Assembly: GCA_964517685.1 (NCBI GenBank) | Contig: CAZFCF010000001.1 | Span: 153,458 to 217,457 of the forward strand | Reading direction: 5' to 3' | Length of the DNA stretch: 64,000 nt | Origin: an uncultured Gammaproteobacteria bacterium | Lineage (GTDB): Bacteria > Cyanobacteriota > Vampirovibrionia > LMEP-6097 | Part shown: positions 1 to 64,000 of the stretch, in pieces | Layout of the letters: each line of letters starts with the position of its first letter | Position numbering within the stretch: position 1 is the first letter of the stretch | Position numbers and translations under genes: made by a program | Notes under the pieces: generated by a model | Databases searched by the model: none | The model's input: only the letters and a program-made list of their open reading frames with translations | What the model was told of the DNA's origin: nothing

Positions 1-3
1 AGG

Positions 4-579
4 ATGCGTATATTGAATTCTTTGAAGCTTAAAGATTGGAATGCTAAAACTATAACCGCAAATCCAATTAAAGGTAATTTAGGTTTTGTAGAGGATCTGG
101 CGAAACTTGCTAGTTGTGAATTAGCTGCTGATCCAGCTAATATGCGTGATATAAAAGAATCAAATATTGCAAATAGAATTGATCGAACAGATTATTTCCA
201 CAAGTTAGATGCGATTGAAAAATTTGGTGCTGAAATAAAAAGTGCTAGGTTAGCTTCATTGATTGCGGGTGCTACTGCTGCAAGATTCATTTATAGATTG
301 AGTTCCAAAAATGAACCTACCAAGTTAATTAAAGCGCTTGATGATGCAAATTTTTTCTTGGAGGTACTGGGATATAATTCGCTTGATACTACTTTAGAAC
401 ATAAACAAGCAATTGAAGATTGCATTATCAAAGCAATGTATGGACCAAAAAGAGTAGCTATTCTATATAAAGCATTTCCTCTAAAGCAATTCTTTGAAGA
501 TGGACCTGTTACTGGTTATGACCAAGGTGGGATTTCTTTTTGGAAACTCGATAATATTTTAGCTAATACTAATGAATAG
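4..579 (+). CDS. hypothetical protein, possibly 5'-truncated by window edge
   Basis: ORF of 191 aa starting 3 nt from window start; no recognisable motif; overlaps by 11 nt the 3' end of the convergent 593-aa gene. Confidence 0.35.
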   Translation: MRILNSLKLKDWNAKTITANPIKGNLGFVEDLAKLASCELAADPANMRDIKESNIANRIDRTDYFHKLDAIEKFGAEIKSARLASLIAGATAARFIYRLSSKNEPTKLIKALDDANFFLEVLGYNSLDTTLEHKQAIEDCIIKAMYGPKRVAILYKAFPLKQFFEDGPVTGYDQGGISFWKLDNILANTNE

Positions 580-2350
580 TTTCAAGAAATGCATTTTTGC
601 GAGCTGCTTTTAATTCCTCATCGGTATAACTCAGACCTTGAGTGCGACCCTGCGTAGCTTGCAGACCGATTAAATTACCATTCAAATCAAAGTTAAAGCT
701 CATCTCGTTAATATCAGCCTTATGACTAATATTTGCTGTAAGGAGATCATATCTACTAGCAGTTAAGAGTCCTTCTGAATATTTTGGCAACTTAAGTTCC
801 CAGAAACCGTTTTTCTCTGGATTAAGCATGAGATAAAGGTCTTGAGAATTTCTATTGATTTTATAAGCCTCCACCTTGGCTTTCTCATGTAGTTGAGATT
901 CAATTTCTTGGTATTGGTTGTTTTGGAAAGCAAAAACTTTTTTGTTATTAGATTCGGTGTCTTCCGTTAAGAGAATCGCATTGCCAGTAGTTCTTGAGAG
1001 AATTTTAAAGTAAGCAGATAGCTCTTTTTCAGTTTGAAAAGTCTTTCCTGATATTTGTATTGGGCGATTTTTATCAAGAGCATTTGCTTTATTGAACCAA
1101 TCATTTTTTTCTAGATGATTTCTAAATGCTTTTAGTTGATCTAAAGAATATTTACCGTGCTTTAGTTTATTTGGATCTTCTGTGAAATTTTCTCTATTAA
1201 AATATTTTTGTAGTTTTTGAAATTCTTGATCACTTGCGTATTTTGAAGAAGACAATTTATCAATTAGATTTTTAACTTCCTGATGATTATTTTTGTATTC
1301 AGTTCTCTGAGCTTCATTTAGCTCTTGTCCGCTATTAAGTTTTTCGTTAATTTTACTATCTATAGTTTGCTCAATATTAGTTAGGATTTTATTGATTTCA
1401 TCTTTATCTTTAGGATCTATGGATTTAAGATCAGTTTCCATTTTATTTTTTATTGAACTCAGCTCATCTTTGCCAAGCGAATCATTTGCTTTATTTAGTC
1501 TATTATTGATTAAATCAATTACTAACTCTGGATGGTCTTTTTTGATTGAATTATATTGGATTTCTAGGTCGGAAATTTTGATATTACTATCACCTTGTTT
1601 GATTTTTTCTATATCAGCATTAATTTTCTCTACCTTGGTTAAAGCTTCTTGGTGATTGGGCTGTAGGCTAGGCTTTAAGTTTCCAGTATTGTCGTAATGC
1701 ATATCATGCAAATCCTTGAACTCACCTTGTAATTTTTGAGCAGTTTTATAATTTTCATAACTACCAAATTTATCTATTAAAGCTTGCTTTGCTTCATGAG
1801 CTTTATCGACATTTCCTTTTAGCGCTTCTGCAGATATAGGTGAATTTTTGATACTTTGCCAGCCTTTAGCATTCATTTCTTTGAAGCCATAATAATTTCC
1901 GTAGGCTTCATTGTTGCTCCTGAAAGCTAAGTAGTCCTTACCATTATGAGAAAATTTCACTAAACTGTTTTCTTTATTATCAAGCTGCCCATCAAGCATA
2001 TGTTCTTTAGCTTTAAAATCATCACGACCAAGTTTCACGCTATCACTGTCAGCACTTAAGTTCTGGGTGTTTATGGCGCCGGCATCATTCCAGGCGCTAT
2101 CTTTTGTTGCAGCTCTAATATTTGTAGGATTTGTTTGTAAATTAGAGCTTAATTGATTTTGCTCTTTGAAAGTGTTGGATATATTTGGTCCAAATTTTGG
2201 CACCGCACAAATTCCATTTGCACAATTTGGAGAGTCATTTACTAGCTTCTCTTCTAGCTGATCCTGCTTGAATTTGTTTTGCTTTTGCTTTTGCTCTTCT
2301 CTTAGTCTTAATTCAAGATCTAGATTTTGACCTATAATAATGTCTGTCAT
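569..2350 (-). CDS. large hydrophilic K/N/E-rich coiled-coil hypothetical protein (effector-like)
   Basis: 593-aa uninterrupted ORF, no signal peptide/TM, low-complexity charged repeats. Confidence 0.55.
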   Translation of the reverse strand: MTDIIIGQNLDLELRLREEQKQKQNKFKQDQLEEKLVNDSPNCANGICAVPKFGPNISNTFKEQNQLSSNLQTNPTNIRAATKDSAWNDAGAINTQNLSADSDSVKLGRDDFKAKEHMLDGQLDNKENSLVKFSHNGKDYLAFRSNNEAYGNYYGFKEMNAKGWQSIKNSPISAEALKGNVDKAHEAKQALIDKFGSYENYKTAQKLQGEFKDLHDMHYDNTGNLKPSLQPNHQEALTKVEKINADIEKIKQGDSNIKISDLEIQYNSIKKDHPELVIDLINNRLNKANDSLGKDELSSIKNKMETDLKSIDPKDKDEINKILTNIEQTIDSKINEKLNSGQELNEAQRTEYKNNHQEVKNLIDKLSSSKYASDQEFQKLQKYFNRENFTEDPNKLKHGKYSLDQLKAFRNHLEKNDWFNKANALDKNRPIQISGKTFQTEKELSAYFKILSRTTGNAILLTEDTESNNKKVFAFQNNQYQEIESQLHEKAKVEAYKINRNSQDLYLMLNPEKNGFWELKLPKYSEGLLTASRYDLLTANISHKADINEMSFNFDLNGNLIGLQATQGRTQGLSYTDEELKAARKNAFLETIH

Positions 2351-2544
2351 GAATTACCACCCTTACTTCGATGTGTTCTAGGTAATTGTTTAACACTTAT
2401 CGATTAAGATTGGGTTATAAAAACTGCTGAAATTTAATGTCCTGAATACTGGATTGATTTGTTTATAAAGCTTTTATTTAGGTATTTTAGGTTATTTATT
2501 TAATGATTAGAATACTGGATTTTTGGTAGGCTTAGGCAAATGCT

Positions 2545-2623
2545 GTCATTGCGAGGAGTGAAACGACGAAGCAATCTCCTTTGCGCAGGGGGATTGCTTC
2601 ATCCCTTCGGGATTCGCAATGAC
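2545..2623. repeat. modular palindromic repeat: GTCATTGCGAGG..CGAAGCAATC + TTGCGCAGGGGGATTGCTTC..GATTCGCAATGAC
   Basis: matches the inverted modules gtcattgcgag/ctcgcaatgac seen in ~17 copies in the window. Confidence 0.85.
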
Positions 2624-2647
2624 GAGAATTAATGACAATTGAAAAGA

Positions 2648-3775
2648 TCAAAAACTAAAATCCAAGCCTAGATTTTCATCTTGTTTTTCTATTAAATAAA
2701 ATAATTTATCACCGTTATTGTTTTCTGGCTCAGTTTTTACGGCTAATGCTTTGCGCTTTGAAGTTCTCTTCGGTCCTTTTAGACCGACTTTTAATTCATT
2801 GAATTCTTTTTTTGTATTAGGAAGAGTTTTTACTTCTTCTAGTTGGATGGTTTTAGAGTTATTTTTTAAATAATAAAACCCCAGAATGAAGAGAATTGCG
2901 GAAATAAGTAACAGGCAAATTATTACTACAGTGGCTTTAGCTCTAGTATTTGGAATTTTGACCATATGGTTTTTGTTTAAAGAGTTGTTGATATTAATTA
3001 ATTTTGGAAATAATAAATTTATTGAAGAGCCTTCACCAGCAAATGTATCAATTTCAATTTTACCTTGATGGAATAACATTATACTTGATAGTCCGCTAAG
3101 CCCATGTCCATCAGCATTTTGGAAAGAAGCATTTTTTAGTTTATTAACTACCTCTTGAGGCATGGCTTTACCAAAAGAGCTAATTCTAATTTGCCAGTGG
3201 CGAGATCTATCTTTAAGTTCAATTTTAATTTCATCTTCAGTGTATTTAAGAGCATTTTCAATAAGATTAATTAGAGCTTTTGAAACTAAATTGAAATTTC
3301 CTGCTATTAAAGCATGCTCGTTTTGACTGCAATTTGAAAATTTAATGCGATTAAAGTTACTGAGCTGAAAAAGCTCTAGTTCAAGTAAGTCTTTAAGGTC
3401 TATGGTTTCTTTTTTATAGAGTAAATCAAAATTTTTATAAAAATCAAAATCTTCATTAGAGTTTTCAAAAGCAATTAGATTATTTTTTAGTTCTTCAAAT
3501 AGTGATTGAAAATGAAAGGCAGCTCCTTTCGCAAAGTTATAACTATTTTCTGTATCTTGGTTATAAATAGAGGATTTGATCAATGCAAAAAAATTTGCTG
3601 CATCATGTAAATGTGAGAGATTCAGAGCGATTAAAGAATTGATGTAGTTTTTTACTTTATTTTTTTCTTTAAGTAAATTGGCTTGCTCGTGATATTGGTT
3701 GATTAATAAAGTGAGGCCTGCTGAAAACAATGCAGTAGCAATTAATATAATTGAAATTAACACCCCGTCCCCCAT
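2648..3775 (-). CDS. membrane-anchored histidine-kinase-like ATPase (HATPase_c-like)
   Basis: N-terminal TM; ENALKYT (N-box-like), GHGLSGLS (G2-like), possible H-box LSHLHDAAN; second TM and basic tail at C-terminus. Confidence 0.5.
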   Translation of the reverse strand: MGDGVLISIILIATALFSAGLTLLINQYHEQANLLKEKNKVKNYINSLIALNLSHLHDAANFFALIKSSIYNQDTENSYNFAKGAAFHFQSLFEELKNNLIAFENSNEDFDFYKNFDLLYKKETIDLKDLLELELFQLSNFNRIKFSNCSQNEHALIAGNFNLVSKALINLIENALKYTEDEIKIELKDRSRHWQIRISSFGKAMPQEVVNKLKNASFQNADGHGLSGLSSIMLFHQGKIEIDTFAGEGSSINLLFPKLININNSLNKNHMVKIPNTRAKATVVIICLLLISAILFILGFYYLKNNSKTIQLEEVKTLPNTKKEFNELKVGLKGPKRTSKRKALAVKTEPENNNGDKLFYLIEKQDENLGLDFSF

Positions 3776-3797
3776 GTGTAACTGCTTATTCTATCAT

Positions 3798-3834
3798 TTG
3801 CGCAGGGGGATTGCTTCACTGCGCTTGCAATGAC
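3798..3834. repeat. palindromic repeat half-unit TTGCGCAGGGGGATTGCTTC..GCAATGAC
   Basis: module shared with copies at 2582, 43413, 44169, 52172; abuts stop codon of the 3838..5085 gene. Confidence 0.8.
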
Positions 3835-3837
3835 GTT

Positions 3838-5085
3838 CTATTTCATTTTGAAAATATTTAAAGACAAAGGCAATAGAATAAAGCCAATGATGGAGATCAC
3901 TACTTCAAAGATTCCGTTATTAACATCGTTAAATTCTTGGGCTAAGAGTTTAATGAGTAAAAAAATTAAGGGTATTAAAGTCAAACTAAATAAGCATTTA
4001 GACCATTTAAAGAGGTTCTCAAAGAAGCTTTGTTTCAGGCTTGGAAACATTATAGTAAGAGCCCAGAGTGGGCTAATGATTTTGCCGAGAATGATAAAAA
4101 TGATTAAACCAATTACAAAGAAATAAACAAAAACTTGTGAAATGCTATCTATGATGCTCAGTATGAGTGCTGGCATATAGCCGATGTGGTTACTGATATT
4201 TTCCCAGCTTCTTTCTAGGCTGAAATAATCTAGTCCTAAGTCAATAAAATTAGTTTCAATAATGCTGTGTATGCCAGCTTGAATTAGTGTAATCATTTCT
4301 ATGATAATGTCTAAAATAGGTCCAAGAAAACTAATTAAAAGTAGGCATACTAGTGAGTCGTAGATAATTTGTGAGTAAGATTCATGGTGTTGTTCAGTGG
4401 GTTTTATATTTTTGAATACTCGCATTGTAGTAAATAGGGTTAGGAGTATATAAGCAATAACTTGAAAGAAATTAAATAAATCTTGGCAAACCCTTTTCTC
4501 TAGTAGGTTTTGTGTGATTAGAACTAAGTTGGAATGATCAAAGTTAAAGTAGTTTGAAAAATCACCAAAATTAGAGAGTATACCGCCAAATAAATTGCCG
4601 AGATTGAATATATCGGAATCTTCTTGATTACCACTAATAAATTTTTCAGTATTAATGTGTGAATTTAAATTAGAATTTAAAATTTCTTCAGTTGTTTTTC
4701 GGCGTTGATATTCAGGGTAACCTGCCAAAGTGTCTTTAATAGCATATTTGACTCCGTTCTTTACCTGGAAGGTGACATCGACAGCTCCAGTGCCGAGAGA
4801 AAATTTATTAAAACCAAAATTAGTTACTTGTTCCCTGACTTCACCAACAATGCTGTTATCAAATAAATCGGTGATGGTCTCTATAAAATCTGTTTCTTGA
4901 CTTGTATATTCCAAAGGAGATTTTTCTTTGTAAACATCGATTTTCTTGTTTTCCTCTTCAGGATATTGATTTTGAAAAATATTGCTTGGAATATCTAGAA
5001 TATTTAATTTAATCTGTGAGTCTTTTGCTTTAACCGCTGAAACACTGATAAATAATATGATTAAGGCTAAGTATAGTTTTTTCAT
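3838..5085 (-). CDS. T4SS VirB6/TrbL-like polytopic membrane protein
   Basis: signal peptide MKKLYLALIILFISVSAVKA, ~200-aa periplasmic region then >=6 hydrophobic helices; position downstream of VirB4 in canonical virB order. Confidence 0.4.
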   Translation of the reverse strand: MKKLYLALIILFISVSAVKAKDSQIKLNILDIPSNIFQNQYPEEENKKIDVYKEKSPLEYTSQETDFIETITDLFDNSIVGEVREQVTNFGFNKFSLGTGAVDVTFQVKNGVKYAIKDTLAGYPEYQRRKTTEEILNSNLNSHINTEKFISGNQEDSDIFNLGNLFGGILSNFGDFSNYFNFDHSNLVLITQNLLEKRVCQDLFNFFQVIAYILLTLFTTMRVFKNIKPTEQHHESYSQIIYDSLVCLLLISFLGPILDIIIEMITLIQAGIHSIIETNFIDLGLDYFSLERSWENISNHIGYMPALILSIIDSISQVFVYFFVIGLIIFIILGKIISPLWALTIMFPSLKQSFFENLFKWSKCLFSLTLIPLIFLLIKLLAQEFNDVNNGIFEVVISIIGFILLPLSLNIFKMK

Positions 5086-5633
5086 TGTTTCACCTTGAAT
5101 AGTGGTATTGCTTTAACTATCAAATCATCTTTATTAATAATCAATTCAATAGTTAAATTACGAGCTTGATACTTAGTATCACTAAATATTTCTTGACCTA
5201 GAACTATGACCTTATTTTCTTTTTCATTGAGCTCTTCTAAATAGAGATCCTCAATAGTAAAACTGCTATTCAAGTTTTGTTTTTGCCTGTTTTCAAGTTC
5301 AATGGCTAGAGTCTCACTAAAGAGGTTCATGTCGGTATGCTTCTGTATAAAATTAATCGACTCTTCAGAGGTTTTAAAGAAATTTTCTAGATATATATGA
5401 GTAAATTTTTTAATTTGCTCTGGGTTAATTGTTTTACTAGGTTCTTGATTTGATTTTACGGTCTGGGATTTTTCTTCTCTGGATATTGTTGGTATTTTTT
5501 TCTTATGCACTTCTAATAACTGAATAGTAAAAAACATATTGAGTATAAGGCTTAGACAGAGAGCTAGTTGTAGCTTCTTTACTAAGCCTGGCTGCGCCAT
5601 CCAGTCAAAGAATATAGTATTCTTCTCATCCAT
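5082..5633 (-). CDS. bitopic membrane protein, T4SS-associated (VirB5/VirB8-like position)
   Basis: 183 aa, single N-proximal TM (LALCLSLILNMFFTIQLL), overlaps neighbours by 4-8 nt (operon coupling). Confidence 0.3.
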   Translation of the reverse strand: MDEKNTIFFDWMAQPGLVKKLQLALCLSLILNMFFTIQLLEVHKKKIPTISREEKSQTVKSNQEPSKTINPEQIKKFTHIYLENFFKTSEESINFIQKHTDMNLFSETLAIELENRQKQNLNSSFTIEDLYLEELNEKENKVIVLGQEIFSDTKYQARNLTIELIINKDDLIVKAIPLFKVKQ

Positions 5634-8409
5634 GAATTAAAGTCCTTAGAAGTTCTTGGCTAGTATTTAATGCTGCTAATTTACTTGTTTGTGTTTGTTT
5701 AAAATTTTCAAAGAGCTGATTCCTTTTATTTGCAAATTCTCTGGTTGAATTAGTCAGAATATTTTCAAGTGGATTAAGACTAATATTCATAAGTCCACTA
5801 GAACGAGTGCTTTTCATAAATACAGTACCCGCGTTATTCAAGAGCCCTGAATTAATGATTTCAGATTCTTTCTCTGTTAAATTACTAAATCGTGAAATTT
5901 CAAATCTATCTTTAAATTCTTTCAATTGAAAAACAAAAGAACAAGAAGAGTTCGAATGAACTTCAGCAGGTAGGTCACAAGGTTTTTGGGAGATAGTCCA
6001 AAGCCCAAGATCTAGTCCTCTACCAGCTCTGGCGAGGTGAGTAAGTAAGTCTTTTGCGTATACTGACTTATTACTGCCAAATAATTTCCATGCTTCATCA
6101 ATAATTAAATTGGTCTTAGCTTGCTTGAAGAAAACTATTTTTTTGGAAATAAAATTAACTACTAGAAATAAACTGGCTCTAATAAAGCTCTCATCACTAG
6201 TGATTTTGGAAAAAGTGAATAGAACTAAGCGATCGTTAATTTTAAGTTCTTGACCATCAGCAAGAGCAGCATAAATACCATTACTGATATAACAATATGG
6301 AGAAATGATTTCTAACCATTCTTTGCTTAATGCTGCTGAATTAGTTTCTGTATAAGCTTTCCATAGATTGTATAAATCACTAAAACGAGGTTTAGCATAT
6401 TGTGCATAGAGCTCTTTAAGGCTCTGTATCAAGAAAGCCTTCTCACCTGTCTGTAATTCTTTATCAGGACTTTTCAGTAGTTTTAGAAAATTAATTAAAT
6501 CATCGATGTGTTGATTGAGATTGTATCTTGGACATTGAGTAAATTCAAAAGGTGCAAATAAAGACTCACCTTCATCTAAGTTGATCTTGTCTATTTCTAT
6601 AATTTTGCCACCTAGATAATTAGTGAAGAAGCTCCAACCATCTTCAGTACTATCTACTATGTAAAAAAATCTATCTTGCTCGGCAAACATCCTTAATAAG
6701 AGGATTTTGGCTAAGACGGTTTTGCCAGAACCCGAATCACCAATAAAATTAAAATTTCTATTGTGAAACTCTGAGCGATTATAGTCATCTACAAAAATTA
6801 CTTTTTGTGATTTATGATCAAAGCCTGCTATGAAACCTTCTTTCGAGCCAATTTGTGATCTTATGAAGGGGAAGCAAGCTTTAGCAAAGTCTAAACAGGC
6901 AAAGTGCATTTCCTTGTCATTTAGCTTGTTATAGGCAAAGGGTAGCGAATAGTGATAGTTTGGAACCTGTTGCCTATCTAGTCCTGAAATCTTGGAATAT
7001 TTAATTGAGCTTAAAATACTATTATCGATTTTTTGTAATTCATTTAGATCTTTACAAAAAATAGTAATGAAAATTGATATATCAAAACTTATAGCTTTCT
7101 CTAAAAGTTTCTGACTGGCAAGTTCGGTTTCTTTTATGATTGCTAAAGTGCTTTGCCTGCTGAGGTTTGAGAGTTGTTTAGAGTAGATGGATTTTTGTTC
7201 TAATTTTAATCTGTCCTTTAAAGCATTGCGGCTTAGTAACTGAATGCTAATTATGGATTTACAAGAAGTGTTTTTGATGAAATCATAAACCCAAAAATCT
7301 AAGTCACCGCTTTCTGGACTGAAAACCATTCGATAGGTTTTTGTAATGGTCGGGGAATCTTTGCTTGATTTATGCTCTATATACTTTGCTCTATCAATTA
7401 GTTTAATTTCTTCATTAGTTAAGGACTGGATCCTTACGCTTCGCTCAGGATGACGATTAGGGTCGAAGTATTCTTTACCAAGCCATTTTTCTGTGAAATT
7501 TTGTAAATCTATATGCTCTAATTGTTCTGATTGAATATTATTGTTTTGGAAAAATTCTTGGATCTTTTTGATTTTCTGTTTGAGTAAATAATTTTCCTCT
7601 ATAAGTGCTTGCTGCTCTTTTTCTAAAATTGCTTCTTTGTTTTTATTAAAATATTTATTGTAGAAAGCAAACAAAGACTTAAAAATTGGGTGAATGTTGT
7701 TTCTTTGGTTTTTTTGCCTGATAATCATATAAAAATTAGTTTCTGGAATAAATTTCTCTTCGCTTGTTTTGGCTTGAAGGTAGTCACTGTATGCTTTTTG
7801 GTAGTTTTGATAGTTAAGACAATCGCTCTGGATATCATTTAGTATTGGCATTTGGTAAGAATCTATTTCAATAAAGAGCTGAATGATATCGCCATAGTTT
7901 TTTTCTGAAAAGAAATATGATTTGATATTTTTGATTTCAGAAACAGTAGCGAGAATATTTTCCCAATTGCGTAAGAAGTTTTCTATTTCAGTTTTATCCA
8001 GGCGATTTAAAACAATTCCACTTTGGATTTTTATAATTGCTATTTGATCGTTGTCCTTGCTAAGTAAAAAATCATCATAGAGAGATTTAATATCAATTAG
8101 TTCTTTAGTGGAGATATAGCCTTGAGAGTTTTTGCCTCTAGTAAAATGATGATTTGCAAATGGGTGAAATATAAATGAGCTATAGAATCCTTTGATTTCT
8201 GGTTCCTGACTGCTTTTGATAACTAAGCTAAGAATGATCATATAGAGCGTAGCTAGGAAAATTAGTAATGGGCTATTTAGGGCTAATCTTAAGGATAGGG
8301 CGATATAGAGGAGTGATATGGAAAGAAGAAGGATCTTCAATATTGCCCAAAGATTGAGCCCTAGAAATAGCTCAGGCTCTTTTTTAATATGTCGGAAGGT
8401 TTGGATCAT
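5626..8409 (-). CDS. virB4: type IV secretion ATPase, VirB3-VirB4 fusion type (CagE/TraG-like)
   Basis: N-terminal two TM helices (VirB3-like), Walker A GDSGSGKT, Walker B/VirB4 signature IIDEAWKLF, C-terminal WTISQKP (VirB4 motif). Confidence 0.75.
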   Translation of the reverse strand: MIQTFRHIKKEPELFLGLNLWAILKILLLSISLLYIALSLRLALNSPLLIFLATLYMIILSLVIKSSQEPEIKGFYSSFIFHPFANHHFTRGKNSQGYISTKELIDIKSLYDDFLLSKDNDQIAIIKIQSGIVLNRLDKTEIENFLRNWENILATVSEIKNIKSYFFSEKNYGDIIQLFIEIDSYQMPILNDIQSDCLNYQNYQKAYSDYLQAKTSEEKFIPETNFYMIIRQKNQRNNIHPIFKSLFAFYNKYFNKNKEAILEKEQQALIEENYLLKQKIKKIQEFFQNNNIQSEQLEHIDLQNFTEKWLGKEYFDPNRHPERSVRIQSLTNEEIKLIDRAKYIEHKSSKDSPTITKTYRMVFSPESGDLDFWVYDFIKNTSCKSIISIQLLSRNALKDRLKLEQKSIYSKQLSNLSRQSTLAIIKETELASQKLLEKAISFDISIFITIFCKDLNELQKIDNSILSSIKYSKISGLDRQQVPNYHYSLPFAYNKLNDKEMHFACLDFAKACFPFIRSQIGSKEGFIAGFDHKSQKVIFVDDYNRSEFHNRNFNFIGDSGSGKTVLAKILLLRMFAEQDRFFYIVDSTEDGWSFFTNYLGGKIIEIDKINLDEGESLFAPFEFTQCPRYNLNQHIDDLINFLKLLKSPDKELQTGEKAFLIQSLKELYAQYAKPRFSDLYNLWKAYTETNSAALSKEWLEIISPYCYISNGIYAALADGQELKINDRLVLFTFSKITSDESFIRASLFLVVNFISKKIVFFKQAKTNLIIDEAWKLFGSNKSVYAKDLLTHLARAGRGLDLGLWTISQKPCDLPAEVHSNSSCSFVFQLKEFKDRFEISRFSNLTEKESEIINSGLLNNAGTVFMKSTRSSGLMNISLNPLENILTNSTREFANKRNQLFENFKQTQTSKLAALNTSQELLRTLIHG

Positions 8410-8864
8410 TATGCCGGCAAACCACGTGAAAGATTATTGAGTAAGTTGTATCCACCTAGACCGACAGCAGCCAATGGTGAAGCAGTTTGTAACATGTCCC
8501 CCAGTTGTGCTGTTAGACCATAAAAACTACTAACATAATCACTTGAGACATTATTGGCTACGTCGCCATATAGAGTGTTCATACTAAACTCTCCACCGAC
8601 ATCACCGATAATGCTAAATATCAGTGGCAGTATTTGGATAAGGAAAACTCCAGCAGTTGTAGTGCCTACGGAGGTAACGATAGCCGTAGTTCCCTGTGCT
8701 TGATTTCCCCCTTCTCTAGTGACTCTTAGGGCTTTATGTTTACCTAAGATCCTTTCTTCGAGCATCCTATAAGCCCAAATCGGACTTGTGGCTGCTGCTA
8801 GTAGTACAAGGCTCTTTAGGCAAAATCCTAATACTGCTACTGAATTCATTACTAATATGTTCAT
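8409..8864 (-). CDS. small hydrophobic protein, candidate VirB2/TraE-type pilin
   Basis: 151 aa, hydrophobic N-terminus plus Gly/Thr-rich hydrophobic core; immediately upstream of virB4; start ambiguous (alt. Met at ~8765). Confidence 0.3.
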   Translation of the reverse strand: MNILVMNSVAVLGFCLKSLVLLAAATSPIWAYRMLEERILGKHKALRVTREGGNQAQGTTAIVTSVGTTTAGVFLIQILPLIFSIIGDVGGEFSMNTLYGDVANNVSSDYVSSFYGLTAQLGDMLQTASPLAAVGLGGYNLLNNLSRGLPA

Positions 8865-9438
8865 CTTTTAGTGCCTCCTTTAAAGCTTCTAATGCGACTT
8901 TGATTTGATAAGTTTTGGGTTTGAGTAAGAAATATTTTTGTTGAATTTTAGTGGTGATAACTAAGGTTATAAAAACTGAAAAACTTAGCCAAGCTATCAT
9001 AAACACTAAATTCTTATTGAGAAATAGAAAAATATTAGGCAGGGCTGAAAGTAATAAAAGTAAACCTGAGCTGAGAAAAATAGTCGTTCCACAAAACATT
9101 GAAAACGGTTTGGTTTTTTCTATTTCTTCGAGTCTTGGAATAAACTTCCTGATTACTTTTAAACTGGTATTGGCTTTGAGATTTTTGATTTTCTCCTGAA
9201 AACAGTTATAGACTTTATGCTCAGCTGCATGAAATTCTTTGGCTAACCTCGATAGTTCACCGTTAATAGTGCGATATGGTGGTGCACCTAGGTAAGAACC
9301 AGTCTTGATCGGAGCTAAATCCTCATTTGCATAGAAGATCTCATCGAGATCAATCTTGGCGTATGCGGTTTTTTTGCCTATTGAAAAATAAATAGCACCT
9401 GGCTCGCTGTAGCCGTCCATTCTTTGTCCCCCTGTCAA
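8767..9438 (-). CDS. hypothetical membrane protein
   Basis: 223-aa ORF with C-terminal TM helices; first gene of the minus-strand T4SS-like block. Confidence 0.3.
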   Translation of the reverse strand: MTGGQRMDGYSEPGAIYFSIGKKTAYAKIDLDEIFYANEDLAPIKTGSYLGAPPYRTINGELSRLAKEFHAAEHKVYNCFQEKIKNLKANTSLKVIRKFIPRLEEIEKTKPFSMFCGTTIFLSSGLLLLLSALPNIFLFLNKNLVFMIAWLSFSVFITLVITTKIQQKYFLLKPKTYQIKVALEALKEALKDEHISNEFSSSIRILPKEPCTTSSSHKSDLGL

Positions 9439-9514
9439 AAAATAAAAATAGCAAACCAGCTTCAGAAATGAAAGGGGTCGAAAGTACTTTTTGATTCAAA
9501 ATAACTAGCTTCGC

Positions 9515-10648
9515 TTACGCTTTAGCTTCTTTATTCAAAAACAAATCCAAAATAGTAAAACGATTTTTACGTGTTTGTGGTGCTAGTTCAATAATTTTTT
9601 TGAGCTCAGTTGCATCTATGCCTATATCTGCAAACTTAGTGGGGAAGCCTAGTTCACTAAGTAGCTTGAATAGAATTGAGTTGTACTCAAGCTTTTCAAA
9701 ATCAACTTTATCTAAACTTAAATCAAAATCATGTGCTTGAGAAAAAATACTTTTGATCAAATCATAGCCTCTGAGACTTTCTAGAAAAAGTGTTGCCACT
9801 AAAACTTGAATGCCGTGTGATGCCTTCTTGCCATGTCCATAAATTTCATCGATGGCATGAGAGATCATGTGTTCGGCTCCAGAACAAGGTCTTGAGTTGC
9901 CACTTATACTCATAGCGATTCCTGAAACTGCAAGTGCTTCAATTAATGATCTAAGAAAAAATTCTTCATGAATAAAATCTTCAGACCAATTTGCTTTTTG
10001 ATTTTTAAGTTTAACTTGTGTTTCCAAAATTGATATAACCGTCATGGCAGACTGTTTTGAGAGCATTGCAGCAAAGCTATCAATCTCTTCACCTTTGTAT
10101 TTATTTGCAAGTTTCCAATCTTCTATTGCAGATAAATTAGCAATCAAATCACCGACACCAGATTGAATTTGTGCAGTGCTGGCATCTTTGATAATGAATA
10201 AAGGTACTAGCAAAGCATAGGGCATCACTGCTCCGTAGCTTTTGCCATTTAAGACTGCTACAGGTGAGCAGATACCATCATGTGAAATTAAAGTCGGTAC
10301 GCTGATAAATTTTGAATTAGTTTTAGCTGCTAAATATTTTACTTGATCGAGTACCTTGCCGCCACCAACTGCTAAAAGCCAATTGTTATCGAGCTTCTGG
10401 CTTAATTCACTTTCGTGCAGTAGAGCTTGCTCGTCGATTATTTGATAATTTATTTTGCAATTTTTAATCTGCGTAGAAGTCTCTAAATCTTTTGCTAGTT
10501 GATTAGCAAGAATAAAGCTTGCATAAGTGCCTGCGAAAATATAAAGTTTAGTAATTGCATTCTCTGTGATTAAATCTTCAATCACAGTTAACAAAGCAGC
10601 ATAGTCATCTGCAATTTTTAGTTCTTTTGGTATTGTAATTTGACGCAT
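9515..10648 (-). CDS. sn-glycerol-1-phosphate dehydrogenase / glycerol dehydrogenase-like Fe-ADH (EgsA/AraM family)
   Basis: AVGGGKVLDQVKYLAAK (GGGxxxDxxK NAD motif), SVPTLISHDGICSP (metal/substrate motif as in G1PDH TASNDGIASP). Confidence 0.6.
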   Translation of the reverse strand: MRQITIPKELKIADDYAALLTVIEDLITENAITKLYIFAGTYASFILANQLAKDLETSTQIKNCKINYQIIDEQALLHESELSQKLDNNWLLAVGGGKVLDQVKYLAAKTNSKFISVPTLISHDGICSPVAVLNGKSYGAVMPYALLVPLFIIKDASTAQIQSGVGDLIANLSAIEDWKLANKYKGEEIDSFAAMLSKQSAMTVISILETQVKLKNQKANWSEDFIHEEFFLRSLIEALAVSGIAMSISGNSRPCSGAEHMISHAIDEIYGHGKKASHGIQVLVATLFLESLRGYDLIKSIFSQAHDFDLSLDKVDFEKLEYNSILFKLLSELGFPTKFADIGIDATELKKIIELAPQTRKNRFTILDLFLNKEAKA

Positions 10649-11406
10649 TCTAAATCTTTTGCTTTTTGGTAATCTTCTTTAGTATCAATTTCAGTCCAAC
10701 CAAAACCTTCTGTAGAAACTGCTTTTAGTTTAAGCTCGCTTGTAATTCTATCAAGAGCATCTTCGTAATATTTATCATAGATACCATTAGCTATCATATT
10801 TTCAAGAGAAGCTTTGAACTTGGAAGCATCATTGTTACTAAGTCTTAAAATCCCAATGTACTCACCAAAAGATTTTTGATTATCAAGTTGTTTGTGAATT
10901 CGTATAATGTTTTTTTGTTCGTTGAGTAAAACTTTCATATCTTCGTCAACCAATGCCTCACTATTATCCACGATCATAAAGCTCTCTTTATTTGCCTTTA
11001 GAGCATCGACACTAATTGCTAGAATGCGCTCGTCATAGACAATATCAGAATTAAATATCAAAGTATTTTCATCTATAAGATCTCGAATTAAATAAGCTGT
11101 GTAAATATTGTTTCTATCTTTATAGTAGTCATTAAAGATTGAACGTATCTGCAAAGGTTTATAGTAATCTGGATTGCCACGCCCGCCTGCTCCTCGCAAT
11201 GACGATTTTTTAATGACGGCAGCTATCTCATCTGCCGCATGTCCGGTGACAATGATGATCTCTGTAAAATCATATTGACTCATTAACTTGAGATTTCTTT
11301 CAAGAATAGTTTCAGATTCATTTATAGGTAAACAGCACTTTGGTAAATCTTTTGTAAGATCACCTAACCTAGTTGCCATGCCTGCTGCAAAGATAATTCC
11401 GCGCAT
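10618..11406 (-). CDS. LicC-family cytidylyltransferase (CTP:phospho-alcohol/phosphonate cytidylyltransferase-like)
   Basis: MRGIIFAAGMATRLG (GxGTRL), IRSIFNDYYKDRNNIYTAYLIRDLI closely parallels S. pneumoniae LicC VRLVFNDKYADYNNFYSLYLV; overlaps G1PDH-like gene by 31 nt; contains in-frame repeat insertion. Confidence 0.65.
   Translation of the reverse strand: MRGIIFAAGMATRLGDLTKDLPKCCLPINESETILERNLKLMSQYDFTEIIIVTGHAADEIAAVIKKSSLRGAGGRGNPDYYKPLQIRSIFNDYYKDRNNIYTAYLIRDLIDENTLIFNSDIVYDERILAISVDALKANKESFMIVDNSEALVDEDMKVLLNEQKNIIRIHKQLDNQKSFGEYIGILRLSNNDASKFKASLENMIANGIYDKYYEDALDRITSELKLKAVSTEGFGWTEIDTKEDYQKAKDLECVKLQYQKN
11171..11203. repeat. palindromic repeat unit (GGATTGCCACG..CTCCTCGCAATGAC) inserted in-frame in LicC-like CDS
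   Basis: encodes KKSSLRGAGGRGNP on minus strand, a segment absent from LicC homologues. Confidence 0.75.
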
Positions 11407-11498
11407 ATTGACTTATTGTCTCATAAAAAAATGCTTTTGTAATTTTACTTTGGTTTAGTTTCAAAATCTTTATGGTATATCTTATATTATGACCATTT

Positions 11499-12257
11499 TT
11501 GAATGAGTCTATACCTGAATTTAAAACAAGAATGTCGACTCAAGAAGATAAAGTAAAATCTCTAAAAATTAATTCGAAGAATAGCGCAAAAGACATTGCT
11601 AAGTTTATGCCGATCGTAGAGATGATCGCAAGAAAAGAATCTCAAAACAAATCCAAACAAATCATCAGTTACGATGAGATGGTTAATACTGGCTTGATAG
11701 CAGTTAATAAGCTTATTGAAAGTGCAAAGTTAAACGAAGATACTGAATACAATTCAAGTTATATCGCTCAATCAGTTAAGTGGGCAATGAAGGACGAAAT
11801 TCGTTCTAGACAAGGTTGGTATGGTGTTAAAACTGTTATTGCCGTTGATGGCAAGGAGCCAGTTGCTGCTGATGGTGCTGAAGGGCAAGCTAAACCAGAT
11901 CCTACTGAAACTACAGAGATTAATAGTTTTGATGATGCACGTAAAGCTGTTTTCGAAGTAATTATGTCGGTTGAAGGCATGGAAGAAGAATTAGGTTTTT
12001 CTCCCGCTGATACTAATCAAGTTGAAGAACTTGAAAGACTTGAATTACTTGCTATGAAAACAAGTTTAAAAAAATCTGTTTCTAAACTACCAAGTAATTT
12101 ACGTGAAGTTATAGAATTACGTTACTATGATTGCCTCAGTGGAAACGAAGTCGCTGACAAGCTTGGAGTTACACCATCAAGAATTTCTCATATGATTAAA
12201 GAAGCTGTGAAGAAGCTTCGCGTTTCCATGGTTGCAGAAGGATATACAGGCGACTAG
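11499..12257 (+). CDS. sigma-70 family alternative sigma factor (group 3, FliA/SigF-like)
   Basis: region 2 YIAQSVKWAMKDEIR, region 4 HTH LSGNEVADKLGVTPSRISHMIKEAVKKLR; true start probably Met at ~11532. Confidence 0.65.
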   Translation: MNESIPEFKTRMSTQEDKVKSLKINSKNSAKDIAKFMPIVEMIARKESQNKSKQIISYDEMVNTGLIAVNKLIESAKLNEDTEYNSSYIAQSVKWAMKDEIRSRQGWYGVKTVIAVDGKEPVAADGAEGQAKPDPTETTEINSFDDARKAVFEVIMSVEGMEEELGFSPADTNQVEELERLELLAMKTSLKKSVSKLPSNLREVIELRYYDCLSGNEVADKLGVTPSRISHMIKEAVKKLRVSMVAEGYTGD

Positions 12258-12260
12258 AAT

Positions 12261-14156
12261 CTAAGGAGTAGTAGGTGCTGTAGTTGCTCCATTTGTAGTG
12301 GTAGTTTTAATTACACCACTCTTGATTCCTTGTTGTAGCAATCCCTGTAAAGCAGTCCCTAGCTGTTGTTCAAGTTCTCGTTTAGAACTTTGGGTTGTAC
12401 CATTAGTAGTCTGTGGAGCAGTTGTTTGTGTTTTACCATTTTGTAGAGCTGAGTTTAAAGTATCAGATAGTCCTTTGAGTTTGGAATTTTTCTCAGCGGT
12501 TTTTTGTAAATAGTTTAACCCTTGTTGTAGAGCTGTTTGTACTACTTTACCTTTGTTAAGTTTTGCCAGTGCTTCTAAATCTGGATAAATAGAAGGCTTG
12601 TTTATGGTTCCTCTTATTTTCATTGGTAGAGGGCTTGGTAATTCCTTACTGTTAAGTACTATGTCATAAACTATCCACTGACCATTTTTGACAGTACCTG
12701 ATCCAGTAATATCAGCAACAGAAGTATGAATAAGGATATCGTCAGTTCGTAAAAAATTATTTTCAAGATGGAATTTAGAATTCAGAGTAGCAAATTCATC
12801 TGAAATCTTCTTAGTAAGCTCGCTTCCGTTCTTAATGATTGCATCTGCTAAGTCATTATATTTTGTAATGTTTTTAAGAATATATAATGAACCGTCTTTT
12901 ATAGAGATTTGACCATCAGCTATAAATGATTTATTGATTTGTTTTGCATCGAGACCTGCAAATCTAAAACTATAATTGTTGATTTCGAAAACTCCAAATA
13001 CTACTTCTCTTGTATTCGTGAAGCAATTAAGTGCCTCTTCAATCTCAAGCCCTGAAAGGTTTCCAGATCCACTGCCACTCATATACATTGATTCAAGATT
13101 TACATTAACTTTCGTGTTTGCGGTCAAGGTAGCACTTTTAGAATTTTTGTCTTTGAGAGTAACTTTTGCATTATTGCTGAGTAAAGAGAGATTTGGGTTC
13201 TTGATCATATTGATAGAGAATCCTAATGGAACAGTAGTATTAACTTCGATAGTATGGTCTACAGTGTTACCTAATAGTAGATCATTGATTTTTAAATTTC
13301 CTGAACCGTGCATAACATCGAGGACATCGCCAGTAAGGCTGGAATCATATTTTAATGATGAGCCACTAGTGACTTTAATACCATTACCCAAAATTTGACT
13401 TTTGAGTTCTTGAGGTAAATCATTAAGTTTGATATTAATGCTGAACCTACCGTTGATTGGTAATTTATTAAACTTAGTACCGATTGGTCCCAAATCTGCA
13501 TCACAAGTAATGTTGGAGCTTTTAACTCCAAAAAATTCTGCGGTCATTTTTAATTTAGAAATTACTTCTTCTTGGTCGCTTACAACAAAATCAGAAAGCT
13601 CTAAATTGAAATTATTTAGGATGATTGGTTTTTTAGCTTTATGTGGAGTGAATTCATAAGTTGAGTCTTTGATAATAAATTCTTTTAAATTGAAGTCTGT
13701 AATAAACTCATCTTTGTTTTTCTTGTTTTTGCGTTTCTTTTTCTCTTTCTCAAGTTTTTCCTGTAACTCAGTTAAATTGATACCTTTAGGAAAAACTTCG
13801 CGTTTAGAGTTCTCTTCGAATCTAAGAATTGATTTATCAAGAATGATTTTCTTTATATAAAGTCTCTTCTCAAGTAAAGATCTAAGTTCTAATTCTGCAT
13901 TTAATTCTTCAACGTCGATAGCGTCACCAATTTTTAATTGAGTGATTGCCAGGGTTGGTTTTAATCTCAGCAAAGCCGGAAAGTCGAATTTAACATCACC
14001 AAAAGAAATCTTGATGTCGGTTTCCTTTTTTACATAGTCGGTTATAGCGACTAGCACATCATGTTTAAAAGAGCCTTGTATATAAAAATATAATCCAGTG
14101 AGGACTATAAGAAATGCTGCAAGAAAAATACCTAAAATAGAAAGAGCTTTTTTCAT
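12261..14156 (-). CDS. AsmA-family outer-membrane assembly protein
   Basis: N-terminal TM anchor, AsmA-like N-domain, long beta-rich body, T/Q-rich C-terminus. Confidence 0.5.
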   Translation of the reverse strand: MKKALSILGIFLAAFLIVLTGLYFYIQGSFKHDVLVAITDYVKKETDIKISFGDVKFDFPALLRLKPTLAITQLKIGDAIDVEELNAELELRSLLEKRLYIKKIILDKSILRFEENSKREVFPKGINLTELQEKLEKEKKKRKNKKNKDEFITDFNLKEFIIKDSTYEFTPHKAKKPIILNNFNLELSDFVVSDQEEVISKLKMTAEFFGVKSSNITCDADLGPIGTKFNKLPINGRFSINIKLNDLPQELKSQILGNGIKVTSGSSLKYDSSLTGDVLDVMHGSGNLKINDLLLGNTVDHTIEVNTTVPLGFSINMIKNPNLSLLSNNAKVTLKDKNSKSATLTANTKVNVNLESMYMSGSGSGNLSGLEIEEALNCFTNTREVVFGVFEINNYSFRFAGLDAKQINKSFIADGQISIKDGSLYILKNITKYNDLADAIIKNGSELTKKISDEFATLNSKFHLENNFLRTDDILIHTSVADITGSGTVKNGQWIVYDIVLNSKELPSPLPMKIRGTINKPSIYPDLEALAKLNKGKVVQTALQQGLNYLQKTAEKNSKLKGLSDTLNSALQNGKTQTTAPQTTNGTTQSSKRELEQQLGTALQGLLQQGIKSGVIKTTTTNGATTAPTTP

Positions 14157-14160
14157 AGTT

Positions 14161-14409
14161 ATAACTTTATTTTAGCCTTTATTTCAATAAGTCTTAGAAG
14201 TGTAATGTGATATCCATATGGATTCAACTTCATTCCGCTTAGAGCAAATCTAGCTCGGTTTGAATTACGCTTCGCGACCGAAAGATTTTACTGTAAAAAT
14301 TAAATTCAAAAACTTCGCACCTTCGCTGATTTGCTTACTAAGCTTCACTTGTTTCATCTCATATTCCTATCAAAATTACACTTCATAAGACTTATTGAAT
14401 AAAGTTATA
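14161..14409. mobile_element. MITE-like structured element copy 1 (~167-bp conserved core within a 36-46-bp inverted repeat)
   Basis: core 14207-14373 ~80% identical to core at 19580-19746; flanks ...gtcttagaagtgtaat / attacacttcataagac... are inverted repeats unique to this copy. Confidence 0.7.
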
Positions 14410-14431
14410 AAAAATTGAGTGATGTACCATA

Positions 14432-14460
14432 AGAATGGTAGCTGAGGGCAGAGTCGCGAA
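14432..14460. other. direct repeat of tRNA 3' end plus flank (att-like duplication)
   Basis: gtaccataagaatggtagctgagggcaga vs 14513-14541 gtaccataaagatggtagctgagggcaga (28/29). Confidence 0.7.
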
Positions 14461-14523
14461 GGCGACTCATGAGAAAGAGAAGAACTGTTCAGTTCAAATC
14501 GTAAAGTGTAAGTACCATAAAGA

Positions 14524-14600
14524 TGGTAGCTGAGGGCAGATTTGAACTGCCGACCTGTGGGTTATGAATCCACCGCTCTCACCAACTGAGCTACTCAGCC
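14524..14600 (-). tRNA. tRNA with CAU anticodon (elongator Met or Ile2/lysidine)
   Basis: 77 nt: GGCTGAG-TA-GCTC-AGTTGGTGA-GAGC..GTGGA-TTCATAA-CCCAC..GGCAG-TTCAAAT-CTGCC-CTCAGCT-A-CCA; CCA encoded. Confidence 0.85.
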
Positions 14601-14677
14601 AAAAATTTCTTGTTATTAAACAAGAAACGTTTAACTATATTCGCATGAGCAAAATATAAATTCAATAGCTAATAAGT

Positions 14678-17600
14678 TTATAGCCTTGCATTTCGTAGCG
14701 AACCTAGATTTTCTTTAGAAAGTTGTAATGATCTTTCTCTTAGAGTGCTTACATTCTTCAAATTTCTCCATTCAAAACTTAAGCCAACTGCTGGACTGAG
14801 TAGAGGTCTAGGAAATTTTTTCAAAAGATCGATAAGGATATTCTTGGCATTTAGTTGATTAGGGAAGCTTTCTTTCTGAGGATCATCAGCTATTAATAAA
14901 TTAACTTTTTGTTGTAAAAATTTATGTACTAAATCAATCTTTGCTTGTAATTCCCTTACCTGTTGTTCTCTATTTATATTATTGTCCTGATCTAAGAATT
15001 GACTAGGTCTTAAATTCAAAAATTTATTACTGTGTGTATTAAAAAGAAATCCAATCTGATTTAAGTAATGCAAAGTCTTAATCATATTAAAAATATCTTC
15101 TTCATTATTGTCTTTAATTTCAAATTCACCATGTCGATTTATATTTTGTTTCAGAAGGCTCTCTGCAAGGTTTGTAACTTTATCGAGTAAAGAATTTGCA
15201 ACTGCTGTTTTTACTTTGGGATTATTACAGTGTTTGGCATAATCTACAATTAAATCCAAAGTTGTTTTTACTTTTTTAGTACTAAATTCGTCAGAATTTA
15301 TGATTAAATCTAGGTCTGTGTCTAAATACATAACTTTAGTAATAGCTTTATCTAAGCCCTCAAGCATGTGAACATCTTTTCTATCTTTGAAAATTTTGCT
15401 AATTACTCCTAAAGTTCTTTGATTCTGATTAATATTTTTTTCTAATTCAGCATAGATGTAAATTAAATCTTTGAGAGAATCTTTACTCTCTCTGCCTGTA
15501 GCTATATCATTAATTCTTGAATCAAGCTCTTCAAATAGAGATCTAAAAGTACCTGTATGTTTTGGATCTAAGCTTAGATTGTCATCCTTTAAGCCTAATG
15601 CTTGGCTTCTGAGTTTGCTATACAGTGTTTTTGGAATTATATTTTCAAGTCTAAGTTTTTCATCAAGCATTGACCCAACAATGTTTGCTTTAATTTTTAG
15701 TGCTTGAATATCATTCGTTTTTTCAGGTAAAAACTTTACCAATATATAAAAAAGCCAAGTAGCAAGAATTATATTGTGTGATTTTAGAATGTCAAATTCT
15801 GCTTCATTACGATTGGCATTTAAAGCTGCTTCAATACTCTTTTTCAGAAATTTCATGATCACATCGGCACGATTTAATAAAAATCCTGTATTGGACAAAC
15901 TTTCTGATAACCTTGTAAAGGTTTCATCAATTGCTTTACTGTGTCCAATTGGTGCGTATTGAATATCACCGTTCTCATCTTTGAGCAAAGATTCTATTTT
16001 AATAAATTCAATTACTTCTTCTATTTCTTTCATCTCCCGTTGAGAGAGAACAGAACTTTCTTTTGGTCCCCAACTTTGTGCTAGTAAAATATTCAATGGA
16101 AGAATACCAGTACGAGTGGAGTTGAACATAAATTTAAATAACTCTTCTATGTAAGGTTTAGCTGCATAACGGTTTAAATAGTCATCAGGACTAAATAATT
16201 TAGTAGAATTAGTTAATTCTAAAGCCAAGTGGCTAATGTATTCAACTACTGATGTAATGTGGATTTCAGATTTTTCTTTACTAATAAGATCTTTCATTGC
16301 TGCATATCTTTTCGCATAAAAATCTTTAATCCAAGGGATAGAATCTTTTTGATAGCTTTCATAGTTTTCTAGTAAACTGTGATCATCTTTTTTCCAACCT
16401 TTATAAGTGCTAATGGCATCAATGCCAGCAAGTGCGCTAAGTTCAAGAACTATTCTTTCGAAATTCCTTTTAGCATCATCGTCATTAAAAAGAAAATTAA
16501 GTAAATAAGTTGCTTCAACTTTATATCCTCCTGGCAAGGTTTCTGCTTGAGTGCTACCTAATAATTTAGATACAGTTCCAGCTGGGACCCAATTGGATTT
16601 GATTTTCTCAAGTTCACCCTTCATATCAATCCCTAAGTTCTCCCAGATTGGAAACTTTTCTAAATCATTGATTCCTTTAAATGAGTTCGATTCATTTCTA
16701 CCCCATTTATTGAAAAACTGTCTTAGATCACTTTTTCGATGATTGAATTTGCTGATTTCTGCTGTTTGTAGCTTGTCAGAAATATGATCATATTTAAGTT
16801 CAACGCTTTTAATTATGGTTGTTGTATATAAATCTAAAACTTTTTGTGCTAAGTCTTGGGGGATAGAACCGATATTTATTTCATTACTTTCATTTTTGCC
16901 ATTATTAATCAATACTGTACCTTGAACTATTTTTTGTAATTTAGTAATAAAAGCTAAGTTTGAATAAAGATCAGTTTCATTTATTTTATTTAAATCCAAT
17001 CCAGAATTGAAAATAGGTTTAACTAAATTACTATCTAAAATTCCAAAGTGACTACCAATAATTAGTTTCCTAATATTTGGCCAAGCTTTTTCCGTAGTTA
17101 ATTGCTTGAATGTTTTTGAATCTGATGAGCCTGCTTTTTGACCAGGAATCATTGCAGTTATTTTATTTAAAAATTTACTTGAAACCTCGGAACTGACTTC
17201 TTTTAATGACTGTATCGTTTCTAGGAAATCAGCTTGTAAAATTGAGGAATTTTCTAAAGTTTCATTGAGTATAATTTTTTGAATTTCATTTATTAAAGCT
17301 AAGCATGATTCACAGTATTCATGAAGGTATAATTCAAATTGATTTTTTACTTCTTCAAAATTTGCATTGTTGTCTATTTGGGAAATTTTTTGAAAAGTTT
17401 CTTGAATAAGAATTTCAGCTATTTGGAGACTTGGTTCTTTGATTTGACCTTTTACTAAATTAGAACCTTCTTTATTACGTAACTTCTGTTTCATGTCGGT
17501 AAGGAGATCATTTATCAATGGATTTGCTTTATAAATTTCAAAGTTATTGCTTTGTTCACGAGCTTTAAGTTCACTAAGTATTTTTTCTGATATTGGTTTT

Positions 17601-17833
17601 TTGGAAACTATTAATTCCATATCAGTATTTGTAGTTAAAAATTTACCGGGATTGTTGAAACCTTTATTATCTTTTGAATCTCGATCTGAACTTTGTTTTA
17701 AATTTGTAGGAGATCCTTCTTTTGTTTCCCAAGATGAATCAGTATGCGCGCTCTTCTTAGTTTCAGCACCAAAGATATATTCTTTGGCTTTTGAAAACAA
17801 ATTAGTTCCAAATGTATAGATGCTCGCTGACAT
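14678..17833 (-). CDS. large (1051 aa) hydrophilic hypothetical protein (effector-like)
   Basis: single uninterrupted ORF, no TM/signal peptide, no recognisable catalytic motif. Confidence 0.55.
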   Translation of the reverse strand: MSASIYTFGTNLFSKAKEYIFGAETKKSAHTDSSWETKEGSPTNLKQSSDRDSKDNKGFNNPGKFLTTNTDMELIVSKKPISEKILSELKAREQSNNFEIYKANPLINDLLTDMKQKLRNKEGSNLVKGQIKEPSLQIAEILIQETFQKISQIDNNANFEEVKNQFELYLHEYCESCLALINEIQKIILNETLENSSILQADFLETIQSLKEVSSEVSSKFLNKITAMIPGQKAGSSDSKTFKQLTTEKAWPNIRKLIIGSHFGILDSNLVKPIFNSGLDLNKINETDLYSNLAFITKLQKIVQGTVLINNGKNESNEINIGSIPQDLAQKVLDLYTTTIIKSVELKYDHISDKLQTAEISKFNHRKSDLRQFFNKWGRNESNSFKGINDLEKFPIWENLGIDMKGELEKIKSNWVPAGTVSKLLGSTQAETLPGGYKVEATYLLNFLFNDDDAKRNFERIVLELSALAGIDAISTYKGWKKDDHSLLENYESYQKDSIPWIKDFYAKRYAAMKDLISKEKSEIHITSVVEYISHLALELTNSTKLFSPDDYLNRYAAKPYIEELFKFMFNSTRTGILPLNILLAQSWGPKESSVLSQREMKEIEEVIEFIKIESLLKDENGDIQYAPIGHSKAIDETFTRLSESLSNTGFLLNRADVIMKFLKKSIEAALNANRNEAEFDILKSHNIILATWLFYILVKFLPEKTNDIQALKIKANIVGSMLDEKLRLENIIPKTLYSKLRSQALGLKDDNLSLDPKHTGTFRSLFEELDSRINDIATGRESKDSLKDLIYIYAELEKNINQNQRTLGVISKIFKDRKDVHMLEGLDKAITKVMYLDTDLDLIINSDEFSTKKVKTTLDLIVDYAKHCNNPKVKTAVANSLLDKVTNLAESLLKQNINRHGEFEIKDNNEEDIFNMIKTLHYLNQIGFLFNTHSNKFLNLRPSQFLDQDNNINREQQVRELQAKIDLVHKFLQQKVNLLIADDPQKESFPNQLNAKNILIDLLKKFPRPLLSPAVGLSFEWRNLKNVSTLRERSLQLSKENLGSLRNARL

Positions 17834-17946
17834 TATCGAGTAATACAGATTCTAGCATTTAGCTATACATATATGAGAATCTAGATTGAAAATCTTTAAT
17901 AATCTTCGCCGATAAGCGTTAAAATGCTTAAAAAGTGTAATTTACC

Positions 17947-18795
17947 TTGATTCTATGCCATAATTACTCTATGTCAGAAAAATATATTTGTTCTGAAAAA
18001 GGCATTATTAGCAGATCTGATGTCCTTGTCAAGATAAGCGTCAATAATAATCTCGGTATTAGATTTATTCTGCCTAGTGGGAAGATTGTTAAAGCTTCTA
18101 CCGAAAGTATATTTTCATCCCAGAGAAACACAGTTTTAGGTGATTCTGAAGAGTCTTTATGCCTGGTAGAACATTTTTTAGCAGCTTGCTCTCTTCTTGA
18201 TATAAATAATTTAGATGTTGAAGTGGATAATTACGAGCTGCCTTTTGCAGATGGTTCGGCAATGTTTTGGATTGATTGTTTGCGTGCAAGTGGATTTGCT
18301 AGCGAAAATTTAGTTCAGCAAAAACGAATTACTATAAGTGAAGAATTTATTCTGGTTGATGAAAATGATATTAGTCGTTTTATCAAAGTCAGGCCTTCAG
18401 ATACTTTCAGCGTTAATTATATTTTGGATATGCCTCAGAATTTTATAGGTAGAAGAGAAGCGAAATGGACTTTAGGAGAAGATTCTATTGAACTTATTGC
18501 AAGAGCTCGTACTTTTAGTAGTGAAGAAGAAAATAAAATATTGGGTCTCGATGCTTGGGTACTTGGATATACTGAAAGCAGTTTTACTAAGCCTTTGTAT
18601 TCATATAATGAACCCGCTATGCATAAGGCTTTAGATTTAATTGGTGATTTAAGATTGATTGGATTCAACCCACTTAGCTTGAATGCGGATATCATTAGTT
18701 CTAAGGGCGGTCATGCTTTGAATACTAAGCTAGCTTGCTATTTAGCAAAAAACTTCTCTCCTAATTCACAAAAATTATGCATTGCCAGCGTATAA
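17947..18795 (+). CDS. lpxC: UDP-3-O-acyl-N-acetylglucosamine deacetylase
   Basis: EHFLAACSLLDINNLDVEV..PFADGSAMFW and HKALDLIGDLRLIG..SKGGHALNTKL match LpxC zinc/substrate motifs; start probably Met at ~17971. Confidence 0.8.
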   Translation: MILCHNYSMSEKYICSEKGIISRSDVLVKISVNNNLGIRFILPSGKIVKASTESIFSSQRNTVLGDSEESLCLVEHFLAACSLLDINNLDVEVDNYELPFADGSAMFWIDCLRASGFASENLVQQKRITISEEFILVDENDISRFIKVRPSDTFSVNYILDMPQNFIGRREAKWTLGEDSIELIARARTFSSEEENKILGLDAWVLGYTESSFTKPLYSYNEPAMHKALDLIGDLRLIGFNPLSLNADIISSKGGHALNTKLACYLAKNFSPNSQKLCIASV

Positions 18796-19553
18796 GTTCA
18801 AAATTTTTTATCGCAATATTTTTGTTTTTGAATATAGCAGCAGTAGAAGCGGAAACTTTTAAAATTTCTGTAGTTGGTTCTGAGATTAAAAACCTTACAG
18901 CAATTGAACTTAAGCTTGATATTGATCCCGCTGAATCATTTGTTCTTGAAGAGCAGCTTGAAGTTTTTGATTGGGTAAAGAATCCACAAGGTGAACTTGA
19001 AAGACAATCAGCGCAAGCAAGGGTGCTTTATAAAGTTGCTGACCCTGTACACAATTCAATAAGAGTATTTTTCTTTTATCCCAATACTGTTCATCGTTTG
19101 GAAATAGATGGATCGATACTTAGAAGTAACTATAGTGGTGTAGCTTCTATAAAGATCAAAGAAATTAATTACATTTCTGACTTTTCTCTAACTGTTAATC
19201 CAGCTAAATTAAATGCTACTTTTGAATTGACTTCTAGTGAAGAGTCCCTGCCTTATAAAGGAATTTCTAAAGCTGAAATTCTTGGACCTAAGGAAAGAAT
19301 TTTCAATGAAAATATTTTTGTTTCAATTGGCAATATTGAAACTTATGGTTTTAAAATCGATGAGAAAATCAATAAACTTAGAATCAATGGTGTTGAAGCA
19401 AAGTTAATTGACAATACTATTATTGCGGCAAGATTGAAACTCAATATTAATGAGGTTTTGGAGTCATTGCCAATAGTTCTGGAAATTGAAGTTGATAATC
19501 AGACGGTGACTAAAGAAGTCGGAGTTATACACTTCTTTGAAAATTTAAATTAA
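18777..19553 (+). CDS. secreted hypothetical protein
   Basis: signal peptide FFIAIFLFLNIAAVEA; overlaps lpxC by 19 nt; stop codon lies in left arm of MITE copy 2. Confidence 0.5.
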   Translation: MHCQRISSKFFIAIFLFLNIAAVEAETFKISVVGSEIKNLTAIELKLDIDPAESFVLEEQLEVFDWVKNPQGELERQSAQARVLYKVADPVHNSIRVFFFYPNTVHRLEIDGSILRSNYSGVASIKIKEINYISDFSLTVNPAKLNATFELTSSEESLPYKGISKAEILGPKERIFNENIFVSIGNIETYGFKIDEKINKLRINGVEAKLIDNTIIAARLKLNINEVLESLPIVLEIEVDNQTVTKEVGVIHFFENLN

Positions 19554-19773
19554 CCGTAAATAGGCGGTAGAGTTTAATGTGATATTTCATATGGACTCGA
19601 CTACATTTGCTTGGAGCAAATTAAGCTCGTCTTGAAATACGCTTCGCGACCGAAAAATATTCTTAAATGCTTTAAATTTGCGAACTTCGCGACTCGCAAA
19701 TTTGCTTACCAAGCTCATTTACCTCATCTCATATTTATATCAAAATTAAACTCTACCGCCTATTTACGGTTAA
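19551..19773. mobile_element. MITE-like structured element copy 2 (same core, different 29-bp perfect inverted-repeat flanks)
   Basis: ttaaccgtaaataggcggtagagtttaat ... attaaactctaccgcctatttacggttaa flanking core homologous to 14207-14373; lies between convergent gene ends. Confidence 0.7.
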
Positions 19774-19800
19774 AGAATAAATATATATTGAAATAATGAA

Positions 19801-20829
19801 TTAAGCTGCTACTGGTAGCTTAGATCCCACTTGAACTGCAAGATCACAAAGTCTGTTTGAATAACCGTACTCATTGTCGTACCAAGAAACTACTTTCGCT
19901 TGGTTCTCACCAAGAGTCATAGTCATGCTTGCATCAATGATTGATGAGTGTGCATCGCCAGTGAAGTCGATTGATACAACTGCATCTTCAGTGTAGTCAA
20001 GGATACCTTTGAGTTTGCCTTGAGATGCTTCTTTAAGAGCAGCATTGATAGCTTCTTTAGTTACTTTGTTTTTGAAAGTGAATACTACGTCAACAACAGA
20101 AACGTTAGGAGTTGGTACGCGCATTGCATAACCATTAAGTTTGCCATTTAAATGAGGTAATACTAAACCGATAGCTTTAGCAGCACCAGTAGTAGTAGGA
20201 ATCATAGATAGAGCTGCAGCTCTTGATCTTCTTGGATCGCTGTGAGCGTTGTCAAGAAGTCTTTGGTCTGAAGTGTAAGAGTGAATAGTAGTCATGAAAC
20301 CAGTTTCAACTCCGAACTTATCATCCAGAACTTTAGTTAAAGGAGCTAAGCAGTTAGTAGTGCAGCTCGCGTTAGAAATGATGTGGTGCTTAGCTGGATC
20401 ATAGCTTTCACAGTTAACACCTTTAACGATAGTAATATCTTCGTTTGAAGCAGGCGCAGAAATAAGAACTTTCTTAGCACCAGCAGTGATGTGAGCTTTA
20501 GCTTTGTTTGCATCAGTGAATACACCTGAGCACTCAAGAACTATATCTACTCCAAGTTTGTCCCAGCCAATGTTTGCAGGATCTTTCTCTTTTAAAAATG
20601 GTGTCTTTTTGCCATCAATAGTGATTGAATCAGCGCTAGATTCAACAGTACCTTTGTAGCGACCTAGAATACTATCGTATTTAATTAGGTGAGCTGAAAT
20701 TACTGGATCAGAAACAGGGTCGTTAATTGCAACTACTTCTAGAGTGTTTGCGAAGTTCTCATTTAGTGTTCTGAAAACGTTTCTACCAATTCTACCGAAA
20801 CCATTAATACCAACTTTAATCTTAGACAT
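19801..20829 (-). CDS. gap: glyceraldehyde-3-phosphate dehydrogenase
   Basis: INGFGRIGRNVFR Rossmann motif, ASCTTNCLAP active-site Cys. Confidence 0.92.
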   Translation of the reverse strand: MSKIKVGINGFGRIGRNVFRTLNENFANTLEVVAINDPVSDPVISAHLIKYDSILGRYKGTVESSADSITIDGKKTPFLKEKDPANIGWDKLGVDIVLECSGVFTDANKAKAHITAGAKKVLISAPASNEDITIVKGVNCESYDPAKHHIISNASCTTNCLAPLTKVLDDKFGVETGFMTTIHSYTSDQRLLDNAHSDPRRSRAAALSMIPTTTGAAKAIGLVLPHLNGKLNGYAMRVPTPNVSVVDVVFTFKNKVTKEAINAALKEASQGKLKGILDYTEDAVVSIDFTGDAHSSIIDASMTMTLGENQAKVVSWYDNEYGYSNRLCDLAVQVGSKLPVAA

Positions 20830-20904
20830 GAGGCTGATTATAACAATATTAGTTTCTTATTAGAAGCTGGAAAATTATTCTTATCATATTTTTTTAAGTA
20901 TTTT

Positions 20905-22059
20905 GTGTCATTGCGAGCCATCGAAGATGGCGTGGCAATCCAGTTAGCAAGTAGATTCTGGCAATCTGGATCGCCACAGCTGCTACGCAGCTTCGCGATG
21001 ACGGCGTTTGTTCTGTTAATATGGAATCTTATGACCCCTTCTGGTCTAAAAACCTGGTTACCATCTGATGTTCGCAAGCAAGAATATCTTAGTAGCACGC
21101 TGGTTAATTTATATGAGAGTTTTGGTTATGAACCCATAGTTATTCCTACTATTGTGGATTTATCCGTTGTTGAAAAAGCTAACTCTAAATTTAGTGCCGA
21201 TGTTTTTAAACTTCTCGATAGAGACGGTAAAACCCTTGCACTGCGAACTGAATTAACTCAACCTATCGCGAAGACCATAGCTCTACGTTCTGATGAAATT
21301 AAATTCCCAATTAAACTTTATTACAATTCAAATGTATTTAGATATAAAGGTATCGCTACTGATGATTCACGGGAGATTCAGCAAGTAGGTATTGAATACT
21401 TTGGTTCCAAAGAAAATCAAAATTTTTCCGATCATGAAGTTATTCACTTATTAATAGAATCAGCTCTAAAATTAGGTTTGAAAGATTTCAAAATCACTAT
21501 CACTCATGCTGCAATTTGGAAAAGAGTTTTTGAGTTATGCGATCAAGAATCTTTGGGGCTAGGCTCTAAAGCTTATAACTTCCTCTTGGACGGTGATCTA
21601 GTTGCATTTAGAAAACTTGCTGAAAAAAATCCCCTATTGAAATTAATTCTAGAATCGGATGATATTAGTAAATTTGAAGCTGAATTGAAACTTGATTTAT
21701 CTCTCTTAAAGTCGCTTCTAGAGAATAATCCAGAGTATTTAAGTTTTGATCCTCTGCAATGTCCTGATCTAAATCTTTATACTGGAATTCATTTTAGTCT
21801 TTACTGTGCTGGTGAAGGCAAGCTCATTGCTATGGGTGGTAGATATGATAATTTGTGTAAATCTTTTGGAGCGGATTTACCGGCAATAGGTTTTGCCTTC
21901 TACGTTCCAAGATTGCTGAAAATTTTACTTGAAAGAAATTTATTAGAAGAAAGTTCTGTGAAATTGAGTGTGCTAAAGCCAAGCGCTACTTGGAAAGAAA
22001 CTTTAAATGAAATTAGAAAACTTATACACACAAGGAATAGAGTCTTTCTTAAAGACTAA
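20905..22059 (+). CDS. hisZ: ATP phosphoribosyltransferase regulatory subunit (HisRS paralogue)
   Basis: class-II aaRS-like core without anticodon-binding domain, directly upstream of short-form hisG; real start likely ATG ~21034 (MTPSGLKTWLPSDVRKQEY). Confidence 0.75.
   Translation: MSLRAIEDGVAIQLASRFWQSGSPQLLRSFAMTAFVLLIWNLMTPSGLKTWLPSDVRKQEYLSSTLVNLYESFGYEPIVIPTIVDLSVVEKANSKFSADVFKLLDRDGKTLALRTELTQPIAKTIALRSDEIKFPIKLYYNSNVFRYKGIATDDSREIQQVGIEYFGSKENQNFSDHEVIHLLIESALKLGLKDFKITITHAAIWKRVFELCDQESLGLGSKAYNFLLDGDLVAFRKLAEKNPLLKLILESDDISKFEAELKLDLSLLKSLLENNPEYLSFDPLQCPDLNLYTGIHFSLYCAGEGKLIAMGGRYDNLCKSFGADLPAIGFAFYVPRLLKILLERNLLEESSVKLSVLKPSATWKETLNEIRKLIHTRNRVFLKD
20907..21003. repeat. palindromic repeat (GTCATTGCGAG..CGTGGCAATCC + degenerate inverted half ..CGCGATGAC)
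   Basis: creates the spurious N-terminal extension MSLRAIEDGVAIQ of hisZ ORF. Confidence 0.8.
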
Positions 22060-22072
22060 TGGTTGAGAAAAT

Positions 22073-22705
22073 ATGGTCGCTAAGAAAAAAATTAAAATTG
22101 CAATTTCAAAAGGTTCTTTACTCGTTGGAGCTATAGAGTTTCTTCAAGAAAAAAATGTTGAGATTCTTGGTTTGGAAAATAACCGGAAGTTGATTCTTGA
22201 AACTCGCTTGCCAAAAGGCTTTGGCTTTGATGAAATAGAAATTTTATTGGTGCGTGGGCATGATGTGCCTGTCTATGTAGATCATGGTGCTGCTGATTTA
22301 GGTATAGTTGGTAGTGATGTAATTCTGGATTCTAAGACCAATGTTATTCAGCTCAAAGACCTAGGTTATGGTCAATGCAAGCTTTGTGTCTGCGCACCTA
22401 AAGGTAAGTTTAAATCTTTGTCGGACTTGCCAAGTTACACCAGAGTCGCTACGACCTTCCCTATAATTAGTAAGAATTTTTTTGATGCGCAGGGTCTGGA
22501 TGTGGAGATCATAAATCTCTATGGTTCAGTAGAACTCGGACCCCTTACTGGCTTAAGTGATGTCATTGTCGATTTAGTTGCCAGTGGTAAAACTTTAGAA
22601 GAAAATGGTCTTGAGATAATTCATGAGATTATACCTTGTACTGCAAGGTTGATTGCAAGCCAGGCTGCGTTTAAATTGTATAAACATGAATTGTTGAAAT
22701 TTTAG
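22073..22705 (+). CDS. hisG: ATP phosphoribosyltransferase, short form
   Basis: 210 aa; length and position after hisZ are those of short-form HisG. Confidence 0.85.
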   Translation: MVAKKKIKIAISKGSLLVGAIEFLQEKNVEILGLENNRKLILETRLPKGFGFDEIEILLVRGHDVPVYVDHGAADLGIVGSDVILDSKTNVIQLKDLGYGQCKLCVCAPKGKFKSLSDLPSYTRVATTFPIISKNFFDAQGLDVEIINLYGSVELGPLTGLSDVIVDLVASGKTLEENGLEIIHEIIPCTARLIASQAAFKLYKHELLKF

Positions 22706-22762
22706 CGGTTTTAGTTCTGCATATATGGTTATTTTTTAGTTGTTTATGAGTATAATTTACTC

Positions 22763-23083
22763 ATGCAGAAAAAAACAAAACAGCCGAAAAGATTACAATT
22801 ACAAATTCCTTTGGAGCTTTATAATGAGGCTAATACAAGGTCAGATGAACTTGGCTTTAATTCTATTAACCAAGTTATGAAATTAATGTTGCAAGGTTTT
22901 GTTAAAAAAGAAATTAGTTTTGGTTTTTTTAATACTACTGATACTAATTCAGCACCCTTTGTAGATTTAAATACTGAAAAAAGAATTGCTGAGAATGTTA
23001 AAGAGTATCGTGAAGGAAAGGTTTATCGGATTAATATGAAAAAAAATAGTTTAGAACAATTGAAAACGATACTAGATGAATAA
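22763..23083 (+). CDS. RelB/DinJ-like antitoxin (RHH)
   Basis: small ORF overlapping toxin by 8 nt; beta-strand LQLQIP followed by two helices typical of RHH. Confidence 0.45.
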   Translation: MQKKTKQPKRLQLQIPLELYNEANTRSDELGFNSINQVMKLMLQGFVKKEISFGFFNTTDTNSAPFVDLNTEKRIAENVKEYREGKVYRINMKKNSLEQLKTILDE

Positions 23084-23378
23084 TGAATCCAAATACGATA
23101 TTGAATTTTCTGAGCCCTTTAGAAAATCATTGAAAAAATTAATTAAGAGTCATCGTTTATCTCTTGATAAATTTAATAGAATTTTGTTAGTTCTTGCAGC
23201 TGATCCTTTTGCAAAAAATTTATTTACTCACAAAGTTAATACTAGAATTTTAGGTATTCGCTATAGTTCCAGAATTGATGGGGATTTGAGGCTAATATGG
23301 GAGCTTCAAGAAAAAAAACTTATTATACTTTTGCTTGATATTGGTGGACATTCTGGTGCTAAAAAGGTTTACAAATAA
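23076..23378 (+). CDS. RelE/ParE-superfamily toxin (YafQ-like)
   Basis: 100 aa; F..S..FRKSLKKL...LGIRYSSRIDGDLRLIWELQEKKLIILLLDIGGHS pattern of RelE/YafQ mRNA interferases. Confidence 0.55.
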   Translation: MNNESKYDIEFSEPFRKSLKKLIKSHRLSLDKFNRILLVLAADPFAKNLFTHKVNTRILGIRYSSRIDGDLRLIWELQEKKLIILLLDIGGHSGAKKVYK

Positions 23379-23412
23379 GATTTAAGATACTGGATGATAG
23401 AATTAAAGCACT

Positions 23413-24168
23413 ATGGATAAAAAACAAAGATTATTACTAGATTTAAAAAACAAAACTGCGCTTAAAGTGATTGCAGGTATAAGAAATTTTGATTTAGCGA
23501 ATGTTATGAAGATTGTCGGCGCTGCTGAACATATGGGCGCAACTTGCGTAGACATCTCTGCAAATGAAGCTATTGTTGAAGCGGCGGTTGCAAAAGCAAA
23601 TCGTACAGCGATCTGTGTTTCAGCTGTTGATGTTGATGAACTTATTGCTGCTGAGAATTTAGGCGCAGATATGCTTGAGCTTGGTAACTATGAAGCTTTC
23701 TATGAAGATGGAATTTATTTCAGCGCTGAGCAAGTATTGATGCTGGCTACTGAGTTAATGACTAGAAAAAAATCCGCTTTGGTTTCGGTAACTATCCCAG
23801 GTCATTTAGATGTGGCTGCTCAAGTGGATTTAGCAGTTAAATTAGAAGAACTTGGTGTGGATTTAATCCAAACTGAAGGTGCAACTTTAGTTGAAGCTAC
23901 AAGCCCATCTGCACTTGGTCAAATCGAGAAAGCAAGATTGACTTTAGCTAACACTATTGAGCTTGCTAAATCTCTTGAAAAAACTTTCATCATTACTGCA
24001 TCTGCAATGACACCTGATACTGTGAAGCTTGCAATCGCTGCTGGTGCTCATGGTGTGGGTGTTGGTAAGTATGTAAACCGTTTGGAGTCTGAGATTGAGA
24101 TCTGTGCTGCGATTGGACAATTACAAGAAAGCTTAGTAGGCAAATCACAATCTACTGTACTTAACTAA
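23413..24168 (+). CDS. conserved hypothetical, TIM-barrel-like (possibly DUF561/Ycf23-like)
   Basis: alternating beta/alpha pattern, LKVIAGIRNFD..CVDISA..IQTEGA; family assignment from memory only. Confidence 0.3.
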   Translation: MDKKQRLLLDLKNKTALKVIAGIRNFDLANVMKIVGAAEHMGATCVDISANEAIVEAAVAKANRTAICVSAVDVDELIAAENLGADMLELGNYEAFYEDGIYFSAEQVLMLATELMTRKKSALVSVTIPGHLDVAAQVDLAVKLEELGVDLIQTEGATLVEATSPSALGQIEKARLTLANTIELAKSLEKTFIITASAMTPDTVKLAIAAGAHGVGVGKYVNRLESEIEICAAIGQLQESLVGKSQSTVLN

Positions 24169-24170
24169 TA

Positions 24171-25325
24171 TTGATTAAAAAACTTGATAAATATATCCTT
24201 TCAGAGTTCTGGCTACCTCTAGTAGCCGGAGCTGGGATTATTACAGGTGTTTGGTTAGGGATTGATAAATTCAAAGATGTATTTAAACTTTTGGCTAAAT
24301 CAGGCGCGCCGATTGCTACTGGTGTAGTGGTTTTGGGTTTAGAGATACCGCATATTCTTTCTATAACTTTACCGATTAGCATTTTGCTTGCGACATTTCT
24401 TACGTTCCAGAAACTTTCATCGCAATCAGAAATTATTGCAATTCGCGCTGCAGGTGTGAGTTTCACGCGATTGATGCGACCGGTAATTTTTCTTGGACTT
24501 ATAGGGGCGGCACTAAGTTTCTTTTTGAGCGAGTTTGTGGTACCGATCACGACTCCTTTTGCTAAGAAAATTTATACTCTCGCGCTTTACAAAGACCCCA
24601 TCTCTACTAAAGGTGTTGCCGGTTTTAGTTATTTCGAGAGAGATTCAGATGATGCGATTAGAAGAATTTTCTATGTGAAAACTTTTAAAAAAACTAAGCT
24701 CTCAGATATTTTGATTTTGGATTTTTCTAAAAACAATACTTCAATGATTCATACTGCTCAAACTGGTAAGTGGGATCCTGAGCAAGGTGGTTGGGTTCTC
24801 TATGATGGTATGAGTAGCTATATTAAATTAGCGGATCAAAAGAAAAGAAAGAAAGATATGCTTGAGGGTAAAATGTCAGGTGAAAGCCATTTGGTGACTA
24901 CATTCCAGAAGACCTTTATTCCAAGTAGCCTGAATCCAAATGAGATTTTGAATAACATTAATAATGTACGTGATATGAATTTCTTGGAGCTGAGACATTA
25001 TATCGGTGTCCATGAGAAAGGAAGAATTATTACCGATAAACTTGATGAGTTTAAAACCAAGTACTTTAATAAATACGCTTATCCGTTTTCTTGTTTAATG
25101 CTTGCGGTAATTGGTGCGTGTCTGGGAATTACTGGACGTCGTCGTGCGATTAACTGGGGATATATTGTTATCGGTTTAGTTGTATTTGTGTTCTATATGT
25201 CTGAATCAATGTTTGATTCATTTGGTAGTTCTGGAAGAATAATGCCAGTGATTGCGGTTTGGTTGCCGAATCTGGTGCTTGCTGTGATTGCACTGTCTGC
25301 GTATTTATATCGCGCAAGAATTTAA
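24171..25325 (+). CDS. LPS export permease LptF/LptG (YjgP/YjgQ family)
   Basis: MIKKLDKYILSEFWLPLVAG start, 6 TM with large periplasmic loop. Confidence 0.7.
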   Translation: MIKKLDKYILSEFWLPLVAGAGIITGVWLGIDKFKDVFKLLAKSGAPIATGVVVLGLEIPHILSITLPISILLATFLTFQKLSSQSEIIAIRAAGVSFTRLMRPVIFLGLIGAALSFFLSEFVVPITTPFAKKIYTLALYKDPISTKGVAGFSYFERDSDDAIRRIFYVKTFKKTKLSDILILDFSKNNTSMIHTAQTGKWDPEQGGWVLYDGMSSYIKLADQKKRKKDMLEGKMSGESHLVTTFQKTFIPSSLNPNEILNNINNVRDMNFLELRHYIGVHEKGRIITDKLDEFKTKYFNKYAYPFSCLMLAVIGACLGITGRRRAINWGYIVIGLVVFVFYMSESMFDSFGSSGRIMPVIAVWLPNLVLAVIALSAYLYRARI

Positions 25326-25363
25326 CTTATCTTGAAAAGTGAATTGTAAAGACGCGGCCCCAA

Positions 25364-25789
25364 TTAACCGAAGCTTACTCCACCAGGACCGAAGTTATCT
25401 TCGTTTTCTGGAGCTAAGTCTAAACCTTTAATAGCATTGATTTGATTTTGCGCAACAATATCACTAAGGAAAGATTCACTTTGACCGGTGTCTGCTAATT
25501 TAAATGGATCACCATCAACATTACGTTCAATAAAATTTACAGCGGATGCATAGACTGCTTGACCTAACTCTCCAGCACTTGGTAATTTAAGATTTTTACC
25601 ATCACTGGAAGTAAAAGTATCTGAAATTGGTTTTAAAAAATTACTTGAACTGGATAAAGCCGTACCTTTGATAGGACTTTTATTAGCTTTGAGTGAGGTA
25701 TCTTTTTTTTCACCAGCAATAGTTCTAATGTCATAACCAGTGGTTATTTGTGATGCTGCAAAATTGTCGGGTATGCTTTCGCCAGCCAT
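25364..25789 (-). CDS. hypothetical protein
   Basis: 141-aa ORF downstream of serS. Confidence 0.35.
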   Translation of the reverse strand: MAGESIPDNFAASQITTGYDIRTIAGEKKDTSLKANKSPIKGTALSSSSNFLKPISDTFTSSDGKNLKLPSAGELGQAVYASAVNFIERNVDGDPFKLADTGQSESFLSDIVAQNQINAIKGLDLAPENEDNFGPGGVSFG

Positions 25790-25858
25790 AAATTATCTTC
25801 TCAAATGAATTTACCTACAAAGTTATATTTACAAAGCAAGGTTAAGTTTGGGTTAAGT

Positions 25859-25932
25859 GTCATTCTGAGGAGCGAAGCGACGTGAGAATCCAGTCTTTAG
25901 TAAGTGGATTGCTTCGCTATGCTCGCAATGAC
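25859..25932. repeat. palindromic repeat (GTCATTCTGAGG..CGTGAGAATCC + GGATTGCTTCG..CTCGCAATGAC)
   Basis: overlaps the last 5 codons and stop of serS. Confidence 0.85.
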
Positions 25933-27206
25933 GCAGAAATAACTGAAAGTCCACCAAGATATGGTCTCAAAACCTCAGGCACAGTCACAGAGCCATCTTC
26001 ATTCTGGTAGTTTTCTAAAATAGCAGCCACAGTTCTACCCACTGCAAGACCTGAGCCGTTAATGGTGTGAACTAATTCTGCTTTAGCTCCTGCATCACGT
26101 TTGAAACGGATTTGGGCACGGCGTGATTGAAAATCTAGAAAGTTACTGCAACTTGAAATCTCTCTGTATTTGTTTTGACCTGGGAACCAAACCTCTAAGT
26201 CATAGCATTTGCTGGTACTAAAACTCATGTCGCCAGTGCAAAGTAACATTTTACGATAAGGCAATCCAAGCGCTTGAAGAATTGATTCAGCATCTTTAGT
26301 AAGCTGCTCGTGAAGTACTTCACTTTCTTCAGGGCGGCAGATCTTCACGAGCTCAACTTTATTGAATTGATGTTGGCGAATAATGCCGCGTGTATCTTTA
26401 GATGCGGCACCAGCCTCTGCTCTAAAGCATGGTGTATATGCACAAAAGTTTAGAGGCAAAACTGCATTGTCTAAAATTTCATCGCGATGAATATTGGTCA
26501 AAGGTACTTCTGCAGTAGGAATAAGATATAAATCTTCTTCTTGAACTCTGAAGAGATCTTCTTCGAATTTTGGTAATTGCCCAGTGCCATGTAAAGATGC
26601 TGAGTTAGCAAGAAAAGGTGGAAGCATTTCTTTGTAACCATTTTTGCTAGCTTGGTCTAGCATGAAATTAATTAAAGCTCTTTCAAGTTTTGCACCAACT
26701 CCTTGTACTAAAGTAAATCTACTTTTGGCAATTTTTACACCACGTTCAAAATCAAAAATCCCTAAAGCTAAACCGATCTCATCATGATCCTTTGCGGTGA
26801 AATTGAAAACTCTTGGTGTGTCATGTTTGTAAATTTCTTGATTATCATTTTCATCTTTGCCTTGTGGCACAGACTCTTGTGGTGCATTTGGAAGGTCTAA
26901 TAAGATTGCCATTTGCCTAGAATGGAGTTCTGGTTCTTTATCGGCAATAGCTTTGAGAGAATTTTTGATTTGATTTAATTCTTCGATTTCGGCATCGGCA
27001 TTTTCGCCTTTGGATTTTTTCATGCCGACAGTTTTAGAAAGTTGATTGCGGCTTGCCTCTAGTTTTTCTTTTTCTTGAAGTGCGAGGCGGTGTTCTTCGT
27101 CGATTTTGATCAGTTCATCAATAAGAGGTGCCCATAAGGAATTTCTTCTACTAAGTAATTCTTTGATTTTATTGGGCTCTTTTCTTATAAGTTTGAGATC
27201 TAACAT
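25917..27206 (-). CDS. serS: seryl-tRNA synthetase
   Basis: MLDLKLIRKEPNKIKELL N-terminal coiled coil, class II motifs; C-terminal SASLRA* is repeat-encoded. Confidence 0.9.
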   Translation of the reverse strand: MLDLKLIRKEPNKIKELLSRRNSLWAPLIDELIKIDEEHRLALQEKEKLEASRNQLSKTVGMKKSKGENADAEIEELNQIKNSLKAIADKEPELHSRQMAILLDLPNAPQESVPQGKDENDNQEIYKHDTPRVFNFTAKDHDEIGLALGIFDFERGVKIAKSRFTLVQGVGAKLERALINFMLDQASKNGYKEMLPPFLANSASLHGTGQLPKFEEDLFRVQEEDLYLIPTAEVPLTNIHRDEILDNAVLPLNFCAYTPCFRAEAGAASKDTRGIIRQHQFNKVELVKICRPEESEVLHEQLTKDAESILQALGLPYRKMLLCTGDMSFSTSKCYDLEVWFPGQNKYREISSCSNFLDFQSRRAQIRFKRDAGAKAELVHTINGSGLAVGRTVAAILENYQNEDGSVTVPEVLRPYLGGLSVISASLRA

Positions 27207-27354
27207 AATGATGGACTTTAATTGGAAAATCTGTTACGAAAGCTTAGCTTGAGTTAAAACAGATTTCTCAAAAAGCTCTAAAACCGAAGGTTTTAGCAGA
27301 GTCGCCTGAAAGGGATTTACTCCCTTTCGTGCGACTCTATTATAAACTAAATTT

Positions 27355-28122
27355 ATGCCTCGTGTTTATAGGTTTTTTTTGAATGCTGAAGATAGTCTCT
27401 CTGGGACAGAAGTCTTAATCAAAAACAAAGATTTATTACAGCAAATGACCAAAGTTTTGAGACTTAAAAGTGACTCTCCTGAAATCATTGAATTCCTTGA
27501 TGGTTCAGGTAAAGTACTAAGGTCTCGTTGTGAGGAGGTTTCTTCTAAAGAGGCGCGATTTATTGTTACTGAAAAATATTTATCGCAAAGAGAATTGCAA
27601 ACGAAAATTATTTTCTTGGTGCCGGTAATCAAACTTGAAGCTTTTGAATTTATGCTGCGTAAGTTAACTGAACTAGGTGTGCAAAGCTTTATACCTATTG
27701 CTTTTGAGCGTAGTCAAAAACAAAATATCTCTGCAATTAATTCAGCGAAAAATAAACTGCGCTTGAATAAAATTATGCAAGAAGCTGTAGAACAGTGTGA
27801 AGGTGCGATTTTGCCGGTACTTTGTGAAACTATTAGCAGTGATAGGATTCCTTTACTCTTTAATAGAGCTGGTGGTTTGAGAATTTTTGCTTCTGAGAAA
27901 CTTGCAGATGGAGTTGAACAAGATTTAGAATTGAAGTTTGAATTAATTAGGGAATGTGCCGAAGCAAAAAAAATATTTCTGCTGGTAGGTCCTGAAGGTG
28001 GTTTGACTGATAAAGAAATTTCTCTACTTAAGCAGTTTAAATTTAAAGATATTGGGCTGGGTAAGAGATTTCTCAAGGCTGAGACTGCAGCTATTAGCTT
28101 GTTTGCAAGCCTAAATATTTAA
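27355..28122 (+). CDS. rsmE: 16S rRNA (uracil1498-N3)-methyltransferase
   Basis: PUA-like N-domain plus SPOUT C-domain (LLVGPEGGLTDKEI). Confidence 0.7.
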   Translation: MPRVYRFFLNAEDSLSGTEVLIKNKDLLQQMTKVLRLKSDSPEIIEFLDGSGKVLRSRCEEVSSKEARFIVTEKYLSQRELQTKIIFLVPVIKLEAFEFMLRKLTELGVQSFIPIAFERSQKQNISAINSAKNKLRLNKIMQEAVEQCEGAILPVLCETISSDRIPLLFNRAGGLRIFASEKLADGVEQDLELKFELIRECAEAKKIFLLVGPEGGLTDKEISLLKQFKFKDIGLGKRFLKAETAAISLFASLNI

Positions 28123-28124
28123 AT

Positions 28125-28184
28125 GAATTGCCACGCCACTTCGTGGCTCGCAATGACGACTCTTGTTCAGGGCTCAGGATGACG
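28125..28184. repeat. palindromic repeat (GAATTGCCACG..GCTCGCAATGAC..GCTCAGGATGAC)
   Basis: modules shared with other copies; starts 3 nt after rsmE stop. Confidence 0.8.
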
Positions 28185-28401
28185 ACCGAACCTTAAAATT
28201 ATTTAATAAAACCTAGGCAAAAAAGACTAGTCCTTTAAACCTAGCTTAACCAAAGCAACCAATAAGAGATACACGTAAGCAAGAATTAAACCTAAACTCT
28301 GGGAGGGGTGGAGGCTATATTCTTAAAAATTTAGACTTTGTTGTGCTAGCAAAGCTGAGTCACAACAGGGTCTAAAAAATACTAAATACCGGGGGAATGG
28401 A

Positions 28402-28725
28402 ATGAGTAGAAAAGAGTTTCAAGTAGGCGACTACTTAGAGCCGAACGTGCTATTGGAGAGGTTTTTAACCGACTGCCAGGTGATTTCGGAAAATATGGGT
28501 GGTGATGACTACACCTTCTCATATGTTGCAGATACAATTGCTGCAATTTATTACCACAGAGAGTTTGCATCCTGTGAAGAATTTTTACGCGAGAATACAG
28601 AACATTTAGATGAAGACAGAACCGAATGGGTCAAGTATATGTGGCGTACTCTTGATACTATGACTGACGCTCAGCGTGCAGAAGTAGTGATTGAGTCACT
28701 GGCACAAATACCAGTTAACATCTAA
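28402..28725 (+). CDS. hypothetical protein in GC-richer islet
   Basis: 107-aa ORF; codon usage (ccg, gtg, cgc) and noticeably higher GC than surroundings; converges on nrnA with 4-nt overlap. Confidence 0.4.
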   Translation: MSRKEFQVGDYLEPNVLLERFLTDCQVISENMGGDDYTFSYVADTIAAIYYHREFASCEEFLRENTEHLDEDRTEWVKYMWRTLDTMTDAQRAEVVIESLAQIPVNI

Positions 28726-29774
28726 CTTTGTATTTTTGAGTAATTCCTTAGAAGATCGATAACAATTGCTTTCAGCTCTTCGAAGTTAGATGATGGAGAA
28801 TCTAAATCCATGTTAAAGCCCGCAGCTCTAGCATGACCTCCACCATTGAGTTTGCTGGCGACAAGAGAGCAGTCGATTTCACTAATAGCACTCCGTAAGC
28901 TGCCTTTGTATGCCTTAGGACGTAAGCCTTCACGAAGATAAATGCACATATCAATATCTTTTATGCGCATAATGTGATCGACAATCTCGTCAGTGTCCTC
29001 ATCTCTAGCTTGAAGAGCATCAAGGCAAGATCTTGATGTCGTTGTATAAGCCACTTTCAGATTAGGTTTGGAGGGAATATCCGTGTCTATTGTTAATAAA
29101 TCCATGTTGTCCAGAGCATCACCAATGACTTTGATTGCCCTAAATGGGACTTGATTAAAAAGATTGTTGAAAAGTAAATTGGGATCCGCTCCTTGGTTTA
29201 CTAATTCACTAGCCCAGGTGAAGACCTTGCTGTTTGTATTACTATGCCTGAACCCTCCGGTATCTGTTAGTAGGGTGATGTAATACAGACTTGCAAGGTC
29301 TTTATCCGTTTGTATATTCTTTAAATCGTTTGCCATCTCTTTCACTACTTGACCTGTACAAGTAGCTTCAGCATCAACCCAATTAAGATCACCATATAAA
29401 GGATTAGAAAGATGATGATCGATGTTACATTTAGTTTTTGCTTTTTGCCAGATCTTGCCTGCTGAGCCCAATCTATTAACAGAGCCGCAATCAAGACTAA
29501 AACTTAAATCATATTCAGGAAGAGTATGTTGTAGATCAACTTCTTTCATAGAGCATAGAACTTTTTCTTGATCAGGAAAAAATCTATAAATTTCTGGCAC
29601 TTCATCGTGCATAATGCGATCAACTCTTTGGACACCAGCTTGCTCTAAAACTTTAGCTATAGCGAGCATTGAACCGAGAGTATCGCCATCTGGATTTAGA
29701 TGCGCAACGACTACTGCAGTCTTAGCTTCAAGGATTTTGGCGATAATTTCTTTTGATTGTATGGAGGTGGGCAT
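28722..29774 (-). CDS. nrnA: DHH/DHHA1 phosphoesterase (NrnA-like oligoribonuclease / pAp phosphatase)
   Basis: VVVAHLNPDGDTLGS DHH motif, GGGH DHHA1 motif. Confidence 0.75.
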   Translation of the reverse strand: MPTSIQSKEIIAKILEAKTAVVVAHLNPDGDTLGSMLAIAKVLEQAGVQRVDRIMHDEVPEIYRFFPDQEKVLCSMKEVDLQHTLPEYDLSFSLDCGSVNRLGSAGKIWQKAKTKCNIDHHLSNPLYGDLNWVDAEATCTGQVVKEMANDLKNIQTDKDLASLYYITLLTDTGGFRHSNTNSKVFTWASELVNQGADPNLLFNNLFNQVPFRAIKVIGDALDNMDLLTIDTDIPSKPNLKVAYTTTSRSCLDALQARDEDTDEIVDHIMRIKDIDMCIYLREGLRPKAYKGSLRSAISEIDCSLVASKLNGGGHARAAGFNMDLDSPSSNFEELKAIVIDLLRNYSKIQS

Positions 29775-29798
29775 TAGTTTTATTCTAGCAGCCGCGTA

Positions 29799-29940
29799 TC
29801 TATTCAGAATTATTCAACAGTTCGGACACATTCAGTCCGTGCGGTCTCGGGTTTTAAATTTTACCCTCGACCGTACTCCCTCATTGGTGCGCCGCTCCGC
29901 TTTGCAACGTCCTCACTTGATTGAATAATTGCTGAATAGA
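29799..29940. repeat. GC-rich ~96-bp structured core flanked by 22-24-bp inverted repeats (candidate small RNA or MITE)
   Basis: tctattcagaattattcaacag ... cttgattgaataattgctgaataga; core contains cggtctcgggt/accctcgaccg and cggac/gtccg stems. Confidence 0.5.
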
Positions 29941-30813
29941 CACTTTGGTTATAATTGTTCTGTGAGCGACAATTTGGAAGAATTTAATAAGACTATTAAT
30001 GAGATTAGAGATCCAGAGCATGGTTGTGTCTGGAATCTCAGCCAAACTCACAGTTCACTTAAACGTTACTTATTAGAAGAGCTTTATGAAACATTAGAAG
30101 CTATTGATGAGCTTGAAGAAACTAAAAACTATGATGCTCTTAAAGAAGAGCTTGGTGATTTACTTTTACAAATAGTTTTGCATTCTAAACTCGCTGAAGA
30201 AAAAGGCAAATTTAGTTTAGACGATGTTATTGATGGCATTAACAAAAAGATGATTAAACGTCATCCACATGTTTTTAAGAGAGCCGAATCTGGTGGAGCT
30301 GCTACTGTCTCGGAAGTGGATAATCACTGGGATAAAGAAAAAGCTAAAGAGAAAGAAAGTCGCGAGTCGTTCTTCGAAGGAATCCCTCTGGAGATGCCGG
30401 CTTTAGCGCGCGCTTGGAAAATTTCTAAGAAGGCTGTGAAAGAAAGTTTCGAGTGGGATGAAGAGAAAAAACTTTGGGGACAATTAGATTCTGAGATTAA
30501 AGAGTTTCTTGAAGTTACCGAGAACTATGAAAAGCAAACAGGGATTGATCTTTATAAAGATGGTTTCCAGGATGAAAAAGTAAAACGTGAAGCAGAATTA
30601 GAGCTTGGAGATATTTTATTTACTATAGTAAATGTGGCACGCTGGTACAAGATTGATCCTGAAGAAGCTTTAAGACAGACTAATAACAAATTTATTAAGC
30701 GCTTTGAAGTGATGGTAAAGATCTGTAAATCACGAGGCAAAACATTAAAAGACTATAGCGTTTCTGAGCTGGAAGCCTTGTGGCAAGAGGCAAAGCTGTC
30801 ATTGCGAGCGTAG
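29929..30813 (+). CDS. mazG: nucleoside triphosphate pyrophosphohydrolase MazG
   Basis: tandem MazG EExGE/ELGDxL motifs; likely real start GTG ~29962; last 3 codons and stop (SLRA*) from repeat. Confidence 0.75.
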   Translation: MLNRHFGYNCSVSDNLEEFNKTINEIRDPEHGCVWNLSQTHSSLKRYLLEELYETLEAIDELEETKNYDALKEELGDLLLQIVLHSKLAEEKGKFSLDDVIDGINKKMIKRHPHVFKRAESGGAATVSEVDNHWDKEKAKEKESRESFFEGIPLEMPALARAWKISKKAVKESFEWDEEKKLWGQLDSEIKEFLEVTENYEKQTGIDLYKDGFQDEKVKREAELELGDILFTIVNVARWYKIDPEEALRQTNNKFIKRFEVMVKICKSRGKTLKDYSVSELEALWQEAKLSLRA

Positions 30814-30906
30814 CGAAACGTCATTGCGAGGAGCCGGAGGCGACGTGGCAATCCCATCAAGGCTTGCTCAGGGGGATTGCTTCGTCGTTCCACTCCTCGC
30901 AATGAC
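30798..30906. repeat. compound palindromic repeat (two GTCATTGCGAG units + CGTGGCAATCC + GGGGGATTGCTTCG..CTCCTCGCAATGAC)
   Basis: three modules in series forming a ~108-bp imperfect palindrome. Confidence 0.85.
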
Positions 30907-30926
30907 GTCTTGTGATATATTAAAAC

Positions 30927-31829
30927 TTGTATATGGTTAAACATTACTTGAGTATTAATGATGTCAGCAAAGAAGAGCTTTTGGAGCTTTTGGATTCGGC
31001 TGCTGAACTGAAAAGAGATCTTAAAGCTGGCAAAGATCAATCACATTTATTGAAGAGTAAAACACTTGGAATGATTTTTGAAAAACCAAGTTTGAGAACT
31101 CGTATTAGTTTTGAAGTTGGAATATTTCAGCTAGGTGGACAAGGTATCAACTTGACTGCTGATGAAATTAGAATTGGTGCGCGTGAGACCAGAGCGGATA
31201 TTGCTAAAGTTATGTCGCAATATATGGATGGTTTGATGATCAGAACTTTTGGACAAGAGGTTCTTGAAGAGACTGCTCAATATGCAACAGTACCTGTGAT
31301 CAATGGTCTAAGTGATCTTGAGCATCCATGTCAGACGCTTGCAGATCTATTAACTATACGCGAGCACTTCGGTTCTTTTGATGGACTTAAAATTGCTTAT
31401 ATCGGCGATGGCAATAATACAGTGCGCAGTTTGATGCTTGCTTGTACTAAGCTTGGTATTAAGATACATGTCGCATCGCCATTGGGTTATGAGCCAGCTA
31501 AATCTTATCAATCTGAGTATACGACTGTTACTCATGGTGTGGGTGAAGCTGCACAGAATGCAGATGTAATTTATACAGATGTTTGGTCTAGTATGGGTCA
31601 AGAAAAAGAAGCGCAGAAACGTAAATTAGCTTTTGCTGGTTACCAAATCAACAAGCCGCTTCTAGAAGAGTTTGCAAAGAAAACTGCAATCGTACTTCAT
31701 TGTTTACCTGCACACAGAGGCGAAGAAGTTACTGCTGAAGTACTGGATAGACACGAAAAAACTATTCTCAGCCAAGCTGAAAACCGCTTGCATACTGAGA
31801 AGGCGATATTGCTTAAGTTGATGGGTTAA
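30927..31829 (+). CDS. argF: ornithine carbamoyltransferase
   Basis: SLRTRISFE (STRTR), HPCQ, HCLPA motifs. Confidence 0.85.
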   Translation: MYMVKHYLSINDVSKEELLELLDSAAELKRDLKAGKDQSHLLKSKTLGMIFEKPSLRTRISFEVGIFQLGGQGINLTADEIRIGARETRADIAKVMSQYMDGLMIRTFGQEVLEETAQYATVPVINGLSDLEHPCQTLADLLTIREHFGSFDGLKIAYIGDGNNTVRSLMLACTKLGIKIHVASPLGYEPAKSYQSEYTTVTHGVGEAAQNADVIYTDVWSSMGQEKEAQKRKLAFAGYQINKPLLEEFAKKTAIVLHCLPAHRGEEVTAEVLDRHEKTILSQAENRLHTEKAILLKLMG

Positions 31830-31836
31830 GCTCCTT

Positions 31837-31892
31837 GTCATTCCTACGCCCTCGAAGAGGGCATAGAATCCATTTACTATAGAGCTTCTGGT
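31837..31892. repeat. repeat variant GTCATTCCTACGCCCTCGAAGAGGGCATAGAATCCATTTACTATAGAGCTTCTGG
   Basis: shares CCCTCGAAGAGGGC palindrome and TTTACTATAGAGCTT tail with 33509-33560 and 54913-54930. Confidence 0.8.
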
Positions 31893-31894
31893 TT

Positions 31895-32911
31895 ATGACA
31901 TACCACTTCAAACCTTATCATCCAATAGAAAATAGCTCGCGCGAAGACTATCTGCAAGAGCTAAGAGAGAATCAGCTTGACCAAGGAATTTTTGTAGTTC
32001 AAGAAAAAGTTCATGGTGGCAATTTAGTTTTTATTACTGATGGCAAAGAAATTCGCTGCGCGAAGAGAACAGGTTTACTGGATGATAATGAAAGGTTCTA
32101 CAACTTTCAGAAAGTAAGAGATCGCTATCGTGAAAAAATACTTGCAGCTTATAAGCGAGTTAAAGAGTTATATCCAGAGATGGATGAGTTATATATTTTC
32201 GGTGAAATCTTTGGTGGACAGTATCCACATCCCCAAGTGCCTAAAGTGGAGTCAGCGATTAAGTTACAACAAGGTGTATTTTATTCTCCTGATAATGATT
32301 TTTATGCATTTGATTTGCGAGTCTATAACAAAAGCTATTTGGATTTGGATCTCTCGACAAAGATTTTTGCAGAGCTGGGATTTATTCATGCTGAAATTCT
32401 TTTTCAAGGTTCGCTTGAAGAGTGCCTGGCTTATCCAAATGAATTTGAATCTAAGATTCCTGAGTATTTGGGTTTACCTTTAATCCCAGGCAATATTGCT
32501 GAAGGCGTAGTCATTAAGCCGCTTAGCGCGAAGTTTCTGCCAAGTAAAGAGAGGGTCATACTCAAGAATAAAAATCCAAAGTACGAAGAGAAAATTATCA
32601 AGAAACATAAAATTAAAAAACCTAGACCGAAGATATCGGATGCTGTAACTGATCTACGCCAAGAAACTTTGGCATATATCAATGAAAATCGTTTGAAATC
32701 TGTAACGAGCAAAATTGCTGAAGTTAATTTATCAGAGATCAAAAATGACCCTAAGCAAATTGGAAAATTCTTAGGACCCTTTGCGCAAGATGTTTTACAG
32801 GATTTCCTTAAAGACTTTGGGACTGAGTTTGAAGCTTTAGAAAAGGCTGATCAAAAACTTATTAAGCAGTTTGTTTCAGATGAGTGTATGAAGTTGTTGC
32901 GGAGAGTTTAG
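31895..32911 (+). CDS. ATP-dependent RNA ligase, T4 Rnl2 family (full length incl. C-terminal domain)
   Basis: EKVHGGNLVFI..IRCAKRTG (motif I; T4 Rnl2 EKIHGTNFSLI..VTCAKRTG), YIFGEIFGG (III), FYAFDL, AEGVVIKP (IV), VILKNKNPKY (V). Confidence 0.85.
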   Translation: MTYHFKPYHPIENSSREDYLQELRENQLDQGIFVVQEKVHGGNLVFITDGKEIRCAKRTGLLDDNERFYNFQKVRDRYREKILAAYKRVKELYPEMDELYIFGEIFGGQYPHPQVPKVESAIKLQQGVFYSPDNDFYAFDLRVYNKSYLDLDLSTKIFAELGFIHAEILFQGSLEECLAYPNEFESKIPEYLGLPLIPGNIAEGVVIKPLSAKFLPSKERVILKNKNPKYEEKIIKKHKIKKPRPKISDAVTDLRQETLAYINENRLKSVTSKIAEVNLSEIKNDPKQIGKFLGPFAQDVLQDFLKDFGTEFEALEKADQKLIKQFVSDECMKLLRRV

Positions 32912-33072
32912 AAAGTACCTAATTTCGGTACTTTGTCCTATGAGAAAGTACCGTTTTGAGGTACTTTTGCACACCAGAATTTTTAGTAACTTACTACAAA
33001 TCTGATTTTGTTGATTTGTAGTAAGTTGATAAACGTGAGCAACTTACTACAAATTGAATTTTATTGATTTGT
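32903..33072. repeat. array of four hairpins (2x aaagtacc-N7-ggtacttt; 2x cttactacaaat-N10-12-atttgtagtaag)
   Basis: perfect 8-bp and 12-13-bp stems; between rnl stop and MNT start. Confidence 0.7.
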
Positions 33073-33127
33073 AGTAAGAGGAAATCTGCACATTTTTTCA
33101 ATAGAGTTACTTAAGCTATAATTTTGC

Positions 33128-33505
33128 TTGATGAAGCCAGCTTCACACAAAAGCAAATTAGAGCTAGAGTCATTCTTGACTAATGTGATATCCAAAATTG
33201 CACAAGATTTTATGCTTGATGAAGTTTTACTGTATGGCTCATATGCCAAAGGTACGGCTAATGCTGATAGTGATATTGATTTAGCTATCATCTCTCCTCA
33301 ATTAACTAAGAAAAGTATTTATGCTAATAATAGATTTATTAAAACGCAAATTAAGCTCTATGAGCCTGGTCTGCAGCTTACATCTTTTCCTTCTGAGGTT
33401 TTCTATAATGAAACCTTTGTTGATCCTGGTTTCATACAGGAAATTAAACGCACTGGTAAACGAGTTTATAGTAAGGACAATGGTTTGGATTTGAGCTTGT
33501 TGTAA
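33128..33505 (+). CDS. minimal nucleotidyltransferase (Pol-beta superfamily, MNT-like)
   Basis: LYGSYAKGTANADSDIDLAI (GS..D.D NTase motif). Confidence 0.65.
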   Translation: MMKPASHKSKLELESFLTNVISKIAQDFMLDEVLLYGSYAKGTANADSDIDLAIISPQLTKKSIYANNRFIKTQIKLYEPGLQLTSFPSEVFYNETFVDPGFIQEIKRTGKRVYSKDNGLDLSLL

Positions 33506-33508
33506 GCT

Positions 33509-33606
33509 GTCATTCAGAGCCCTCGAAGAGGGCGTAGGAATCTATTTACTATAGAGCTTTTGGTAGACTGGATTGCCACGTCGGGCTTCGCCCTCCTCGC
33601 AATGAC
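33509..33606. repeat. palindromic repeat (GTCATTCAGAGCCCTCGAAGAGGGC..GGATTGCCACG..CTCCTCGCAATGAC)
   Basis: module composition as above. Confidence 0.85.
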
Positions 33607-33618
33607 GGCATTTGAACT

Positions 33619-34407
33619 TTAGTTATTCTGCATCGACTTTGCTGCATGAAGCAAAGCTGCTTCTTTAAGCTCGTCGTCTTTAAGTTGCTCGAAGCATTCA
33701 ATTGCAACTGGGAATTTTTGTTTCACAAGTTGGATTGCAGCTTGCGCGTATTGTTGGATTTCCCATTGTGCTTCTTTCGGTGCGCGCAATGCATACCAAT
33801 GCATAAAATTACGTAAGTTCACAGTAGTGATGAACTCTGTGTGGCTGCCAACAGGTAGCACACCGCGAGCTTGCTCTCTGCAAACTCCAAGTTCAATAAG
33901 TTTAGAATATGCATCAATAGTAGCTTTGCAAGCAGCTTCGTAGACTTCGTTTGCTTGACCTTGGTTGATGTTTGTAGCTTCTACGCTGGCTTGTTTGTTG
34001 CTTGCAGCTTGCTCGCGAAACTCTGTAGGTTTGTAAATCGTGTTGTCGAATTTGGTGTAACGTGCGCTGATCTCATTGAAAACCCAGCAACGGTGTTTCA
34101 TCCATTGGCGCGCAATGTAGATAGGGCATTTAACACGGAACTTGAGAGCGTTCTGCTCAAAGGGGGTCCAGTGCTTGTGTTTAGCCAAAAATAAAATTAG
34201 TTTTTTGTCGCGATCTGAAAGTTCTTCTGCTTGAGTATTGTATGAAACTCTTGCGGCATTGACGATGCTCAGATCATCACCCATCACATCAACAAGTTCG
34301 ATGTGTCCGAGTATGCCCAGGTCCGCAAAAAGTGGATTAGATTTATCGCCCGCTTCATTAGTGTTAGTTTGCGGGTTTTGTAGGTCTTGCGCGTCAGTTT
34401 TAGCCAT
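33619..34407 (-). CDS. thyX: FAD-dependent thymidylate synthase
   Basis: RHRCWVFNEISARY = ThyX RHRxxxxxxxSxR motif. Confidence 0.88.
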   Translation of the reverse strand: MAKTDAQDLQNPQTNTNEAGDKSNPLFADLGILGHIELVDVMGDDLSIVNAARVSYNTQAEELSDRDKKLILFLAKHKHWTPFEQNALKFRVKCPIYIARQWMKHRCWVFNEISARYTKFDNTIYKPTEFREQAASNKQASVEATNINQGQANEVYEAACKATIDAYSKLIELGVCREQARGVLPVGSHTEFITTVNLRNFMHWYALRAPKEAQWEIQQYAQAAIQLVKQKFPVAIECFEQLKDDELKEAALLHAAKSMQNN

Positions 34408-34463
34408 GAATATTATTTTACTATAATTCGGGGCTTGTGGGAAAAGTGGCGTAAATTAAGGGC

Positions 34464-34646
34464 TTAATTCTTGAATTTATGAAACATTAGATTAGAGCTA
34501 TTAACTTTAGAATCCTCTATCGGTTCTGATTCGGCTAATTTACTTTCAGCTTCTTTAATCTGAGACTTAATTAAATTCAGCCTCTCTTTGATTTTGCTTT
34601 TATTAGGTTTTGGTATAAAAAGATCTTGTGAAAAATTTTTATTCAT
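34464..34646 (-). CDS. small hypothetical protein
   Basis: 60-aa ORF starting MNKNF like the 147-aa ORF at 37729; 3 nt from next gene. Confidence 0.3.
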   Translation of the reverse strand: MNKNFSQDLFIPKPNKSKIKERLNLIKSQIKEAESKLAESEPIEDSKVNSSNLMFHKFKN

Positions 34647-34649
34647 AAT

Positions 34650-37226
34650 TTATCTATTGCCTTTTAGTTCTGCATCAAAGAAATATTTAATAATATCTCT
34701 AATGAAACTCATTAAGTTAGGAGTCAAATTATAGTGCGACTGAACATATGATGTAGCACTAGTTTCCATAGCGTTAACTGCTGAATTAAATTGATTTTGT
34801 ACTTGAGGACCTACTGTTTGTCCTGCTTCTCTTGCATCTAAAACAGTTCCTATTGTGCTATTAAGCTTAGCGAGGTTTGCTAAAGAAGATTGGCTCACTG
34901 CTTGTTTTGTGTAGTTATCGATTCCCTGAGCCGTATCACTTATAGTGAGATATTGTTCAGCCAAAGTATCTAAAGTAGCAAATCTGCTAATAGTACCATT
35001 ACTTTCTAATGCTGACAGAGTTGAATTGAAGTTTACAGCAGCAGTTTCTGTATTCCAATTACTGTAACCTACTTGCGTCACTCCTAAACCAACATTTACA
35101 AGACCACTATTAATTATATTATTGACTTTGTCTTTGCCCTGAGCATAATAAATAAAAGCTTTTAAACCTTGTTGTTTAATTTCAGTGTCTGTAGATCTTA
35201 GAGCCTCTTCTATGGTCATAGTATTTGTTGAAAGAACTAATTCACTACTAGCACCGAATAAAGGTGTTCCTATATTAATATTTTCATCTAATATTGCTTT
35301 GGTTTGTCTAATTCCAGTTTTCTGATTTTTACTAAACTCATCCGTGCCATTAGTTTGATCAGGATCAAGATTTCCAATGTTTAATATAGTTTGATCTACA
35401 CTGCTAATATACAAACCAGTAGGAATAGTAGACGAAAAAGTTTCAATATTTTCAATAGAAGTTGTATTAATTGCAGTCTTGCTGCTAACTCCTAAGAATC
35501 CTCTAACTCTGTTTTGCATTTGTGCTTTTTCAGCAGTTCCTAGTGTGGAAGATTGAATATCTGCTTCAAGTTTTGCTAAGCCATAAATTTGTAAACCTTC
35601 ACTATCACTTTGAATTAAATTAAATGATGCAGGATCATTTGTTATTAAAGCTTTAATCAGATTATCTACTGGTGATAATGCAGCTTGATCAGCATTTGCA
35701 ATTTTCTGTAGGCTTTGTCTAATTCCAGCAAAAGGAATAGTAGTTACTCCGTATGCTGTTTGGATTTGAGTTTGAATTTCTGTAGCTAAGTTATCAATAG
35801 AAGCTTTCTTGGAATTACTTAATGCTTCTAATGCTTGTTTATTAAATGTTGTAATAGTTTCAGTTGGATTAGTACTATTCCATTGAGTAGAAAAATCTTG
35901 AATTAAATGATTAGAAAGAGCCAAGGCTTGTTCACCTACTTTAACAATAGTTTGTTGTAATACTCCTGTTTGAACTGCTGGTTTATCAAAATGTTTTTTG
36001 ATTTCAGCTTGAATCTTACCGGTATCATCTAAAATTTCAGGATCTCTTAGTATCTCGATCATTATTGCTTGTTGATTACTAGTTTCAGTCGCACTATCAG
36101 TATCATTAGCAATTAATTGTTGAATTTTTCTATCTTCTAAAATTGTATATGCTTCTAAGAAATATCCAACAGCACGATCTCTATCAGCACCACCTTTCAC
36201 AAAATCTTCTAAAAATTCACCGAAAGTAAAAGTAAATAAATTAGTACCGCTTGCATAAGTACCAGTACCAAATACTCTATCTATAGTCGCTTGATCTCGA
36301 ATTTCAATTCGTTCAAAATTTTCATCAGTGATTCCTAATCTAGTTTCAAGTCTTTCACTTAGTTCTATAGAAGTATCTTTTAGATTTCTTGCATCAATTC
36401 TATCGTTAGTAATTTTTGTTTTTAACTGAGTGATTTGAGGTCCAGTTAAACCAGGTATAGATGTTGCTCCTCCAATAATAGAATTTTCAAGTGCTTCTAA
36501 TCCTGCCAAAATCGTAGAGTCATTAATGAGAGCAGCTTGTACGAATGATCCTGTAATGGGAGCATTGCCAAAATGGCTGATAATAGTTTCTGCTGCTGTT
36601 TCATCACCAGCTTTTGCTTTTTTGATTTGACCTGAACTAATTCCCAGATCTAGAATTATTTTAGCTGCTGCCTGATTCTTTCTACTTGAGTCCAATCCTG
36701 CAGCTGTAAAGTCTTTAATAATATCAATATGAGAAACACCAGAATCTTCTAGCCAAGAACTAATTAGTGACTTAGCTTCTTTACTAGTGTTATTCCGAGC
36801 CATTAAATCTTCTAATGCGCCAATAACAGCATTTGGTACATTACTCATACTCGTACCAAATATTGTTGAAAGGTCTGTTCTTGCTGTATTTAGTAAAGTT
36901 TTGATTTCTCTTGTGTTGTTTGCATTAGTAAGATTTACTAAGTTTCTTTGAGTCTCTGTAAGACCTGCAAGAGTAGATTCTTGTAATCTATTATTAAAAA
37001 TTTGTCCACCAAGCATGTTTGGAAGTCCTGAACCATAAGAGTTAATTTGACGATTAATCCAATTATTTAACCAAATAAAAGTAGCTCTGCCTCTTGTAAC
37101 TGTTGTAGGCGTTGGCACTACTACTGTTGGAGCTGCTGGATTAGGTAAAGGTTTGTTTAAGGCTGATGTTGCGCTTGAAAAATTCGGTGCTGTGAATGTG
37201 AATGCCATAGTCACTATATAAAGCAA
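34650..37226 (-). CDS. large (858 aa) hydrophilic hypothetical protein
   Basis: uninterrupted ORF, T/S/N/Q-rich, no TM or signal peptide. Confidence 0.55.
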   Translation of the reverse strand: MLYIVTMAFTFTAPNFSSATSALNKPLPNPAAPTVVVPTPTTVTRGRATFIWLNNWINRQINSYGSGLPNMLGGQIFNNRLQESTLAGLTETQRNLVNLTNANNTREIKTLLNTARTDLSTIFGTSMSNVPNAVIGALEDLMARNNTSKEAKSLISSWLEDSGVSHIDIIKDFTAAGLDSSRKNQAAAKIILDLGISSGQIKKAKAGDETAAETIISHFGNAPITGSFVQAALINDSTILAGLEALENSIIGGATSIPGLTGPQITQLKTKITNDRIDARNLKDTSIELSERLETRLGITDENFERIEIRDQATIDRVFGTGTYASGTNLFTFTFGEFLEDFVKGGADRDRAVGYFLEAYTILEDRKIQQLIANDTDSATETSNQQAIMIEILRDPEILDDTGKIQAEIKKHFDKPAVQTGVLQQTIVKVGEQALALSNHLIQDFSTQWNSTNPTETITTFNKQALEALSNSKKASIDNLATEIQTQIQTAYGVTTIPFAGIRQSLQKIANADQAALSPVDNLIKALITNDPASFNLIQSDSEGLQIYGLAKLEADIQSSTLGTAEKAQMQNRVRGFLGVSSKTAINTTSIENIETFSSTIPTGLYISSVDQTILNIGNLDPDQTNGTDEFSKNQKTGIRQTKAILDENINIGTPLFGASSELVLSTNTMTIEEALRSTDTEIKQQGLKAFIYYAQGKDKVNNIINSGLVNVGLGVTQVGYSNWNTETAAVNFNSTLSALESNGTISRFATLDTLAEQYLTISDTAQGIDNYTKQAVSQSSLANLAKLNSTIGTVLDAREAGQTVGPQVQNQFNSAVNAMETSATSYVQSHYNLTPNLMSFIRDIIKYFFDAELKGNR

Positions 37227-37285
37227 TGTATGACAGGTTTTTGATAGTTAATGAGGGATTGATTATGCCTAAAACTAACCTAGGA

Positions 37286-47024: not shown

Positions 47025-47489
47025 ATGAATTCAAATTTTATAAACATAGTTCTCTACCAACCCGAGATCCCGCAGAACAGTGGCAACATCGCCAGAATGT
47101 GCGTGGCAAATGATCTTAAGCTGCATTGGATTAAACCAATGGGTTTTGAAATCAGCGATAAATATCTTAAACGCTCGGCTTTAGATTATTGGGAATTTCT
47201 TGATTATCAAGTCTATGAAAGTTGGCAGGAATTTATCCAAGGAAAGGATCTCAGTAAAGTTTGGTTCTTAACAACTAAATCTACTAAAACTTTTTGGGAT
47301 GTGAAATTTTCCCAAGGTGACTATTTGGTTTTTGGTCCAGAGACTAAAGGCTTACCGATGGAACTGATGCAAACTAATTGGGATAATGCAATTACTGTAC
47401 CCATGAGTTCTGAAAATTCGCGTAGCTTGAATTTAGCTAGTACGGTACAAACCGTTTACTATGAGGCTTTTAGGCAGTTAAAAGATTAG
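47025..47489 (+). CDS. trmL: tRNA (cytidine/uridine-34 2'-O)-methyltransferase, SPOUT
   Basis: 154 aa, IVLYQPEIPQNSGNIARMC N-terminus typical of TrmL/YibK. Confidence 0.75.
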   Translation: MNSNFINIVLYQPEIPQNSGNIARMCVANDLKLHWIKPMGFEISDKYLKRSALDYWEFLDYQVYESWQEFIQGKDLSKVWFLTTKSTKTFWDVKFSQGDYLVFGPETKGLPMELMQTNWDNAITVPMSSENSRSLNLASTVQTVYYEAFRQLKD

Positions 47490-50400
47490 CCATGTGCTCC
47501 AGCATAAGCTCTAGATTTAAGATTTAAGAATCCACTTCTTTTATCAATAACATTTGCTTTTAAATCCCACTCTTCTTTAAGTGATAAGATTTTTTTATCA
47601 GACTCTGTTCTTTCTTCTTCTGTTTTACTTGCCACATCAAAAAGTCTTTGAATCGTGCCCCCTAGGAGAGCTTGCATTGTATTGTAAAAATTTGGATTGT
47701 TATGACCACCATAATTATGAGCAACTTCATGAGCTTGTACTTCTAATATTGCAGCCAATGGTCCATCAAATAAAGATTTATGTAAACCAATTCCTTTACC
47801 TTGGAAATTAACTCCTTTAGCACCATTACCTGTAAAAATAAATACCGGTGTATCTATTTTTACATCAGTAGCTTCATGAAGAAAGTTTTTTAGAATTTCC
47901 AATTGTACTAGGTGCCTATGTTCTGGATTATCAACGATTTTAAAATTTTTGATTTGGTGTTCTTTGCCACTTTGTGCTGCTTCGATTTTTTGTTTTAATT
48001 TTGCTAAAGCTTTATCTTTCTCTGATACTTGGACTGTGTCAGTTTCAATTCCATGTGAATTAAATTTCTCAACAAAAGTTGCTATATCATCGCCTTTAGT
48101 ATATTCAGCATCTTTCGGAGCATCACCATAAGTCTTTACTTGAGACCATCTCGTGAATTCATCCTGATCAGAGGTATCTTTTCTCTCAGTAGGTAAGTTT
48201 TCTGTAAAGCCTGCAATTTCTTTTTCTAATTTGCTAGTATCAATTCTTTTTAATCTTTTTGCTAAATCATATGCAAGTTCTATAGTGGTATTTTTAAGTT
48301 TTTCTGTTTCATTGACAAGTTTAGTTCCTTTCTTTAATAGTGACTGACCAACTTCTATAACTTCATCTTGTAATTTATGTTCAGCTTCGCTTAAAGTTTT
48401 ATTTCCAGTTGTTATTAATTTTGCAATTCCTTTTGCGCCTTCAGTAACAATGTTAGCTATTAAAATTTGGGGATGAGGTAATGATGACGTAGTTGTTTTG
48501 TCTTTAATTTTAGTACTGTTGCTGACAGCAATTTCAGGATCTATCTTTGCTTTTATAACAGGCTTGCTAGCCACATTACTAGTAAGCAAATTATCCATAA
48601 AGCTAAACCATAGTACAGCAGTAGTTGCTGCTGTTAAGCCTATAAGACTTGTAGTTACTAGTGCTAGTTTGCTTTTCTTTGCAGGGATGGGCTTTACTAC
48701 TATTGTGGAATTTACCTTAAAATCCTCTTGTTTATTAAGTTCTGGTGTTGGATCGTTTGATACTGAAATATTCTTAGCTGCTTCTGCTGCCATTCTTTCA
48801 GTTAAGGTTACTAAAGCTTCTTGAGCATTGGCAAATGCTACTAGAGGATCCGTGCCTCTTTGAATTTCTGCTAATGCATCTGCTATAGCTAGTTCGGCAC
48901 CGTTCTTTACTGTTTTTTCTTTCACTTCGTTAGTTGGAGGATTATATTCAGGTTTCCAAATATTGTGTTCGTCAAAACTAAAAACTGTTTTGAAAATTTC
49001 CAAATCTTCATCATTGAGTTTAAAAGAGAATCTTTCTTCATTAGCTTTGGTATTTATAAATGGTATTATTCTAGTCATTAGGTTATTTTTTTTAGCTTCA
49101 GAATCATAATTAATATTAAAAGTTGCTAAATGTAGTTGAGCTATTAAGCTAGGATATTGTAATACTTTGTTTTCCAAGCCCCAGAAAATAAGATTTCTAA
49201 TAGTCTGTATCCAAGTTTTTTGATTTAATAATTCATCGCCTATAATCTTACTGAAAAAAGGCTTCATCATTAAATTTGCTGCAATATTTTGATTGAAGAT
49301 AAATTCTAATTCTCCATCTTTGCCTAGTTTTAATTCAACAGCACTGCTTCTAAGTTGATTTTGTAATTCAATAAAGAATCCTCTATGATCATTTGAAGAA
49401 ATATCAAGAATTGTGTAATCAACTTCAATTCCTAGATTTTGCATGACTTCTTTAAAAGCAACATTAGCTGCTTTACTATTAGGTTGTCTATTGTGGACTT
49501 CAGAAATTAAATTAATTGGTTGTGGTTCTTGTACAATTATTGGTCTAGGTTTTTGGTAGAGTGGGACTCCTAATGCAGTAAAAAATTTAGGGCAAATTGT
49601 TTTTCCTTGGCGTTTTAATTCTGCTATTTCTTCATCTGAAATATACTCTGTAACATCGTTGTTTATTGCAATAAAGTCTTTCCCTGGAAAAAGTTCTTTA
49701 AGAGTATTTAAAGTAAATTTATTTGCGAAATCCCATTGTATGTCTTCAACTATTTGCTCCAATAAAATAAAAGCTCCATTTCTATTTCTATTAGAATCTG
49801 TTTCATCTCTATGTTGACTCCATATAGGAAAAGACTTTACTAGTTGTACTTTTCTGTCATTACTATTCATTGTTTTAGTAAGTTTTTCTATACATTTCTT
49901 GAAAGCATATTGGTTTAAGGGATTACGATCGGAATCATGGTGAAATTTTCCGCTAGCACCTAGTTCTAGAGTTACTCCCTCCGCACCTTTAAAAAAGCCT
50001 TCTTCTGGATTTACATTTGATAGATAACTCCAAGGTTGTCCTTGAATAAATAATTCACCTCTTGTTTTGAGGCTATCATGCCATTTAATTCTAAAATTAC
50101 ATGGTCTTTCTTGTGTAACACCATTTTTAGTTTTTTTCTCAATGCCTATATAATGATAGTCAGGGTTTTGTAGAGAAGGATGATCTTTATGAGGAGCCAT
50201 GTCTTTAAGTTTTGCAAAGGTTTTGATAAATTCTTCGTTATCAGTCTCTATTACGTAAGAGCAAGTCCCAGCTTCATACTCATTTGAATTTAACTCTCTT
50301 AATTCTGATAATAAATAAGCTTCAGGAGGCTCAACTCCATGTTGAAGAAGAACTTTCTGAACTTCTTCTATTGGTGGTATACGATATGTGACGGACCAAC

Positions 50401-50890
50401 CTTCACCAATAACAGTTAAATTATCAATGATCTTATGTTCTAATAAATCTCTAGAGCTTTCTTTTAAACCAATTCCTAAGCCACCTGCACTATTATTGTC
50501 ATTTGCTTTACCCGTTGCAATTGCTGTTAGAGCTTGGAAACTAGGAAAAGCCCAATTGCCTTTTATAGTGAGTCTCGTTTTTTTATTTGAAGCCGGAGAT
50601 AGAGTAACATCTACTCCATCAAGATTTTGTCCTTGAGGATTTTCATCTATCCAATTTTGAATTCCAATTTCTCTAACATACCAAGGTATTGGTTTATGTT
50701 TTTCTTCAGTCTCACTTCCTATTCTGCCTTTTTTGAGAGCTGTAACCGCAAATAAAGCTTCTACAGATACACCTGGATGTTTGATTGCATAATAAGTTCT
50801 AAATGCTTCCCCAGCCGAGACCTGTTTTAGCTTTTTACTATTTTGGCCAGATACTTCATTTGTTGGTGATAATAATGGTGGAAATTGCAT
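47486..50890 (-). CDS. very large (1134 aa) hypothetical protein with C-terminal HExxH motif
   Basis: central TM (LALVTTSLIGLTAATTAVLWF), C-terminal AHEVAHNYGGHNNP; overlaps trmL by 4 nt. Confidence 0.5.
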   Translation of the reverse strand: MQFPPLLSPTNEVSGQNSKKLKQVSAGEAFRTYYAIKHPGVSVEALFAVTALKKGRIGSETEEKHKPIPWYVREIGIQNWIDENPQGQNLDGVDVTLSPASNKKTRLTIKGNWAFPSFQALTAIATGKANDNNSAGGLGIGLKESSRDLLEHKIIDNLTVIGEGWSVTYRIPPIEEVQKVLLQHGVEPPEAYLLSELRELNSNEYEAGTCSYVIETDNEEFIKTFAKLKDMAPHKDHPSLQNPDYHYIGIEKKTKNGVTQERPCNFRIKWHDSLKTRGELFIQGQPWSYLSNVNPEEGFFKGAEGVTLELGASGKFHHDSDRNPLNQYAFKKCIEKLTKTMNSNDRKVQLVKSFPIWSQHRDETDSNRNRNGAFILLEQIVEDIQWDFANKFTLNTLKELFPGKDFIAINNDVTEYISDEEIAELKRQGKTICPKFFTALGVPLYQKPRPIIVQEPQPINLISEVHNRQPNSKAANVAFKEVMQNLGIEVDYTILDISSNDHRGFFIELQNQLRSSAVELKLGKDGELEFIFNQNIAANLMMKPFFSKIIGDELLNQKTWIQTIRNLIFWGLENKVLQYPSLIAQLHLATFNINYDSEAKKNNLMTRIIPFINTKANEERFSFKLNDEDLEIFKTVFSFDEHNIWKPEYNPPTNEVKEKTVKNGAELAIADALAEIQRGTDPLVAFANAQEALVTLTERMAAEAAKNISVSNDPTPELNKQEDFKVNSTIVVKPIPAKKSKLALVTTSLIGLTAATTAVLWFSFMDNLLTSNVASKPVIKAKIDPEIAVSNSTKIKDKTTTSSLPHPQILIANIVTEGAKGIAKLITTGNKTLSEAEHKLQDEVIEVGQSLLKKGTKLVNETEKLKNTTIELAYDLAKRLKRIDTSKLEKEIAGFTENLPTERKDTSDQDEFTRWSQVKTYGDAPKDAEYTKGDDIATFVEKFNSHGIETDTVQVSEKDKALAKLKQKIEAAQSGKEHQIKNFKIVDNPEHRHLVQLEILKNFLHEATDVKIDTPVFIFTGNGAKGVNFQGKGIGLHKSLFDGPLAAILEVQAHEVAHNYGGHNNPNFYNTMQALLGGTIQRLFDVASKTEEERTESDKKILSLKEEWDLKANVIDKRSGFLNLKSRAYAGAHG

Positions 50891-50950
50891 TTGTATTAAA
50901 TAGAATTCTTATTTATACAAAGACAAGAGTATTTAGGCTTTTATAGTAAA

Positions 50951-52057
50951 TTACGCCGCTAAAATATCCATAGCTTTCTTCTCAAGTACAGCTCTAGGTG
51001 TTTCTATGCTATTGCCTCTGATGATTTGAACCAAAGCTTCTTTGAATAAGCTATTATTGCCGACTTTACTCATTTGATCTTTAATTGCATGAACATTGAT
51101 TCCAAGTTGTTCAAGTTCAGTAACAATTTTATCGATTGGTATATCTGTAGCTAAATCTTGGAGTACCTGTAACATAGTTGTCGAGCTATCTACAACCTTG
51201 CCGAAACTGCTAGCAATTTTTTGAGCTGGAGTTTCTGAAGATCTTTTTTGAGCTTCAGCTAAAGCTATTTGCCTTCTTTCCGCAGCTTGCTCTTCATAAG
51301 CCTTTTCTTCACTTGCAGCTATTTCATTGCGATGTTTTTCATATTGTTTTTGTTGATAAACTTTCTCTTGATACATTTTTTCTATATAACGTTTTTCCTC
51401 AAGCTTAGCTAGGTAAGCTTCTTTTTTTGCTTTGCAAGAAGATGAACTGCCAAATAAATAGCGATATGTGTTTGAAAAGAAGTTGTAGATTGGCTTGAAA
51501 AAATAATTATTAATACCAGAAATAGTTTCACTAAAATTAGAAAACACTTTAGTCACACTCGGATGAGTTACCAGCTCAGTAAATGCTGTCATCGGACTAA
51601 CTACGGCTTTTGCTCCCCATGCCATGCCTTGAGCAAGCCAGTTTGTTGCAGTCTTAATACCTGCTTCTATATTTGATTTGACGTCATTGCGAGCCATTGA
51701 AGATGGCGTGGCAATCCCTTCCTTAGATTCGGCTTTATCAATTTCAGTTGTCTCTTTGTTTGTGCCTAATAGTGCCGCTGCACCTTTAGCGACATCATCG
51801 ATACTAAAACCTGTTGTTGCTTTAAGTACATCGCTTATAGTGGGAGTTGCTGTTGTGGTTTTTTGTTCACTAACAGTTTCAGTTTTAGTTGAATTAGTAA
51901 AACTATCTTTTGGTTCTTCAACCTTTACTTCTACAGGAGGATCTGTTAATTCTGTAGTTTCAGTTGACTGCGCAGATAAAGCATTGGCCGCCTCAACTAC
52001 CCTAGTAGCGATACTTGGACCTTTAAGAATTATTTGGCTTAATAAATCTAAACTCAT
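50951..52057 (-). CDS. hypothetical protein (T/E-rich N-half, coiled-coil C-half) with repeat insertion
   Basis: 368 aa; IATPSSMARNDVK is encoded by repeat at 51684-51717. Confidence 0.45.
   Translation of the reverse strand: MSLDLLSQIILKGPSIATRVVEAANALSAQSTETTELTDPPVEVKVEEPKDSFTNSTKTETVSEQKTTTATPTISDVLKATTGFSIDDVAKGAAALLGTNKETTEIDKAESKEGIATPSSMARNDVKSNIEAGIKTATNWLAQGMAWGAKAVVSPMTAFTELVTHPSVTKVFSNFSETISGINNYFFKPIYNFFSNTYRYLFGSSSSCKAKKEAYLAKLEEKRYIEKMYQEKVYQQKQYEKHRNEIAASEEKAYEEQAAERRQIALAEAQKRSSETPAQKIASSFGKVVDSSTTMLQVLQDLATDIPIDKIVTELEQLGINVHAIKDQMSKVGNNSLFKEALVQIIRGNSIETPRAVLEKKAMDILAA
51684..51717. repeat. single repeat unit GTCATTGCGAGCCATTGAAGATGGCGTGGCAATCC in CDS
   Basis: near-identical to unit at 20907-20941. 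Confidence 0.85.
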
Positions 52058-52171
52058 AGAAAATTTTCTAAATTCCTATATATAGAAGTGTCTTTTTGAT
52101 AGGAATTTGATAGATTATAGGTGTAACTACTCATTAATCTTAACTATTCTGTGGATTAATTTATTAGAAGA

Positions 52172-52202
52172 CGGGGGATTGCTTCGCTTCGCTCGCAATG
52201 AC
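52172..52202. repeat. repeat half-unit GGGGGATTGCTTCGCTTCGCTCGCAATGAC
   Basis: contains the annotated ATG of the 52198 ORF (caATGACaATGgac). Confidence 0.8.
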
Positions 52203-53178
52203 AATGGACCCCTTAACCGCTAAAACCCATACCGCAATCATTACCTTAGCTCAGGGACAGTTTTCATATTTAAATCGAGCTGCACAAAAATTACTTGGTT
52301 GGGATATTGTTGAACTGAATAAAAATATTTCTGCATTAGCAGGTTTAAGTCCAACATTAATTAACTTTGCAAAATTACTAAAAGAAATTTTTGCTGGCAA
52401 GTTTGACACAGATTTAAAAGATTCTAAATTTAAAAGATTTGAGATTAGTCTTGAAGGTCAGTATTTTAATTTATATCTCTCGAAGCCTAATATTGATGAA
52501 CATTTGCTGGAACTAACTCCTATTGTTTATCAGGACATGAAGCAAACTACTCATGAATTGAAGCGCCCGATTCAAAACATCAAAACACTTACAGAGACCT
52601 TAATTATAGGTGCCAAGAATGATCCAGTTAAGTGTGATGAATATTTAACGAAGCTGAATTTTGAAGCTGACCGTCTCGGTACTTTAGTTAATGACATGCT
52701 CAGTTTAAGTCATATAGTAAATGGTGTAATTGATTTACATAAAGTGAGCTTGCCTCTCAAAGCTAGAGTAGATAAGGTTTTCGAGACATTAGAATCGCGT
52801 GCCAAAGAGAAAAATATTCACCTGGAGAATTTAGTCTCTAATGATTTTCATATAGCTGCTGATCAAAAATTACTAGATCATTTACTTTCTAACCTTGTCG
52901 ATAATGCAATTAAATACAACAAGCCTGATGGCAAGGTTTTAGTCTCAGCTGATTTAAGTCACATTACTATCAGAGACACTGGCTTAGGGATAGCTGAAGA
53001 AGATCAAGCAAAAATCTTTGAGCAGTTCTATAGAATCAAAGACAGAGTTCATATTCAAGGAAATGGATTAGGACTTAACATTGTCAAAGGAATTATAGAC
53101 CTACATGGCTGGCAAATTAATGTGAAATCTACTCTAGGTGAGGGTTCTGCTTTTGAGATTTCCCTATCGTCATCGTGA
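52198..53178 (+). CDS. cytoplasmic sensor histidine kinase
   Basis: H-box HELKRPIQNI, N-box DNAIKYN, G1 RDTGLGI, G2 GNGLGLNI; no TM; stop codon supplied by repeat. Confidence 0.7.
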   Translation: MTMDPLTAKTHTAIITLAQGQFSYLNRAAQKLLGWDIVELNKNISALAGLSPTLINFAKLLKEIFAGKFDTDLKDSKFKRFEISLEGQYFNLYLSKPNIDEHLLELTPIVYQDMKQTTHELKRPIQNIKTLTETLIIGAKNDPVKCDEYLTKLNFEADRLGTLVNDMLSLSHIVNGVIDLHKVSLPLKARVDKVFETLESRAKEKNIHLENLVSNDFHIAADQKLLDHLLSNLVDNAIKYNKPDGKVLVSADLSHITIRDTGLGIAEEDQAKIFEQFYRIKDRVHIQGNGLGLNIVKGIIDLHGWQINVKSTLGEGSAFEISLSSS

Positions 53179-53207
53179 GGAGCCCTGTAAGGGCGACGTG
53201 ACGATCC
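53169..53207. repeat. repeat variant GTCATCGTGAGGAGCCCTGTAAGGGCGACGTGACGATCC
   Basis: same architecture with substituted module sequence. Confidence 0.7.
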
Positions 53208-53238
53208 AGTTAAAAATACTCTGTGATAGCATTTAAGT

Positions 53239-53742
53239 GTGACTACAAACAGATTAACTGAACATTTAAAGCCGCAACAGCATCACTCTGTAAATAGAGT
53301 TTTTGATGTTTTTGATAAGCAATTAACTTGCAAACAAAAAACTGAAGCAAGAAGAATTACAGCAGCAGATCTTTTGCAACCAGTAGCTGAAATGAAATCA
53401 CTAGAAGTTTTACGTTATTTGGAAGATATAGGACTAGCGCAAAAAATTCAAGAAGAGTTTTACTATATTACTGGTAAAAAGATTAAAGTCAATGAATTAT
53501 TACTGTTTGATATGCATCGTATTGATGATAATAAGGACGTAGAATTATTAAAAGAAATCATCTCTAAAAAATTTAGAGATATCTATCAAGAAAGGCTTAC
53601 CAATGGACCAATCTTAGATATAGAAACAATTAAGGCTATTGTTCAGTATTTAAAAATTGATGACTTTCAGTTTGATGATGAGGTTCATTTTGCAAACTTA
53701 AAATTTACTAGAAGGCGCTTAGCTAAATATCTTTCAAACTAA
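53239..53742 (+). CDS. hypothetical protein
   Basis: 167-aa ORF. Confidence 0.4.
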   Translation: MTTNRLTEHLKPQQHHSVNRVFDVFDKQLTCKQKTEARRITAADLLQPVAEMKSLEVLRYLEDIGLAQKIQEEFYYITGKKIKVNELLLFDMHRIDDNKDVELLKEIISKKFRDIYQERLTNGPILDIETIKAIVQYLKIDDFQFDDEVHFANLKFTRRRLAKYLSN

Positions 53743-53761
53743 ACAAGCTACAATAATCTCT

Positions 53762-54122
53762 GCAAGTAGTTCAGGCAATCGCTTTTCCGTAAGGAGGAGA
53801 GGAAAGTCCGGGCACCGCTAGAGCTTAGGTTGCTGGTTAATTGCCAGTGCGCGTGAGCGTGAGGACAGTGCCACAGAAAGATACCGCCAAGAAATTGGTA
53901 AGGGTGCAAAGGTGAGGTAAGAGCTCACCAGCAAGATCGAGAGGTCTTGGCTCGGTAAACCCCACTGAAGGTGCAAGGTAAAGGTATTTAAGTTTAGGAT
54001 TAAAGCTGCTCGCTTCCCTAGATTTACCTGAATTCCGCTAGAGGCTAAGAGTAATCTTGGTCCCAGATAGATGATTGTTCATGATGCAAATCATTACAGA
54101 ACCCGGCTTATAGGCTACTTGC
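53762..54122 (+). ncRNA. rnpB: RNase P RNA, bacterial type A
   Basis: GAGGAAAGTCCGGGC (P4 5'), GGTAAGGGTGCAAAGGTGAGGTAAGAGCTCACC (P10/11/12), ACAGAACCCGGCTTA (P4 3'); P1 gcaagtag/ctacttgc. Confidence 0.9.
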
Positions 54123-54173
54123 AATTTTTATCAAAATACTATTTGAGCAAGCTTTGTAAGCAATGAGGTTTAT

Positions 54174-54869
54174 ATGGTAAACACTTGCTCAGTAACTGGA
54201 ACTCTTAGAATAGGGAACGTCATCGATCCTAAGGAAAAATTTCAAAGAGATTTTAAATTATCTATTTCGCAAGCTTGGAAGGCTGGTGTTACAGCAGACG
54301 TCAAGCCTTTAATGGAACTTCTCTCTAATAATTCTAATCATGTAACAGATGCAAATCTAGATACTTTAGCAAATCTTTTTAAAAGACTTACACCAGAGCA
54401 AGGAATTGAAATTGCTACTTCTAAATATATACAAGACGCACTAGCTAGCTTTGATAGTGGTGATCAAGGAATTACATCACTTTCTATGGCTCTTGAATCT
54501 ATGAAGTCACATACATTAGGTGATGAAAAGGCTTTTGATGGGATAACTAAAGTGATTCATGATATAGATGTACAAAAATTACAAAGTGAGATATCAGCAG
54601 CTCCTAATACTAAGTCAGAAATTAATAAAAAAAGAGATTCTATTGCATATATCATTAATGTTGCTTTGCAAAAAATACCTGAATTTGACGATAAACTTAA
54701 TGAACTTATATCTACGGAGATCGTAGCTACGGAATTACCAAAGCAGGGAATGCATCCAAGTATGGCTGTATTTTACGCTATGAGAGAATTAGCTGATGTT
54801 AGATTTAATACTGATAAATTAAAATGGCATCTTTTTTTATTTGCTAATAGAAATTCAATAGCTGCTTAA
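54174..54869 (+). CDS. hypothetical protein
   Basis: 231-aa ORF between rnpB and the first rnpB-3' direct repeat. Confidence 0.4.
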   Translation: MVNTCSVTGTLRIGNVIDPKEKFQRDFKLSISQAWKAGVTADVKPLMELLSNNSNHVTDANLDTLANLFKRLTPEQGIEIATSKYIQDALASFDSGDQGITSLSMALESMKSHTLGDEKAFDGITKVIHDIDVQKLQSEISAAPNTKSEINKKRDSIAYIINVALQKIPEFDDKLNELISTEIVATELPKQGMHPSMAVFYAMRELADVRFNTDKLKWHLFLFANRNSIAA

Positions 54870-54874
54870 AATCG

Positions 54875-54938
54875 TCATCCTGAGGGTAAAGAAAGCAAGT
54901 GCCGTCATTGCGAGCCCTCGAAGAGGGCGTGGCAATCC
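54875..54938. repeat. palindromic repeat (GTCATCCTGAGG..GTCATTGCGAGCCCTCGAAGAGGGCGTGGCAATCC)
   Basis: module composition as above. Confidence 0.85.
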
Positions 54939-55051
54939 ATCTTAGGGAAGTTTTGATAAAGCTGCTTTATCTTTAAAACCAATAGCTAATTTTGACTCTC
55001 ATACAGTACTTTTATATTTAGATGATTTGGGAATAAAAAAATAGTATTCAA

Positions 55052-55073
55052 ATAGGCTACTTGCGATTTTTGT
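55052..55073 (+). repeat. direct repeat of rnpB 3' end (ATAGGCTACTTGCGATTTTTGT)
   Basis: matches 54110-54131 ataggctacttgcaatttttat (20/22). Confidence 0.8.
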
Positions 55074-55142
55074 TATGTCAAAGAAATTTTACCGTTTTGG
55101 AATTGCGATTAGGATTTGGAGATCCAGTATGTTGATTAAGTC

Positions 55143-55175
55143 TTGACGAATATCAACGCTTTAAGTTAAGATAAT
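55143..55175 (+). promoter_or_regulatory. sigma70-like promoter, -10 ends 6 nt before GTG start (leaderless)
   Basis: TTGACG-18 nt-TAAGATAAT. Confidence 0.5.
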
Positions 55176-55178
55176 CTA

Positions 55179-57824
55179 GTGTCTTTTTTAGAACAATTAT
55201 CAAGATTTTCTATTTTAACGCGACCCACTTCAAAATTAGGCAAAGTTTTAAAAGAAGTTCATCCTTATTCATCATCTGATAAAAATAGCTACGATGAGAT
55301 TTTAAGAAGATTAGGTCCTGTATTTGATAGTTTAGACAAACTTTTTCAAAGGACTAGGAATGGATATGATGACAAAGAAATTATTGAATTATCAGCTAAA
55401 TATACATTTTTAAAAGAAAAATTAAATACGAAGAAAACACCTTTACCAGAGAAAAACAAATATCTTCTAGAATTCAAAAACCTGATTCATGGAACTAATA
55501 TATTGAATCAATTCTATGATTTACTTCAATCTGAAAAAGTACAAGCATTTAATATTAATCGACAACGTCATCCTACAATTCAACTCTTTTTTGATGGATT
55601 AAACTTTAAAGGAAAAAATTTACAGAATATTGTTTTTAGGAATGCAAAAATTATAGATTCTAATCTTTGTGAAATTGATTTAACAGATTCAGATTGTATT
55701 GAAACTGTATTTTCAAAATCAGCTCTATATAAATTAAATTTTACTGAATCTCAATTAAATTCAGCTACCTTTACGAAAGTAAATGGTTCCAATATTAACT
55801 TCACCGATTCAAATTTACCTAAAGCTAAATTTGAAAATTGTGAACTTTTTAAAGCTAATTTTTGTGGAGCAAATCTTAGTAATGTTGAAATAAAAGATTC
55901 TTCGCTTTATGAAGCAAACTTTAGTAAGGCAGACCTGAGTCAAGCTCAAATAAATAAATTAAAATCTCATAATTCAAATTTTGAAAGAGCAATTTTCAAG
56001 AATACCAATCTCTCTAACTCTTTTTTATTTGATGCAAATTTTAAAAATGCAGAATTAACATCAACTGAATTTAATAATGTTGATTTAACTGGTGCTGATT
56101 TTAGTGGAGCCAAACTTTTGAAAGTTAATTTCTATCACTGTAATCTCACGGGTGCAAATTTTAGGAACTGTGATCTTTACCGTATAACAAATCAACAGCT
56201 TGATCAAATTATAAATCCCCTATCTGTTCGTAATGTTAATTTTCAGGAGGGAATTAAATGGTTATTTAAAAATATTGATTCTAAAGAACTAAGTAATATT
56301 ACTACTCATAAAATAATTAGATTTTTAAATATAGACTCTAATTTAGTAAGCCGTATTGATCCAACATTGCTAAGTAAAATTAATACTATTAACCCAAAAG
56401 AATTTATTGCAAGATTATTTTTGATTTATGAAATAAATATTTTAATCGAGAGAGTTTACAGAGAAAATCATAAAACTTTGGATCAACTCTGCAGAGTTTT
56501 ATATAATTCATGTGGAAATAATCTTGATGATTTAATACTTGAAGGCAAGCTCTTAAGTAATCATCTTAGTTCAGGCAATGAAAGTATTTTAAGAGACTCT
56601 TTGGAATTGGTTTTTGATACTTTTGTTTTACCAAGATTAGAAAAGTTTTTAGATACAGCTGCAATTAAAAAGTTAAAGCAATGGCAAGTATCAAGCTTTA
56701 AAGAAAAATTAATGCCATATTTTATGATTGCAATTTCTCAAAATAGATTTTTTGATCCATCTTCTGATTATTCTAAGTTAAAAGGAGAAGTAGCTTCACT
56801 ACCAAAGAGTGCAAATTATAAAATGCCGTCATTGTTACTTAATCTATCAAGGGGCATTCATCATCCTGTTATAGCTTATGATACAGCCGTAAGACATATA
56901 CTTCCTGAAGGCTCTTGGTATCCCATTTTAATTTCTGCAAATAATCAAGTTGAAATAACTTTGCCAAATACTGATAAAAAGTATTTAGTTAGAAATTTGA
57001 TCAATTACAAAGATTTTGATTACGAAACTTTTGTATTAGGTCATTGTATCGGTCGAGGTGTATTTTACGTTAACAAAGCAAAAGAAGGAGGACATCATTA
57101 TTTTTCTATTAGAGAAGCAGAAACTGGTATACCAATATCTACGGTGGAATTTGCTCTAAATGAGCGCTTACAATTACAAAAAATGCAACATAAAGGAAAA
57201 AATAATTTGCCACCAAGTGATGCTGCCAAAAAGATATTGGAAATATTTTTACGAGGTGTTAAAGACGGTACTTATCCTCTATCTTTAAAACAAACTGGTA
57301 AAGATTCCAGTGTTGAAAAATTATCTGTTTTTGAGAATGCAGTTGGTACTTTTTGTGATGATGATACTGAAGTCACAAAGAATCGTAGAATATTTGATAC
57401 AACTAATGTACACTCAGTTCAAGTAAGAGCTTGGATTAAATTAGCGCAACCTAAAAATGGCTATTTAATAAATCGACTACAAAATGGCGAAACTTATAAA
57501 TTGAATCCTGGTATTGGTACCACTAATAATTTAGGCGAAACAATTCAACTTGGTGGCTATAGAGCTAAGCCAGAAGGTATTCCTTATGATAACTATTTTA
57601 TACCTAACTCCTGTAGAGGGGATCTTAGTTTAGAATCTATTAATCCAAGAAAAGTGAATGATAAACGTTTGAGATTTTCACAATTTTCTGGAAATGATTT
57701 GGCTGAGATTGACAAAGGTATAGAAAGATTTTTTAATACCAAAGTTACAGATCAAATGAGTTTTGATGATCTAATAAAATCTACTATTATAGAAGTTGTG
57801 CAAACAGAAGAACCTCCTCTTTAA
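55179..57824 (+). CDS. pentapeptide-repeat protein, paralogue 1 (881 aa)
   Basis: A(D/N)LxxA(N/D)F repeats over residues ~150-340; conserved N-domain and ~540-aa C-domain shared with paralogue 2; GTG start. Confidence 0.7.
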   Translation: MSFLEQLSRFSILTRPTSKLGKVLKEVHPYSSSDKNSYDEILRRLGPVFDSLDKLFQRTRNGYDDKEIIELSAKYTFLKEKLNTKKTPLPEKNKYLLEFKNLIHGTNILNQFYDLLQSEKVQAFNINRQRHPTIQLFFDGLNFKGKNLQNIVFRNAKIIDSNLCEIDLTDSDCIETVFSKSALYKLNFTESQLNSATFTKVNGSNINFTDSNLPKAKFENCELFKANFCGANLSNVEIKDSSLYEANFSKADLSQAQINKLKSHNSNFERAIFKNTNLSNSFLFDANFKNAELTSTEFNNVDLTGADFSGAKLLKVNFYHCNLTGANFRNCDLYRITNQQLDQIINPLSVRNVNFQEGIKWLFKNIDSKELSNITTHKIIRFLNIDSNLVSRIDPTLLSKINTINPKEFIARLFLIYEINILIERVYRENHKTLDQLCRVLYNSCGNNLDDLILEGKLLSNHLSSGNESILRDSLELVFDTFVLPRLEKFLDTAAIKKLKQWQVSSFKEKLMPYFMIAISQNRFFDPSSDYSKLKGEVASLPKSANYKMPSLLLNLSRGIHHPVIAYDTAVRHILPEGSWYPILISANNQVEITLPNTDKKYLVRNLINYKDFDYETFVLGHCIGRGVFYVNKAKEGGHHYFSIREAETGIPISTVEFALNERLQLQKMQHKGKNNLPPSDAAKKILEIFLRGVKDGTYPLSLKQTGKDSSVEKLSVFENAVGTFCDDDTEVTKNRRIFDTTNVHSVQVRAWIKLAQPKNGYLINRLQNGETYKLNPGIGTTNNLGETIQLGGYRAKPEGIPYDNYFIPNSCRGDLSLESINPRKVNDKRLRFSQFSGNDLAEIDKGIERFFNTKVTDQMSFDDLIKSTIIEVVQTEEPPL

Positions 57825-57857
57825 TAAGTTCCTCTGGAGCGATACTCTTCCGTAAAT

Positions 57858-57978
57858 AATTTACTAGTCCCAATATGGGTCAATCTGCCATCGGCAGAGT
57901 CTTGAATTAATAAGGCAGTCTCGGTGTCTCTGATACCGCCAGCAGCTTTGATAGAAATATTTCTTTTGGAACCATATT
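57858..57978 (-). pseudogene. deoC 3' fragment (duplicate of 60877-61000)
   Basis: ~95% identical to internal C-terminal segment of deoC (KAAGGIRDTETALLIQDSADGRLTHIGTS). Confidence 0.75.
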
Positions 57979-57987
57979 ATTAAGTAA

Positions 57988-58012
57988 GCTTATAGGCTAC
58001 TTGCGATTTCTG
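57988..58012 (+). repeat. direct repeat of rnpB 3' end (GCTTATAGGCTACTTGCGATTTCTG)
   Basis: 17/17 match to rnpB ggcttataggctacttgc. Confidence 0.8.
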
Positions 58013-58023
58013 CCATTTAGGTA

Positions 58024-58056
58024 TTGACAAGTATTACCGCTTCGGATTAAGATAAT
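58024..58056 (+). promoter_or_regulatory. sigma70-like promoter, leaderless GTG start (paralogue 2)
   Basis: TTGACA-18 nt-TAAGATAAT then GTG 4 nt after. Confidence 0.5.
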
Positions 58057-58059
58057 CTG

Positions 58060-60849
58060 GTGGCGTTTTTAGAACGATTAGCTAATTTTTCTACTTTAAC
58101 TCAGCCTTCTACAAGGCTTGGAAAAATTCTTGCCGGAATTCATCCCTATTTGATACTTAAGAAAAAAAATGATTATAATGACATATTAAGAAAATTACAA
58201 CCCGTCTTTAATAGCTTGGATAGGCTTTTTCAAATAGGGCAAAGAAATTCTGATAATAAAGAGATTAGAGAATTATCATTAGAATATAGATCTTTAGGAC
58301 AACAATTACAATCTACGAAAGCAACTTTAGAACAAAAAAAGAATTATCTTTTAGAGTTCAAAAAATTAGTTTATAAAACTAATAGACTGAATCAATTTCA
58401 TGATTTACTTCAATCTGAGAATGTAAGAGTATTTAACGCTAACAGACAACTATATCCTACAATTCAAACTCTTTTTCATGGGTTAAACCTTAAAAGAAAA
58501 AATTTACAAAATATCGATTTTAGAAATACGAATATTGCGCAATCAAGTCTTTCTGAAATTGATTTAACAGATTCAGATTGTATAGGAATTAAATTTTCGG
58601 ATCTAGCTTTATATAAATTAAATTTCACGAATGCCCAATTAGATTCAGCTAGCTTTACAGAAGTAAAAGGTTCTAATATTGATTTCACTAATTCTCATTT
58701 ACCTGAAGCTAAATTCGAAAATTGTAAGCTCTTAAAAGCAAATTTTCATGAAGCAGATCTCAGTGAGGTCATAATAAAGAATTCCTCTTTCCAGGAAGCA
58801 GATTTTAGTGATGCAGAACTGATATCAACTAAGTTTAGAGACGTTGATTTAACTGGTGTTGATTTTAGTGGAACCAAACTTTTTAAAGTTGATTTCTTTG
58901 GAAGCAATCTTATGGGTGCAAATTTTAAAAATGCAGAATTAATGTCAACTGAGTTTGGAAGCGTTGATTTAACTGGTGCTGACTTTAAAGGAGCCAAGCT
59001 TTCTAACGCTGATTTTGATAGCAGCAATCTTATGGGTGCAGATTTTAGTAATTGTAATCTTCGCAATGTAAAAATCACAAGTCGGCAGCTTGAGCAGATT
59101 ATAAATCCTCTCTCTGCTAATAATGTTAATTTCAGGGAAGGAATCAAATGGTTATTTAAAAATATTGACTCTAAAGAATTAAGTAATCTTAGAGTTCATC
59201 AAGTAATTAGATTTTTAGATATTGACTTTTCTTTGATAAATAGTATTGATCCATCATTGCAAAGCAAAATTAATACAATTGATCCTAGAGAATTAATTGC
59301 AAGATTATATTTGATTTCTGAGACAGACATTTTTAGCAAGCATGTTTGCGCAGAAAATCATCAAGCTCGGAATCAACTCTGTAGAGTTTTATATAATTCA
59401 TGTGGAAATAATCTTGAGGATTTAATACATGAAGGTAAATTAGTTAATAGTGATCTTCGCTCAAATAATGCCAGTGATTTTAAAGACTCTTTGAACCTAG
59501 TTTTTGATACTTTTGTTTTACCAAGATTAGAAAAGTTTTTAGATACAACTGCAACTAAGGAGTTAAAGCAATGGCAGTTATCAAAATTTAGAGAAAAACT
59601 AATTCCATATTTGGTTATTGCAATTTCTCAAAATAGATTTTTTGATCCAAGCTCTGATTATTCTAAGCTAAAGGGGAAAGTAGCTTCACTACCTAAAAAT
59701 GCAAACTATAAAATGCCATCATTATTACTCAATATATCAAAAGGTATTCACAACCCTGTTGTCGCTTATGCTACAGCAGTAAGGCATATTAGTCCTGAAG
59801 GCTCATGGCATCCTATTTTAAATTCTGTGGCTAATCAAGTTGAAATCACTTTACCTAATAGTAATAGAAGATACTTAGTTAAAAATTTGATCAATTACAA
59901 AGATTTTGATTATGAATCTTCTGCATTAGGTCATTGCATCGGTCAAGGTGTACGTTACGTTAACAAAGCAAAGGGAGGTAAATACCATTATTTTTCTATA
60001 AGAGAAGCAGAAACGGGCAAGCCAGTATCTACCGTGGAGTTTGCTTTAGGACATGATGGTAGTCCTAGGGGTCCTTTTGAAGATCGTGATATTAGAGCCA
60101 GAAATAGTACTTCAATAGACAATCATTCTGATTATTTTTTACAACAAATCCAGCATAGAGGAAAAAGAAATTCGATACCAACTGCAGATGCCAAAGAGAT
60201 CCTGAAGATATTTTTACAAGGTGTCAAAGACGGTACTTATCCTATATCCTTAAAACCAATTGGTAAAGATTCTAGTACTGAAAAATTATCTGCTTTTGAA
60301 AATACTATTGGTACTTCTTTTGATGATACCGAAGTTATAAATAATCGTAAAATGTTTGATACAACTAATGTACATTCTATTCAAGCAAGAGCTTGGATTA
60401 AATTAGCGCAACCTAAAGACAGCCATTTAGAAAATCGACTACAGGATGGTGAAATTCAAGAATTAAACCCAGGTATTGGTGTCATTGACGAGGAAACTGG
60501 CGAAACAATTCAGCTTGGTGGCTATAGAGCCAAGCCAGAAGGTATTCCTTATGATAACTATTTTATACCTAACTCCTGTAGAGGAGATCTTAGTTTAGAA
60601 TCTATTAATCCAAGAAAAGTGAATGATAAACGTTTGAGATTTTCACAATTTTCTGGAAATGATTTGGCTGAGATTGACAAAGGTATAGAAAGATTTTTTA
60701 ATACCAAAGTTACAGATCAAATGAGTTTTGATGATCTAATAAAATCTACTATAGAAACTGTGCAAAAAGAAGAACTTCCGAAAAGAGATCTTGCGCACGG
60801 AGATCTTTTGATGATGGAGTTGGCTGCAATTATTGGGGATAATCAATAA
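58060..60849 (+). CDS. pentapeptide-repeat protein, paralogue 2 (929 aa, longer repeat tract)
   Basis: ~60% identity to paralogue 1 in N-domain, near-identical in last ~100 aa; extra pentapeptide units. Confidence 0.7.
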   Translation: MAFLERLANFSTLTQPSTRLGKILAGIHPYLILKKKNDYNDILRKLQPVFNSLDRLFQIGQRNSDNKEIRELSLEYRSLGQQLQSTKATLEQKKNYLLEFKKLVYKTNRLNQFHDLLQSENVRVFNANRQLYPTIQTLFHGLNLKRKNLQNIDFRNTNIAQSSLSEIDLTDSDCIGIKFSDLALYKLNFTNAQLDSASFTEVKGSNIDFTNSHLPEAKFENCKLLKANFHEADLSEVIIKNSSFQEADFSDAELISTKFRDVDLTGVDFSGTKLFKVDFFGSNLMGANFKNAELMSTEFGSVDLTGADFKGAKLSNADFDSSNLMGADFSNCNLRNVKITSRQLEQIINPLSANNVNFREGIKWLFKNIDSKELSNLRVHQVIRFLDIDFSLINSIDPSLQSKINTIDPRELIARLYLISETDIFSKHVCAENHQARNQLCRVLYNSCGNNLEDLIHEGKLVNSDLRSNNASDFKDSLNLVFDTFVLPRLEKFLDTTATKELKQWQLSKFREKLIPYLVIAISQNRFFDPSSDYSKLKGKVASLPKNANYKMPSLLLNISKGIHNPVVAYATAVRHISPEGSWHPILNSVANQVEITLPNSNRRYLVKNLINYKDFDYESSALGHCIGQGVRYVNKAKGGKYHYFSIREAETGKPVSTVEFALGHDGSPRGPFEDRDIRARNSTSIDNHSDYFLQQIQHRGKRNSIPTADAKEILKIFLQGVKDGTYPISLKPIGKDSSTEKLSAFENTIGTSFDDTEVINNRKMFDTTNVHSIQARAWIKLAQPKDSHLENRLQDGEIQELNPGIGVIDEETGETIQLGGYRAKPEGIPYDNYFIPNSCRGDLSLESINPRKVNDKRLRFSQFSGNDLAEIDKGIERFFNTKVTDQMSFDDLIKSTIETVQKEELPKRDLAHGDLLMMELAAIIGDNQ

Positions 60850-61712
60850 GTATTTTTACTTTCCGGCTCAGTAAACAATTTACTAGTCCCAATATGGGTC
60901 AATCTGCCATCGGCAGAGTCTTGAATTAATAAGGCAGTCTCAGTATCTCTGATACCGCCAGCAGCTTTGATAGAAATATTTCTCTTTGGATCATATTTGT
61001 TTAGTAGCTTTGCAATTAAGGAAATCAAGTTAGGTGAACTTGTTTTCAAAACCACTCCTGATTCCTCTTTGCTGCCTATATAACCAGTTGAGTTTTTATA
61101 AGCAAATTTTATTCTAGCTACTACATCAGGGTTACTTTCATAAAATCTTGCAACAACATCACTAAATATTTTTGCAGTTCTTTCAATTTCTTCGTCATTT
61201 AAAATTTCACAAGAAAAAATTGGTTTCATCCAAAATTTTTCTTCCGGGCGCTCTAATGAGAATTTATATAAGGTTTCAATTAAGCCTTGCAATTCTTTTT
61301 GTAAATTATCAAGATCACTAATTTTCATTACTGGATCAAGTTCTATAGCGCCGTCTCCAAGAGCATTAGCGGCTTCTACCTTCTTAGCTTCAAGGCTAAA
61401 ATTTCCTATTGAGGATTTTATTTTTTCTAAATTGTTAGCATCAGTTATTTCATATTTATTTTCAAGGAAACCAATTACGGCTGAAAGTCTGTAGTGTTGA
61501 TTTAGATTCATCAATTCTTTTACTTTAGATGGACGTATACATGCAGAATGTAAATCTTTATCTAAAACTGTATCTGCTAGAGTTTTTAGTTCTGCCAAAC
61601 TAGCGCTAGGATTTAAATTTGTTAAATCGATTAAATTATCAACTGTGCTTTCCATAATATCTATTAGTAACTGGATTGCCACGCCCATTCCATGGGCTCG
61701 CAATGACGGCAC
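60843..61712 (-). CDS. deoC: deoxyribose-phosphate aldolase
   Basis: C-terminal IKAAGGIRDTETALL..RLTHIGTSKLF matches DeoC KASGGIRT..RIGTS; N-terminal 20 aa (MPSLRAHGMGVAIQ) are repeat-encoded, real start probably MESTVDNL. Confidence 0.65.
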   Translation of the reverse strand: MPSLRAHGMGVAIQLLIDIMESTVDNLIDLTNLNPSASLAELKTLADTVLDKDLHSACIRPSKVKELMNLNQHYRLSAVIGFLENKYEITDANNLEKIKSSIGNFSLEAKKVEAANALGDGAIELDPVMKISDLDNLQKELQGLIETLYKFSLERPEEKFWMKPIFSCEILNDEEIERTAKIFSDVVARFYESNPDVVARIKFAYKNSTGYIGSKEESGVVLKTSSPNLISLIAKLLNKYDPKRNISIKAAGGIRDTETALLIQDSADGRLTHIGTSKLFTEPESKNTY

Positions 61713-61746
61713 CTGTTCTTAACTTGCACCCATACAGCAATGACGC
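61673..61746. repeat. palindromic repeat (GGATTGCCACG..GGGCTCGCAATGACGG..CAGCAATGACGC)
   Basis: module composition as above. Confidence 0.8.
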
Positions 61747-61747
61747 A

Positions 61748-62011
61748 CTAATCCTCACTGAACCTTTCCTTAATTGCCTCTTTCAGCTCTTCATCTTGCA
61801 CTACAATAAAAAAATTCATTATGCCGTTCCCGGTATAACCGATGGCTTTGTAACCAGCGTCAGTGTCTCTAACTAGACGAATAGTACCTGGACTGTATCT
61901 GTGTCTAGCACACTCGCAAATGCCTAAAACTAATTTAATGCCTTGTTTCTCTAACCATGAGAAGTTTTTTTTGAGTTCCTTGGGAACTGATTTATGTTTA
62001 GCTCGTACCAT
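61748..62011 (-). CDS. small hypothetical protein
   Basis: 87-aa ORF with CxC..H pattern. Confidence 0.35.
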   Translation of the reverse strand: MVRAKHKSVPKELKKNFSWLEKQGIKLVLGICECARHRYSPGTIRLVRDTDAGYKAIGYTGNGIMNFFIVVQDEELKEAIKERFSED

Positions 62012-62084
62012 TTGTTCATAATTAGCGCTAGCTTAAATTATATTAACAAATAAAATCTCCTAAGCCTCGTTAAAATAAAAGGAT

Positions 62085-64000
62085 ATGGCGGAAACTAAGG
62101 CTCCAATGACGCTGGCAGAGCCAAAACATATAGCTCTTCATTTACATACGGAATTCTCGCTGCTTGATGGTGCAAGTAGGGTAGAGGACCTTTGCAAAAA
62201 AGCTAAGGCTTCGGGAATGCCGGGTCTGGCGATTACAGATCACGGCACTATGTTTGGTGCTTATAAGTTTTATCACGAGGCTGTGAAGGCAGGACTTAAA
62301 CCTATAGTTGGTTGTGAAGTTTATGTAGTAAATAACGATCACACCCTAAAAGGCAAAGAGCATAAATATAAGCTTTATCATTTGGTCTTACTTGCAAAGA
62401 ACGACCAAGGCTACAAAAATCTAATCAAGATCGTTTCAGAATCTTGCATTAATGGTTTCTATTACAAACCCAGAATCTCGAAAGAATATTTAAAACAATA
62501 CTCTGGTGATTTGGTTGCACTTTCAGCTTGCCTTGGTGGTGAGGTGAATAATCTTGCTTTGAATAATAGTTACGAAGATGCGCGTGATGCAGCTCAAGGT
62601 TATAAAGAAATTTTTGCTGAGGATTTCTATTTAGAAATCATGGATCATTATTATCCAGAAGATCGTAAGGTTAACCCTGTAATCTTGAGGATCGCAAAGG
62701 AGCTTGGTATCAAGGTTGTAGCCACTAATGATAGTCACTACACAAATATAGATGATGCTAATTCACATGATGCACTTCTGTGTTTGCAAACTCAAAAATA
62801 CATCTCGGATATGAAGCGCATGAAATTTTCTTCGCATGAATTTCTCAAGACTGAAGAAGACATGTTTGAGCTTTTCAAAGATCATGTTGACGAAACAGAA
62901 ATTCGCAAAGCCATCTTGGATAATCCAACGGAAATCTATAATAAAATTTCTGATTACCAACTGCTCAGTAAGCCAGGTATGCATATGCCTGATCCGCATA
63001 TTCCAGAAGGACATACTTTTGAAACTTACTTGAAAGAAGTTAGTTATGAAGGCGCGAGAAAGCGCTTTGGTGAATTAACCCCGACAATTATTGAGCGTTT
63101 GGATTTTGAACTTACAGTAATGAATGATTCAGGCTTTGCTTCTTACTTCTTGGTTGTCTGGGATTTTATAGATTGGGCGCGTAAAAATAGTATTCCTGTG
63201 GGACCTGGAAGAGGCTCTGCTGCTGGATCTCTGGTGGCTTACTGCCTGGGAATTACTAATATAGATCCACTGAAGTATGATTTGCTTTTTGAAAGATTCT
63301 TGAATCCAGAGCGTAAGTCAATGCCCGATATTGATACGGATTTTTGTATTGAGAGACGTGAGGAAGTTATTAATTATGTCCGCGAGAAATATGGTAACGA
63401 TAGCGTTTGCCAGATTATCACTTTTAATAGACTTACATCTAAAGCAGTAATCAAGGACATGGCAAGGGTTCTAGAGTATCCCTATGCTAAAGCCGAGGAA
63501 CTGGCTAAATTAATTCCTGTAGTTCGTGGTAAACCTAGATCAATTTCTTGGATGCTTGAGAACCATGATGAATTTGCAAAGAAATACAAAGGTGATCCAG
63601 AGGCTAAGGAAGTAATTAATCTTGCACTGAAGAACGAAGGTTTGAATAAGAATTTCGGTGTGCATGCTGCCGGCGTAATTATTGCAGACCAGCCTATAGA
63701 CCAGCTTGTACCAATATCTAAAAGTAATGATGGCAATATCATCACTCAGTTCTCTATGGATGAATGCGCGTCTATGGGTCTACTCAAGATGGACTTTTTG
63801 GGCTTGCGTAACTTAACGATGATCAAGAAAGCTATCGATATCATTGAAATTAATTCTGCGCCAGGTACTCCAAGGATAGACATAGATTCGATTTCACTGG
63901 ATGATGAAAAAACTTATGACATGATTTGCTCTGGTAATTTAGCTGGAATATTTCAGTTAGAGACTTCTGCTGGTATGAAGCAGATAGCAAGAGATCTTGC
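62085..64000 (+). CDS. dnaE: DNA polymerase III alpha subunit, N-terminal part (runs off window)
   Basis: PHP domain HLHTEFSLLDGA, ITDHGTMFG; open to the end of window in this frame. Confidence 0.9.
   Translation, partial: MAETKAPMTLAEPKHIALHLHTEFSLLDGASRVEDLCKKAKASGMPGLAITDHGTMFGAYKFYHEAVKAGLKPIVGCEVYVVNNDHTLKGKEHKYKLYHLVLLAKNDQGYKNLIKIVSESCINGFYYKPRISKEYLKQYSGDLVALSACLGGEVNNLALNNSYEDARDAAQGYKEIFAEDFYLEIMDHYYPEDRKVNPVILRIAKELGIKVVATNDSHYTNIDDANSHDALLCLQTQKYISDMKRMKFSSHEFLKTEEDMFELFKDHVDETEIRKAILDNPTEIYNKISDYQLLSKPGMHMPDPHIPEGHTFETYLKEVSYEGARKRFGELTPTIIERLDFELTVMNDSGFASYFLVVWDFIDWARKNSIPVGPGRGSAAGSLVAYCLGITNIDPLKYDLLFERFLNPERKSMPDIDTDFCIERREEVINYVREKYGNDSVCQIITFNRLTSKAVIKDMARVLEYPYAKAEELAKLIPVVRGKPRSISWMLENHDEFAKKYKGDPEAKEVINLALKNEGLNKNFGVHAAGVIIADQPIDQLVPISKSNDGNIITQFSMDECASMGLLKMDFLGLRNLTMIKKAIDIIEINSAPGTPRIDIDSISLDDEKTYDMICSGNLAGIFQLETSAGMKQIARDL

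Follow-up and report, generated by a model that had tools for sequence, protein, structure and literature searches.

Short palindromes that carry a tag belong to the most frequent non-coding repeats of bacteria. We know of no agent for the mobilising activity of one class of them, the CGTC class, which was defined in 2013. The CGTC-tagged superfamily includes RPE-4 and RPE-6 of R. conorii and the dRS3 repeat of Neisseria (Di Nocera, De Gregorio & Rocco 2013, BMC Genomics 14:522; PMC3733652). Its families are CGTC-1 to CGTC-4, CGTC-1 in Neisseria being dRS3, and the text of that paper gives them a continuous 8-9-bp stem and a 4-5-nt loop (PMC3733652).

The stretch analysed here, referred to as the window, is 64 kb long. 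Its repeats are a member of the CGTC-tagged REP superfamily; the unit type is real and its kind is known. The match is drawn because the tag, the AT-first stem, the CCA tail, the dimer type, the intragenic copies and the lack of a nearby transposase all agree. As the text of PMC3733652 presents them, CGTC REPs likewise have an unpaired (C/T)GTC tag, a stem starting A-T/T-A, a CCA tail and predominantly inverted dimers, and they lie near stop codons, with in-frame intragenic copies and without an associated transposase. The likeness to Rickettsia RPEs seen in the preliminary description of this abundant modular palindromic family is more than analogy, resting on a shared CGTC/ATGAC tag, an AT-first stem, a CCA tail and in-frame inserts. 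The likeness to Correia elements was the wrong Neisseria comparison; neither terminal inverted repeats nor a target duplication is seen in the filled/empty comparisons.

Anatomy of the repeat unit

The window repeat is a real DNA hairpin of ~27-39 nt with a tag, an outer stem, an internal loop, an inner hairpin and a tail. The tag is an unpaired (C/T)GTC and the tail an unpaired CCA(G). The outer stem has 5 bp, A-T and then T-A first, and reads ATTGC/GCAAT or a covarying version of it. Next come an internal loop, small and conserved, in which GAG faces CGTG or CGAA, and a hypervariable inner hairpin, free in both sequence and length (2-9 bp), in most cases with a C-GNA-G triloop as its cap. 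Every window unit starts with GTCAT, read as ATGAC on the opposite strand. GTC is preceded by C or T in all 11 aligned window units; the same holds for 132 of 137 GTDB units and 154 of 169 viral units. CCA forms the tail of 7 of the 11 window units, an A follows CC in 87 of 137 GTDB units, and viral contigs prefer CCGT. The first outer-stem pairs, 7/89 (A-U) and 8/88 (U-A), are invariant in 147/147 units, the search pattern having imposed the A-T/T-A start on the seed copies only.

The structure is under selection. Among 147 distinct units from 100 GTDB loci, double-sided pair changes occupy 122 cells where 29.3 are expected; none of 500 shuffles reached 122, and slid controls gave 14-33. Within the window the outer stem covaries as ATCGT/ACGAT, ATTCT/AGAAT and ATCGC/GCGAT, while inner stems accept any sequence, for example CCAGTGCGCACACTGG and AAAATTTTTAATTTT. 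Of 164 units, 107 have an inner loop of 3 nt (mostly GAA, GCA, GTA or GGA) and 121 a closing C-G pair; tandem G.A/A.G pairs are seen in the GAGCGAAGCGAC class. The C-GNA-G motif, as in d(GCGAAGC), is reported by Hirao and co-workers to give a DNA mini-hairpin of unusual stability. G-U pairs are too rare for covariation to separate selection at the DNA level from selection at the RNA level.

A unit may stand alone, form an inverted tail-to-tail dimer with another, or be accompanied by truncated orphan heads. Of 94 adjacent pairs in the GTDB loci, 76 have the tail-to-tail arrangement, their spacers mostly measuring 10-30 nt. A strict-stem unit finder gives 4 such pairs in the window, and the covariance model with the unit sequences gives 7, at 2542, 20904, 25856, 30817, 33506 and 46936 and in the 43413 cluster. 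Head-to-tail arrays, with 10-23-nt gaps, were found in some IMG/VR contigs only. Computed as DNA, the dimer at 20904-21005 folds as a four-way cloverleaf (-29.3 kcal/mol, z = -5.1) and that at 2542-2626 as a branched hairpin (z = -4.6). A dimer is predicted to be able to refold, as a single strand, into a four-way cloverleaf. What had been taken for a vocabulary of interchangeable modules turns out to be parts of one and the same unit, namely its 5' and 3' arms, its inner hairpin and the spacer of its dimer. A property of being open in all reading frames was rejected, since some units have stops in every frame; 72% of unit-frames are open, about the chance level for GC-rich 33-mers.

Units and genes in the window

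The repeat family is real, its modules lying far above chance in the 64-kb window. GTCATTGCGAGG, with at most one mismatch, has 18 matches against 0.06 expected, GGATTGCTTCG has 10 against 0.77 and GTCATCCTGAGG has 9 against 0.09; none of 100 shuffles reached any observed count. A covariance model built on 11 units found 26 full units at 19 loci in the 64 kb (E<0.01). All 18 start coordinates listed in the preliminary description fall on a repeat or a few nucleotides off it, and the locus at 7425-7457 (-) is additional. The window also holds 7 truncated orphan heads. The clusters are 33-134 nt long and total ~1.3 kb, or 2% of the window. The repeats had been placed at almost every gene boundary; 14 of ~48 ORF boundaries do carry them, but the statement was too strong, with five loci inside long ORFs. 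A position 0-5 nt from a stop codon applies to ~8-9 of the 19 loci. The figure of hundreds of copies in the genome is an extrapolation from the window.

Several loci lie just past gene ends. The intergenic dimer at 2542..2626 consists of two model hits, unit (+) 2542-2580 and unit (-) 2588-2626, around the palindromic spacer CCTTTGCGCAGGGG, and the stop of ORF 2648-3775 (-) is 23 nt away. A half dimer at 3798..3837 (-), made up of the spacer remnant TTGCGCAGGGG and a short 27-nt unit (-) at 3805-3837, is separated by 2 nt from the stop of ORF 3838-5085 (-). At 28122..28184 (-), unit 28122-28160 lies 2 nt past the stop of ORF 27355-28122 (+) and is accompanied by an orphan head at 28172-28183. 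At 54874..54941 (+), 4 nt past the stop of ORF 54174-54869, the head 54874-54885 is followed by unit 54901-54941, the best model hit with 61.3 bits. The inverted dimer at 33506..33609 (+ 33506-33546, - 33567-33609) is 3 nt past ORF 33128-33505, and the ThyX stop is 11 nt away.

Other copies have become part of a gene's end. In the inverted dimer at 25856..25935, unit (+) 25856-25894 has the outer stem ATTCT/AGAAT and the short unit (-) 25903-25935 encodes the final 5 codons and the stop of seryl-tRNA synthetase. The single long unit at 53166..53210 (+), with the covarying outer stem ATCGT/ACGAT, contributes the stop of the histidine kinase gene. An orphan head (+) from 46910 and an inverted dimer (+ 46936-46974, - 46981-47019) form the repeat at 46909..47019, which encodes the C-terminus and stop of ORF 46013-46960; SpoU begins 7 nt on, and the site is empty in the relatives L245 and L247. 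At 30798..30909 a head (+) 30798-30819 and a dimer (+ 30817-30857, - 30871-30909) replace the MazG C-terminus, the equivalent site being empty in L245. The single unit at 61670..61710 (-) lies at the 5' end of the mechanical ORF 60843-61712 (-), whose true start codon is probably downstream of the unit.

Inside genes, the single short unit at 7425..7457 (-), of ATCCT/AGGAT type (E = 8e-6), lies in frame within the 927-aa ORF 5626-8409 and gives the peptide RHPERSVRIQ. The single unit at 11168..11206 (-) is in frame within the NTP_transferase ORF 10618-11406 (peptide SSLRGAGGRGNP), and that at 46257..46295 (+) within ORF 46013-46960 (peptide RHCEERSDVAIQ); the latter site carries other unit variants in L242 and L244 and none in L245 and L247. 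At 44169..44234 (-), unit 44174-44206 and the orphan head 44222-44233 together add 23 aa (GAGGLLRFARNDGGDDSAPQDDG), in frame, to the product of the radical SAM gene 43568-44524; this site is empty in L242 and has one unit in L244. The single unit at 51680..51720 (+) lies antisense and in frame within ORF 50951-52057 (-), with the peptide GIATPSSMARND, and is also found in the same-strain contig L001.

Three loci, 20904-21005, 43413-43546 and 52168-52205, are flanked by divergent gene starts. The first is an inverted dimer between GAPDH and HisZ-like genes, with unit (+) 20904-20944 and unit (-) 20965-21005, the second with the covarying outer stem ATCGC/GCGAT. The cluster at 43413..43546 (-) consists of a spacer remnant, units 43420-43452 and 43464-43502 and orphan heads 43514-43525 and 43534-43545; in L244 the site is empty except for GATGAC. 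At 52168..52205 (-) a spacer remnant and the short unit 52173-52205 abut the start codon of the histidine kinase 52198-53178, and the L245 site is empty.

With so many copies 2-11 nt past a stop codon or overlapping it, the units could function primarily in RNA, as 3'-end or intercistronic mRNA hairpins in exonuclease protection, RNase processing or pausing/attenuation, their spread being secondary. The covariation that conserves the structure would fit such a role, as would the orientation of single units relative to the gene that they adjoin or lie in, sense in 8 cases and antisense in 3. E. coli REPs, according to the text of PMC3733652, stabilise upstream mRNA, which also counts for this explanation. 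However, the three loci between divergent gene starts and the five in coding sequence, in both orientations, do not suit it, dimers put both orientations into one transcript, and between 20 and 60 kb a terminator-like T tract is present at only 1 of ~22 units. GNA triloops, like tandem G.A pairs, are motifs favoured in DNA; at the same gene ends close relatives are unit-free, and no Rfam family matches. A primary function in RNA is unlikely.

Copying, distribution and mobility

Copying to unlinked sites can be followed through the variable hairpin. An identical 27-nt unit is present at 44177-44203 and at 52176, the inner hairpins of 20907 and 51683 are 1 nt apart, and the inner hairpin GCCCTCGAAGAGGGC is common to 31837, 33509 and 54904. 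The relatives L245, L246 and L247, syntenic over 30 kb at 79-82% protein identity, contain no unit with the model filters off, and filled and empty sites can be aligned directly. Identical variable hairpins at unlinked loci, together with unit-free sites in ~80% relatives, indicate a recent spread of the family by copying. In the radical SAM loop, 5 orthologues have no insert, P0002 has one unit and the window two, and P0004, P0005, P0009 and P0012 carry separate, independent inserts. Fixed sites also turn over, related genomes having different unit variants at 46260 and at the OTC 3' end. Part of the presence/absence pattern could be due to losses in the relatives and not to gains in the window lineage. 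Since assemblies break at repeats, these may be under-represented in the relatives' short-read contigs; the empty sites are nonetheless aligned directly.

At ~80% divergence the filled/empty comparisons defined no target-site duplication and no clean insertion boundary. An exact ATGAC occurs at 2 of ~5 aligned empty junctions, upstream of the radical SAM gene in L244 and at the histidine kinase start in L245, and TGTC at a third. ATGAC is a lead to an insertion target; it could equally be an excision footprint.

The family extends far beyond the window. The exact pattern GTCATTGCGAG-N6-22-CGWRGCAATCC is found in >120 GTDB genome stretches from many phyla, in >120 IMG/VR contigs, and on plasmids of cultured Methylosinus, Methylocystis, Novosphingobium, Legionella, Calothrix and Halomonas, so the claim that the module sequences are distinct does not hold. 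The same family is present in Rickettsiales MAGs (L153, L180). The preliminary description had itself tied novelty to the lack of a match with a described family; the kind has been described already, and the claim of novelty is weakened accordingly. Unit density is 0.41 per kb in the window (~1 per 2.5 kb) against 0.0024 per kb, ~170x rarer, in unselected loci, namely 840 kb from a SerRS-based scan of metagenome contigs. The best match in that scan was 58% identical, too distant for empty-site comparison.

The arm sequence is constant across hosts, from 33% GC to GC-rich genera such as Bradyrhizobium, which points to a sequence-specific binding partner. The partner might be a host protein such as gyrase, IHF or a nucleoid protein, the units then being selected, not selfish, sites of chromosome architecture. 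In E. coli, REP/BIME sequences have been proposed as sites for host DNA-binding proteins. However, ~80%-identity relatives do without units, unselected genomes almost never carry them and copy number varies hugely between genomes, so that an architectural role appears highly improbable. Di Nocera et al. likewise state that copy-number variation argues against a general host function (text of PMC3733652).

A mobilising gene was sought in several ways. A Pfam scan of the ~48 ORFs in the window, 64 kb of host genome, showed no transposase, Y1 included. Near 240 unit-bearing loci there was no recurrent transposase, ORF clustering giving only phage structural genes and ABC transporters, and a regular expression for the RAYT HUH/Y motif had 0 matches in the same loci. 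Rfam at gathering thresholds returned only RNase P and a tRNA, and a permissive search only sub-threshold miRNA-like hairpins. A literature search by sequence strings gave only unrelated primer matches, and the accessible parts of the supplements of Di Nocera 2013 (PMC3733652) and Matsutani 2013 contain neither the DNA modules nor the peptides. As these searches yielded no mobilising enzyme, the argument that the units are mobile is a comparative one, drawn from related sequences.

The units are likely to be non-coding, non-autonomous, mobile REP-type DNA hairpins with a CGTC tag, copied by an enzyme acting in trans and recently amplified in a burst. An enzyme encoded elsewhere would recognise the folded single-stranded DNA form; tag, arms and tail would provide the recognition surface and the inner hairpin would merely be a structural spacer. 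The unit is copied to new sites, and survivors would be left where they are harmless: past stops, between genes, and in frame in tolerant protein loops. Resident units would then be hot spots for more insertion, replacement and recombination. The recent burst probably took place in a lineage of Melainabacteria/Vampirovibrionia, that is, of a non-photosynthetic cyanobacterium. Of this picture, the sequence data show the anatomy and its structural constraint, copies at unlinked sites, differences in presence between relatives, a wide distribution and no transposase next to the units; single-stranded DNA as the substrate, the enzyme in trans and a preference for ATGAC beside the insertion point are the parts we infer.

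More speculatively, the (C/T)GTCAT tag, the arms and the CCA tail might be the substrate of one folded-ssDNA enzyme shared by many phyla and phages, which inserts next to ATGAC and uses dimers, as four-way cloverleaves, as sites of cassette integration or replacement; candidate enzymes would be an HUH/Y1-like nuclease, a junction-specific recombinase or a housekeeping replication/repair protein. This proposal is unlikely. If true, the burst lineage and its unit-free ~80% sisters would offer a natural contrast for finding the mobilising enzyme, which would settle what mobilises CGTC REPs and RPE-4/-6/-7, a question left by Di Nocera et al. The same lineage and its unit-free close relatives provide dated insertions, empty sites and a gene-content contrast. 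One exact sequence family across phyla and phage contigs, whatever the host GC, points to a conserved recognition partner, and the hypervariable inner hairpin is a natural barcode for tracing copy lineages. In annotation the units wrongly extend proteins at the N- and C-terminus and give rise to spurious small ORFs, with LRFARNDG, RHCEERSD and SLRG as typical peptides, and they break short-read assemblies.

An RNA-ligase cassette and comparison with known systems

One gene pair is bracketed by the repeats. Direct repeats of ~57 nt, each a unit plus a 21-nt extension, flank an Rnl2 RNA ligase and nucleotidyltransferase pair at 31895-33505. The left copy is in the ATTCC-type unit at 31834..31893 (+), which has the inner hairpin GCCCTCGAAGAGGGC and the extension ATTTACTATAGAGCTTCTGGT; the right copy, 33509-33565, is the left dimer half plus spacer. 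The pair is missing between OTC and ThyX in L246 and L247, the same locus is arranged otherwise, around a dimer, in L248 (90% nt relative), and an Rnl2 homologue adjoins a Phage_integrase gene in L250. Circular permutation of the cassette was rejected, the two nucleotidyltransferases being only 49% identical.

The dRS3 repeat is an attachment site for Neisseria Nf prophages, and attC sites act as folded single strands with conserved ends and a variable middle. By analogy, the units could be recombination or attachment sites at which a recombinase recognises the folded unit or cloverleaf and cassettes or phages integrate. The cassette between direct repeats, its absence in L246 and L247, the L248 rearrangement and the integrase neighbour in L250 all speak for this, as do the four-way fold of the dimer, the attC-like plan and the identity of CGTC-1 with dRS3. 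Yet there is one cassette example, ordinary homologous recombination between two units gives the same picture, and a simple circular permutation fails. The window has no integrase and no attC cores (GTTRRRY / RYYYAAC), and most units flank nothing variable. An attachment-site function is accordingly improbable, and mobile REP-type hairpins are the preferred explanation.

Four other identities were rejected. For an integron attC, the unit ends are GTCATTGC ... GCAATCC without GTTRRRY / RYYYAAC cores, and no integrase or cassette array lies in the window. For a CRISPR array, the window units are dispersed and mostly in inverted pairs. For a MITE or Correia element, filled/empty comparisons show no duplication, and the units are 27-39-nt hairpins, not 100-400-bp elements with terminal inverted repeats. 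For an intrinsic terminator, only unit 28130-28147 of ~22 units in 20-60 kb passes the scan.

Among known systems, attC shares conserved paired ends, unpaired and extrahelical bases and a palindromic centre of variable length, but attC sites are 57-141 nt long against 33-nt units, and the units have neither core sites nor cassette arrays beside intI. GTAG REPs and REPINs, which RAYT (TnpA-REP) transposases mobilise, are also short hairpins with a tag; here too the inverted doublet is probably what replicates, bursts are lineage-specific, extragenic sites are preferred and the substrate is presumed to be single-stranded DNA. However, the window tag is CGTC and not GTAG, there is no RAYT in the window or near the 240 loci, and a primary sequence common across phyla is unusual for GTAG REPs. 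Neisseria dRS3/NIME, dRS3 being CGTC-1, is similarly tied to variable gene content and rearrangement. It differs in that its hairpin, ATTCCC-N8-GGGAAT, is a simple one and mostly found alongside RS elements in large arrays, whereas window units are dispersed dimers and singles.

RPE-4/-6/-7 share in-frame gene insertion (5 window loci; radical SAM loop alignment) and the ATGAC (= GTCAT) signature. RPE dimers are likewise 80-100 nt in size, and orthologous sites with different element variants in related genomes, as at 46260 and the OTC 3' end, are recorded in the accessible part of Matsutani 2013. In contrast, the window host is not Rickettsia, and the RPE-4/RPE-6 peptides VIPWLDHGI and SFLRKQES, as given in Additional file 3 of PMC3733652, imply ATTCC...GGAAT stems and other interiors; only units 31837 and 33509 in the window have ATTCC-type outer stems.

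The CGTC REPs are the closest system. Compared with the text description of CGTC-1 to -4, the window stem is bipartite (5 bp, internal loop, 2-9 bp) with loops mostly of 3 nt. None of the peptides that PMC3733652 lists for intragenic CGTC elements matches a window peptide. The host phylum (Melainabacteria) and most phyla seen here are outside those named in the text of that paper. The hosts overlap, on the same source, in Bradyrhizobium, Rhodopseudomonas, Novosphingobium/Sphingomonads, Micavibrio, Rickettsiales and Neisseriaceae. Back-translation of the CGTC-3 peptides VIAGLDPAIH given there suggests that the outer ATTGC...GCAAT stem is apparently common to CGTC-3 and the window units.

A hairpin unit with a variable interior

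The repeats of the window are copies of one hairpin unit of 27-39 nt. A covariance model trained on 11 units of the window and searched without filters finds 26 full units at 19 loci (E<0.01), with a GC content of 50-65% against ~33% for the window. The repeat is present at all 18 coordinates of the preliminary description, which had overlooked the unit at 7425-7457, and the modules listed there are over-represented: GTCATTGCGAGG, with at most one mismatch, has 18 matches where 0.06 are expected. GGATTGCTTCG occurs 10 times (0.77 expected) and GTCATCCTGAGG 9 times (0.09 expected). The repeat observation is real and robust. The modules however are not separate elements; all are pieces of the one unit.

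The unit starts with an unpaired tag, (C/T)GTC, and ends with a CCA(G) tail. An outer stem, ATTGC/GCAAT, leads to an internal loop with G opposite G or A (an A-T pair in the CGTG version) and one bulged G. The inner hairpin has two forms. The first is a perfect stem of free sequence, such as CCATCGAAGATGG, CCCTCGAAGAGGG or CCGCGAAGCGG; the supposed module GCCCTCGAAGAGGGC is a single variant of the inner hairpin, and TTGCGCAGGGGGATTGCTTC is a dimer spacer plus 3' arm. The second, GAGCGAAGCGAC, has a GCGAAGC core surrounded by tandem G.A/A.G mismatches and flanking G-C pairs, of which the 27-nt units retain GCGAAGC alone. Inner stems vary from GC-only to AAAATTTTTAATTTT. Of 164 units, 107 have a 3-nt loop, mostly GAA, GCA, GTA or GGA, and 121 a closing C-G pair.

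Covariation was tested on 147 distinct units from 100 GTDB loci, aligned to the model, the search pattern having left the inner stem free. Paired cells amount to 83.8% compared with 72.9% in shuffles. Double-sided changes are seen in 122 cells vs 29.3 expected, a number reached by none of 500 shuffles, and controls with a slid 3' partner gave 14-33. The hairpin is constrained in structure and the arms in sequence. Very stable DNA hairpins have as hallmarks C-GNA-G or d(GCGAAGC) and tandem sheared G.A pairs. Because these motifs typify such hairpins, single-stranded DNA is favoured as the relevant form of the unit, RNA being a possible alternative.

Adjacent units are mostly arranged as tail-to-tail inverted dimers (76 of 94 pairs at GTDB loci), with spacers mainly of 10-30 nt. 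The window has seven such dimers by covariance model matches and unit sequences, four by a stricter unit finder. Folded as DNA, the dimer prefers a four-way cloverleaf (z-scores -5.1 and -4.6) in which the 5' arms pair together (GTCATTGCGAG/CTCGCAATGAC), the 3' arms pair together with the spacer, and both inner hairpins are retained. On some IMG/VR contigs, 3-5 units with a CCGT tail follow one another head to tail every 42 or 54 nt (L027, 2670-2860 and 5030-5104; L007, 11382-11520; intergenic, adjoining a gene start), an arrangement not observed in the window.

Seven orphan heads in the window consist of tag, 5' arm and 10-20 nt, with no 3' arm. They lie at 30798-30819, 46910-46938 and 54874-54903 on the forward strand, and at 28172-28183, 43514-43525, 43534-43545 and 44222-44233 on the reverse. 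Every one accompanies a full unit of like orientation, on its tag side, the two starts being 20-30 nt apart. Replacement or excision may have left them as footprints, or they may be insertions that failed.

Gene context, recent gain and a possible mechanism

Fourteen of the 19 loci are intergenic. At about 8-9 of these the repeat is 0-11 nt from a stop codon or supplies it, as it does for SerRS, MazG, ORF 46013-46960 and the histidine kinase. Divergent gene starts flank three loci, and five are in-frame inserts within long ORFs, encoding RHPERSVRIQ, SSLRGAGGRGNP, GAGGLLRFARNDGGDDSAPQDDG, RHCEERSDVAIQ and GIATPSSMARND. Of ~22 units in 20-60 kb, only one resembles an intrinsic terminator. Units acting at the RNA level, as stabiliser or processing hairpins, would fit the stop-proximal position and the covariation. 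Against this as the primary role are their occurrence in both orientations, the copies in coding sequence and on the promoter side, the DNA-type motifs, and relatives that have no units.

A perfect 29-nt inverted repeat (19550-19578 and 19745-19773) surrounds 166 nt and encloses the second copy (19609-19690) of an 82-nt repeat; the first, 76% identical, is at 14237-14318 and adjoins tRNA-Met(CAT) (14524-14600, reverse strand). This is a different repeat or small RNA from the units. A bacterial class A RNase P RNA is at 53763-54125 on the forward strand (246 bits), and a YafQ/ParE-type toxin at 23076-23378. Tandem paralogues of ~900 aa (55179-57824 and 58060-60849) have pentapeptide repeats and a PcfJ-like domain. 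Most of their segments are 70-84% identical, but 57534-57787 and 60499-60752 are 99% identical and the 130 nt downstream 94%; this patch suggests, from sequence, a recent gene conversion.

Two window proteins have their best named homologues in Candidatus Melainabacteria, Caenarcaniphilales and Vampirovibrionia, and the presence of LpxC, LptF/G and DUF561 is consistent with a Gram-negative relative of cyanobacteria. Three related contigs, L245 (6.4 kb), L246 (12 kb) and L247 (11.9 kb), share 79-82% protein identity and the synteny MazG-OTC-ThyX...radical SAM-SpoU. They have no units by the covariance model with filters off. The unit-free relatives come from samples SRR29476917 and SRR17828886, and unit-bearing relatives from SRR22372563, SRR13608702 and ERZ27314170. 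Empty sites align at the end of MazG, between OTC and ThyX, in and upstream of the radical SAM gene, ahead of SpoU, and at either end of the histidine kinase. The gain is recent and lineage-specific.

Protein loops tolerate units. Among radical SAM orthologues, P0003, P0007, P0008, P0010 and P0011 have no unit in the loop that follows MPK(Y/F), P0002 (82% identity) has one there, and the window protein has two. P0004, P0005, P0009 and P0012 have different units, some in the opposite orientation or in a second loop. At 46260 and at the OTC 3' end the unit variants also differ among close relatives; the same sites are struck repeatedly. An AbiEii-type toxin gene (44525-45298) with its upstream 205-aa partner, the two lying within 44525-45908, directly follows the radical SAM gene, is syntenic in the related contig L242 and is absent from L247.

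Unlinked sites are reached by copying. Identical 27-mers are found at 44177-44203 and 52176-52202, and also in L248, a relative with 90% nucleotide identity. Units 20907 and 51683 differ by 1 nt, and units 31837, 33509 and 54904 have GCCCTCGAAGAGGGC in common, so that unlinked window loci share the variable hairpin. Since short-read contigs start or end inside units (both ends of L001, from the same strain, both ends of L242 and the 3' end of L244), the family fragments short-read assemblies of the same or close strains.

Among the ~48 window ORFs, Pfam scans revealed neither a transposase or RAYT nor an IS110 enzyme or integrase. A cis-encoded enzyme is absent, and the mobilising enzyme would act in trans. 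In REP/RAYT and IS200/IS605 systems a folded single strand is recognised, and by analogy the folded single strand of the unit would be the recognised form. New insertion or recombination may be drawn to resident units. IS200/IS605 elements insert beside a fixed pentanucleotide, which then flanks every copy; ATGAC or TGTC at 3 of ~5 aligned empty junctions recalls this. It is a weak lead to a similar insertion signal and could equally be an excision footprint.

Distribution and the RNA ligase segment

Exact searches with GTCATTGCGAG-N6-22-CGWRGCAATCC matched at least 120 IMG/VR stretches and at least 120 GTDB genome stretches. Hosts among the matches listed include Alpha-, Beta-, Gamma- and Deltaproteobacteria, Helicobacter, Chloroflexi, Bacteroidota, Oscillospiraceae, Melainabacteria, Planctomycetota, Armatimonadota, Gemmatimonadota, Spirochaetes, Verrucomicrobia, Rickettsiales and candidate-phyla-radiation lineages (Buchananbacteria, Paceibacterota). 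Plasmids of the cultured genera Methylosinus (36/36 identity in M. trichosporium OB3b), Methylocystis, Novosphingobium, Legionella, Calothrix, Aulosira and Halomonas carry the repeat, annotated on none of them. Despite this broad host range the family is sparse: of 80 unselected SerRS loci (840 kb) one had units, a density of 0.0024 per kb vs 0.41 in the window. The patchy distribution contradicts a role as nucleoid protein sites.

Two IMG/VR contigs have phage genes with stretches resembling related palindromic units of other types: a portal-like protein in L043 (7921-9504; ...VIASPSPSVILSPSPPVILTLNEVKGKDL...GIATSPRFSGASRNDRV) and structural ORFs in L020 (VILSEAKD, PVHPEPVEGS). This suggests that phage genes are likewise invaded in frame.

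One case bears on units as recombination or attachment sites. Within 31834-33609, ~57-nt direct repeats, each a unit plus ATTTACTATAGAGCTTYTGGT, bracket the genes for an Rnl2-family RNA ligase (31895-32911) and a minimal nucleotidyltransferase of the Pol-beta type (33128-33505). This gene pair is missing between OTC and ThyX in L246 and L247, where the two abut, and L248 has the order OTC, dimer, a 49%-identical nucleotidyltransferase, Rnl2. The case is however single, and ordinary homologous recombination accounts for it. In another contig, L250, an Rnl2 homologue adjoins a Phage_integrase gene. Two tandem pairs of unrelated hairpins separate the ligase and nucleotidyltransferase genes (32910-32967 and 32985-33078). 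AGAAAGTACC...GGTACTTT and AACTTACTACAAAT...ATTTGTAGTAAG are each present twice, the latter with perfect arms of 12-15 bp, and look like operators or terminators.

Relation to CGTC-tagged REPs and Rickettsia palindromic elements

CGTC-tagged REPs, as defined by Di Nocera, De Gregorio & Rocco 2013 (PMC3733652), have a CGTC or TGTC tag, AT-first stems and CCA tails. They are described there as predominantly HH dimers, near stop codons and in some cases intragenic, in five phyla and without a dedicated transposase. The published host list overlaps the hosts matched here. CGTC-1 is Neisseria dRS3, and CGTC-1 and CGTC-4 correspond to R. conorii RPE-6 and RPE-4. Additional file 3 of that paper gives the peptides VIPWLDHGI for CGTC-4 and SFLRKQES and VIPAKAGI for CGTC-1; the window family's typical peptides are absent from its list. 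CGTC-3, back-translated from the peptide VIAGLDPAIH, reads CGTC-ATTGCCGGG-CTTGA-CCCGGCAAT-CCA. On that back-translation, tag, outer stem and tail are common to both families, whereas the interior of the window family is bipartite, unlike that of CGTC-3.

Compared by description and peptides, the window repeats are a further CGTC-tagged REP family, or possibly one already figured. Their host group has no earlier report for CGTC-tagged REPs. The kind is already known, and the headline novelty is therefore modest. What is distinctive is an unusually clear contrast between burst and empty sites, together with a variable hairpin resembling a barcode; this makes it practicable to ask what mobilises CGTC REPs and RPEs. 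As described by Matsutani et al., orthologous sites in related Rickettsia hold differing RPE groups, a swapping of variants like that in the window family.

Follow-up and report, generated by a model that had tools for sequence, protein, structure and literature searches.

What would a bacterium related to the cyanobacteria make with a G1PDH (glycerol-1-phosphate dehydrogenase), and why should the gene for it overlap that of a nucleotidyltransferase? The question is raised by two adjoining genes in a 64-kb stretch of DNA (64,000 nucleotides, hereafter the window). Bacterial G1PDH genes have been counted as evidence of archaeal-like lipids in the debate on the "lipid divide" (PMC6431249), and work on capsule enzymology has considered CDP-1-glycerol likely absent from bacteria (PMC8262930). 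In the literature that we searched there was no paper linking a G1PDH to a LicC-like transferase. From the analyses described here we lean toward the view that the two genes form one module, transcribed together and probably coupled in translation, whose product is a glycerol phosphate activated with CDP via sn-glycerol-1-phosphate.

Two Overlapping Genes

The transferase precedes the dehydrogenase in the gene order, and the two reading frames run into each other (Table 1): the dehydrogenase begins with an ATG at 10648-10646, and the transferase ends with a TAA at 10620-10618. These ORF coordinates agree with the original prediction, which had been made from the letters of the window and had proposed that a G1PDH-family gene overlaps a LicC-type gene by 31 nt. 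A misplaced start codon does not account for the overlap, because the N-terminus of the dehydrogenase (M1, P7) is kept across the family alignment, and in all Melainabacteria-like relatives the spacing between the two genes is between -37 and 0 nt, i.e., they overlap or abut, an arrangement found in at least two Melainabacteria-like clades and also in Actinomycetota, Bacillota, WOR-3 and Kerfeldbacteria. Translational coupling of the transferase and dehydrogenase is probable. Comparison with public sequences indicates that both ORFs are genuine genes and not chance ORFs: independent assemblies carry identical copies of both proteins, and at E ≤ 1e-5 there were 719 homologues of the dehydrogenase and 78 of the transferase.

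Table 1. Features of the gene pair and its surroundings, with positions counted from the first letter of the window.
Feature	Position	Strand	Details
HATPase_c protein	2648-3775	minus	
Protein E	3838-5085	minus	
Protein D	5082-5633	minus	
VirB4-like ATPase	5626-8409	minus	AAA_10; NCBIfam VirB4_plasma, 128.8 bits vs cut-off 590
Protein B	8409-8765	minus	
Conserved downstream block (the five genes above)	2648-8765	minus	synteny with the pair
Membrane protein A	8767-9420	minus	217 aa; remotely DUF1385-like, HAAEH motif; alignment of orthologues
Dehydrogenase ORF	9515-10648	minus	377 aa, ATG start
Overlap of transferase stop and dehydrogenase start	10618-10648	minus	31 nt; the two ORFs in different frames
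Nucleotidyltransferase ORF	10618-11406	minus	262 aa, ATG start
Divergent intergenic region, pair/sigma-28-like gene	11407-11498		92 nt
FliA/WhiG-like (sigma-28-like) sigma factor	11499-12257	plus	Pfam Sigma70_r4; NCBIfam FliA_WhiG, 72.7 bits

The Dehydrogenase

The dehydrogenase translation, which contains GGGKVLDQVKYLAAK and ISHDGICSP, matched Pfam PF13685 (Fe-ADH_2) with 76 bits (cut-off 28) and the NCBIfam G1PDH model NF002022 over residues 2-374 with 207 bits, a score below the equivalog cut-off of 413. The NCBIfam GldA model gave 47 bits and the phosphonate Fe-ADH model TIGR03405 only 19.7 bits. Its sequence matches in the PDB were 3ce9, the G1PDHs of M. jannaschii and P. calidifontis, and AraM, and a Foldseek search with its AF2 model (pLDDT 88.9) placed 3ce9, 4rfl/4rgq/4rgv, 5fb3 and 9h4x (AraM) in ranks 1-16, with GldA structures from rank 17 onward at E-values about 1000-fold weaker. 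Sequence and predicted fold thus place the protein beside the EgsA enzymes of archaea and AraM of B. subtilis in the G1PDH family, to which the original prediction had assigned it, and the HMM scores and fold ranking exclude its being a dehydroquinate synthase or a GldA.

Of the residues that do not vary among 40 archaeal EgsA, nearly all are present, including the motifs GGG..D..K, PT..S.DG..SP, G.GD, DW, G.SRP.SG.EH..SH and HG.Q, and the C-terminal R..R.T.L. Residues G95-G97, D101, K104, D167, H260, H264 and H278, invariant in the alignment of the dehydrogenase family, match columns that are invariant in the 40 EgsA, and among them are a glycine-rich NAD(P)H motif and a predicted Asp/His/His set of metal ligands. 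The metal ligands of G1PDH are Asp/His/His (PMC6737245), and D167, H260 and H278 are, by homology, the predicted divalent-metal ligands here. Conservation of residues, among them the SRP.SG.EH and C-terminal R..R.T motifs common to the dehydrogenase and EgsA, is what suggests that the phosphate of dihydroxyacetone phosphate (DHAP), a glycolytic intermediate, may be bound. The 377-aa protein is described here as a predicted DHAP reductase forming sn-glycerol-1-phosphate.

The Nucleotidyltransferase

The 262-aa partner matched Pfam NTP_transferase (39.5 bits), and among NCBIfam models the IPCT domain of IPCT/DIPPS ranked first, with 61 bits over residues 1-252. Its PDB sequence matches were PntC (6pd1), LicC (1jyk) and IPCT (2xme), and the AF2 model (pLDDT 93.7) drew LicC (TMt 0.87) and PntC in Foldseek ranks 1-9, with IPCT at ranks 11 and 13. 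The N-terminal nucleotide loop, G-x-G-x-R-L, is recognisable in the alignment of AAGMATRLGDLTKDLPK with the LicC segment AAGLGTRLRPLTENTPK; the Lys of catalysis and a pair of acidic metal ligands are present as well, and the family shows no variation at R13, K23, D121 and D241. Sequence and model together group the protein with the CTP-using LicC, PntC and IPCT, as foreseen in the original prediction of a LicC-type enzyme, and not outside the cytidylyltransferases.

The choice of substrate is a finer matter. We predict a CTP:glycerol-phosphate cytidylyltransferase, a call that draws for its use of CTP and for its substrate on these relatives and on CDP-alcohol-using neighbors in other phyla (see below). 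An alternative is that the transferase activates phosphocholine, phosphoethanolamine, 2-aminoethyl- or 2-hydroxyethyl-phosphonate, or inositol-1-phosphate, and that the dehydrogenase supplies or modifies that substrate. In its favor, the substrates of the nearest solved relatives are phosphocholine, 2-aminoethylphosphonate and inositol-1-phosphate, IPCT heads the NCBIfam matches, and a further invariant set of residues, aromatic and acidic (E155, E182, Y183, Y214, E215 and W237), would suit a cationic phospho-alcohol as well. The names assigned automatically in public records, "phosphocholine cytidylyltransferase family" and "choline kinase", point the same way. (One homologue is named "phosphoenolpyruvate phosphomutase" by JGI, apparently an annotation artefact.) Against it are the specifically G1PDH-like character of the partner with its low TIGR03405 score, the TagF-like neighbors, which point to a CDP-polyol donor, and the failure of PEP mutase, choline kinase, LicD or inositol-phosphate synthase to recur across 22 loci with the pair, and we regard this alternative as improbable.

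The Pair in Other Phyla

The two genes are adjacent at those 22 non-redundant loci, whose hosts are members of Melainabacteria-like clades and of Actinomycetota, Bacillota, WOR-3 and Kerfeldbacteria; proteins of both families also turn up on shared contigs. Scanning metagenomes with the alignment of the dehydrogenase brought in another clade member and a further seven linked loci. The dehydrogenase was linked to a cytidylyltransferase at 16 of the 28 bacterial loci examined, and a LicC-like transferase adjoined archaeal EgsA at none of about 50 loci.

The company kept by the pair outside the Melainabacteria bears on its purpose. Genes of the CDP-OH_P_transf or TagF-like type lay within 7 kb at 10 of 13 linked non-Melainabacteria loci versus 2 of 63 loci with an unlinked dehydrogenase (Fisher p = 1.8e-8), and they recurred in three metagenome loci (L100, L108 and L110). 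In Streptomyces fungicidicus (RefSeq) the order is CDP-OH/DUF5941, transferase, dehydrogenase, CDP-alcohol phosphatidyltransferase, glycosyltransferase and ABC transporter, and a similar cluster exists in the cultured Marinithermofilum. Candidates for the downstream transferase, which the original prediction had proposed looking for elsewhere, lie beside pairs in other phyla, in the form of CDP-alcohol phosphatidyltransferase or TagF-like genes. Clustering of the neighbors of all 22 pairs gave no other recurrent family, which, together with the TIGR03405 score, led us to reject a phosphonate pathway of a PhpC-like reductase and PntC. A third gene beside the pair encodes a HAD-IIA hydrolase in L027 and a PF01663 enzyme in L015, L019, L026 and L035; such genes are compatible with a CDP-2-glycerol route.

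These neighborhoods also bear on the usual literature reading of bacterial G1PDH homologues (PMC6431249; PMC13400652), by which the dehydrogenase would feed archaeal-type or heterochiral membrane lipids (cf. AraM/PcrB in Bacillus, and FCB-group bacteria) and the transferase would be functionally unrelated to it. The gene overlap is kept across phyla, the two families share contigs, and the recurrent neighbors are CDP-alcohol-using transferases, not prenyltransferases, all of which makes us consider a lipid role of this kind highly improbable.

The main rival to a route via sn-glycerol-1-phosphate is a CDP-2-glycerol pathway of the Gtp1/Gtp2/Gtp3 type, in which the dehydrogenase would reduce dihydroxyacetone or DHAP, a third enzyme would lead to glycerol-2-phosphate, and the transferase would form CDP-2-glycerol. 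The pneumococcal cps order is wchX, gtp1 ("putative glycerol-2-phosphate dehydrogenase"), gtp2 ("nucleotidyl transferase") and gtp3 ("phosphotransferase"), and the clostridial locus L027 has a matching order of dehydrogenase, transferase and HAD-IIA hydrolase and branches beside the Melainabacteria-like clades in a neighbor-joining tree. In addition, the PF01663 gene of the melainabacterial L019, of the phosphotransferase type, is immediately 3' of the pair. Nevertheless, neither the window nor, in close relatives, the DNA within 10 kb of the pair contains a HAD-IIA or PF01663 homologue, and the dehydrogenase keeps the residues conserved in the phosphate-using archaeal EgsA, so that we deem the CDP-2-glycerol pathway unlikely here.

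Genomic Setting

The window contains a suite of housekeeping genes (LpxC, HisZ/HisG, LptF/G, SerRS, ThyX, OTCase and RNase P RNA), along with a Ycf23-type DUF561 gene and pentapeptide-repeat genes, and its SerRS has Melainabacteria/Cyanobacteriota relatives at 62-72% identity. Judged by its sequence, the host belongs to the non-photosynthetic relatives of the cyanobacteria and is Gram-negative and Melainabacteria-like. The pair is flanked on one side by a conserved, divergently transcribed sigma-28-like gene, and this divergent arrangement is kept in L004, L006, L008, L095 and L099. The intergenic region between them is a probable promoter region; scans for promoter consensus sequences and terminators around the pair performed no better than on shuffled sequence.

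On the other side, protein A is always downstream of the pair in this Melainabacteria-like clade. Five of its six orthologues matched DUF1385 weakly (best E 4.9e-4), and its membership in the pair's system is uncertain. Beyond it, the block with the VirB4-like ATPase follows the pair in L001, L006, L008, L014, L093, L094 (where the fetched contig covers only part of the block), L095 and L099, and is absent after the pair in L004. Profile searches of proteins A and E against the PDB gave no significant match, and the partners of the ATPase had no Pfam or NCBIfam family matches. The order of sigma-28-like gene, pair and VirB4-like block is kept down to 43-45% dehydrogenase identity.

The housekeeping genes and this deep synteny exclude a mobile or accessory island; the pair is part of the conserved chromosomal core of its host. 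Here the original prediction, which had placed the pair in an accessory context next to type IV secretion (T4SS) genes, has to be given up: the remote VirB4-like ATPase is the sole recognisable element of such a system, and the block that encodes it lies on the chromosome and keeps its synteny across a deep clade. As for the neighbors seen in other phyla, a CDP-alcohol-using transferase was nearby at none of nine loci of Melainabacteria-like clades, and a search of the window, and of the flanking DNA in close relatives, revealed no consumer enzyme (CDP-OH_P_transf, TagF-like, PF01663 or HAD-IIA).

A Proposed Route to an Activated Glycerol Phosphate

In the route that we favor, via sn-glycerol-1-phosphate, the G1PDH-family enzyme would, as its family membership suggests, use NAD(P)H and a divalent-metal site to reduce DHAP to sn-glycerol-1-phosphate. 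The LicC/PntC/IPCT-type transferase would then combine this product with CTP, releasing pyrophosphate and yielding CDP-glycerol, presumably as the sn-1 enantiomer. Finally, to judge from other phyla, the glycerol phosphate would be transferred to an envelope lipid, glycan or polymer by an enzyme not encoded within the window, either a CDP-alcohol phosphotransferase or one of TagF-like type. The part of the original prediction in which a polyol phosphate is made and then CDP-activated has thus gained from the CDP-alcohol phosphatidyltransferase and TagF-like neighborhoods across phyla, and for the ether-lipid-type chemistry that it had also raised no evidence was found.

If CDP-sn-1-glycerol is made, bacteria would have a dedicated activated source of the enantiomer normally credited to archaea. 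The G1PDH genes at the 16 linked loci lie with a cytidylyltransferase and envelope-polymer enzymes and would not then mark archaeal-like lipids, and the Melainabacteria, the uncultured sister group of the photosynthetic cyanobacteria, would be likely to have an envelope component bearing glycerol phosphate. Cultured hosts of the pair, i.e., Streptomyces and Marinithermofilum, are available for direct tests of the chemistry. A bolder generalization, which we offer tentatively as a possibility somewhat short of an expectation, is that most bacterial G1PDH homologues are half of a widespread, hitherto undescribed CDP-sn-1-glycerol module and not markers of archaeal lipids. The module would feed CDP-alcohol phosphotransferases and TagF-like enzymes, whose products would be envelope polymers or lipid head groups with "wrong-handed" glycerol phosphate, and in the Melainabacteria-like clade it may additionally serve the downstream VirB4-like membrane apparatus.

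Comparison with Known Systems

One of the closest precedents is that of pneumococcal capsule types 15 and 23, in which a dehydrogenase gene also sits beside a nucleotidyltransferase gene in the Gtp1/Gtp2/Gtp3 set and leads to a CDP-activated glycerol phosphate, there used by the glycerol-phosphotransferase wchX. The enzymology of that CDP-2-glycerol pathway was reportedly described by Wang et al. in 2010 (J Bacteriol 192:5506), and Gtp1 and Gtp2 are presumably homologous to the families of our pair. The pair differs in having no gtp3-like third gene nearby, in its order of transferase then dehydrogenase, in lying among housekeeping genes on the chromosome of a Melainabacteria-like, Gram-negative organism instead of in a capsule locus, and in the expected isomer, the 1-phosphate and not the 2-phosphate. 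The logic of TarI/TarJ (and the Bcs1 fusion) is likewise similar: these adjacent, co-expressed genes encode a ribulose-5-phosphate reductase and a ribitol-5-phosphate cytidylyltransferase that produce CDP-ribitol, i.e., a keto-sugar phosphate is reduced to a polyol phosphate and then activated with CTP. However, the families are unrelated (an MDR-type reductase and an IspD-type transferase in TarI/TarJ) and the polyol is another.

Family, fold and conserved active-site residues link the dehydrogenase to EgsA of archaea and AraM of B. subtilis, but EgsA feeds ether-lipid synthesis and lacks the LicC-like partner at the about 50 archaeal loci, AraM sits in the ara operon, and the dehydrogenase falls short of the equivalog cut-off. 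IPCT/DIPPS of Archaeoglobus and Thermococcales, an inositol-1-phosphate cytidylyltransferase fused to a CDP-alcohol phosphotransferase, resembles both the transferase, as its top NCBIfam match, and the transferase-plus-phosphotransferase design of those phyla in which CDP-OH_P_transf genes flank the pair, whereas its substrate supplier is an inositol-phosphate synthase and not a G1PDH-like enzyme, and the window has no fused or adjacent CDP-OH_P_transf gene. Lastly, the predicted class of product, CDP-glycerol, is that of TagD/TarD/Gct, the CTP:sn-glycerol-3-phosphate cytidylyltransferases, but those enzymes have the HxGH cytidylyltransferase fold (PF01467) and use the sn-3 substrate supplied by GpsA or GlpK.

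The Gene Pair and Its Chromosomal Setting

The two genes of the pair overlap by 31 nt, as the original prediction had it; the ORF coordinates and the start and stop codons confirm this, and because the dehydrogenase N-terminus (M1, P7) is kept throughout the family alignment, the overlap is real. The motifs quoted for the dehydrogenase are present in its translation, and identical proteins for the pair occur in several independent assemblies, the largest contig among these being 415,815 bp. The pair had been placed in an accessory context, next to T4SS and sigma-factor genes, and the reading as accessory was wrong: the window is ordinary chromosome, with genes for LpxC, GAPDH, HisZ/HisG, a Ycf23-type DUF561 protein, LptF/G, SerRS, RsmE, OTCase, ThyX, RNase P RNA and a tRNA, and the gene order around the pair is conserved (LpxC, a 1051-aa protein, an AsmA-DUF748-like protein, a sigma-28-like gene on the opposite strand, transferase, dehydrogenase). 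Of a T4SS, only a remote VirB4-like ATPase can be recognised (128.8 bits against an NCBIfam cut-off of 590), and its partners have no family matches. The 631-aa protein upstream has orthologues with weak AsmA/DUF748 matches, which suggests a protein of the envelope lipid-transport type.

The best named relatives of the window's SerRS are from Melainabacteria/Cyanobacteriota MAGs (62-72% identity), an affinity in line with the presence of the Ycf23 gene and of pentapeptide-repeat proteins. The nearest GTDB records (loci L012-L014) are titled "Chlamydiae bacterium" or "uncultured Gammaproteobacteria", titles that look unreliable and are overridden by the SerRS evidence; L014 has the synteny block of the window, L012 is only 3.9 kb long and L013 ends at the dehydrogenase.

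Features of the window and of related loci (L-numbers denote loci of dehydrogenase homologues)
Feature	Position	Strand	Remarks
Nucleotidyltransferase (LicC/PntC/IPCT type), 262 aa	10618..11406	-	ORF listing
G1PDH-family dehydrogenase, 377 aa	9515..10648	-	ORF listing
Overlap of the pair, 31 nt	10618-10648	-	start and stop codons seen in sequence
Block downstream of the pair	2648-9420	-	DUF1385-like protein A, small protein B, VirB4-like ATPase, proteins D and E, HATPase_c protein
Protein A	8767-9420	-	invariant HAAEH..N motif, C-terminal transmembrane segments
Two large proteins (631 aa; 1051 aa) between LpxC and the sigma-28-like gene	12261-17833	-	conserved; window copies without Pfam match
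Two tandem paralogues, 881 and 929 aa	55179-57824 and 58060-60849	+	pentapeptide repeats and PcfJ-like C-terminal domain
Four very large ORFs, 858, 847, 925 and 1134 aa	34650-43153 and 47486-50890	-	no Pfam match at all
AbiEii-type nucleotidyltransferase toxin (257 aa) overlapping a 205-aa upstream partner	44525-45908	-	partner without Pfam match
T4 Rnl2-like RNA ligase, among housekeeping genes	31895-32911	+	RNA_ligase and T4_Rnl2_C domains
Pair-bearing cluster, six to seven genes	L097 5384-12439 (Streptomyces fungicidicus p1); L023 8035-13459 (Marinithermofilum abyssi)		gene annotation

Elsewhere in the window, the AbiEii-type toxin and its partner are likely a type IV toxin-antitoxin pair, and the 1134-aa ORF adjoins a weak VirC1/ParA-like gene (50951-52057).

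Families of the Two Enzymes

Sequence and fold comparisons support the assignment of the dehydrogenase to the G1PDH family. Pfam places it in Fe-ADH_2 (PF13685, 76 bits), and the NCBIfam model for G1PDH, NF002022, spans its full length with 207 bits, as against 47 bits for glycerol dehydrogenase and 19.7 bits for the phosphonate-pathway Fe-ADH; since 207 bits is below the equivalog cut-off of 413, it is a family member and no certified orthologue. The top PDB sequence matches are 3ce9 (a Clostridium structural-genomics entry), the G1PDHs of M. jannaschii and P. calidifontis and B. subtilis AraM, with GldA proteins much weaker, and a Foldseek search with the AlphaFold model (pLDDT 88.9) agrees, ranks 1-16 being G1PDH structures and AraM and GldA appearing from rank 17. 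When 40 archaeal EgsA proteins and 22 transferase-linked homologues were aligned to the family HMM, the window dehydrogenase was found to keep nearly all columns invariant among the EgsA proteins, including those of the nucleotide loop, the Asp/His/His set that binds the metal (D167, H260 and H278 by homology), SRP.SG.EH..SH and the C-terminal R..R.T.L. Judged from residue conservation alone, the enzyme would bind the phosphate of DHAP.

The transferase has the NTP_transferase fold (Pfam), and the original call of a LicC-type cytidylyltransferase held: the IPCT/DIPPS cytidylyltransferase domain is the one NCBIfam model that it matches over the full length (61 bits), its PDB sequence matches are PntC, LicC and IPCT, and the structure nearest to its AlphaFold model (pLDDT 93.7) is LicC (TMt 0.87), followed by PntC and IPCT. 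All three are CTP-users that activate a small phospho-alcohol or phosphonate. The catalytic residues R13, K23, D121 and D241 are conserved; a cationic substrate would also be compatible with a set of invariant aromatic and acidic residues. The window protein has an insertion of ~12 residues at about 70-85 (LRGAGGRGNPDYY), modelled at low confidence (pLDDT of this segment 59) and missing from most relatives (250-253 aa).

Conservation of the Pair and Its Partners

The homologue lists of the two proteins have many contigs in common, and the order transferase then dehydrogenase was found in all relatives whose gene tables were examined. HMMs of both families were run on the 80 GTDB loci that the dehydrogenase alignment had retrieved, and 16 of the 28 bacterial-labelled loci proved to be linked, i.e., to have a transferase gene beside the dehydrogenase gene. 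The two directly adjoin both in the clade to which the window belongs and in a second Melainabacteria-like one (L010, L019), and linked loci also come from Solirubrobacterales, Thermoleophilaceae, other Actinomycetota, the cultured Bacillota species Marinithermofilum abyssi, a Clostridia MAG, WOR-3 and Kerfeldbacteria, with 7 more in a metagenome scan. No transferase was seen beside EgsA at the ~50 archaeal EgsA genes scanned, and in a rough neighbour-joining tree the linked dehydrogenases fall within the bacterial clan of the family, apart from the archaeal one. The distance between the genes ranges from -37 to 0 nt in the Melainabacteria-like clades and from -80 to +62 nt over the full set. 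The two genes form a conserved unit; the view that the dehydrogenase serves lipids only, with an unrelated transferase beside it, conflicts with the conserved overlap and with the co-occurrence of both families. One MAG labelled Nitrosopumilales (L015, 350-8014) has a bacterial-clan dehydrogenase, the transferase, a CDP-OH-like gene and two PF01663 genes, one of whose products shares 49.6% identity with the PF01663 protein of the Caenarcanales locus L019; the set owes its presence to horizontal transfer or to an error in binning.

ORFs within 7 kb of the pair were clustered and the recurrent families annotated by Pfam. They comprise CDP-alcohol phosphatidyltransferases (PF01066), often flanking the pair on both sides, TagF-like CDP-glycerol:poly(glycerophosphate) glycerophosphotransferases (PF04464), type I phosphodiesterase-family proteins (PF01663), Wzx-type flippases, ABC-2 exporters and sugar transferases. 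With the Melainabacteria-like clades left out, a PF01066 or PF04464 gene lies within 7 kb at 10 of 13 linked loci versus 2 of 63 unlinked ones (Fisher p = 1.8e-8), and one of those two breaks off exactly at the expected transferase position. The characteristic partners of the pair are thus enzymes consuming CDP-alcohols, specifically CDP-glycerol, and this is the strongest evidence that the product is CDP-activated glycerol phosphate. Another small phospho-alcohol or a phosphonate is less likely as substrate, given a partner enzyme that is specifically of the G1PDH type and the lack of any further recurrent neighbour family within 7 kb.

Two cultured Gram-positive organisms are clear examples of this pattern of partners. 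In Streptomyces fungicidicus (RefSeq) the order is CDP-OH_P_transf/DUF5941, "phosphocholine cytidylyltransferase family protein", "iron-containing alcohol dehydrogenase family protein", CDP-alcohol phosphatidyltransferase, glycosyltransferase and ABC transporter, and in Marinithermofilum it is CDP-OH, transferase, dehydrogenase, ABC-2 permease, ABC ATPase and CDP-OH. Such clusters, which combine two proteins of the CDP-alcohol phosphatidyltransferase family (one of them a DUF5941 fusion) with a glycosyltransferase and an ABC-2 exporter, look like machinery for an exported, so far uncharacterised glycerol-phosphate polymer or lipid; the Streptomyces cluster adjoins hpnCDE. A metagenomic locus (L105, 6349-10169) has a G1PDH homologue between TagF-like genes on both sides and no adjacent LicC-like transferase, which suggests that another type of cytidylyltransferase can fill this role.

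CDP-OH_P_transf, TagF-like, PF01663 and HAD-IIA genes are absent from the 64-kb window, and in the flanks of nine Melainabacteria-like loci only PF01663, in L019, was found. The main rival pathway is a CDP-2-glycerol route of the pneumococcal type. Pneumococcal capsule loci are ordered wchX, gtp1 (dehydrogenase), gtp2 (nucleotidyltransferase) and gtp3 (phosphotransferase), and a clostridial locus (L027) with dehydrogenase, transferase and HAD-IIA hydrolase has the gene order of gtp1-gtp2-gtp3; its dehydrogenase also branches near the Melainabacteria-like clades in the neighbour-joining tree. The window is without any gtp3 candidate, and for this reason a 1-phosphate product is favoured here.

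What follows the pair in the window's clade is a block of other genes, found directly after it in 8 of 9 sub-lineages, down to 43-45% dehydrogenase identity (the exception is L004; in L094, one of the eight, the contig as retrieved breaks off inside the block). The second Melainabacteria-like clade has the pair without it. Proteins D and E are membrane proteins, and protein A is remotely related to DUF1385 (matched by 5 of 6 orthologues, best E 4.9e-4), a profile search having given no PDB relative for it. The block has the look of a minimal, domesticated membrane machine built on VirB4, not of a conjugative T4SS.

A Proposed Pathway and Its Known Parallels

We propose that the dehydrogenase would convert DHAP to sn-glycerol-1-phosphate, that the LicC-like transferase would use this and CTP to make CDP-glycerol, and that a phosphotransferase encoded elsewhere would pass glycerol phosphate to an envelope acceptor. 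A phylogenetic study (PMC5059525) states that its authors saw no informative organisation of the genes around bacterial G1PDHs, and CDP-1-glycerol is regarded as likely absent from bacteria in work on capsule enzymology (PMC8262930); in a full-text literature search, no paper was found that connects G1PDH with a LicC-like transferase. For the most part, bacterial G1PDH genes may act in the glycerol-phosphate chemistry of the envelope and not in the making of archaeal-type lipids. The enzyme families are known, as is the logic of the pathway, from Gtp1-3 and from TarIJ: the proposed pathway parallels in design the established route by which TarI and TarJ make CDP-ribitol.

Follow-up and report, generated by a model that had tools for sequence, protein, structure and literature searches.

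How does a short dispersed repeat come to lie, in frame, inside an apparently intact nucleotidyltransferase gene, and does it do anything for the enzyme that now carries it? The question is raised by the 64-kb stretch of DNA analysed here (the window), in which a 35-nt copy of the repeat, CGTCATTGCGAGGAGCAGGCGGGCGTGGCAATCCA, read on the minus strand, lies wholly within the transferase reading frame, with the frame maintained across it. We conclude that the copy is very probably a neutral, tolerated in-frame insertion of a selfish, CGTC-tagged short palindromic repeat (REP) into a loop of a LicC-fold transferase, and that it is now decaying. The positions of the repeats and genes considered are collected in Table 1.

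Table 1. Window coordinates of the transferase locus and of the repeat copies in coding sequence
Feature	Position	Strand	Remarks
REP in AAA_10/VirB4-like ORF 5626-8409 (927 aa)	7423..7459	-	peptide RHPERSVRI
Fe-ADH_2 (glycerol-1-phosphate-dehydrogenase-like) partner gene	9515..10648	-	downstream of the transferase gene; pairing conserved in relatives
LicC/PntC-fold nucleotidyltransferase gene	10618..11406	-	262 aa, intact ORF
Intragenic CGTC-tagged REP in the transferase gene	11170..11204 (11166-11208 in the list of in-frame copies)	-	covariance-model score 44.7 bits, E 4e-11
Second CGTCATT heptamer	11212..11218	-	codons A-V-I; the CGTCATT of the REP itself follows 14 nt downstream
REP in radical SAM gene 43568-44524	44172..44208	-	in frame, reverse orientation; peptide GLLRFARND
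REP in aldolase-like gene 46013-46960	46255..46297	+	in frame; peptide RHCEERSDVAI
Example of an inverted REP dimer (tags on the outside, tails on the inside)	46934..47021	.	gives the SSLRGTE end and the stop codon of gene 46013-46960
REP in ParA/VirC1-like ORF 50951-52057	51678..51722	+	in frame, reverse orientation; peptide GIATPSSMARND

The repeat family and its relatives

The repeat is abundant in the window, where the motif CATTGCGAG-N8-22-GCAATC has 14 matches, compared with 0 in 100 shuffles, and where a covariance model of the family detects 25 copies scoring at least 30 bits; chance would give none. Pairing and covariation were derived from an alignment of 24 copies, in which the 5′ end (GTCAT) is invariant, the centre is variable, and the 3′ end (...AATCC) is conserved. 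A hairpin composed of a 5-bp outer and a 6-bp inner stem accounts for pairing in 87% of the alignment cells. Compensatory changes are found in 8 of its 11 pairs, the observed covariation score was reached by none of 500 shuffles, and the signal is lost when the pairing partners are slid. The outer stem occurs in the variants TTGC/GCAA, TCCT/AGGA, TTCT/AGAA, and TCGT/ACGA, and the first stem pairs, 11-44 (A-U) and 12-43 (U-A), are invariant in all 24 aligned copies. Across individual copies, the stem is bipartite, with a 5-bp outer part, a 2x3 internal loop, a variable inner part of 2-7 bp, and a terminal loop of 3-5 nt. The tag is unpaired and reads CGTC in 18 of the 25 window copies, TGTC in six, and AGTC in one, while the 3′ tail, scored by eye from the sequences, reads CCA in 12, CCC in nine, and otherwise in the remaining four.

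Elements measure 25-37 nt, or approximately 80-90 nt as a dimer. Twelve of the 25 copies are arranged as six inverted dimers, in which the tags point out and the tails point in, and singlets are also present. The copies contain 47-63% GC, compared with 34% for the window. Five of the six reading frames of the consensus element contain no stop codon, and the frames of the family yield a recognisable set of peptides, namely VIARS..., SLRG...RGNP, RHCEERSD.AI, and G.P...ARND. Only five of the 25 copies lie inside long ORFs, at a coding density of 90% (binomial P about 4e-16), and most insertions into genes have evidently been removed. Family copies were also found in loci labelled Melainabacteria and Caenarcanales.

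Short prokaryotic palindromic repeats have been divided into two superfamilies according to whether the tag is GTAG or CGTC (Di Nocera, De Gregorio & Rocco 2013, BMC Genomics 14:522; PMC3733652). In that account, the CGTC REPs carry a terminal unpaired CGTC, often replaced by TGTC or CCTC, a short tail near CCA, and a stem in which positions 1 and 2 are almost always A-T pairs. They are 20-40 nt long, occur mostly as inverted dimers in intergenic regions, and have no association with a transposase; some nevertheless lie wholly within ORFs, in frame, where they contribute about 8-30 residues as singlets or dimers. The hosts named there are Proteobacteria, Chlorobi, Bacteroidetes, Spirochaetes, and Thermotogae (PMC3733652). 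The window family shares the CGTC/TGTC tag, the A-T/T-A start of the stem, the CCA-like tail, the size range, the many dispersed copies, the inverted dimers, and the mostly extragenic location with some in-frame copies. A Pfam search of roughly 48 window ORFs for transposases (Y1/HUH, PF01797-type/RAYT, IS200-like, and other) returned none, which agrees with what is published for CGTC REPs. In contrast, the four families described have a continuous stem of 8-9 bp with a loop of 4-5 nt, whereas the stem of the window family is bipartite. The window family, with its stem ATTGCGAG...GCAAT, is thus placed in the CGTC superfamily but in none of the four families as the text describes them.

Intragenic CGTC REPs are known from Rickettsia conorii, where they correspond to RPE-6 (CGTC-1) and RPE-4 (CGTC-4), and the peptides given for them in the supplementary table are VIPAKAGI, SFPRKRES, CHSRESGNP, and DSRFRRND (PMC3733652). 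These are translations of a single element, read in its three forward frames and once in reverse, and the window family produces the same kind of set. Events of this type are already known from Rickettsia and other bacteria, and the case described here is a clean new example of it and not a new phenomenon. The RPE-1 element (Ogata et al. 2000, as reported in PMC10969869 and PMC3733652) is likewise a selfish palindrome found in frame in unrelated, functional genes of an AT-rich genome, but it spans about 100-150 bp and 35-50 residues, its sequence is unrelated, and it belongs to another host lineage. Membership in RPE-1 was rejected on the 35 nt and 12 residues of the element in the transferase gene and on a host that is not Rickettsia.

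Other known elements share some of these traits. GTAG REPs and REPINs resemble the window family in being short hairpins with an unpaired tetranucleotide by the stem, in forming inverted dimers, in covarying by subfamily, and in being mostly extragenic; they differ in their GTAG tag and in their mobilisation by RAYT. The window family carries CGTC, no RAYT or IS200-like gene was found in the window and no PF01797-type protein among the window ORFs scanned, and assignment to the GTAG REP/REPIN-RAYT system was rejected on these grounds. Intragenic MITEs such as ERIC and QMITE1 of Coxiella (PMC10969869) are also non-autonomous and occasionally form in-frame fusions with host ORFs, but they measure 70-500 bp and have terminal inverted repeats and target-site duplications; no such duplication was seen at the copy in the transferase gene. 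An RNA family, an attC site, a CRISPR repeat, and a terminator were rejected as well, given the tag and tail of a CGTC REP, a dispersed and not arrayed distribution, the lack of a T-run, and the lack of an Rfam match. In Rfam, no family was found for the repeat in the whole window at gathering thresholds, nor for the repeat or for a perfect inverted repeat of 29 nt around positions 19500-19850 at E values up to 0.1.

The transferase and its additional residues

The protein encoded by the carrier gene matches the Pfam family NTP_transferase (PF00483) with 39.5 bits (cut-off 21.2; 6e-10) and, among PDB sequences, PntC (6pd1, 1.7e-10) and LicC (1jyk, 3e-9). An AlphaFold2 model built from a 23-sequence alignment reached a mean pLDDT of 91.7 and a pTM of 0.89, and Foldseek placed LicC 1jyk at the top of its matches (E 1e-17, TM 0.77/0.87), followed by PntC and IPCT. 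LicC, the CTP:phosphocholine cytidylyltransferase of S. pneumoniae, and PntC have the same fold, and the N-terminal nucleotide-binding motif and the FND-x-Y...NN-x-Y motifs align with those of the transferase. The description of the enzyme as LicC-like, made in the sequence-only reading, is accordingly sound for the fold but does not extend to close kinship. Identity to LicC is only about 21%, and the transferase falls into a clade of its own, in which an Fe-ADH_2 gene always accompanies it and the conserved neighbour is not licA, licB, or licD, so its substrate is probably something other than phosphocholine. The transferase and Fe-ADH_2 genes overlap by 31 nt, an arrangement kept in relatives. 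All 33 of the 33 invariant columns of the family alignment are retained, and, outside the linker, comparison with three orthologues gives 91-93% amino acid identity against 72% identity at third codon positions, which indicates purifying selection. As far as can be told from its sequence, the transferase is functional.

Within this gene, the repeat copy is composed of the tag CGTC (11204-11201), the outer stem ATTGC/GCAAT, a degenerate inner part, and the tail CCA (11172-11170). It encodes 12 residues, and the translation across it reads ...AAVIKKS-SLRGAGGRGNP-DYYKPLQIRSIFNDYYKDRNN, where SLRGAGGRGNP corresponds to residues 69-79 (68/69-79 with the leading S) and is flanked on the N-terminal side by HAADEIAAVIKKS and on the C-terminal side by DYYKPLQIRSIFNDYYKDRNN. 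A repeat unit in frame in a minus-strand gene had been reported from the sequence at 11171-11203; this is the same element, one base shorter at each end, and both its location and its peptide agree with the sequence and with the translation of the ORF. The repeat origin then proposed for the segment is confirmed by the covariance-model score (Table 1). As single-stranded DNA, the copy does not form the family hairpin (MFE -3.4 kcal/mol, z +0.7), compared with folding energies of -7.4 to -8.9 kcal/mol and z values of -2.1 to -2.6 for copies of the GAGCC...GGCGTG subtype. The inner stem has been lost, and the copy appears to be evolving now like ordinary loop-coding sequence.

Comparison with homologues shows how many residues the protein has gained. 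The segment from TGHA to FN(D/P) contains 42 residues in the window protein, compared with 25-33 in 77 homologues; the mode is 30, reached by 53 of the 78 sequences, and a length of 42 is found in the window protein only. The excess amounts to 12 residues over the family mode and nine over the closest orthologues, and the previously suggested insertion of ~11 aa was about right. When the REP peptide is subtracted, the part from DEI to IRSIFN is left with 14 residues, compared with 13 in typical homologues, and on this alignment the peptide is a clean addition to the linker. Alignments with LicC (1jyk) and PntC (6pd1) open gaps of 17 and 15 residues, respectively, exactly at this segment, the former bearing out the observation that LicC runs straight through the site. 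The claim of an insertion also stands against the 77 homologues examined, none of which contains SLRGAGGRGNP. The closest orthologues, P0002/L003 and L009 (85-87% identity), lack the repeat and have an unrelated linker, EKEIEKTTEKTSNIGS, with 87% nucleotide identity outside the linker. The insertion had been placed in an otherwise well-conserved enzyme core; the enzyme is indeed conserved, but the insert lies outside the core, in the linker whose length varies most across the family.

In the AlphaFold2 model, the insert is positioned in the loop joining helix 58-71 to strand 86-91, and the sole internal block of low confidence, residues 71-80 with a mean pLDDT of 59, is found at the insert. 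As modelled, the insert is a surface helix-to-strand loop. By the topology of the Rossmann-like alpha/beta fold, its site would be at the other end of the sheet from the substrate site.

Repeated insertion in the transferase family and in other genes

REPs have hit the transferase family five times or more, in two different helix-to-strand loops. The orthologue P0003 (locus L001, 3185-3229, 34.8 bits) carries the REP peptide GTCATCCTGAGTGAACGAAGTGAGCGTAAGGATCCAG in the same loop as the window protein. Compared with the window REP, its element has another stem variant, measures 37 instead of 35 nt, starts 14 nt further 5′, and is entered in another 5′ frame. In a second clade of the family, P0072/L004, P0057, and the Melainabacteria locus L024 carry inverted dimers in the second helix-to-strand loop, in differing frames, and relatives of similar identity that have no REP are scattered among them. 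This is most simply read as frequent insertion, with selection sparing only the copies in permissive loops. A published parallel to the loop shared by the window protein and P0003 is recB of two Xanthomonas species, in which different REPs are reported at about the same site (PMC3733652).

The vicinity of the insertion contains a further trace, the second CGTCATT heptamer listed in Table 1, and the TCCT-type REP of P0003 begins exactly at the homologous heptamer, GCCGTCAT. The heptamer may be a native sequence that mimics the head of a REP, or it may be left over from an earlier REP; remnant, target of microhomology, and coincidence are all compatible with the data. Such heads are frequent next to copies in the window, given that a second GTCAT head lies at most 30 nt upstream of nine of the 25 copies, against ~0.65 expected, and downstream of only one. 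Six of these nine are full truncated heads, GTCATNNNGAG, and four of the six are of the TCCT type. The four closest transferase orthologues are nearly equidistant (87-90% nucleotide identity), so that the distances do not separate two independent insertions from a single ancestral one that was later lost or replaced.

At least four further genes of the window contain in-frame copies (Table 1), and homologues were compared for the radical SAM and aldolase-like genes. The segment in the radical SAM gene is absent from eight homologues, and its orthologue P0214 (65%) has a copy in the same loop that is in forward orientation and encodes RHCEERSDVAI, whereas the window copy is in reverse orientation. 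For the aldolase-like gene, the orthologue P0089 (84%) has RHCEERSDEAIPLRKEIATPSSMARND, a complete inverted dimer, at the same site, and five more distant homologues (P0090-P0094) have no REP there. The window gene has kept the first half of the dimer and has lost flanking native residues. Judged from these orthologous sequences, the singlet of the window lineage is clearly what is left of an ancestral dimer. Among PDB sequences, no usable homologue was found for either protein; a weak match to the aldolase-like protein is ungapped across the REP peptide and is not trusted.

Origin and significance of the insertion

According to the reading that we favour, one REP copy would have inserted into the DNA of a LicC-fold cytidylyltransferase where it encodes the linker from helix 58-71 to strand 86-91, adding about 12 codons. 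Three circumstances would account for its survival: five of the six frames of the element are stop-free, the transferase copy being read in the SLRG...RGNP frame; the net change in length preserved the reading frame; and the site is a surface helix-to-strand connection which, from the fold topology, would be opposite the substrate end. The likeliest routes of arrival would be single-strand hairpin transposition in trans, or microhomology or recombination with other copies. Most probably, the insert itself serves no function and would be neutral.

That a locus recovered from metagenome assemblies and made conspicuous by a GC-rich 35-mer in a 34% GC genome could reflect chance resemblance, an assembly chimera, or a decaying pseudogene was considered and is hardly credible. 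The covariance-model E value is 4e-11, the motif is missing from the shuffles, and the ORF is unbroken, keeps every invariant residue and the conserved 31-nt overlap, and is under strong purifying selection. Furthermore, the identical 262-aa protein is present on six contigs, the three shown being from three different samples, which excludes an assembly artefact. The same constancy could be taken as a sign of co-option, since the protein with the insert is identical on all contigs found to carry it. The Gly/Arg-rich loop might provide a new interaction or a means of regulation, or a hairpin in the mRNA might tune the translation or stability of the transferase/Fe-ADH_2 operon; two loops of the transferase family are hit repeatedly, and a role as RNA elements has been proposed for REPs elsewhere (PMC3733652). 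We regard co-option as very unlikely nonetheless. The loss of the family hairpin in the transferase copy makes a role in RNA structure unlikely, the carriers of an insert have wholly different peptides (SLRGAGGRGNP compared with VILSERSERKDP), and most orthologues have neither of them. In addition, the same peptides occur in unrelated genes, in whichever frame is open, and copies are strongly depleted from genes.

A different history, somewhat unlikely but weightier than the preceding two, is that an older REP was present in the common ancestor of the window gene and P0003, was lost in P0002 and L009, and was overwritten or nested in the window by a second REP, through gene conversion or insertion of one REP into another. 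It is consistent with the sequence GCCGTCAT (A-V-I) shared by the window gene and P0003, where P0002 and L009 have GAAAAAGAAAT, with the start of the TCCT-type REP of P0003 exactly at the shared GTCAT, with the excess of upstream heads in the window, and with the aldolase-like gene, in which an ancestral dimer has clearly become a singlet. The A-V-I residues, however, fit the native helix pattern of homologues (KEAIKK, SEAITP) and may themselves be native. The two REPs also differ in stem variant, length (35 and 37 nt), position (by 14 nt), and 5′ frame, and the near-equidistant orthologue distances place the window gene, if anything, outside the other three. A more far-reaching proposal is that REPs are still active in this Melainabacteria-like lineage and integrate beside, or into, sequences resembling their own GTCAT head. 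The upstream heads of nine of the 25 copies, the CGTCATT located 14 nt upstream of the transferase copy, and the orthologue REP variant that starts at the heptamer all fit such targeting, which we consider improbable at present.

With regard to the host, the best named matches of its SerRS are to Melainabacteria/Cyanobacteriota, at 62-72% identity, and the DUF561 and pentapeptide-repeat proteins agree with this placement. From these proteins, the host appears to be Melainabacteria-like. The neutral insertion that we favour extends the Rickettsia-style in-frame colonisation of housekeeping genes to an uncultured, AT-rich lineage of this kind, and the CGTC REP superfamily gains a structurally distinct branch with a bipartite stem. 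In proteins predicted from such genomes, peptides like SLRG..RGNP, RHCEERSD.AI, VIARS...AIS, G(L/I)...ARND, and ...LAMT point to loops derived from REPs or to wrongly called ORFs. None of them is a conserved motif, and they make sequences look more novel than they are. The recurrent hits at two helix-to-strand loops amount to a natural map of insertion tolerance for the LicC fold. Finally, the close orthologues, some of which carry the copy, some another copy, and some none, could help explain how CGTC REPs move, and, if GTCAT targeting is true, closely related genomes that differ in the presence of copies at these loops would provide a first handle on the mobilisation of these elements, which lack a dedicated transposase.

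The transferase/Fe-ADH_2 gene pair

In the window and in loci L001 and L004 from related genomes, the gene encoding a glycerol-1-phosphate-dehydrogenase-like Fe-ADH_2 protein always overlaps and follows the LicC-fold transferase gene, with an overlap of 31 nt in both the window and L001. Because the transferase is constantly paired with this partner, a two-step pathway is suggested whose product is a CDP-activated polyol phosphate (CDP-glycerol-like) rather than CDP-choline. Annotations of transferase family members differ by source, being choline kinase, L-glutamine-phosphate cytidylyltransferase or PEP mutase.

Coordinates of genes, gene pairs and REPs
Feature	Location	Strand	Remarks
Transferase/Fe-ADH_2 pair	window 9515-11406	-	overlapping genes
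Transferase/Fe-ADH_2 pair	L001 3001-4862		
Transferase/Fe-ADH_2 pair	L004 5001-6955		
T4 Rnl2-type RNA ligase gene	window 31895-32911	+	
Small Pol-beta-type nucleotidyltransferase gene	window 33128-33505	+	
AbiEii toxin gene and upstream partner ORF	window 44525-45908	-	
Paralogous gene 1	window 55179-57824	+	~900 aa; pentapeptide-repeat region and PcfJ-like domain
Paralogous gene 2	window 58060-60849	+	~900 aa; pentapeptide-repeat region and PcfJ-like domain
REPs with upstream second GTCAT head	window 2586, 11166, 20963, 28120, 30815, 43462, 44172, 46934, 54899		

Gene content and other repeats

Taxonomic labels are in conflict for the whole window and for the related loci L009-L011 and L028, the closest MAG records being titled 'uncultured Gammaproteobacteria'. 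Signals toward Melainabacteria (Vampirovibrionia) come from the best named matches of SerRS, and also from DUF561 (Ycf23-like), the pentapeptide proteins and the REP-bearing relatives. The RNA ligase, Pol-beta-type nucleotidyltransferase and AbiEii genes are dispersed amid housekeeping genes, some with flanking REPs.

The two tandem pentapeptide-repeat paralogues match blockwise (71-99% identity), which accounts for direct repeats D1-D14 of the window. Additionally, a perfect 29-nt inverted repeat (19550-19578/19745-19773) encloses a 166-nt interval that contains one copy (19609-19690) of an 82-nt direct repeat; the other copy, 76% identical, lies at 14237-14318 near tRNA-Met (14524-14600). 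An Rfam search of the inverted-repeat region gave no match at E up to 0.1, and this arrangement could represent a small element that is mobile or structured.

REPs at gene ends and their second heads

The aldolase-like gene (46013-46960) owes its C-terminus, ...SVILRSEVDKSSLRGTE*, including the stop codon, to a truncated REP head and the REP at 46934-46976 (window 46900-46976). Its orthologue P0089 ends in SASLRGTK, whereas the final residues are YSSIST or YSLIRA in homologues further removed. The HisRS-like gene (20905-22059) has a short-form hisG as its neighbour and probably represents hisZ. A REP dimer (20902-21007) lies directly 5' of this HisRS-like gene or within its annotated N-terminus. 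The mechanically called GTG start would put the REP into the protein, translated as SLRAIEDGVAI...LLRSFAMT; the real start is therefore probably downstream.

Within 30 nt upstream, 9 of the 25 REPs in the window have another GTCAT head, against about 0.65 expected; in many cases this extra head is the truncated 5' half of a REP with the TCCT stem variant. This excess suggests that REPs were nested into older REPs, or that heads direct integration.

Follow-up and report, generated by a model that had tools for sequence, protein, structure and literature searches.

How can one structured core come to lie in two long palindromes whose sequences are unrelated? The question is raised by a non-coding repeat of roughly 184-185 bp that occurs in two copies in the genome of an uncultured Melainabacteria (Vampirovibrionia), within a 64,000-nt stretch of DNA that is called the window in the following. 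A sequence-only reading of this window had described two cores, ~80% identical and in the same orientation, at 14207-14373 and 19580-19746. BLAST recovered both (14199-14382 versus 19571-19752, 78.6% identity over 187 columns, same orientation, E 1e-33) as the only two full copies in the 64 kb; the cores are therefore real, with limits that lie slightly further out than described and that include an 8-bp terminal repeat. The features at stake are the following:

14177-14198, unstranded: left arm of copy 1, CTTTATTTCAATAAGTCTTAGA, starting where the 5' UTR homology to a relative (L092) ends (~14179)
14199-14382, plus strand: shared unit of copy 1, with ends AGTGTAAT/ATTACACT and an imperfectly palindromic core (covariance model 226 bits)
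14237-14343, plus strand: central helix of copy 1, GCTTAGAGCAAAT (14237-14249) with ATTTGCTTACTAAGC (14329-14343), plus inner helices
14267-14283, plus strand: conserved box ACGCTTCGCGACCGAAA, a 17-mer that is found again at 19639-19655
14383-14404, unstranded: right arm of copy 1, TCATAAGACTTATTGAATAAAG
19550-19570, unstranded: left arm of copy 2, TTAACCGTAAATAGGCGGTAG, holding the stop codon of a 258-aa ORF
19571-19752, plus strand: shared unit of copy 2, with ends AGTTTAAT/ATTAAACT and the core (covariance model 219 bits)
19753-19773, unstranded: right arm of copy 2, CTACCGCCTATTTACGGTTAA
52085-52110, minus strand: weak candidate for a solo right-end remnant, intergenic, in which 23 of 26 bases match 14359-14384

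The two copies are found in different surroundings. Copy 1 lies between a tRNA-Met gene (14524-14600, minus) and a 631-aa gene (ATG at 14156, minus), upstream of the start codon of the latter, with ~20 nt separating the ATG from the outer end of the arm. Copy 2 is situated between the convergent stop codons of the 258-aa gene (plus) and the gene encoding GAPDH (minus), with the stop codon of the former (19551-19553) inside the left arm, exactly as had been read from the sequence, and with a 27-nt A+T-rich spacer between the right arm and the GAPDH stop codon (19801-19803). Because the contexts differ, the strand of the element has no consistent sense relation to neighbouring transcription. Homologs of the GAPDH assign the window to the Melainabacteria/Vampirovibrionia. 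The window sequence is identical in three ENA assemblies and in several Logan assemblies from other runs, which shows that the hairpins are not assembly artefacts, and one Logan contig (L130) crosses copy 2 unbroken. Ends of Logan contigs were seen within the tRNA-Met gene (L130, L131), in a REP-like repeat at 2571 (L126, L127) and, in two different runs (L098, L099), at position 14244, 38 nt inside copy 1. The latter stop may be a hint, no more, of a third copy that has at least 31 nt in common with copy 1, or may reflect a hairpin-related coverage gap. We considered that the 5.4 kb between the copies could form a composite transposon or island; this was dropped, as the genes encoding LpxC, the 258-aa protein and GAPDH are syntenic in relatives that lack the repeat.

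Some properties of the neighbourhood of copy 1 were observed in passing. According to the Pfam labels of two homologs (P0125, P0126) the 631-aa gene encodes a distant relative of the AsmA family; its neighbour is a radical-SAM gene in two relatives (L092, L093) and a tRNA-Met gene plus a 1051-aa gene in the window (region 12261-14156). In the spacer between copy 1 and the tRNA-Met gene (14405-14523) there are two small hairpins, TACCATAAGAATGGTA and GAGTCGCGAAGGCGACTC; the latter has GTCGCGAAG in common with the minus strand of the conserved box of the core. The 32-aa ORF that was called over this same spacer in the ENA assemblies is probably spurious.

The shared unit is delimited by a terminal inverted repeat of 8 bp, AGTNTAAT...ATTANACT, with N as a covarying position that is G:C in the first copy and T:A in the second, and this is followed inward by an imperfect repeat, GTGATAT/ATATCAAAA (7-9 bp), that is also common to both copies. 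The conserved box ACGCTTCGCGACCGAAA occurs exactly twice in the window against a chance expectation of 0.05, so that the shared box of the sequence-only reading is borne out; read on the minus strand, it contains GCGAAGC, a 3-bp stem with a GAA loop. Palindromes of the tccatatgga type had been reported for both copies; copy 1 indeed contains TCCATATGGA, but its counterpart in copy 2 is the imperfect TTCATATGGA. No reading frame is open in both copies, and a protein-coding reading was dropped for this reason.

Outside the terminal repeat, the arms of the two loci are unrelated. Beyond the 8 bp, the alignment score of the arms of copy 1 and copy 2 is not above that of shuffles or of random 21-mers from the window, in agreement with the original description of long bounding repeats that are unrelated between the loci; an inter-copy arm homology of 64% identity, as counted by eye, was discarded because shuffles score as high. 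Pairing of the internal loops with the arms in a guide-target fashion was rejected likewise, the arm-to-core matches being not above shuffles. Over 74 kb of the genome and the loci of the relatives, no second occurrence of either arm sequence was found. Within each locus the arms fit each other tightly: those of copy 2 (19550-19578 versus 19745-19773) are 29 nt long and 100% complementary, and those of copy 1 (14177-14206 versus 14375-14404) pair over about 22-30 nt, all Watson-Crick, with two 1-nt bulges. The outer arms are A+T-rich, measure 21-29 bp and contain zero G:T pairs. They continue the helix of the element in register and leave no loop remnant, the junction being fully paired in copy 2 and marked by one bulged A in copy 1, and their outer ends coincide with ORF boundaries, i.e. 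with the stop codon at copy 2 and the vicinity of the ATG at copy 1. The symmetric and abrupt end of the homology between the copies argues that the copied unit consists of the core and its short terminal repeat. At a single position, ~8% of changed pairs give way to similarity at the level of chance, which is a boundary of the insertion type and does not agree with a single ancient hairpin of which the outer stem has drifted. No direct repeat that could represent a target-site duplication was found around the shared unit (copy 1 ...TTAGA/TCATA..., copy 2 ...GGTAG/CTACC...). The left flanks of both copies end in TAG(A) directly before the shared unit, where two cases are too few to judge, and TTAA is present outside both arms of copy 2, a sequence that is itself palindromic and hence ambiguous as a target duplication.

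Each locus is predicted to fold into one long rod on either strand (z -8 to -11.5); the energies for the two loci are -69 and -82 kcal/mol on the plus strand, compared with -74 and -91 kcal/mol on the minus strand. A consensus structure built from both sequences comprises 50 pairs in the shared unit, with 100% of the cells paired, eight double changes and one one-sided change; when the partners were slid by 1-3 columns as a control, pairing fell to 29-43% and the double changes to 0-1. The compensatory pair change cited in the sequence-only reading, from A:U to G:C, is therefore genuine and is one of several. The central and inner helices of copy 1 alone contain four compensatory changes with respect to copy 2 (19609-19621 with 19700-19714). 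In a recount that took the minimum-free-energy fold of one copy and read it in the other, six to eight double changes and five to nine broken pairs were found, the breaks being mostly in the poorly defined apical part. Random placement of an equal number of substitutions in the paired columns breaks as few pairs in <0.1% of trials (P<0.001), from which it follows, for two sequences only, that the hairpin is really maintained.

Does this make the core an RNA? Two paralogs of a structured non-coding RNA gene, in which the core would be the functional RNA and the outer helix a closing stem that needs only to pair, would account for the strong predicted folds, for the compensatory changes with hardly any one-sided ones in the main helices and for two G:U pairs that are conserved on the plus strand. 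The minus strand, however, folds at least equally well. When the left half of each hairpin was compared with the reverse complement of its right half, 84-87 columns per hairpin were Watson-Crick and the mismatches comprised only 1-2 of the wobble type versus 11-15 others; this lack of wobble bias on either strand means that neither strand is favoured as RNA. Closing stems of 29 bp that are all Watson-Crick and free of G:U point to DNA templating instead, and hairpin-templated correction of DNA palindromes yields the same compensatory pattern (PMC5941160, PMC7202029), so that covariation by itself does not argue for RNA here. None of the Rfam 15 covariance models, among them those of 6S RNA, Y RNA and ribozymes, matched over the element at the gathering score, and with E up to 10 only chance matches of the snoRNA type appeared. 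Promoter-like and terminator-like sites were not above shuffles at either locus, the scan for intrinsic terminators gave none at either locus, and a T-rich run follows the element on the GAPDH-sense side of copy 2 only. The element is, moreover, missing from the congeners at both sites and from every collection searched, and its orientation to the neighbouring transcription differs between the copies. Taken together, the results on Rfam, reading frames, promoters, wobble pairs and orientation fit a DNA palindrome better than an RNA gene, which we consider very unlikely. Of the conserved RNA/DNA structure proposed earlier, the part that stands is a hairpin kept by compensatory changes; its reading as RNA does not.

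The origin of the arms was approached through the relatives, of which the loci were retrieved via orthologs of the flanking proteins; with ~84-95% nucleotide identity in the flanking genes these represent sister species. At the site of copy 2 the stretch between the stop codons of the 258-aa gene and the GAPDH gene was as follows:

L090 (GAPDH 94% amino acid identity): 0 nt between the stop codons
L113/L114 (GAPDH 99% amino acid identity): 15-nt spacer, GTCTCTTAAACTTAA
L091 (GAPDH 99% amino acid identity): 131-nt spacer, with a pair of REP-like hairpins
L115 (GAPDH 91% amino acid identity): ~172-nt spacer, with the same REP-like family as L091 and a small G+C-rich terminator-like hairpin

The sequence-only reading had called for a comparison with empty sites in related strains, and at the copy-2 site these four congeners have neither the core nor the CCGTAAATAGGCGGTAG...CTACCGCCTATTTACGG palindrome; no CCGTAAATAGGCGGTAG arm is present in any of them. 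The homology of the window to the relatives ends at 19551 and restarts at 19799. A pre-existing terminator hairpin is thus not supported at this site; as the relatives belong to another species, the palindrome could possibly have been gained later in the present lineage. Since other hairpin repeats occupy the same intergenic site in L091 and L115, the spacer downstream of the GAPDH gene is a hotspot for different hairpin repeats in the sister species.

At the site of copy 1 the sole informative relative is L092, in which the ortholog of the 631-aa protein is 89% identical. It matches the last ~25 nt of the 5' UTR (AAGGCTAAAATA...GTTATAACTATG) and diverges at ~14179, where the left arm starts; the gene upstream is a radical-SAM gene in L092 versus the tRNA-Met gene in the window. 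By this comparison of sequences copy 1 lies at a synteny break, and judging from the differing gene order in the sister species the break is a rearrangement breakpoint, which is not the same as an empty site. An ancestral flank that matches either arm was not found in the relatives. Two more distant loci (L093 4034-4226, and L094) carry, at the equivalent position upstream of a 47%-identical ortholog of the 631-aa gene, an unrelated element in which 25-nt inverted repeats (96%) surround 114 nt and the left arm is tandemly duplicated (two copies of a 29-nt unit); homology of the core to this element was considered and rejected, as the alignment shows no similarity to the core.

These data bear directly on the view, put forward in the sequence-only reading, that the core was inserted into the loop of distinct terminator-like hairpins. 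Spelled out as a model, the core would be a mobile unit that integrates into unrelated palindromes already in place (terminators, for example), at their dyad centre or in their loop, and that recognizes structure instead of sequence. Several arguments can be made for it. Both copies are exactly centred in long palindromes, which random insertion would never give, and the convergent genes around copy 2 are a setting in which one expects a terminator. This genome does have long A+T-rich hairpins that lack a core: at 32982-33078, downstream of an RNA ligase gene, there are two in tandem, with 13-21-bp stems, ~10-nt loops and 88% mutual identity. Class C group II introns target terminator stem-loops and thereby provide a further precedent for insertion into palindromes. 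Insertion sequences that aim at REP palindromes are a precedent as well (PMC1525189). The palindrome is nevertheless lacking at site 2 in the four congeners, the junctions show no loop remnant and copy 1 immediately precedes a start codon. Perfect all-Watson-Crick stems of 21-29 bp do not resemble terminators, the terminator scan was empty, and the scenario requires that two unrelated and unusually long perfect palindromes existed beforehand. We regard this origin as unlikely, though still as a live competitor of the preferred reading, and the part of the earlier description that took the arms for terminator-like hairpins predating the core is not supported.

Could the whole hairpin of 225-250 bp be what moves instead? 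The copies might then be different subfamilies of a conventional MITE, or the core might be nested in two other hairpin repeats, and the arms would be terminal inverted repeats that are shared with copies elsewhere. The joint absence of arms and core at site 2 of the relatives, as if they had arrived together, TTAA (or TA) on both sides of the copy 2 arms, and the contigs of two Logan runs that end at 14244 would suit such a unit. Against this, no other locus with either arm was seen in the 74 kb or among the relatives, the cores are 79% identical while the arms are similar at chance level, and copy 1 has no clear target duplication, which makes a conventional unit quite unlikely. The covariance model (R1), run over 142 kb (the window, a 10-kb extension (L124) and ~68 kb of relatives), returned the two known copies only. 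An exact scan for ACGCTTCGCGACCGAAA in a collection of genome contigs, evidently without this genome, gave 87 loci, all by chance and with at most 19-29 nt in common; a two-block scan of JGI metagenomes gave eight chance matches only; pattern scans of viral contigs gave chance matches or nothing; and distant blastn searches of plasmid and phage collections, as well as a concatenated six-frame peptide query that was aimed at spurious ORFs called over other copies, gave nothing. The pattern scans need exact matches of at least 14 bases and are thus insensitive to copies of 80% identity, so that these negatives limit the abundance of the element weakly. A Pfam scan that took in all window ORFs of 100 aa or more revealed no transposase, integrase, reverse transcriptase or Y1/HUH enzyme.

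Two partial matches within the window can be mentioned here. The match at 52085-52110 includes part of the inner arm of copy 1 and is embedded in a small local hairpin, AAATTCCTAT...ATAGGAATTT, with divergent genes on either side; judged by its sequence, it may represent a third copy of which a solo remnant is left. The 14-nt exact match to the left end of copy 1 at 33181-33194 (TAATGTGATATCCA), within a nucleotidyltransferase ORF, is probably due to chance (BLAST E 0.16).

Inverted repeats of 20-30 bp around ~170 bp also recall an inverton, a segment with a promoter that a recombinase flips by acting on the repeats, and copy 1 is immediately followed by a gene that encodes a large envelope-type protein. 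Invertons are recognized by the occurrence of both orientations, an invertase and a downstream gene. Here all independent assemblies show a single orientation, no recombinase is encoded in the 64 kb, there is no gene that copy 2 could drive, each locus has repeats of its own and the segment itself is palindromic, so that an inverton is hardly conceivable.

The feature is a hairpin-forming intergenic repeat that we assign to no named family, and the comparison with known systems makes clear in what respects it deviates. Bacterial MITEs include, for example, Correia, ERIC, RUP and the cyanobacterial Nezha. Like these, the element falls within 100-300 bp, is non-coding and intergenic, has terminal inverted repeats, folds into a rod and is missing at the orthologous sites of relatives. 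MITEs, however, have conserved terminal repeats and a target-site duplication, whereas the copies described here have 8 bp (and the imperfect 7-9 bp) in common, their long repeats are unique to the locus and no duplication surrounds the shared unit of either copy. MITEs also come in many copies with an autonomous partner that has the same ends; in this regard, the 74 kb of the genome that were covered gave two copies, ~68 kb of relatives gave none, and the window gave no transposase. REPINs, which are doublets of REPs that are mobilised by a RAYT, likewise consist of intergenic, non-coding DNA that forms a long hairpin when single-stranded or transcribed into RNA, and compensatory changes on the two sides of their hairpins are common (PMC3116915). 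Their ends are conserved and their centre is variable, whereas the present element has a conserved centre and locus-specific ends. They are also present in high copy and linked to a RAYT, whereas the element has two copies and no ORF of the 64 kb matched the RAYT/Y1 transposase family. REPs and REPINs are defined by conserved 20-40-nt REP hairpins in inverted doublets with a variable spacer, by high copy number and by a cognate RAYT, a layout of which the element is the reverse. Elements derived from IS200/IS605 have subterminal hairpins, lack terminal repeats, insert 3' of a fixed tetra- or pentanucleotide and have TnpA nearby. The TAG(A) before both shared units may be compared with such a site, for which two copies are too few to judge; the ends of the element are inverted repeats, and the window gave no TnpA. 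Palindrome-targeting insertion sequences (IS1397/ISKpn1, ISPpu9/10 and other IS110-family members in REPs) and class C group II introns are similar in that mobile DNA sits at hairpin targets. They differ in that one conserved repeat family or true terminators are targeted and the enzyme is encoded by the element itself, whereas the putative targets at our loci are unrelated and missing in relatives and the insert is non-coding. Insertion of mobile DNA in or beside hairpin-forming targets as such has precedent (PMC1525189, PMC12288879). An intrinsic terminator (a short G+C-rich stem, a loop of 3-8 nt and a U tract) differs from the A+T-rich arms of 21-29 bp that enclose ~170 nt. Quasipalindrome correction, finally, would leave arms that are Watson-Crick throughout and changes that look 'compensatory' although no selection is at work; it is documented for short repeats and single mutations, not for an outward growth of 20-30 bp around a dispersed repeat.

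The window contains other repeats and modules that were noted along the way. An abundant REP/REPIN-like family is represented by ~25 units in the window (e.g. 2545-2623, 20900-21000, 25857-25933, 30793-30911, 33502-33605, 43415-43526, 46937-47017, 51676-51717 and 54897-54938) and is also found in L091 (2870-2980) and L115 (1850-1990), two sister species in which such units fill the spacer downstream of the GAPDH gene where the window has copy 2. The unit of ~35 nt reads (C/T)GTCATTGCGAG, a variable small hairpin that mostly has a GAAG loop, and G(G/A)GCAATCC, and often forms inverted doublets; its inner hairpin varies with compensatory changes (GCCATCGAAGATGGC, GCCCTCGAAGAGGGC, GCCACGAAGTGGC), and some units overlap the N-termini of predicted ORFs (20905, HisZ-like, and 61712). 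At 22763-23378, a YafQ-type toxin gene and an upstream partner of 106 aa lie between hisG and a DUF561 gene, which are adjacent in two relatives (L090, L113); the module is flanked by a 30-nt inverted repeat of 77% (22854-22883/23380-23409) and is probably an inserted toxin-antitoxin cassette. Two paralogous genes in tandem (55179-57824 and 58060-60849; 881 and 929 aa) have pentapeptide repeats and a weak PcfJ-like region. Their identity varies by block from 70 to 99% and amounts to 99% in the 3' 250 nt, a pattern that suggests recent gene conversion.

Building on the homology of the copies, their boundaries, the maintained hairpin and its absence from relatives, the reading that we tentatively prefer is that of a low-copy, MITE-like palindromic repeat that acts at the DNA level and of which the arms are secondary, probably the product of hairpin-templated (template-switch) growth. 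The copied unit would be the ~184-bp core with its short terminal inverted repeat. From two copies we infer that it is mobile; in single-stranded DNA, and incidentally in read-through RNA, it would snap into a long hairpin, the integrity of which either would be required for propagation or would be restored by template switching during replication, which corrects arm against arm. The outer arms would lie outside the copied unit and would not be ancestral at the site: a nascent strand would fold back on the hairpin, copy its own flank for ~20-30 nt and switch back, and the outcome would be a perfect, locus-specific extension that ends at the neighbouring ORF. The finished rod may then act as a barrier to transcription or as an RNA-stabilising hairpin, namely at copy 2 on the side that is sense to GAPDH.

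Secondary growth of the arms is favoured by their perfect, in-register pairing, by ends that fall on ORF boundaries and by a decay that proceeds from the outside in: pairing is best at the outside of the palindrome and worsens toward the centre, so that the outer layers look youngest, as is expected if growth is seeded by the element. The mechanism is a documented one, since template switching that turns imperfect inverted repeats into perfect ones is established in bacteria and can copy a flank in inverted orientation (PMC5941160, PMC7202029). The right arm of copy 1 is the reverse complement of the left region except for a 1-nt gap and a 12-nt gap, the latter lying between two direct AATAAAG repeats. 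Beyond the arms, TTATAA at 14405-14410 mirrors 14159-14164, and the mirror match reaches TTATAACTTTATT (14159-14171 versus 14397-14409), which overlaps the UTR common to L092; this mirroring is compatible with inverted copying of the flank, in a match that is too short and too A+T-rich to serve as proof. Several points stand against the preferred reading. Only two copies are known, a target-site duplication is not visible and the 64 kb do not encode a partner transposase. Growth by template switching predicts that one arm is the old flank, and in the relatives neither arm could be identified as such. The abundant REP-like repeats of this genome have no locus-specific extensions, which indicates that palindrome growth is not a general habit of the genome. 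Frequent correction of arm against arm, furthermore, should have erased the asymmetric internal loops of the core, and these are conserved between the copies.

A more far-reaching proposition is that the element itself makes its arms, by outward fold-back growth until a gene is met, or that an integration machinery finds the dyad centre in any palindrome solely from its structure. We consider this doubtful. If true, either mode would be undescribed for bacterial MITEs or REPs. Targeting of the centres of unrelated palindromes by the core would represent structure-guided integration without sequence specificity. The architecture is genuinely unusual, yet with two copies and no enzyme found in the window it is a modest curiosity. 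Should the arms be made by the element, the two loci would record palindrome growth in a natural genome and would link dispersed hairpin repeats with template-switch mutagenesis; they would then also be a warning that, where DNA is palindromic, 'compensatory covariation' should not be read as a sign of functional RNA. In practical terms, the element adds an uncatalogued repeat family to the Melainabacteria, a poorly studied lineage.

Follow-up and report, generated by a model that had tools for sequence, protein, structure and literature searches.

Tyrosine integrases put genomic islands and prophages into the 3′ ends of tRNA or tmRNA genes, and in the streptococcal ICESt1/ICESt3 system integrase-less, cis-mobilisable elements accrete beside an integrative element, with three att copies in tandem. 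The locus described here lies in a 64-kb stretch of DNA (the whole stretch analysed, hereafter the window) and resembles the islands in having an intact RNA gene, rnpB, followed by accessory DNA that is absent in relatives, and in carrying direct repeats of the RNA gene's 3′ terminus. With the streptococcal accretions it shares three direct att-like copies that delimit segments without recombination genes, and with integron gene-cassette arrays it shares co-oriented genes, each behind a short repeat. It is also like the products of microhomology-mediated, RecA-independent tandem duplication with gene conversion: there are two colinear ~2.9-kb units bearing a paralogous pair, an internal fragment of the right-flank gene is joined to the unit's left end via 4 nt, and a 3′ tract is 99% homogenised. 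We conclude that this 6.7-kb pile-up of accessory genes was probably built by ordinary illegitimate recombination and not by an integrase targeting rnpB.

Results

Three direct copies of the rnpB 3′ end

The sequence-only reading had claimed that the rnpB 3′ end is repeated in three direct copies, each preceding a gene, and both claims were borne out. A motif scan of the 64-kb window found the 18-mer ATAGGCTACTTGCRATTT exactly at 54110, 55052 and 57992, and no further site with up to 3 mismatches. The chance expectation is ~0.18 matches, and three were reached in 0 of 100 shuffles. By ORF positions, copy 1 is followed by a 231-aa ORF (ORF231), copy 2 by PRP1 and copy 3 by PRP2, all on the plus strand, which places one motif copy in each of the three gaps among four co-oriented transcription units:

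53763–54125, plus strand: rnpB, a complete RNase P RNA of bacterial class A (match to Rfam RF00010 at 246 bits, covering model positions 1–367)
54110–54129, plus strand: copy 1 (R1), ATAGGCTACTTGCAATTTTT, the functional rnpB P1 3′ strand plus T-run
54174–54869, plus strand: ORF231, 231 aa, an ORFan (ORF list; Pfam/NCBIfam and database searches)
55052–55071, plus strand: copy 2 (R2), ATAGGCTACTTGCGATTTTT, G allele; rnpB homology begins at ATAGG
55179–57824, plus strand: PRP1, 881 aa (ORF list, domain searches)
57992–58009, plus strand: copy 3 (R3), ATAGGCTACTTGCGATTT, then CT; G allele, at the tandem duplication seam
58060–60849, plus strand: PRP2, 929 aa, PRP1 paralogue (ORF list, protein comparison)
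60843–61655, minus strand: gene for a deoC-like aldolase, 270 aa counted from MESTV; its ORF runs on into a palindromic element, up to 61712

The copies vary at one position, which is A in copy 1 (54110, the rnpB 3′ end) and G in the copies at 55052 and 57992. Copy 3 has an upstream GCTT in common with rnpB, giving 17 identical nt ahead of the A/G position, and copy 2 has a downstream ATTTTT in common with copy 1. The separate metagenome assemblies ERZ3430527 and ERZ3430528, whose source samples have the runs SRR7369907 and SRR7369924, gave the same locus sequence base for base, and a mis-join is unlikely since the shared stretches of 17–21 nt are shorter than typical final assembly k-mers. 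The motif was also scanned for in two public collections, both without the source genome: the genome collection returned 9 chance matches plus the rnpB of relative L011, and the metagenome collection 26 chance matches, none at an rnpB.

Relatives with an empty site

A comparison of the rnpB locus in relatives, proposed in the sequence-only reading, confirmed that the locus varies among them. In three relatives (L011, L022 and L015), where HK and dnaE are syntenic, the convergent deoC-like aldolase gene comes directly after rnpB. Hence, the 6.7 kb between rnpB and the aldolase gene in the window, spanning about 54130–60842, is a lineage-specific addition. By the aldolase gene, the L021 lineage is nearest to the window, at 77%.

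A tandem duplication seam at copy 3

Left of copy 3 lies a piece of the resident downstream gene, and the following features are needed to read this junction:

57826–57991, minus strand: 3′-end fragment of the deoC-like gene, about its last 56 codons, ending in GCTT at 57988–57991
61000–61017: parental breakpoint in the deoC-like gene, TTTAGTAGCTT followed across the break by TGCAATT (sequence comparison)
57534–57787, plus strand: gene-conversion tract, 99% identical to 60499–60752

Positions 57849–57978 are 94% identical to 60868–60997, the aldolase 3′ end. At the seam the aldolase homology reaches ...AAGTAAGCTT and then switches to ATAGGCTAC; the parental aldolase reads ...TAGTAGCTT followed by TGCAATT, and the GCTT there is absent in relatives. 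The novel junction is a fusion of the aldolase 3′ fragment, ...AGTAAGCTT, to ATAGGCTAC, with GCTT at both parental sites, so that copy 3 is joined via a 4-nt GCTT microhomology to a ~166-nt aldolase 3′-end fragment. With a fragment of the resident right-hand gene directly to its left, copy 3 has the signature of a tandem duplication rather than that of an attR junction. This junction shows copy 3 to be the seam of a tandem duplication by illegitimate recombination, and the fallback offered by the sequence-only reading, the boundary of a tandem segmental duplication, was correct for this copy. We considered and rejected the idea that the rnpB end and the aldolase breakpoint share special homeology: their wider similarity was no greater than the genomic background, the score equalling the genomic mean, and an anchored result of 3/1000 largely reflects GCTT.

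The two adjacent units, 55052–57991 and 57992–~61010, align over their full length (colinear, ~2.9 kb each) and are 57–100% identical. Between the paralogues, dS declines along the gene, from 1.0 (5′ end) to 0.2 (3′ end), and reaches ~0 in a 254-nt tract; the 99% identity of this tract indicates that the paralogues' 3′ ends have recently undergone gene conversion. The duplication alone does not account for all repeat copies. One duplication yields two, so that another event is required for the third (the R1/R2 pair that brackets ORF231). The locus also differs from other microhomology-mediated tandem duplications in that the left breakpoint fell inside a structured RNA gene, so the duplicated unit begins with the rnpB P1 3′ strand; moreover, the rnpB piece is far better conserved than its surroundings, and there is a third copy for which the duplication by itself does not account.

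The PRP genes and their promoters

PRP1 has pentapeptide repeats at roughly aa 140–340 and a ~540-aa C-terminal domain with a weak PcfJ-like match. PRP2 is 66% identical to the 881-aa PRP1, and its stop and that of the deoC-like gene overlap by 7 nt. The search for full-length PRP relatives returned the paralogue only; relatives of the C-terminal domain were found at 31–33% identity, and the one looked up was not at an rnpB. Upstream of the two genes we noted:

55072–55127, plus strand: segment "a", a decayed duplicate of the stretch from PRP promoter to start, in which 37/64 positions match the region that follows copy 3
55143–55172, plus strand: PRP1 promoter-like site, TTGACG-18-TAAGAT, ending 6 nt ahead of the GTG start
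58024–58053, plus strand: PRP2 promoter-like site, TTGACA-18-TAAGAT (promoter scan)

The position of the PRP1 site, ending 6 nt before the GTG, suggests that the PRP1 mRNA may be leaderless. A decayed second motif ahead of the working PRP1 promoter was considered, but this stretch is better read as belonging to the duplicated promoter segment, as its −10 region. A distant PRP homologue in L028 has the same TTAAGATAAT..GTG arrangement upstream and does not adjoin rnpB, which argues that the promoter travelled with the gene.

Proposed history of the locus

Inferred from the relatives, the ancestor would have had rnpB, a ~15-nt spacer and the aldolase gene end (step 1). A PRP gene with its own promoter would then have entered the spacer directly after the rnpB T-run (step 2). 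Next, to judge from the junction, the rnpB 3′ end, ...CCGGCTT before ATAGG..., would have recombined with the aldolase site, ...AGTAGCTT before TGCAA..., ~168 nt inside the gene, with GCTT alone in common; the product would be a tandem unit of the last 13 nt of rnpB plus T-run, promoter, PRP and ~166 nt of aldolase 3′ end (step 3). Copy 2 would head the other unit, now separated from rnpB by the 0.94-kb segment of ORF231, palindrome and possible relic (step 4). Among the relatives found, none has a single PRP adjoining rnpB; steps 2–4, and the order in which they came, are therefore reconstructed. Later, gene conversion homogenised the 3′ ends of the two units (step 5). Under this history the extra motif copies are fossils of the rnpB tip.

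The allele at the variable position belongs to step 5. In copy 1, the A pairs with the T preceding GCAAGTAG at the rnpB 5′ end. The P1 closing pair is 5′ T/3′ A in the window, C/G in L011 and T/A in L015, and the G allele occurs in the functional rnpB of L011 and L022, both of which bracket the window lineage in the DeoC tree. Copies 2 and 3 have kept the G allele of the relatives' functional rnpB. In the live rnpB, the pair that closes P1 later changed from C-G to T-A. Because the fossil copies retain the older allele, this compensatory P1 base-pair switch can be dated at the locus.

The segment between copies 1 and 2

Copies 1 and 2 form a 20-bp direct repeat (R1/R2) around a 0.94-kb segment that contains ORF231, a palindromic repeat element and what may be a relic of a 167-aa gene, which itself stands directly upstream of rnpB:

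54870–54945, plus strand: copy of a palindromic repeat element of the CGTCATTGCGAGC...GGCAATCC type, with ~21 occurrences in the window
54961–55035, plus strand: possible pseudogene relic of the 167-aa gene (tblastn; marginal)

ORF231 had no Pfam or NCBIfam match, returned itself only in a database search and showed no similarity to the 167-aa protein. A site-specific event, or one of Campbell type, possibly gave rise to the ORF231 segment. Illegitimate recombination as set out in steps 1–5 does not account for the left junction of copy 2, and this counts against that history.

For the origin of copy 2 only, a somewhat doubtful alternative is a second module of 167-aa gene and rnpB, of which erosion by deletion would have left a relic of 27 codons and the final 20 nt of rnpB. 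With similar reserve, that module could be the product of a tandem duplication, or it could have entered on circular DNA, together with ORF231, by Campbell-type insertion. The relic is on the same strand and in the right order, ending 17 nt ahead of copy 2, and its translation is 44–52% identical to residues 42–68 of the 167-aa protein and its L011 orthologue. In tblastn against the whole window it was the best non-self match both times, but the E-values (0.038, and 0.013 with the L011 orthologue) are marginal, and the relic could stem from an unrelated paralogue on the insert. ORF231 would still require a separate origin, and besides the 20 nt no rnpB remnant was detected by alignment or covariance model: local and end-anchored alignments of the DNA upstream of copy 2 to rnpB were no better than shuffles (p 0.25–0.57), and a low-threshold Rfam scan of 54126–58100 returned no partial RNase P match, and longer rnpB homology upstream of copy 2 was rejected. 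An anchored test of the same DNA for a decayed aldolase fragment, whose presence would imply a triplicated array, was marginal (p 0.017–0.037), and in an unbiased scan the aldolase region was outside the top matches.

Conservation of the extra copies

Copies 2 and 3 are identical at 18/18 positions, whereas the adjacent non-coding DNA is 58–69% identical and the paralogues' 5′ dS is about 1. Relative to the neighbourhood, this identity has a probability of about 5e-5 to 1e-3 (Fisher p = 2e-4 and 3e-3). Perfect identity amid diverged flanks points to constraint or homogenisation, and it counts against an account in which the copies are fossils only, as pure neutral fossils should have decayed. 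In both copies the rnpB homology begins at the same nucleotide (ATAGG), which is unexpected for independent random breakpoints.

Compatible with the illegitimate-recombination origin of the copies is a tentative proposal, to which we give limited credence, that the duplicated rnpB tip was co-opted as a cis element (one that stops or insulates transcription, binds a protein or serves as a core for recombination) and has been kept intact by selection. In its favour, the two copies stayed identical while segment "a" beside copy 2 decayed to 58% and promoter "b" retains its −35 and −10 boxes only, and the motif stands in every gap of the array; a deletion-prone genome sparing only the functional element would explain the common start nucleotide. 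However, the constraint is deduced from one sequence pair, the distance from motif to functional −35 differs between the units (71 vs 14 nt), and the motif is absent upstream of the L028 PRP homologue and elsewhere in the window. A terminator or hairpin role was rejected, as copies 2 and 3 had no significant RNA fold (z-scores −0.9 to +1.5), no hairpin partner or complementary sequence and no match in a terminator scan. It is unlikely that the motif is selected at every gene boundary of the array, whether because a recombinase acting in trans uses it as the core for shuffling integrase-less cassettes at rnpB, or because it signals transcript ends or insulation without a hairpin.

Comparison with integrase-mediated systems

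The sequence-only reading had favoured site-specific integrations in tandem, each restoring the 3′ end of rnpB, and had suggested a search for integrases. That search was negative: no integrase, recombinase or transposase domain came up when every ORF of 140 aa or more in the 64-kb window was scanned with Pfam and NCBIfam, or in the gene lists of the flanking contigs. Nor did the scan of the 64-kb window find a motif copy between PRP2 and the aldolase gene, where the insert has its distal end, so that direct repeats bracket only the 0.94-kb ORF231 segment and not the whole insert. Of the marks of an integrase island, the empty site in related genomes is present (L011, L022 and L015) and a recombinase within or next to the insert is absent. 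The locus differs from tRNA and tmRNA islands in having neither a recombinase nor a distal repeat, in its target and in the piece of the resident downstream gene that adjoins one of its repeats. It differs from the ICESt1/ICESt3 accretions in having no integrase-bearing partner element, an open-ended last segment and a seam that bears the marks of duplication, and from integron arrays in lacking an IntI gene and any attC-like imperfect palindrome (no significant fold at copies 2 and 3), its genes having their own promoters.

Serial integration, in which the 18–20-nt motif would be an att core and a recombinase encoded elsewhere would have inserted cassettes, regenerating the rnpB tip each time, could draw on the three direct copies, whose boundaries are sharp and shared and whose cores match perfectly, the 20-bp repeat around the ORF231 segment, the relatives' empty sites and the slightly lower G+C of the PRP genes (0.25–0.31 vs about 0.34–0.40 in the surroundings), but is very unlikely and goes unsupported, given no recombinase in the 64 kb or neighbouring contigs, an array not bounded as attL...attR, the microhomology join of copy 3 to the resident gene fragment, a motif found once only in the L011 MAG (inside rnpB), and no report of rnpB as an integration site in the literature searched, where the retrieved papers use it as a marker or reference gene.

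Discussion

Apart from the conservation of copies 2 and 3, the locus is an ordinary rearrangement. Short repeats of RNA-gene 3′ ends are routinely taken as att sites, and here a tandem duplication with its breakpoint in the tip of the RNA gene gives the same pattern. An att repeat and a duplication seam can be told apart by the junction sequence together with the empty sites of relatives. If the conserved fossils are functional, a piece of a ribozyme gene would have been reused as a regulatory or recombination signal.

Three copies of the rnpB 3′ tip

The 18-mer ATAGGCTACTTGCRATTT, which the Rfam alignment places at the 3′ strand of helix P1 and the following T-run, has three exact matches in the window, at 54110 (copy 1, the rnpB tip), 55052 (copy 2) and 57992 (copy 3), with A at its variable position in copy 1 and G in copies 2 and 3. 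No further site was found in the window, even with 3 mismatches allowed; chance alone would give about 0.18 sites, and 0 of 100 shuffles produced three. The sequence over all three copies is identical in two independent metagenome assemblies. The repeat that the sequence-only reading had pointed out is real and non-random, and that reading's observation that one gene follows each copy was likewise borne out (ORF231, PRP1 and PRP2, all on the + strand). Upstream, GCTT is common to copy 3 and rnpB; downstream, ATTTTT is common to copy 2 and rnpB.

Features of the rnpB locus
53763–54125, + strand, rnpB, the one complete RNase P RNA, class A (246 bits, Rfam)
54174–54869, + strand, ORF231 (231-aa ORFan), gene after copy 1
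55179–57824, + strand, PRP1 (pentapeptide-repeat protein, 881 aa), gene after copy 2
58060–60849, + strand, PRP2 (929 aa, 66% identical to PRP1), gene after copy 3
60843–61655, − strand, deoC-like aldolase gene, right of PRP2

A lineage-specific addition beside rnpB

Along the window the genes run histidine kinase, 167-aa gene, rnpB, ORF231, PRP1 and PRP2, then the opposite-strand aldolase and 87-aa genes, then dnaE. Apart from nine chance matches, a motif scan of species-representative genomes gave a single true relative, L011 (a MAG that carries the label uncultured Gammaproteobacteria), where the match is the rnpB tip. L011 has the same synteny, but its convergent aldolase stop codon lies ~15 nt past rnpB. 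The rnpB gene likewise abuts the aldolase gene in the relatives L022 (aldolase 72% identical) and L015 (more distant, 49%), and adjoins it in L017, where rnpB is in reverse orientation with respect to the kinase and aldolase genes. Because rnpB adjoins the aldolase gene in relatives, the ~6.7 kb at about 54130–60842 is a lineage-specific addition to an otherwise nearly empty spacer. The arrangement, compared among relatives as had been proposed, thus varies, with L011, L022 and L015 lacking the ~6.7 kb.

Several other features of the region were recorded. The L017 rnpB (5570–6044, ~475 nt) is roughly 110 nt longer than that of the window. A 167/169-aa gene fills the kinase–rnpB gap only in the window/L011 clade (window 53239–53742, +; L011 4679–5188, −); L015 and L017 lack it, and their kinase gene lies directly against rnpB. 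The window and L011 versions are just 43% identical, so fast-evolving orphan genes were gained on both rnpB flanks. A 1134-aa ORF (47486–50890, −) with no Pfam or NCBIfam match separates the SpoU methylase and 368-aa genes; these are adjacent in L011, so the ORF is a second lineage-specific orphan-gene insertion, ~3 kb from rnpB. Housekeeping genes surround an AbiEii toxin gene, whose partner is weakly AbiEi-like (44525–45908, −), and a T4 Rnl2-type RNA ligase gene (31895–32911, +).

A duplication seam at copy 3

Directly left of copy 3, 57849–57978 is a 94% copy of 60868–60997, the aldolase gene's 3′ end, which lies right of PRP2. In the alignment, aldolase homology runs to ...TTAAGTAAGCTT and then changes to ATAGGCTACTTGCG; the parental sequences are ...TTTAGTAGCTT|TGCAATT in the aldolase gene and ...CCGGCTT|ATAGGC in rnpB. 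The junction thus connects the rnpB tip to a position ~168 nt within the aldolase gene through four bases common to both, GCTT, and outside this microhomology the similarity of the parental sites does not exceed genomic background. The aldolase genes of relatives lack GCTT at the breakpoint position, so the aldolase piece derives from the window's own gene. The two units, 55052–57991 and 57992–~61010, are colinear over their whole length. This structure shows copy 3 to be the seam of a tandem duplication that arose by microhomology-mediated, illegitimate recombination, and it does not resemble an attR junction. The suggestion that the repeats mark the boundary of a tandem segmental duplication thus holds for copy 3, at the aldolase/rnpB junction; copy 2 brackets a small insertion.

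The overall synonymous divergence of the PRP1–PRP2 pair is 0.47; at the 5′ end it is about 1.0, and towards the 3′ end it declines to about 0.2. A 254-nt tract (57534–57787 vs 60499–60752) is 99% identical, the rest of the paralogues 57–90%, and the aldolase fragment is 92–98% identical to its parent gene except in its last ~28 nt. This 5′-to-3′ fall, together with the near-identical 3′ tracts, indicates an old duplication whose 3′ part has been homogenised by gene conversion, recently in the 254-nt tract. The metagenome assembly ERZ3430528 is broken inside PRP2, probably owing to the identical tract. At its C terminus PRP2 has an extension of ~20 residues (60754–60849), not in PRP1, that is encoded across the tail of the convergent aldolase gene.

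The segment between copies 1 and 2

A 20-bp direct repeat, made up of copies 1 and 2 with 19/20 positions identical, flanks 922 bp that hold ORF231, one copy of a palindromic element and ~105 nt of unassigned DNA. No ORF231 homologue was found among 5.8 billion proteins. Homology of copy 2 to rnpB starts at ATAGG; the DNA upstream has no significant similarity to rnpB and marginal similarity to the aldolase fragment. The strongest clue lies at 54961–55035, which ends 17 nt before copy 2 and has the strand of the 167-aa gene found just upstream of rnpB; it translates into 25–27 residues that are 44–52% identical to residues 42–68 of the 167-aa protein, the best non-self match in the window (E=0.038; E=0.013 with the L011 orthologue). 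If this match is real, copy 2 would be the tip of an eroded second [167-aa gene–rnpB] module, a tentative reading that we consider rather unlikely; such a module could stem from duplication or from the Campbell-type insertion of a circle that included it. On the 3′ side, copy 2 is followed by a second, decayed version of the promoter-to-start segment (55072–55127), made by duplication, and then the working promoter.

In rnpB, the base that follows CTTGC forms a pair with the 5′-end base preceding GCAAGTAG, as T with A in the window and L015 and as C with G in L011. The G allele occurs at the tip in both L011 and L022, which bracket the window lineage in an aldolase neighbour-joining tree. Read most simply, the ancestral G is preserved in copies 2 and 3, and the live rnpB later made a compensatory switch; a foreign source for the two copies is then not needed.

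The palindromic element (core CGTCATTGCGAGC ... GGCAATCC), which we take to resemble Rickettsia palindromic elements, has about 21 sites in the window on both strands (for example at 2544, 20906, 25921, 28146, 43514, 44192, 51682, 54903 and 61696). Some copies overlap ORF starts, and one extends the aldolase ORF to 61712. In two relatives (L014, L021), such elements directly follow the aldolase stop, in the spacer that took the insertion in the window.

PRP promoters

The GTG start of both PRP genes comes 6 nt after the end of a −10-like TAAGAT (55143–55181; 58024–58062). A distant PRP homologue (32% identical), located elsewhere in the genome of another organism, L028, is preceded by the same TTAAGATAAT..GTG arrangement (300–320), so the promoter belongs to the PRP gene and not to an rnpB-linked element; the arrangement suggests that the family may use leaderless mRNAs. 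A strong promoter-like site, matching consensus only (58172–58200, −, TTGTAA-17-TATAAT, 10/12), lies inside the PRP2 5′ end, and from there predicted transcription would run back over copy 3 into the aldolase fragment.

Serial site-specific integration at rnpB, integrase-style and regenerating its 3′ end, had been proposed from the direct copies and is not supported: the junction at copy 3 is that of a duplication, no domain of an integrase, recombinase or transposase was found among the ORFs of 140 aa or more in the 64 kb or in gene lists of contigs reaching ~10 kb past dnaE, the far array end has no motif copy (the PRP2 and aldolase stop codons overlap there by 7 nt), the L011 MAG carries the motif in rnpB only, the PRP promoter arrangement also occurs away from rnpB in L028, and the literature searched did not describe rnpB as an attachment site. 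The G+C of the PRP genes (0.25–0.31, slightly below surroundings) fits accessory or fast-evolving genes and is uninformative on mechanism.

Conservation of copies 2 and 3

Copies 2 and 3 are identical at 18/18 positions and start at the same nucleotide. The decayed promoter copy contiguous with copy 2 matches its counterpart at 37/64 positions, the working promoter matches between units at 37/54 with just the −35 and −10 boxes kept, and in the coding region next to it synonymous sites are close to saturated. Given the promoter-segment identities, the probability of 18/18 is about 5e-5 to 1e-3 (Fisher p = 2e-4 and 3e-3), and even at the lowest regional pS (0.19) it is 0.02. Motif constraint, with deletion trimming the rest, would explain both the identity and the shared start, and repeated recombination at the motif would do so as well; with one sequence pair, each is a lead and not a result. 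No hairpin, complementary partner or terminator-like site was found at copies 2 and 3, and motif-to-promoter spacing is not conserved between units. This minor conservation signal is a part that duplication and accretion do not explain; it is duplication and accretion that we moderately favour, which would make the locus an instance of a familiar kind of rearrangement.
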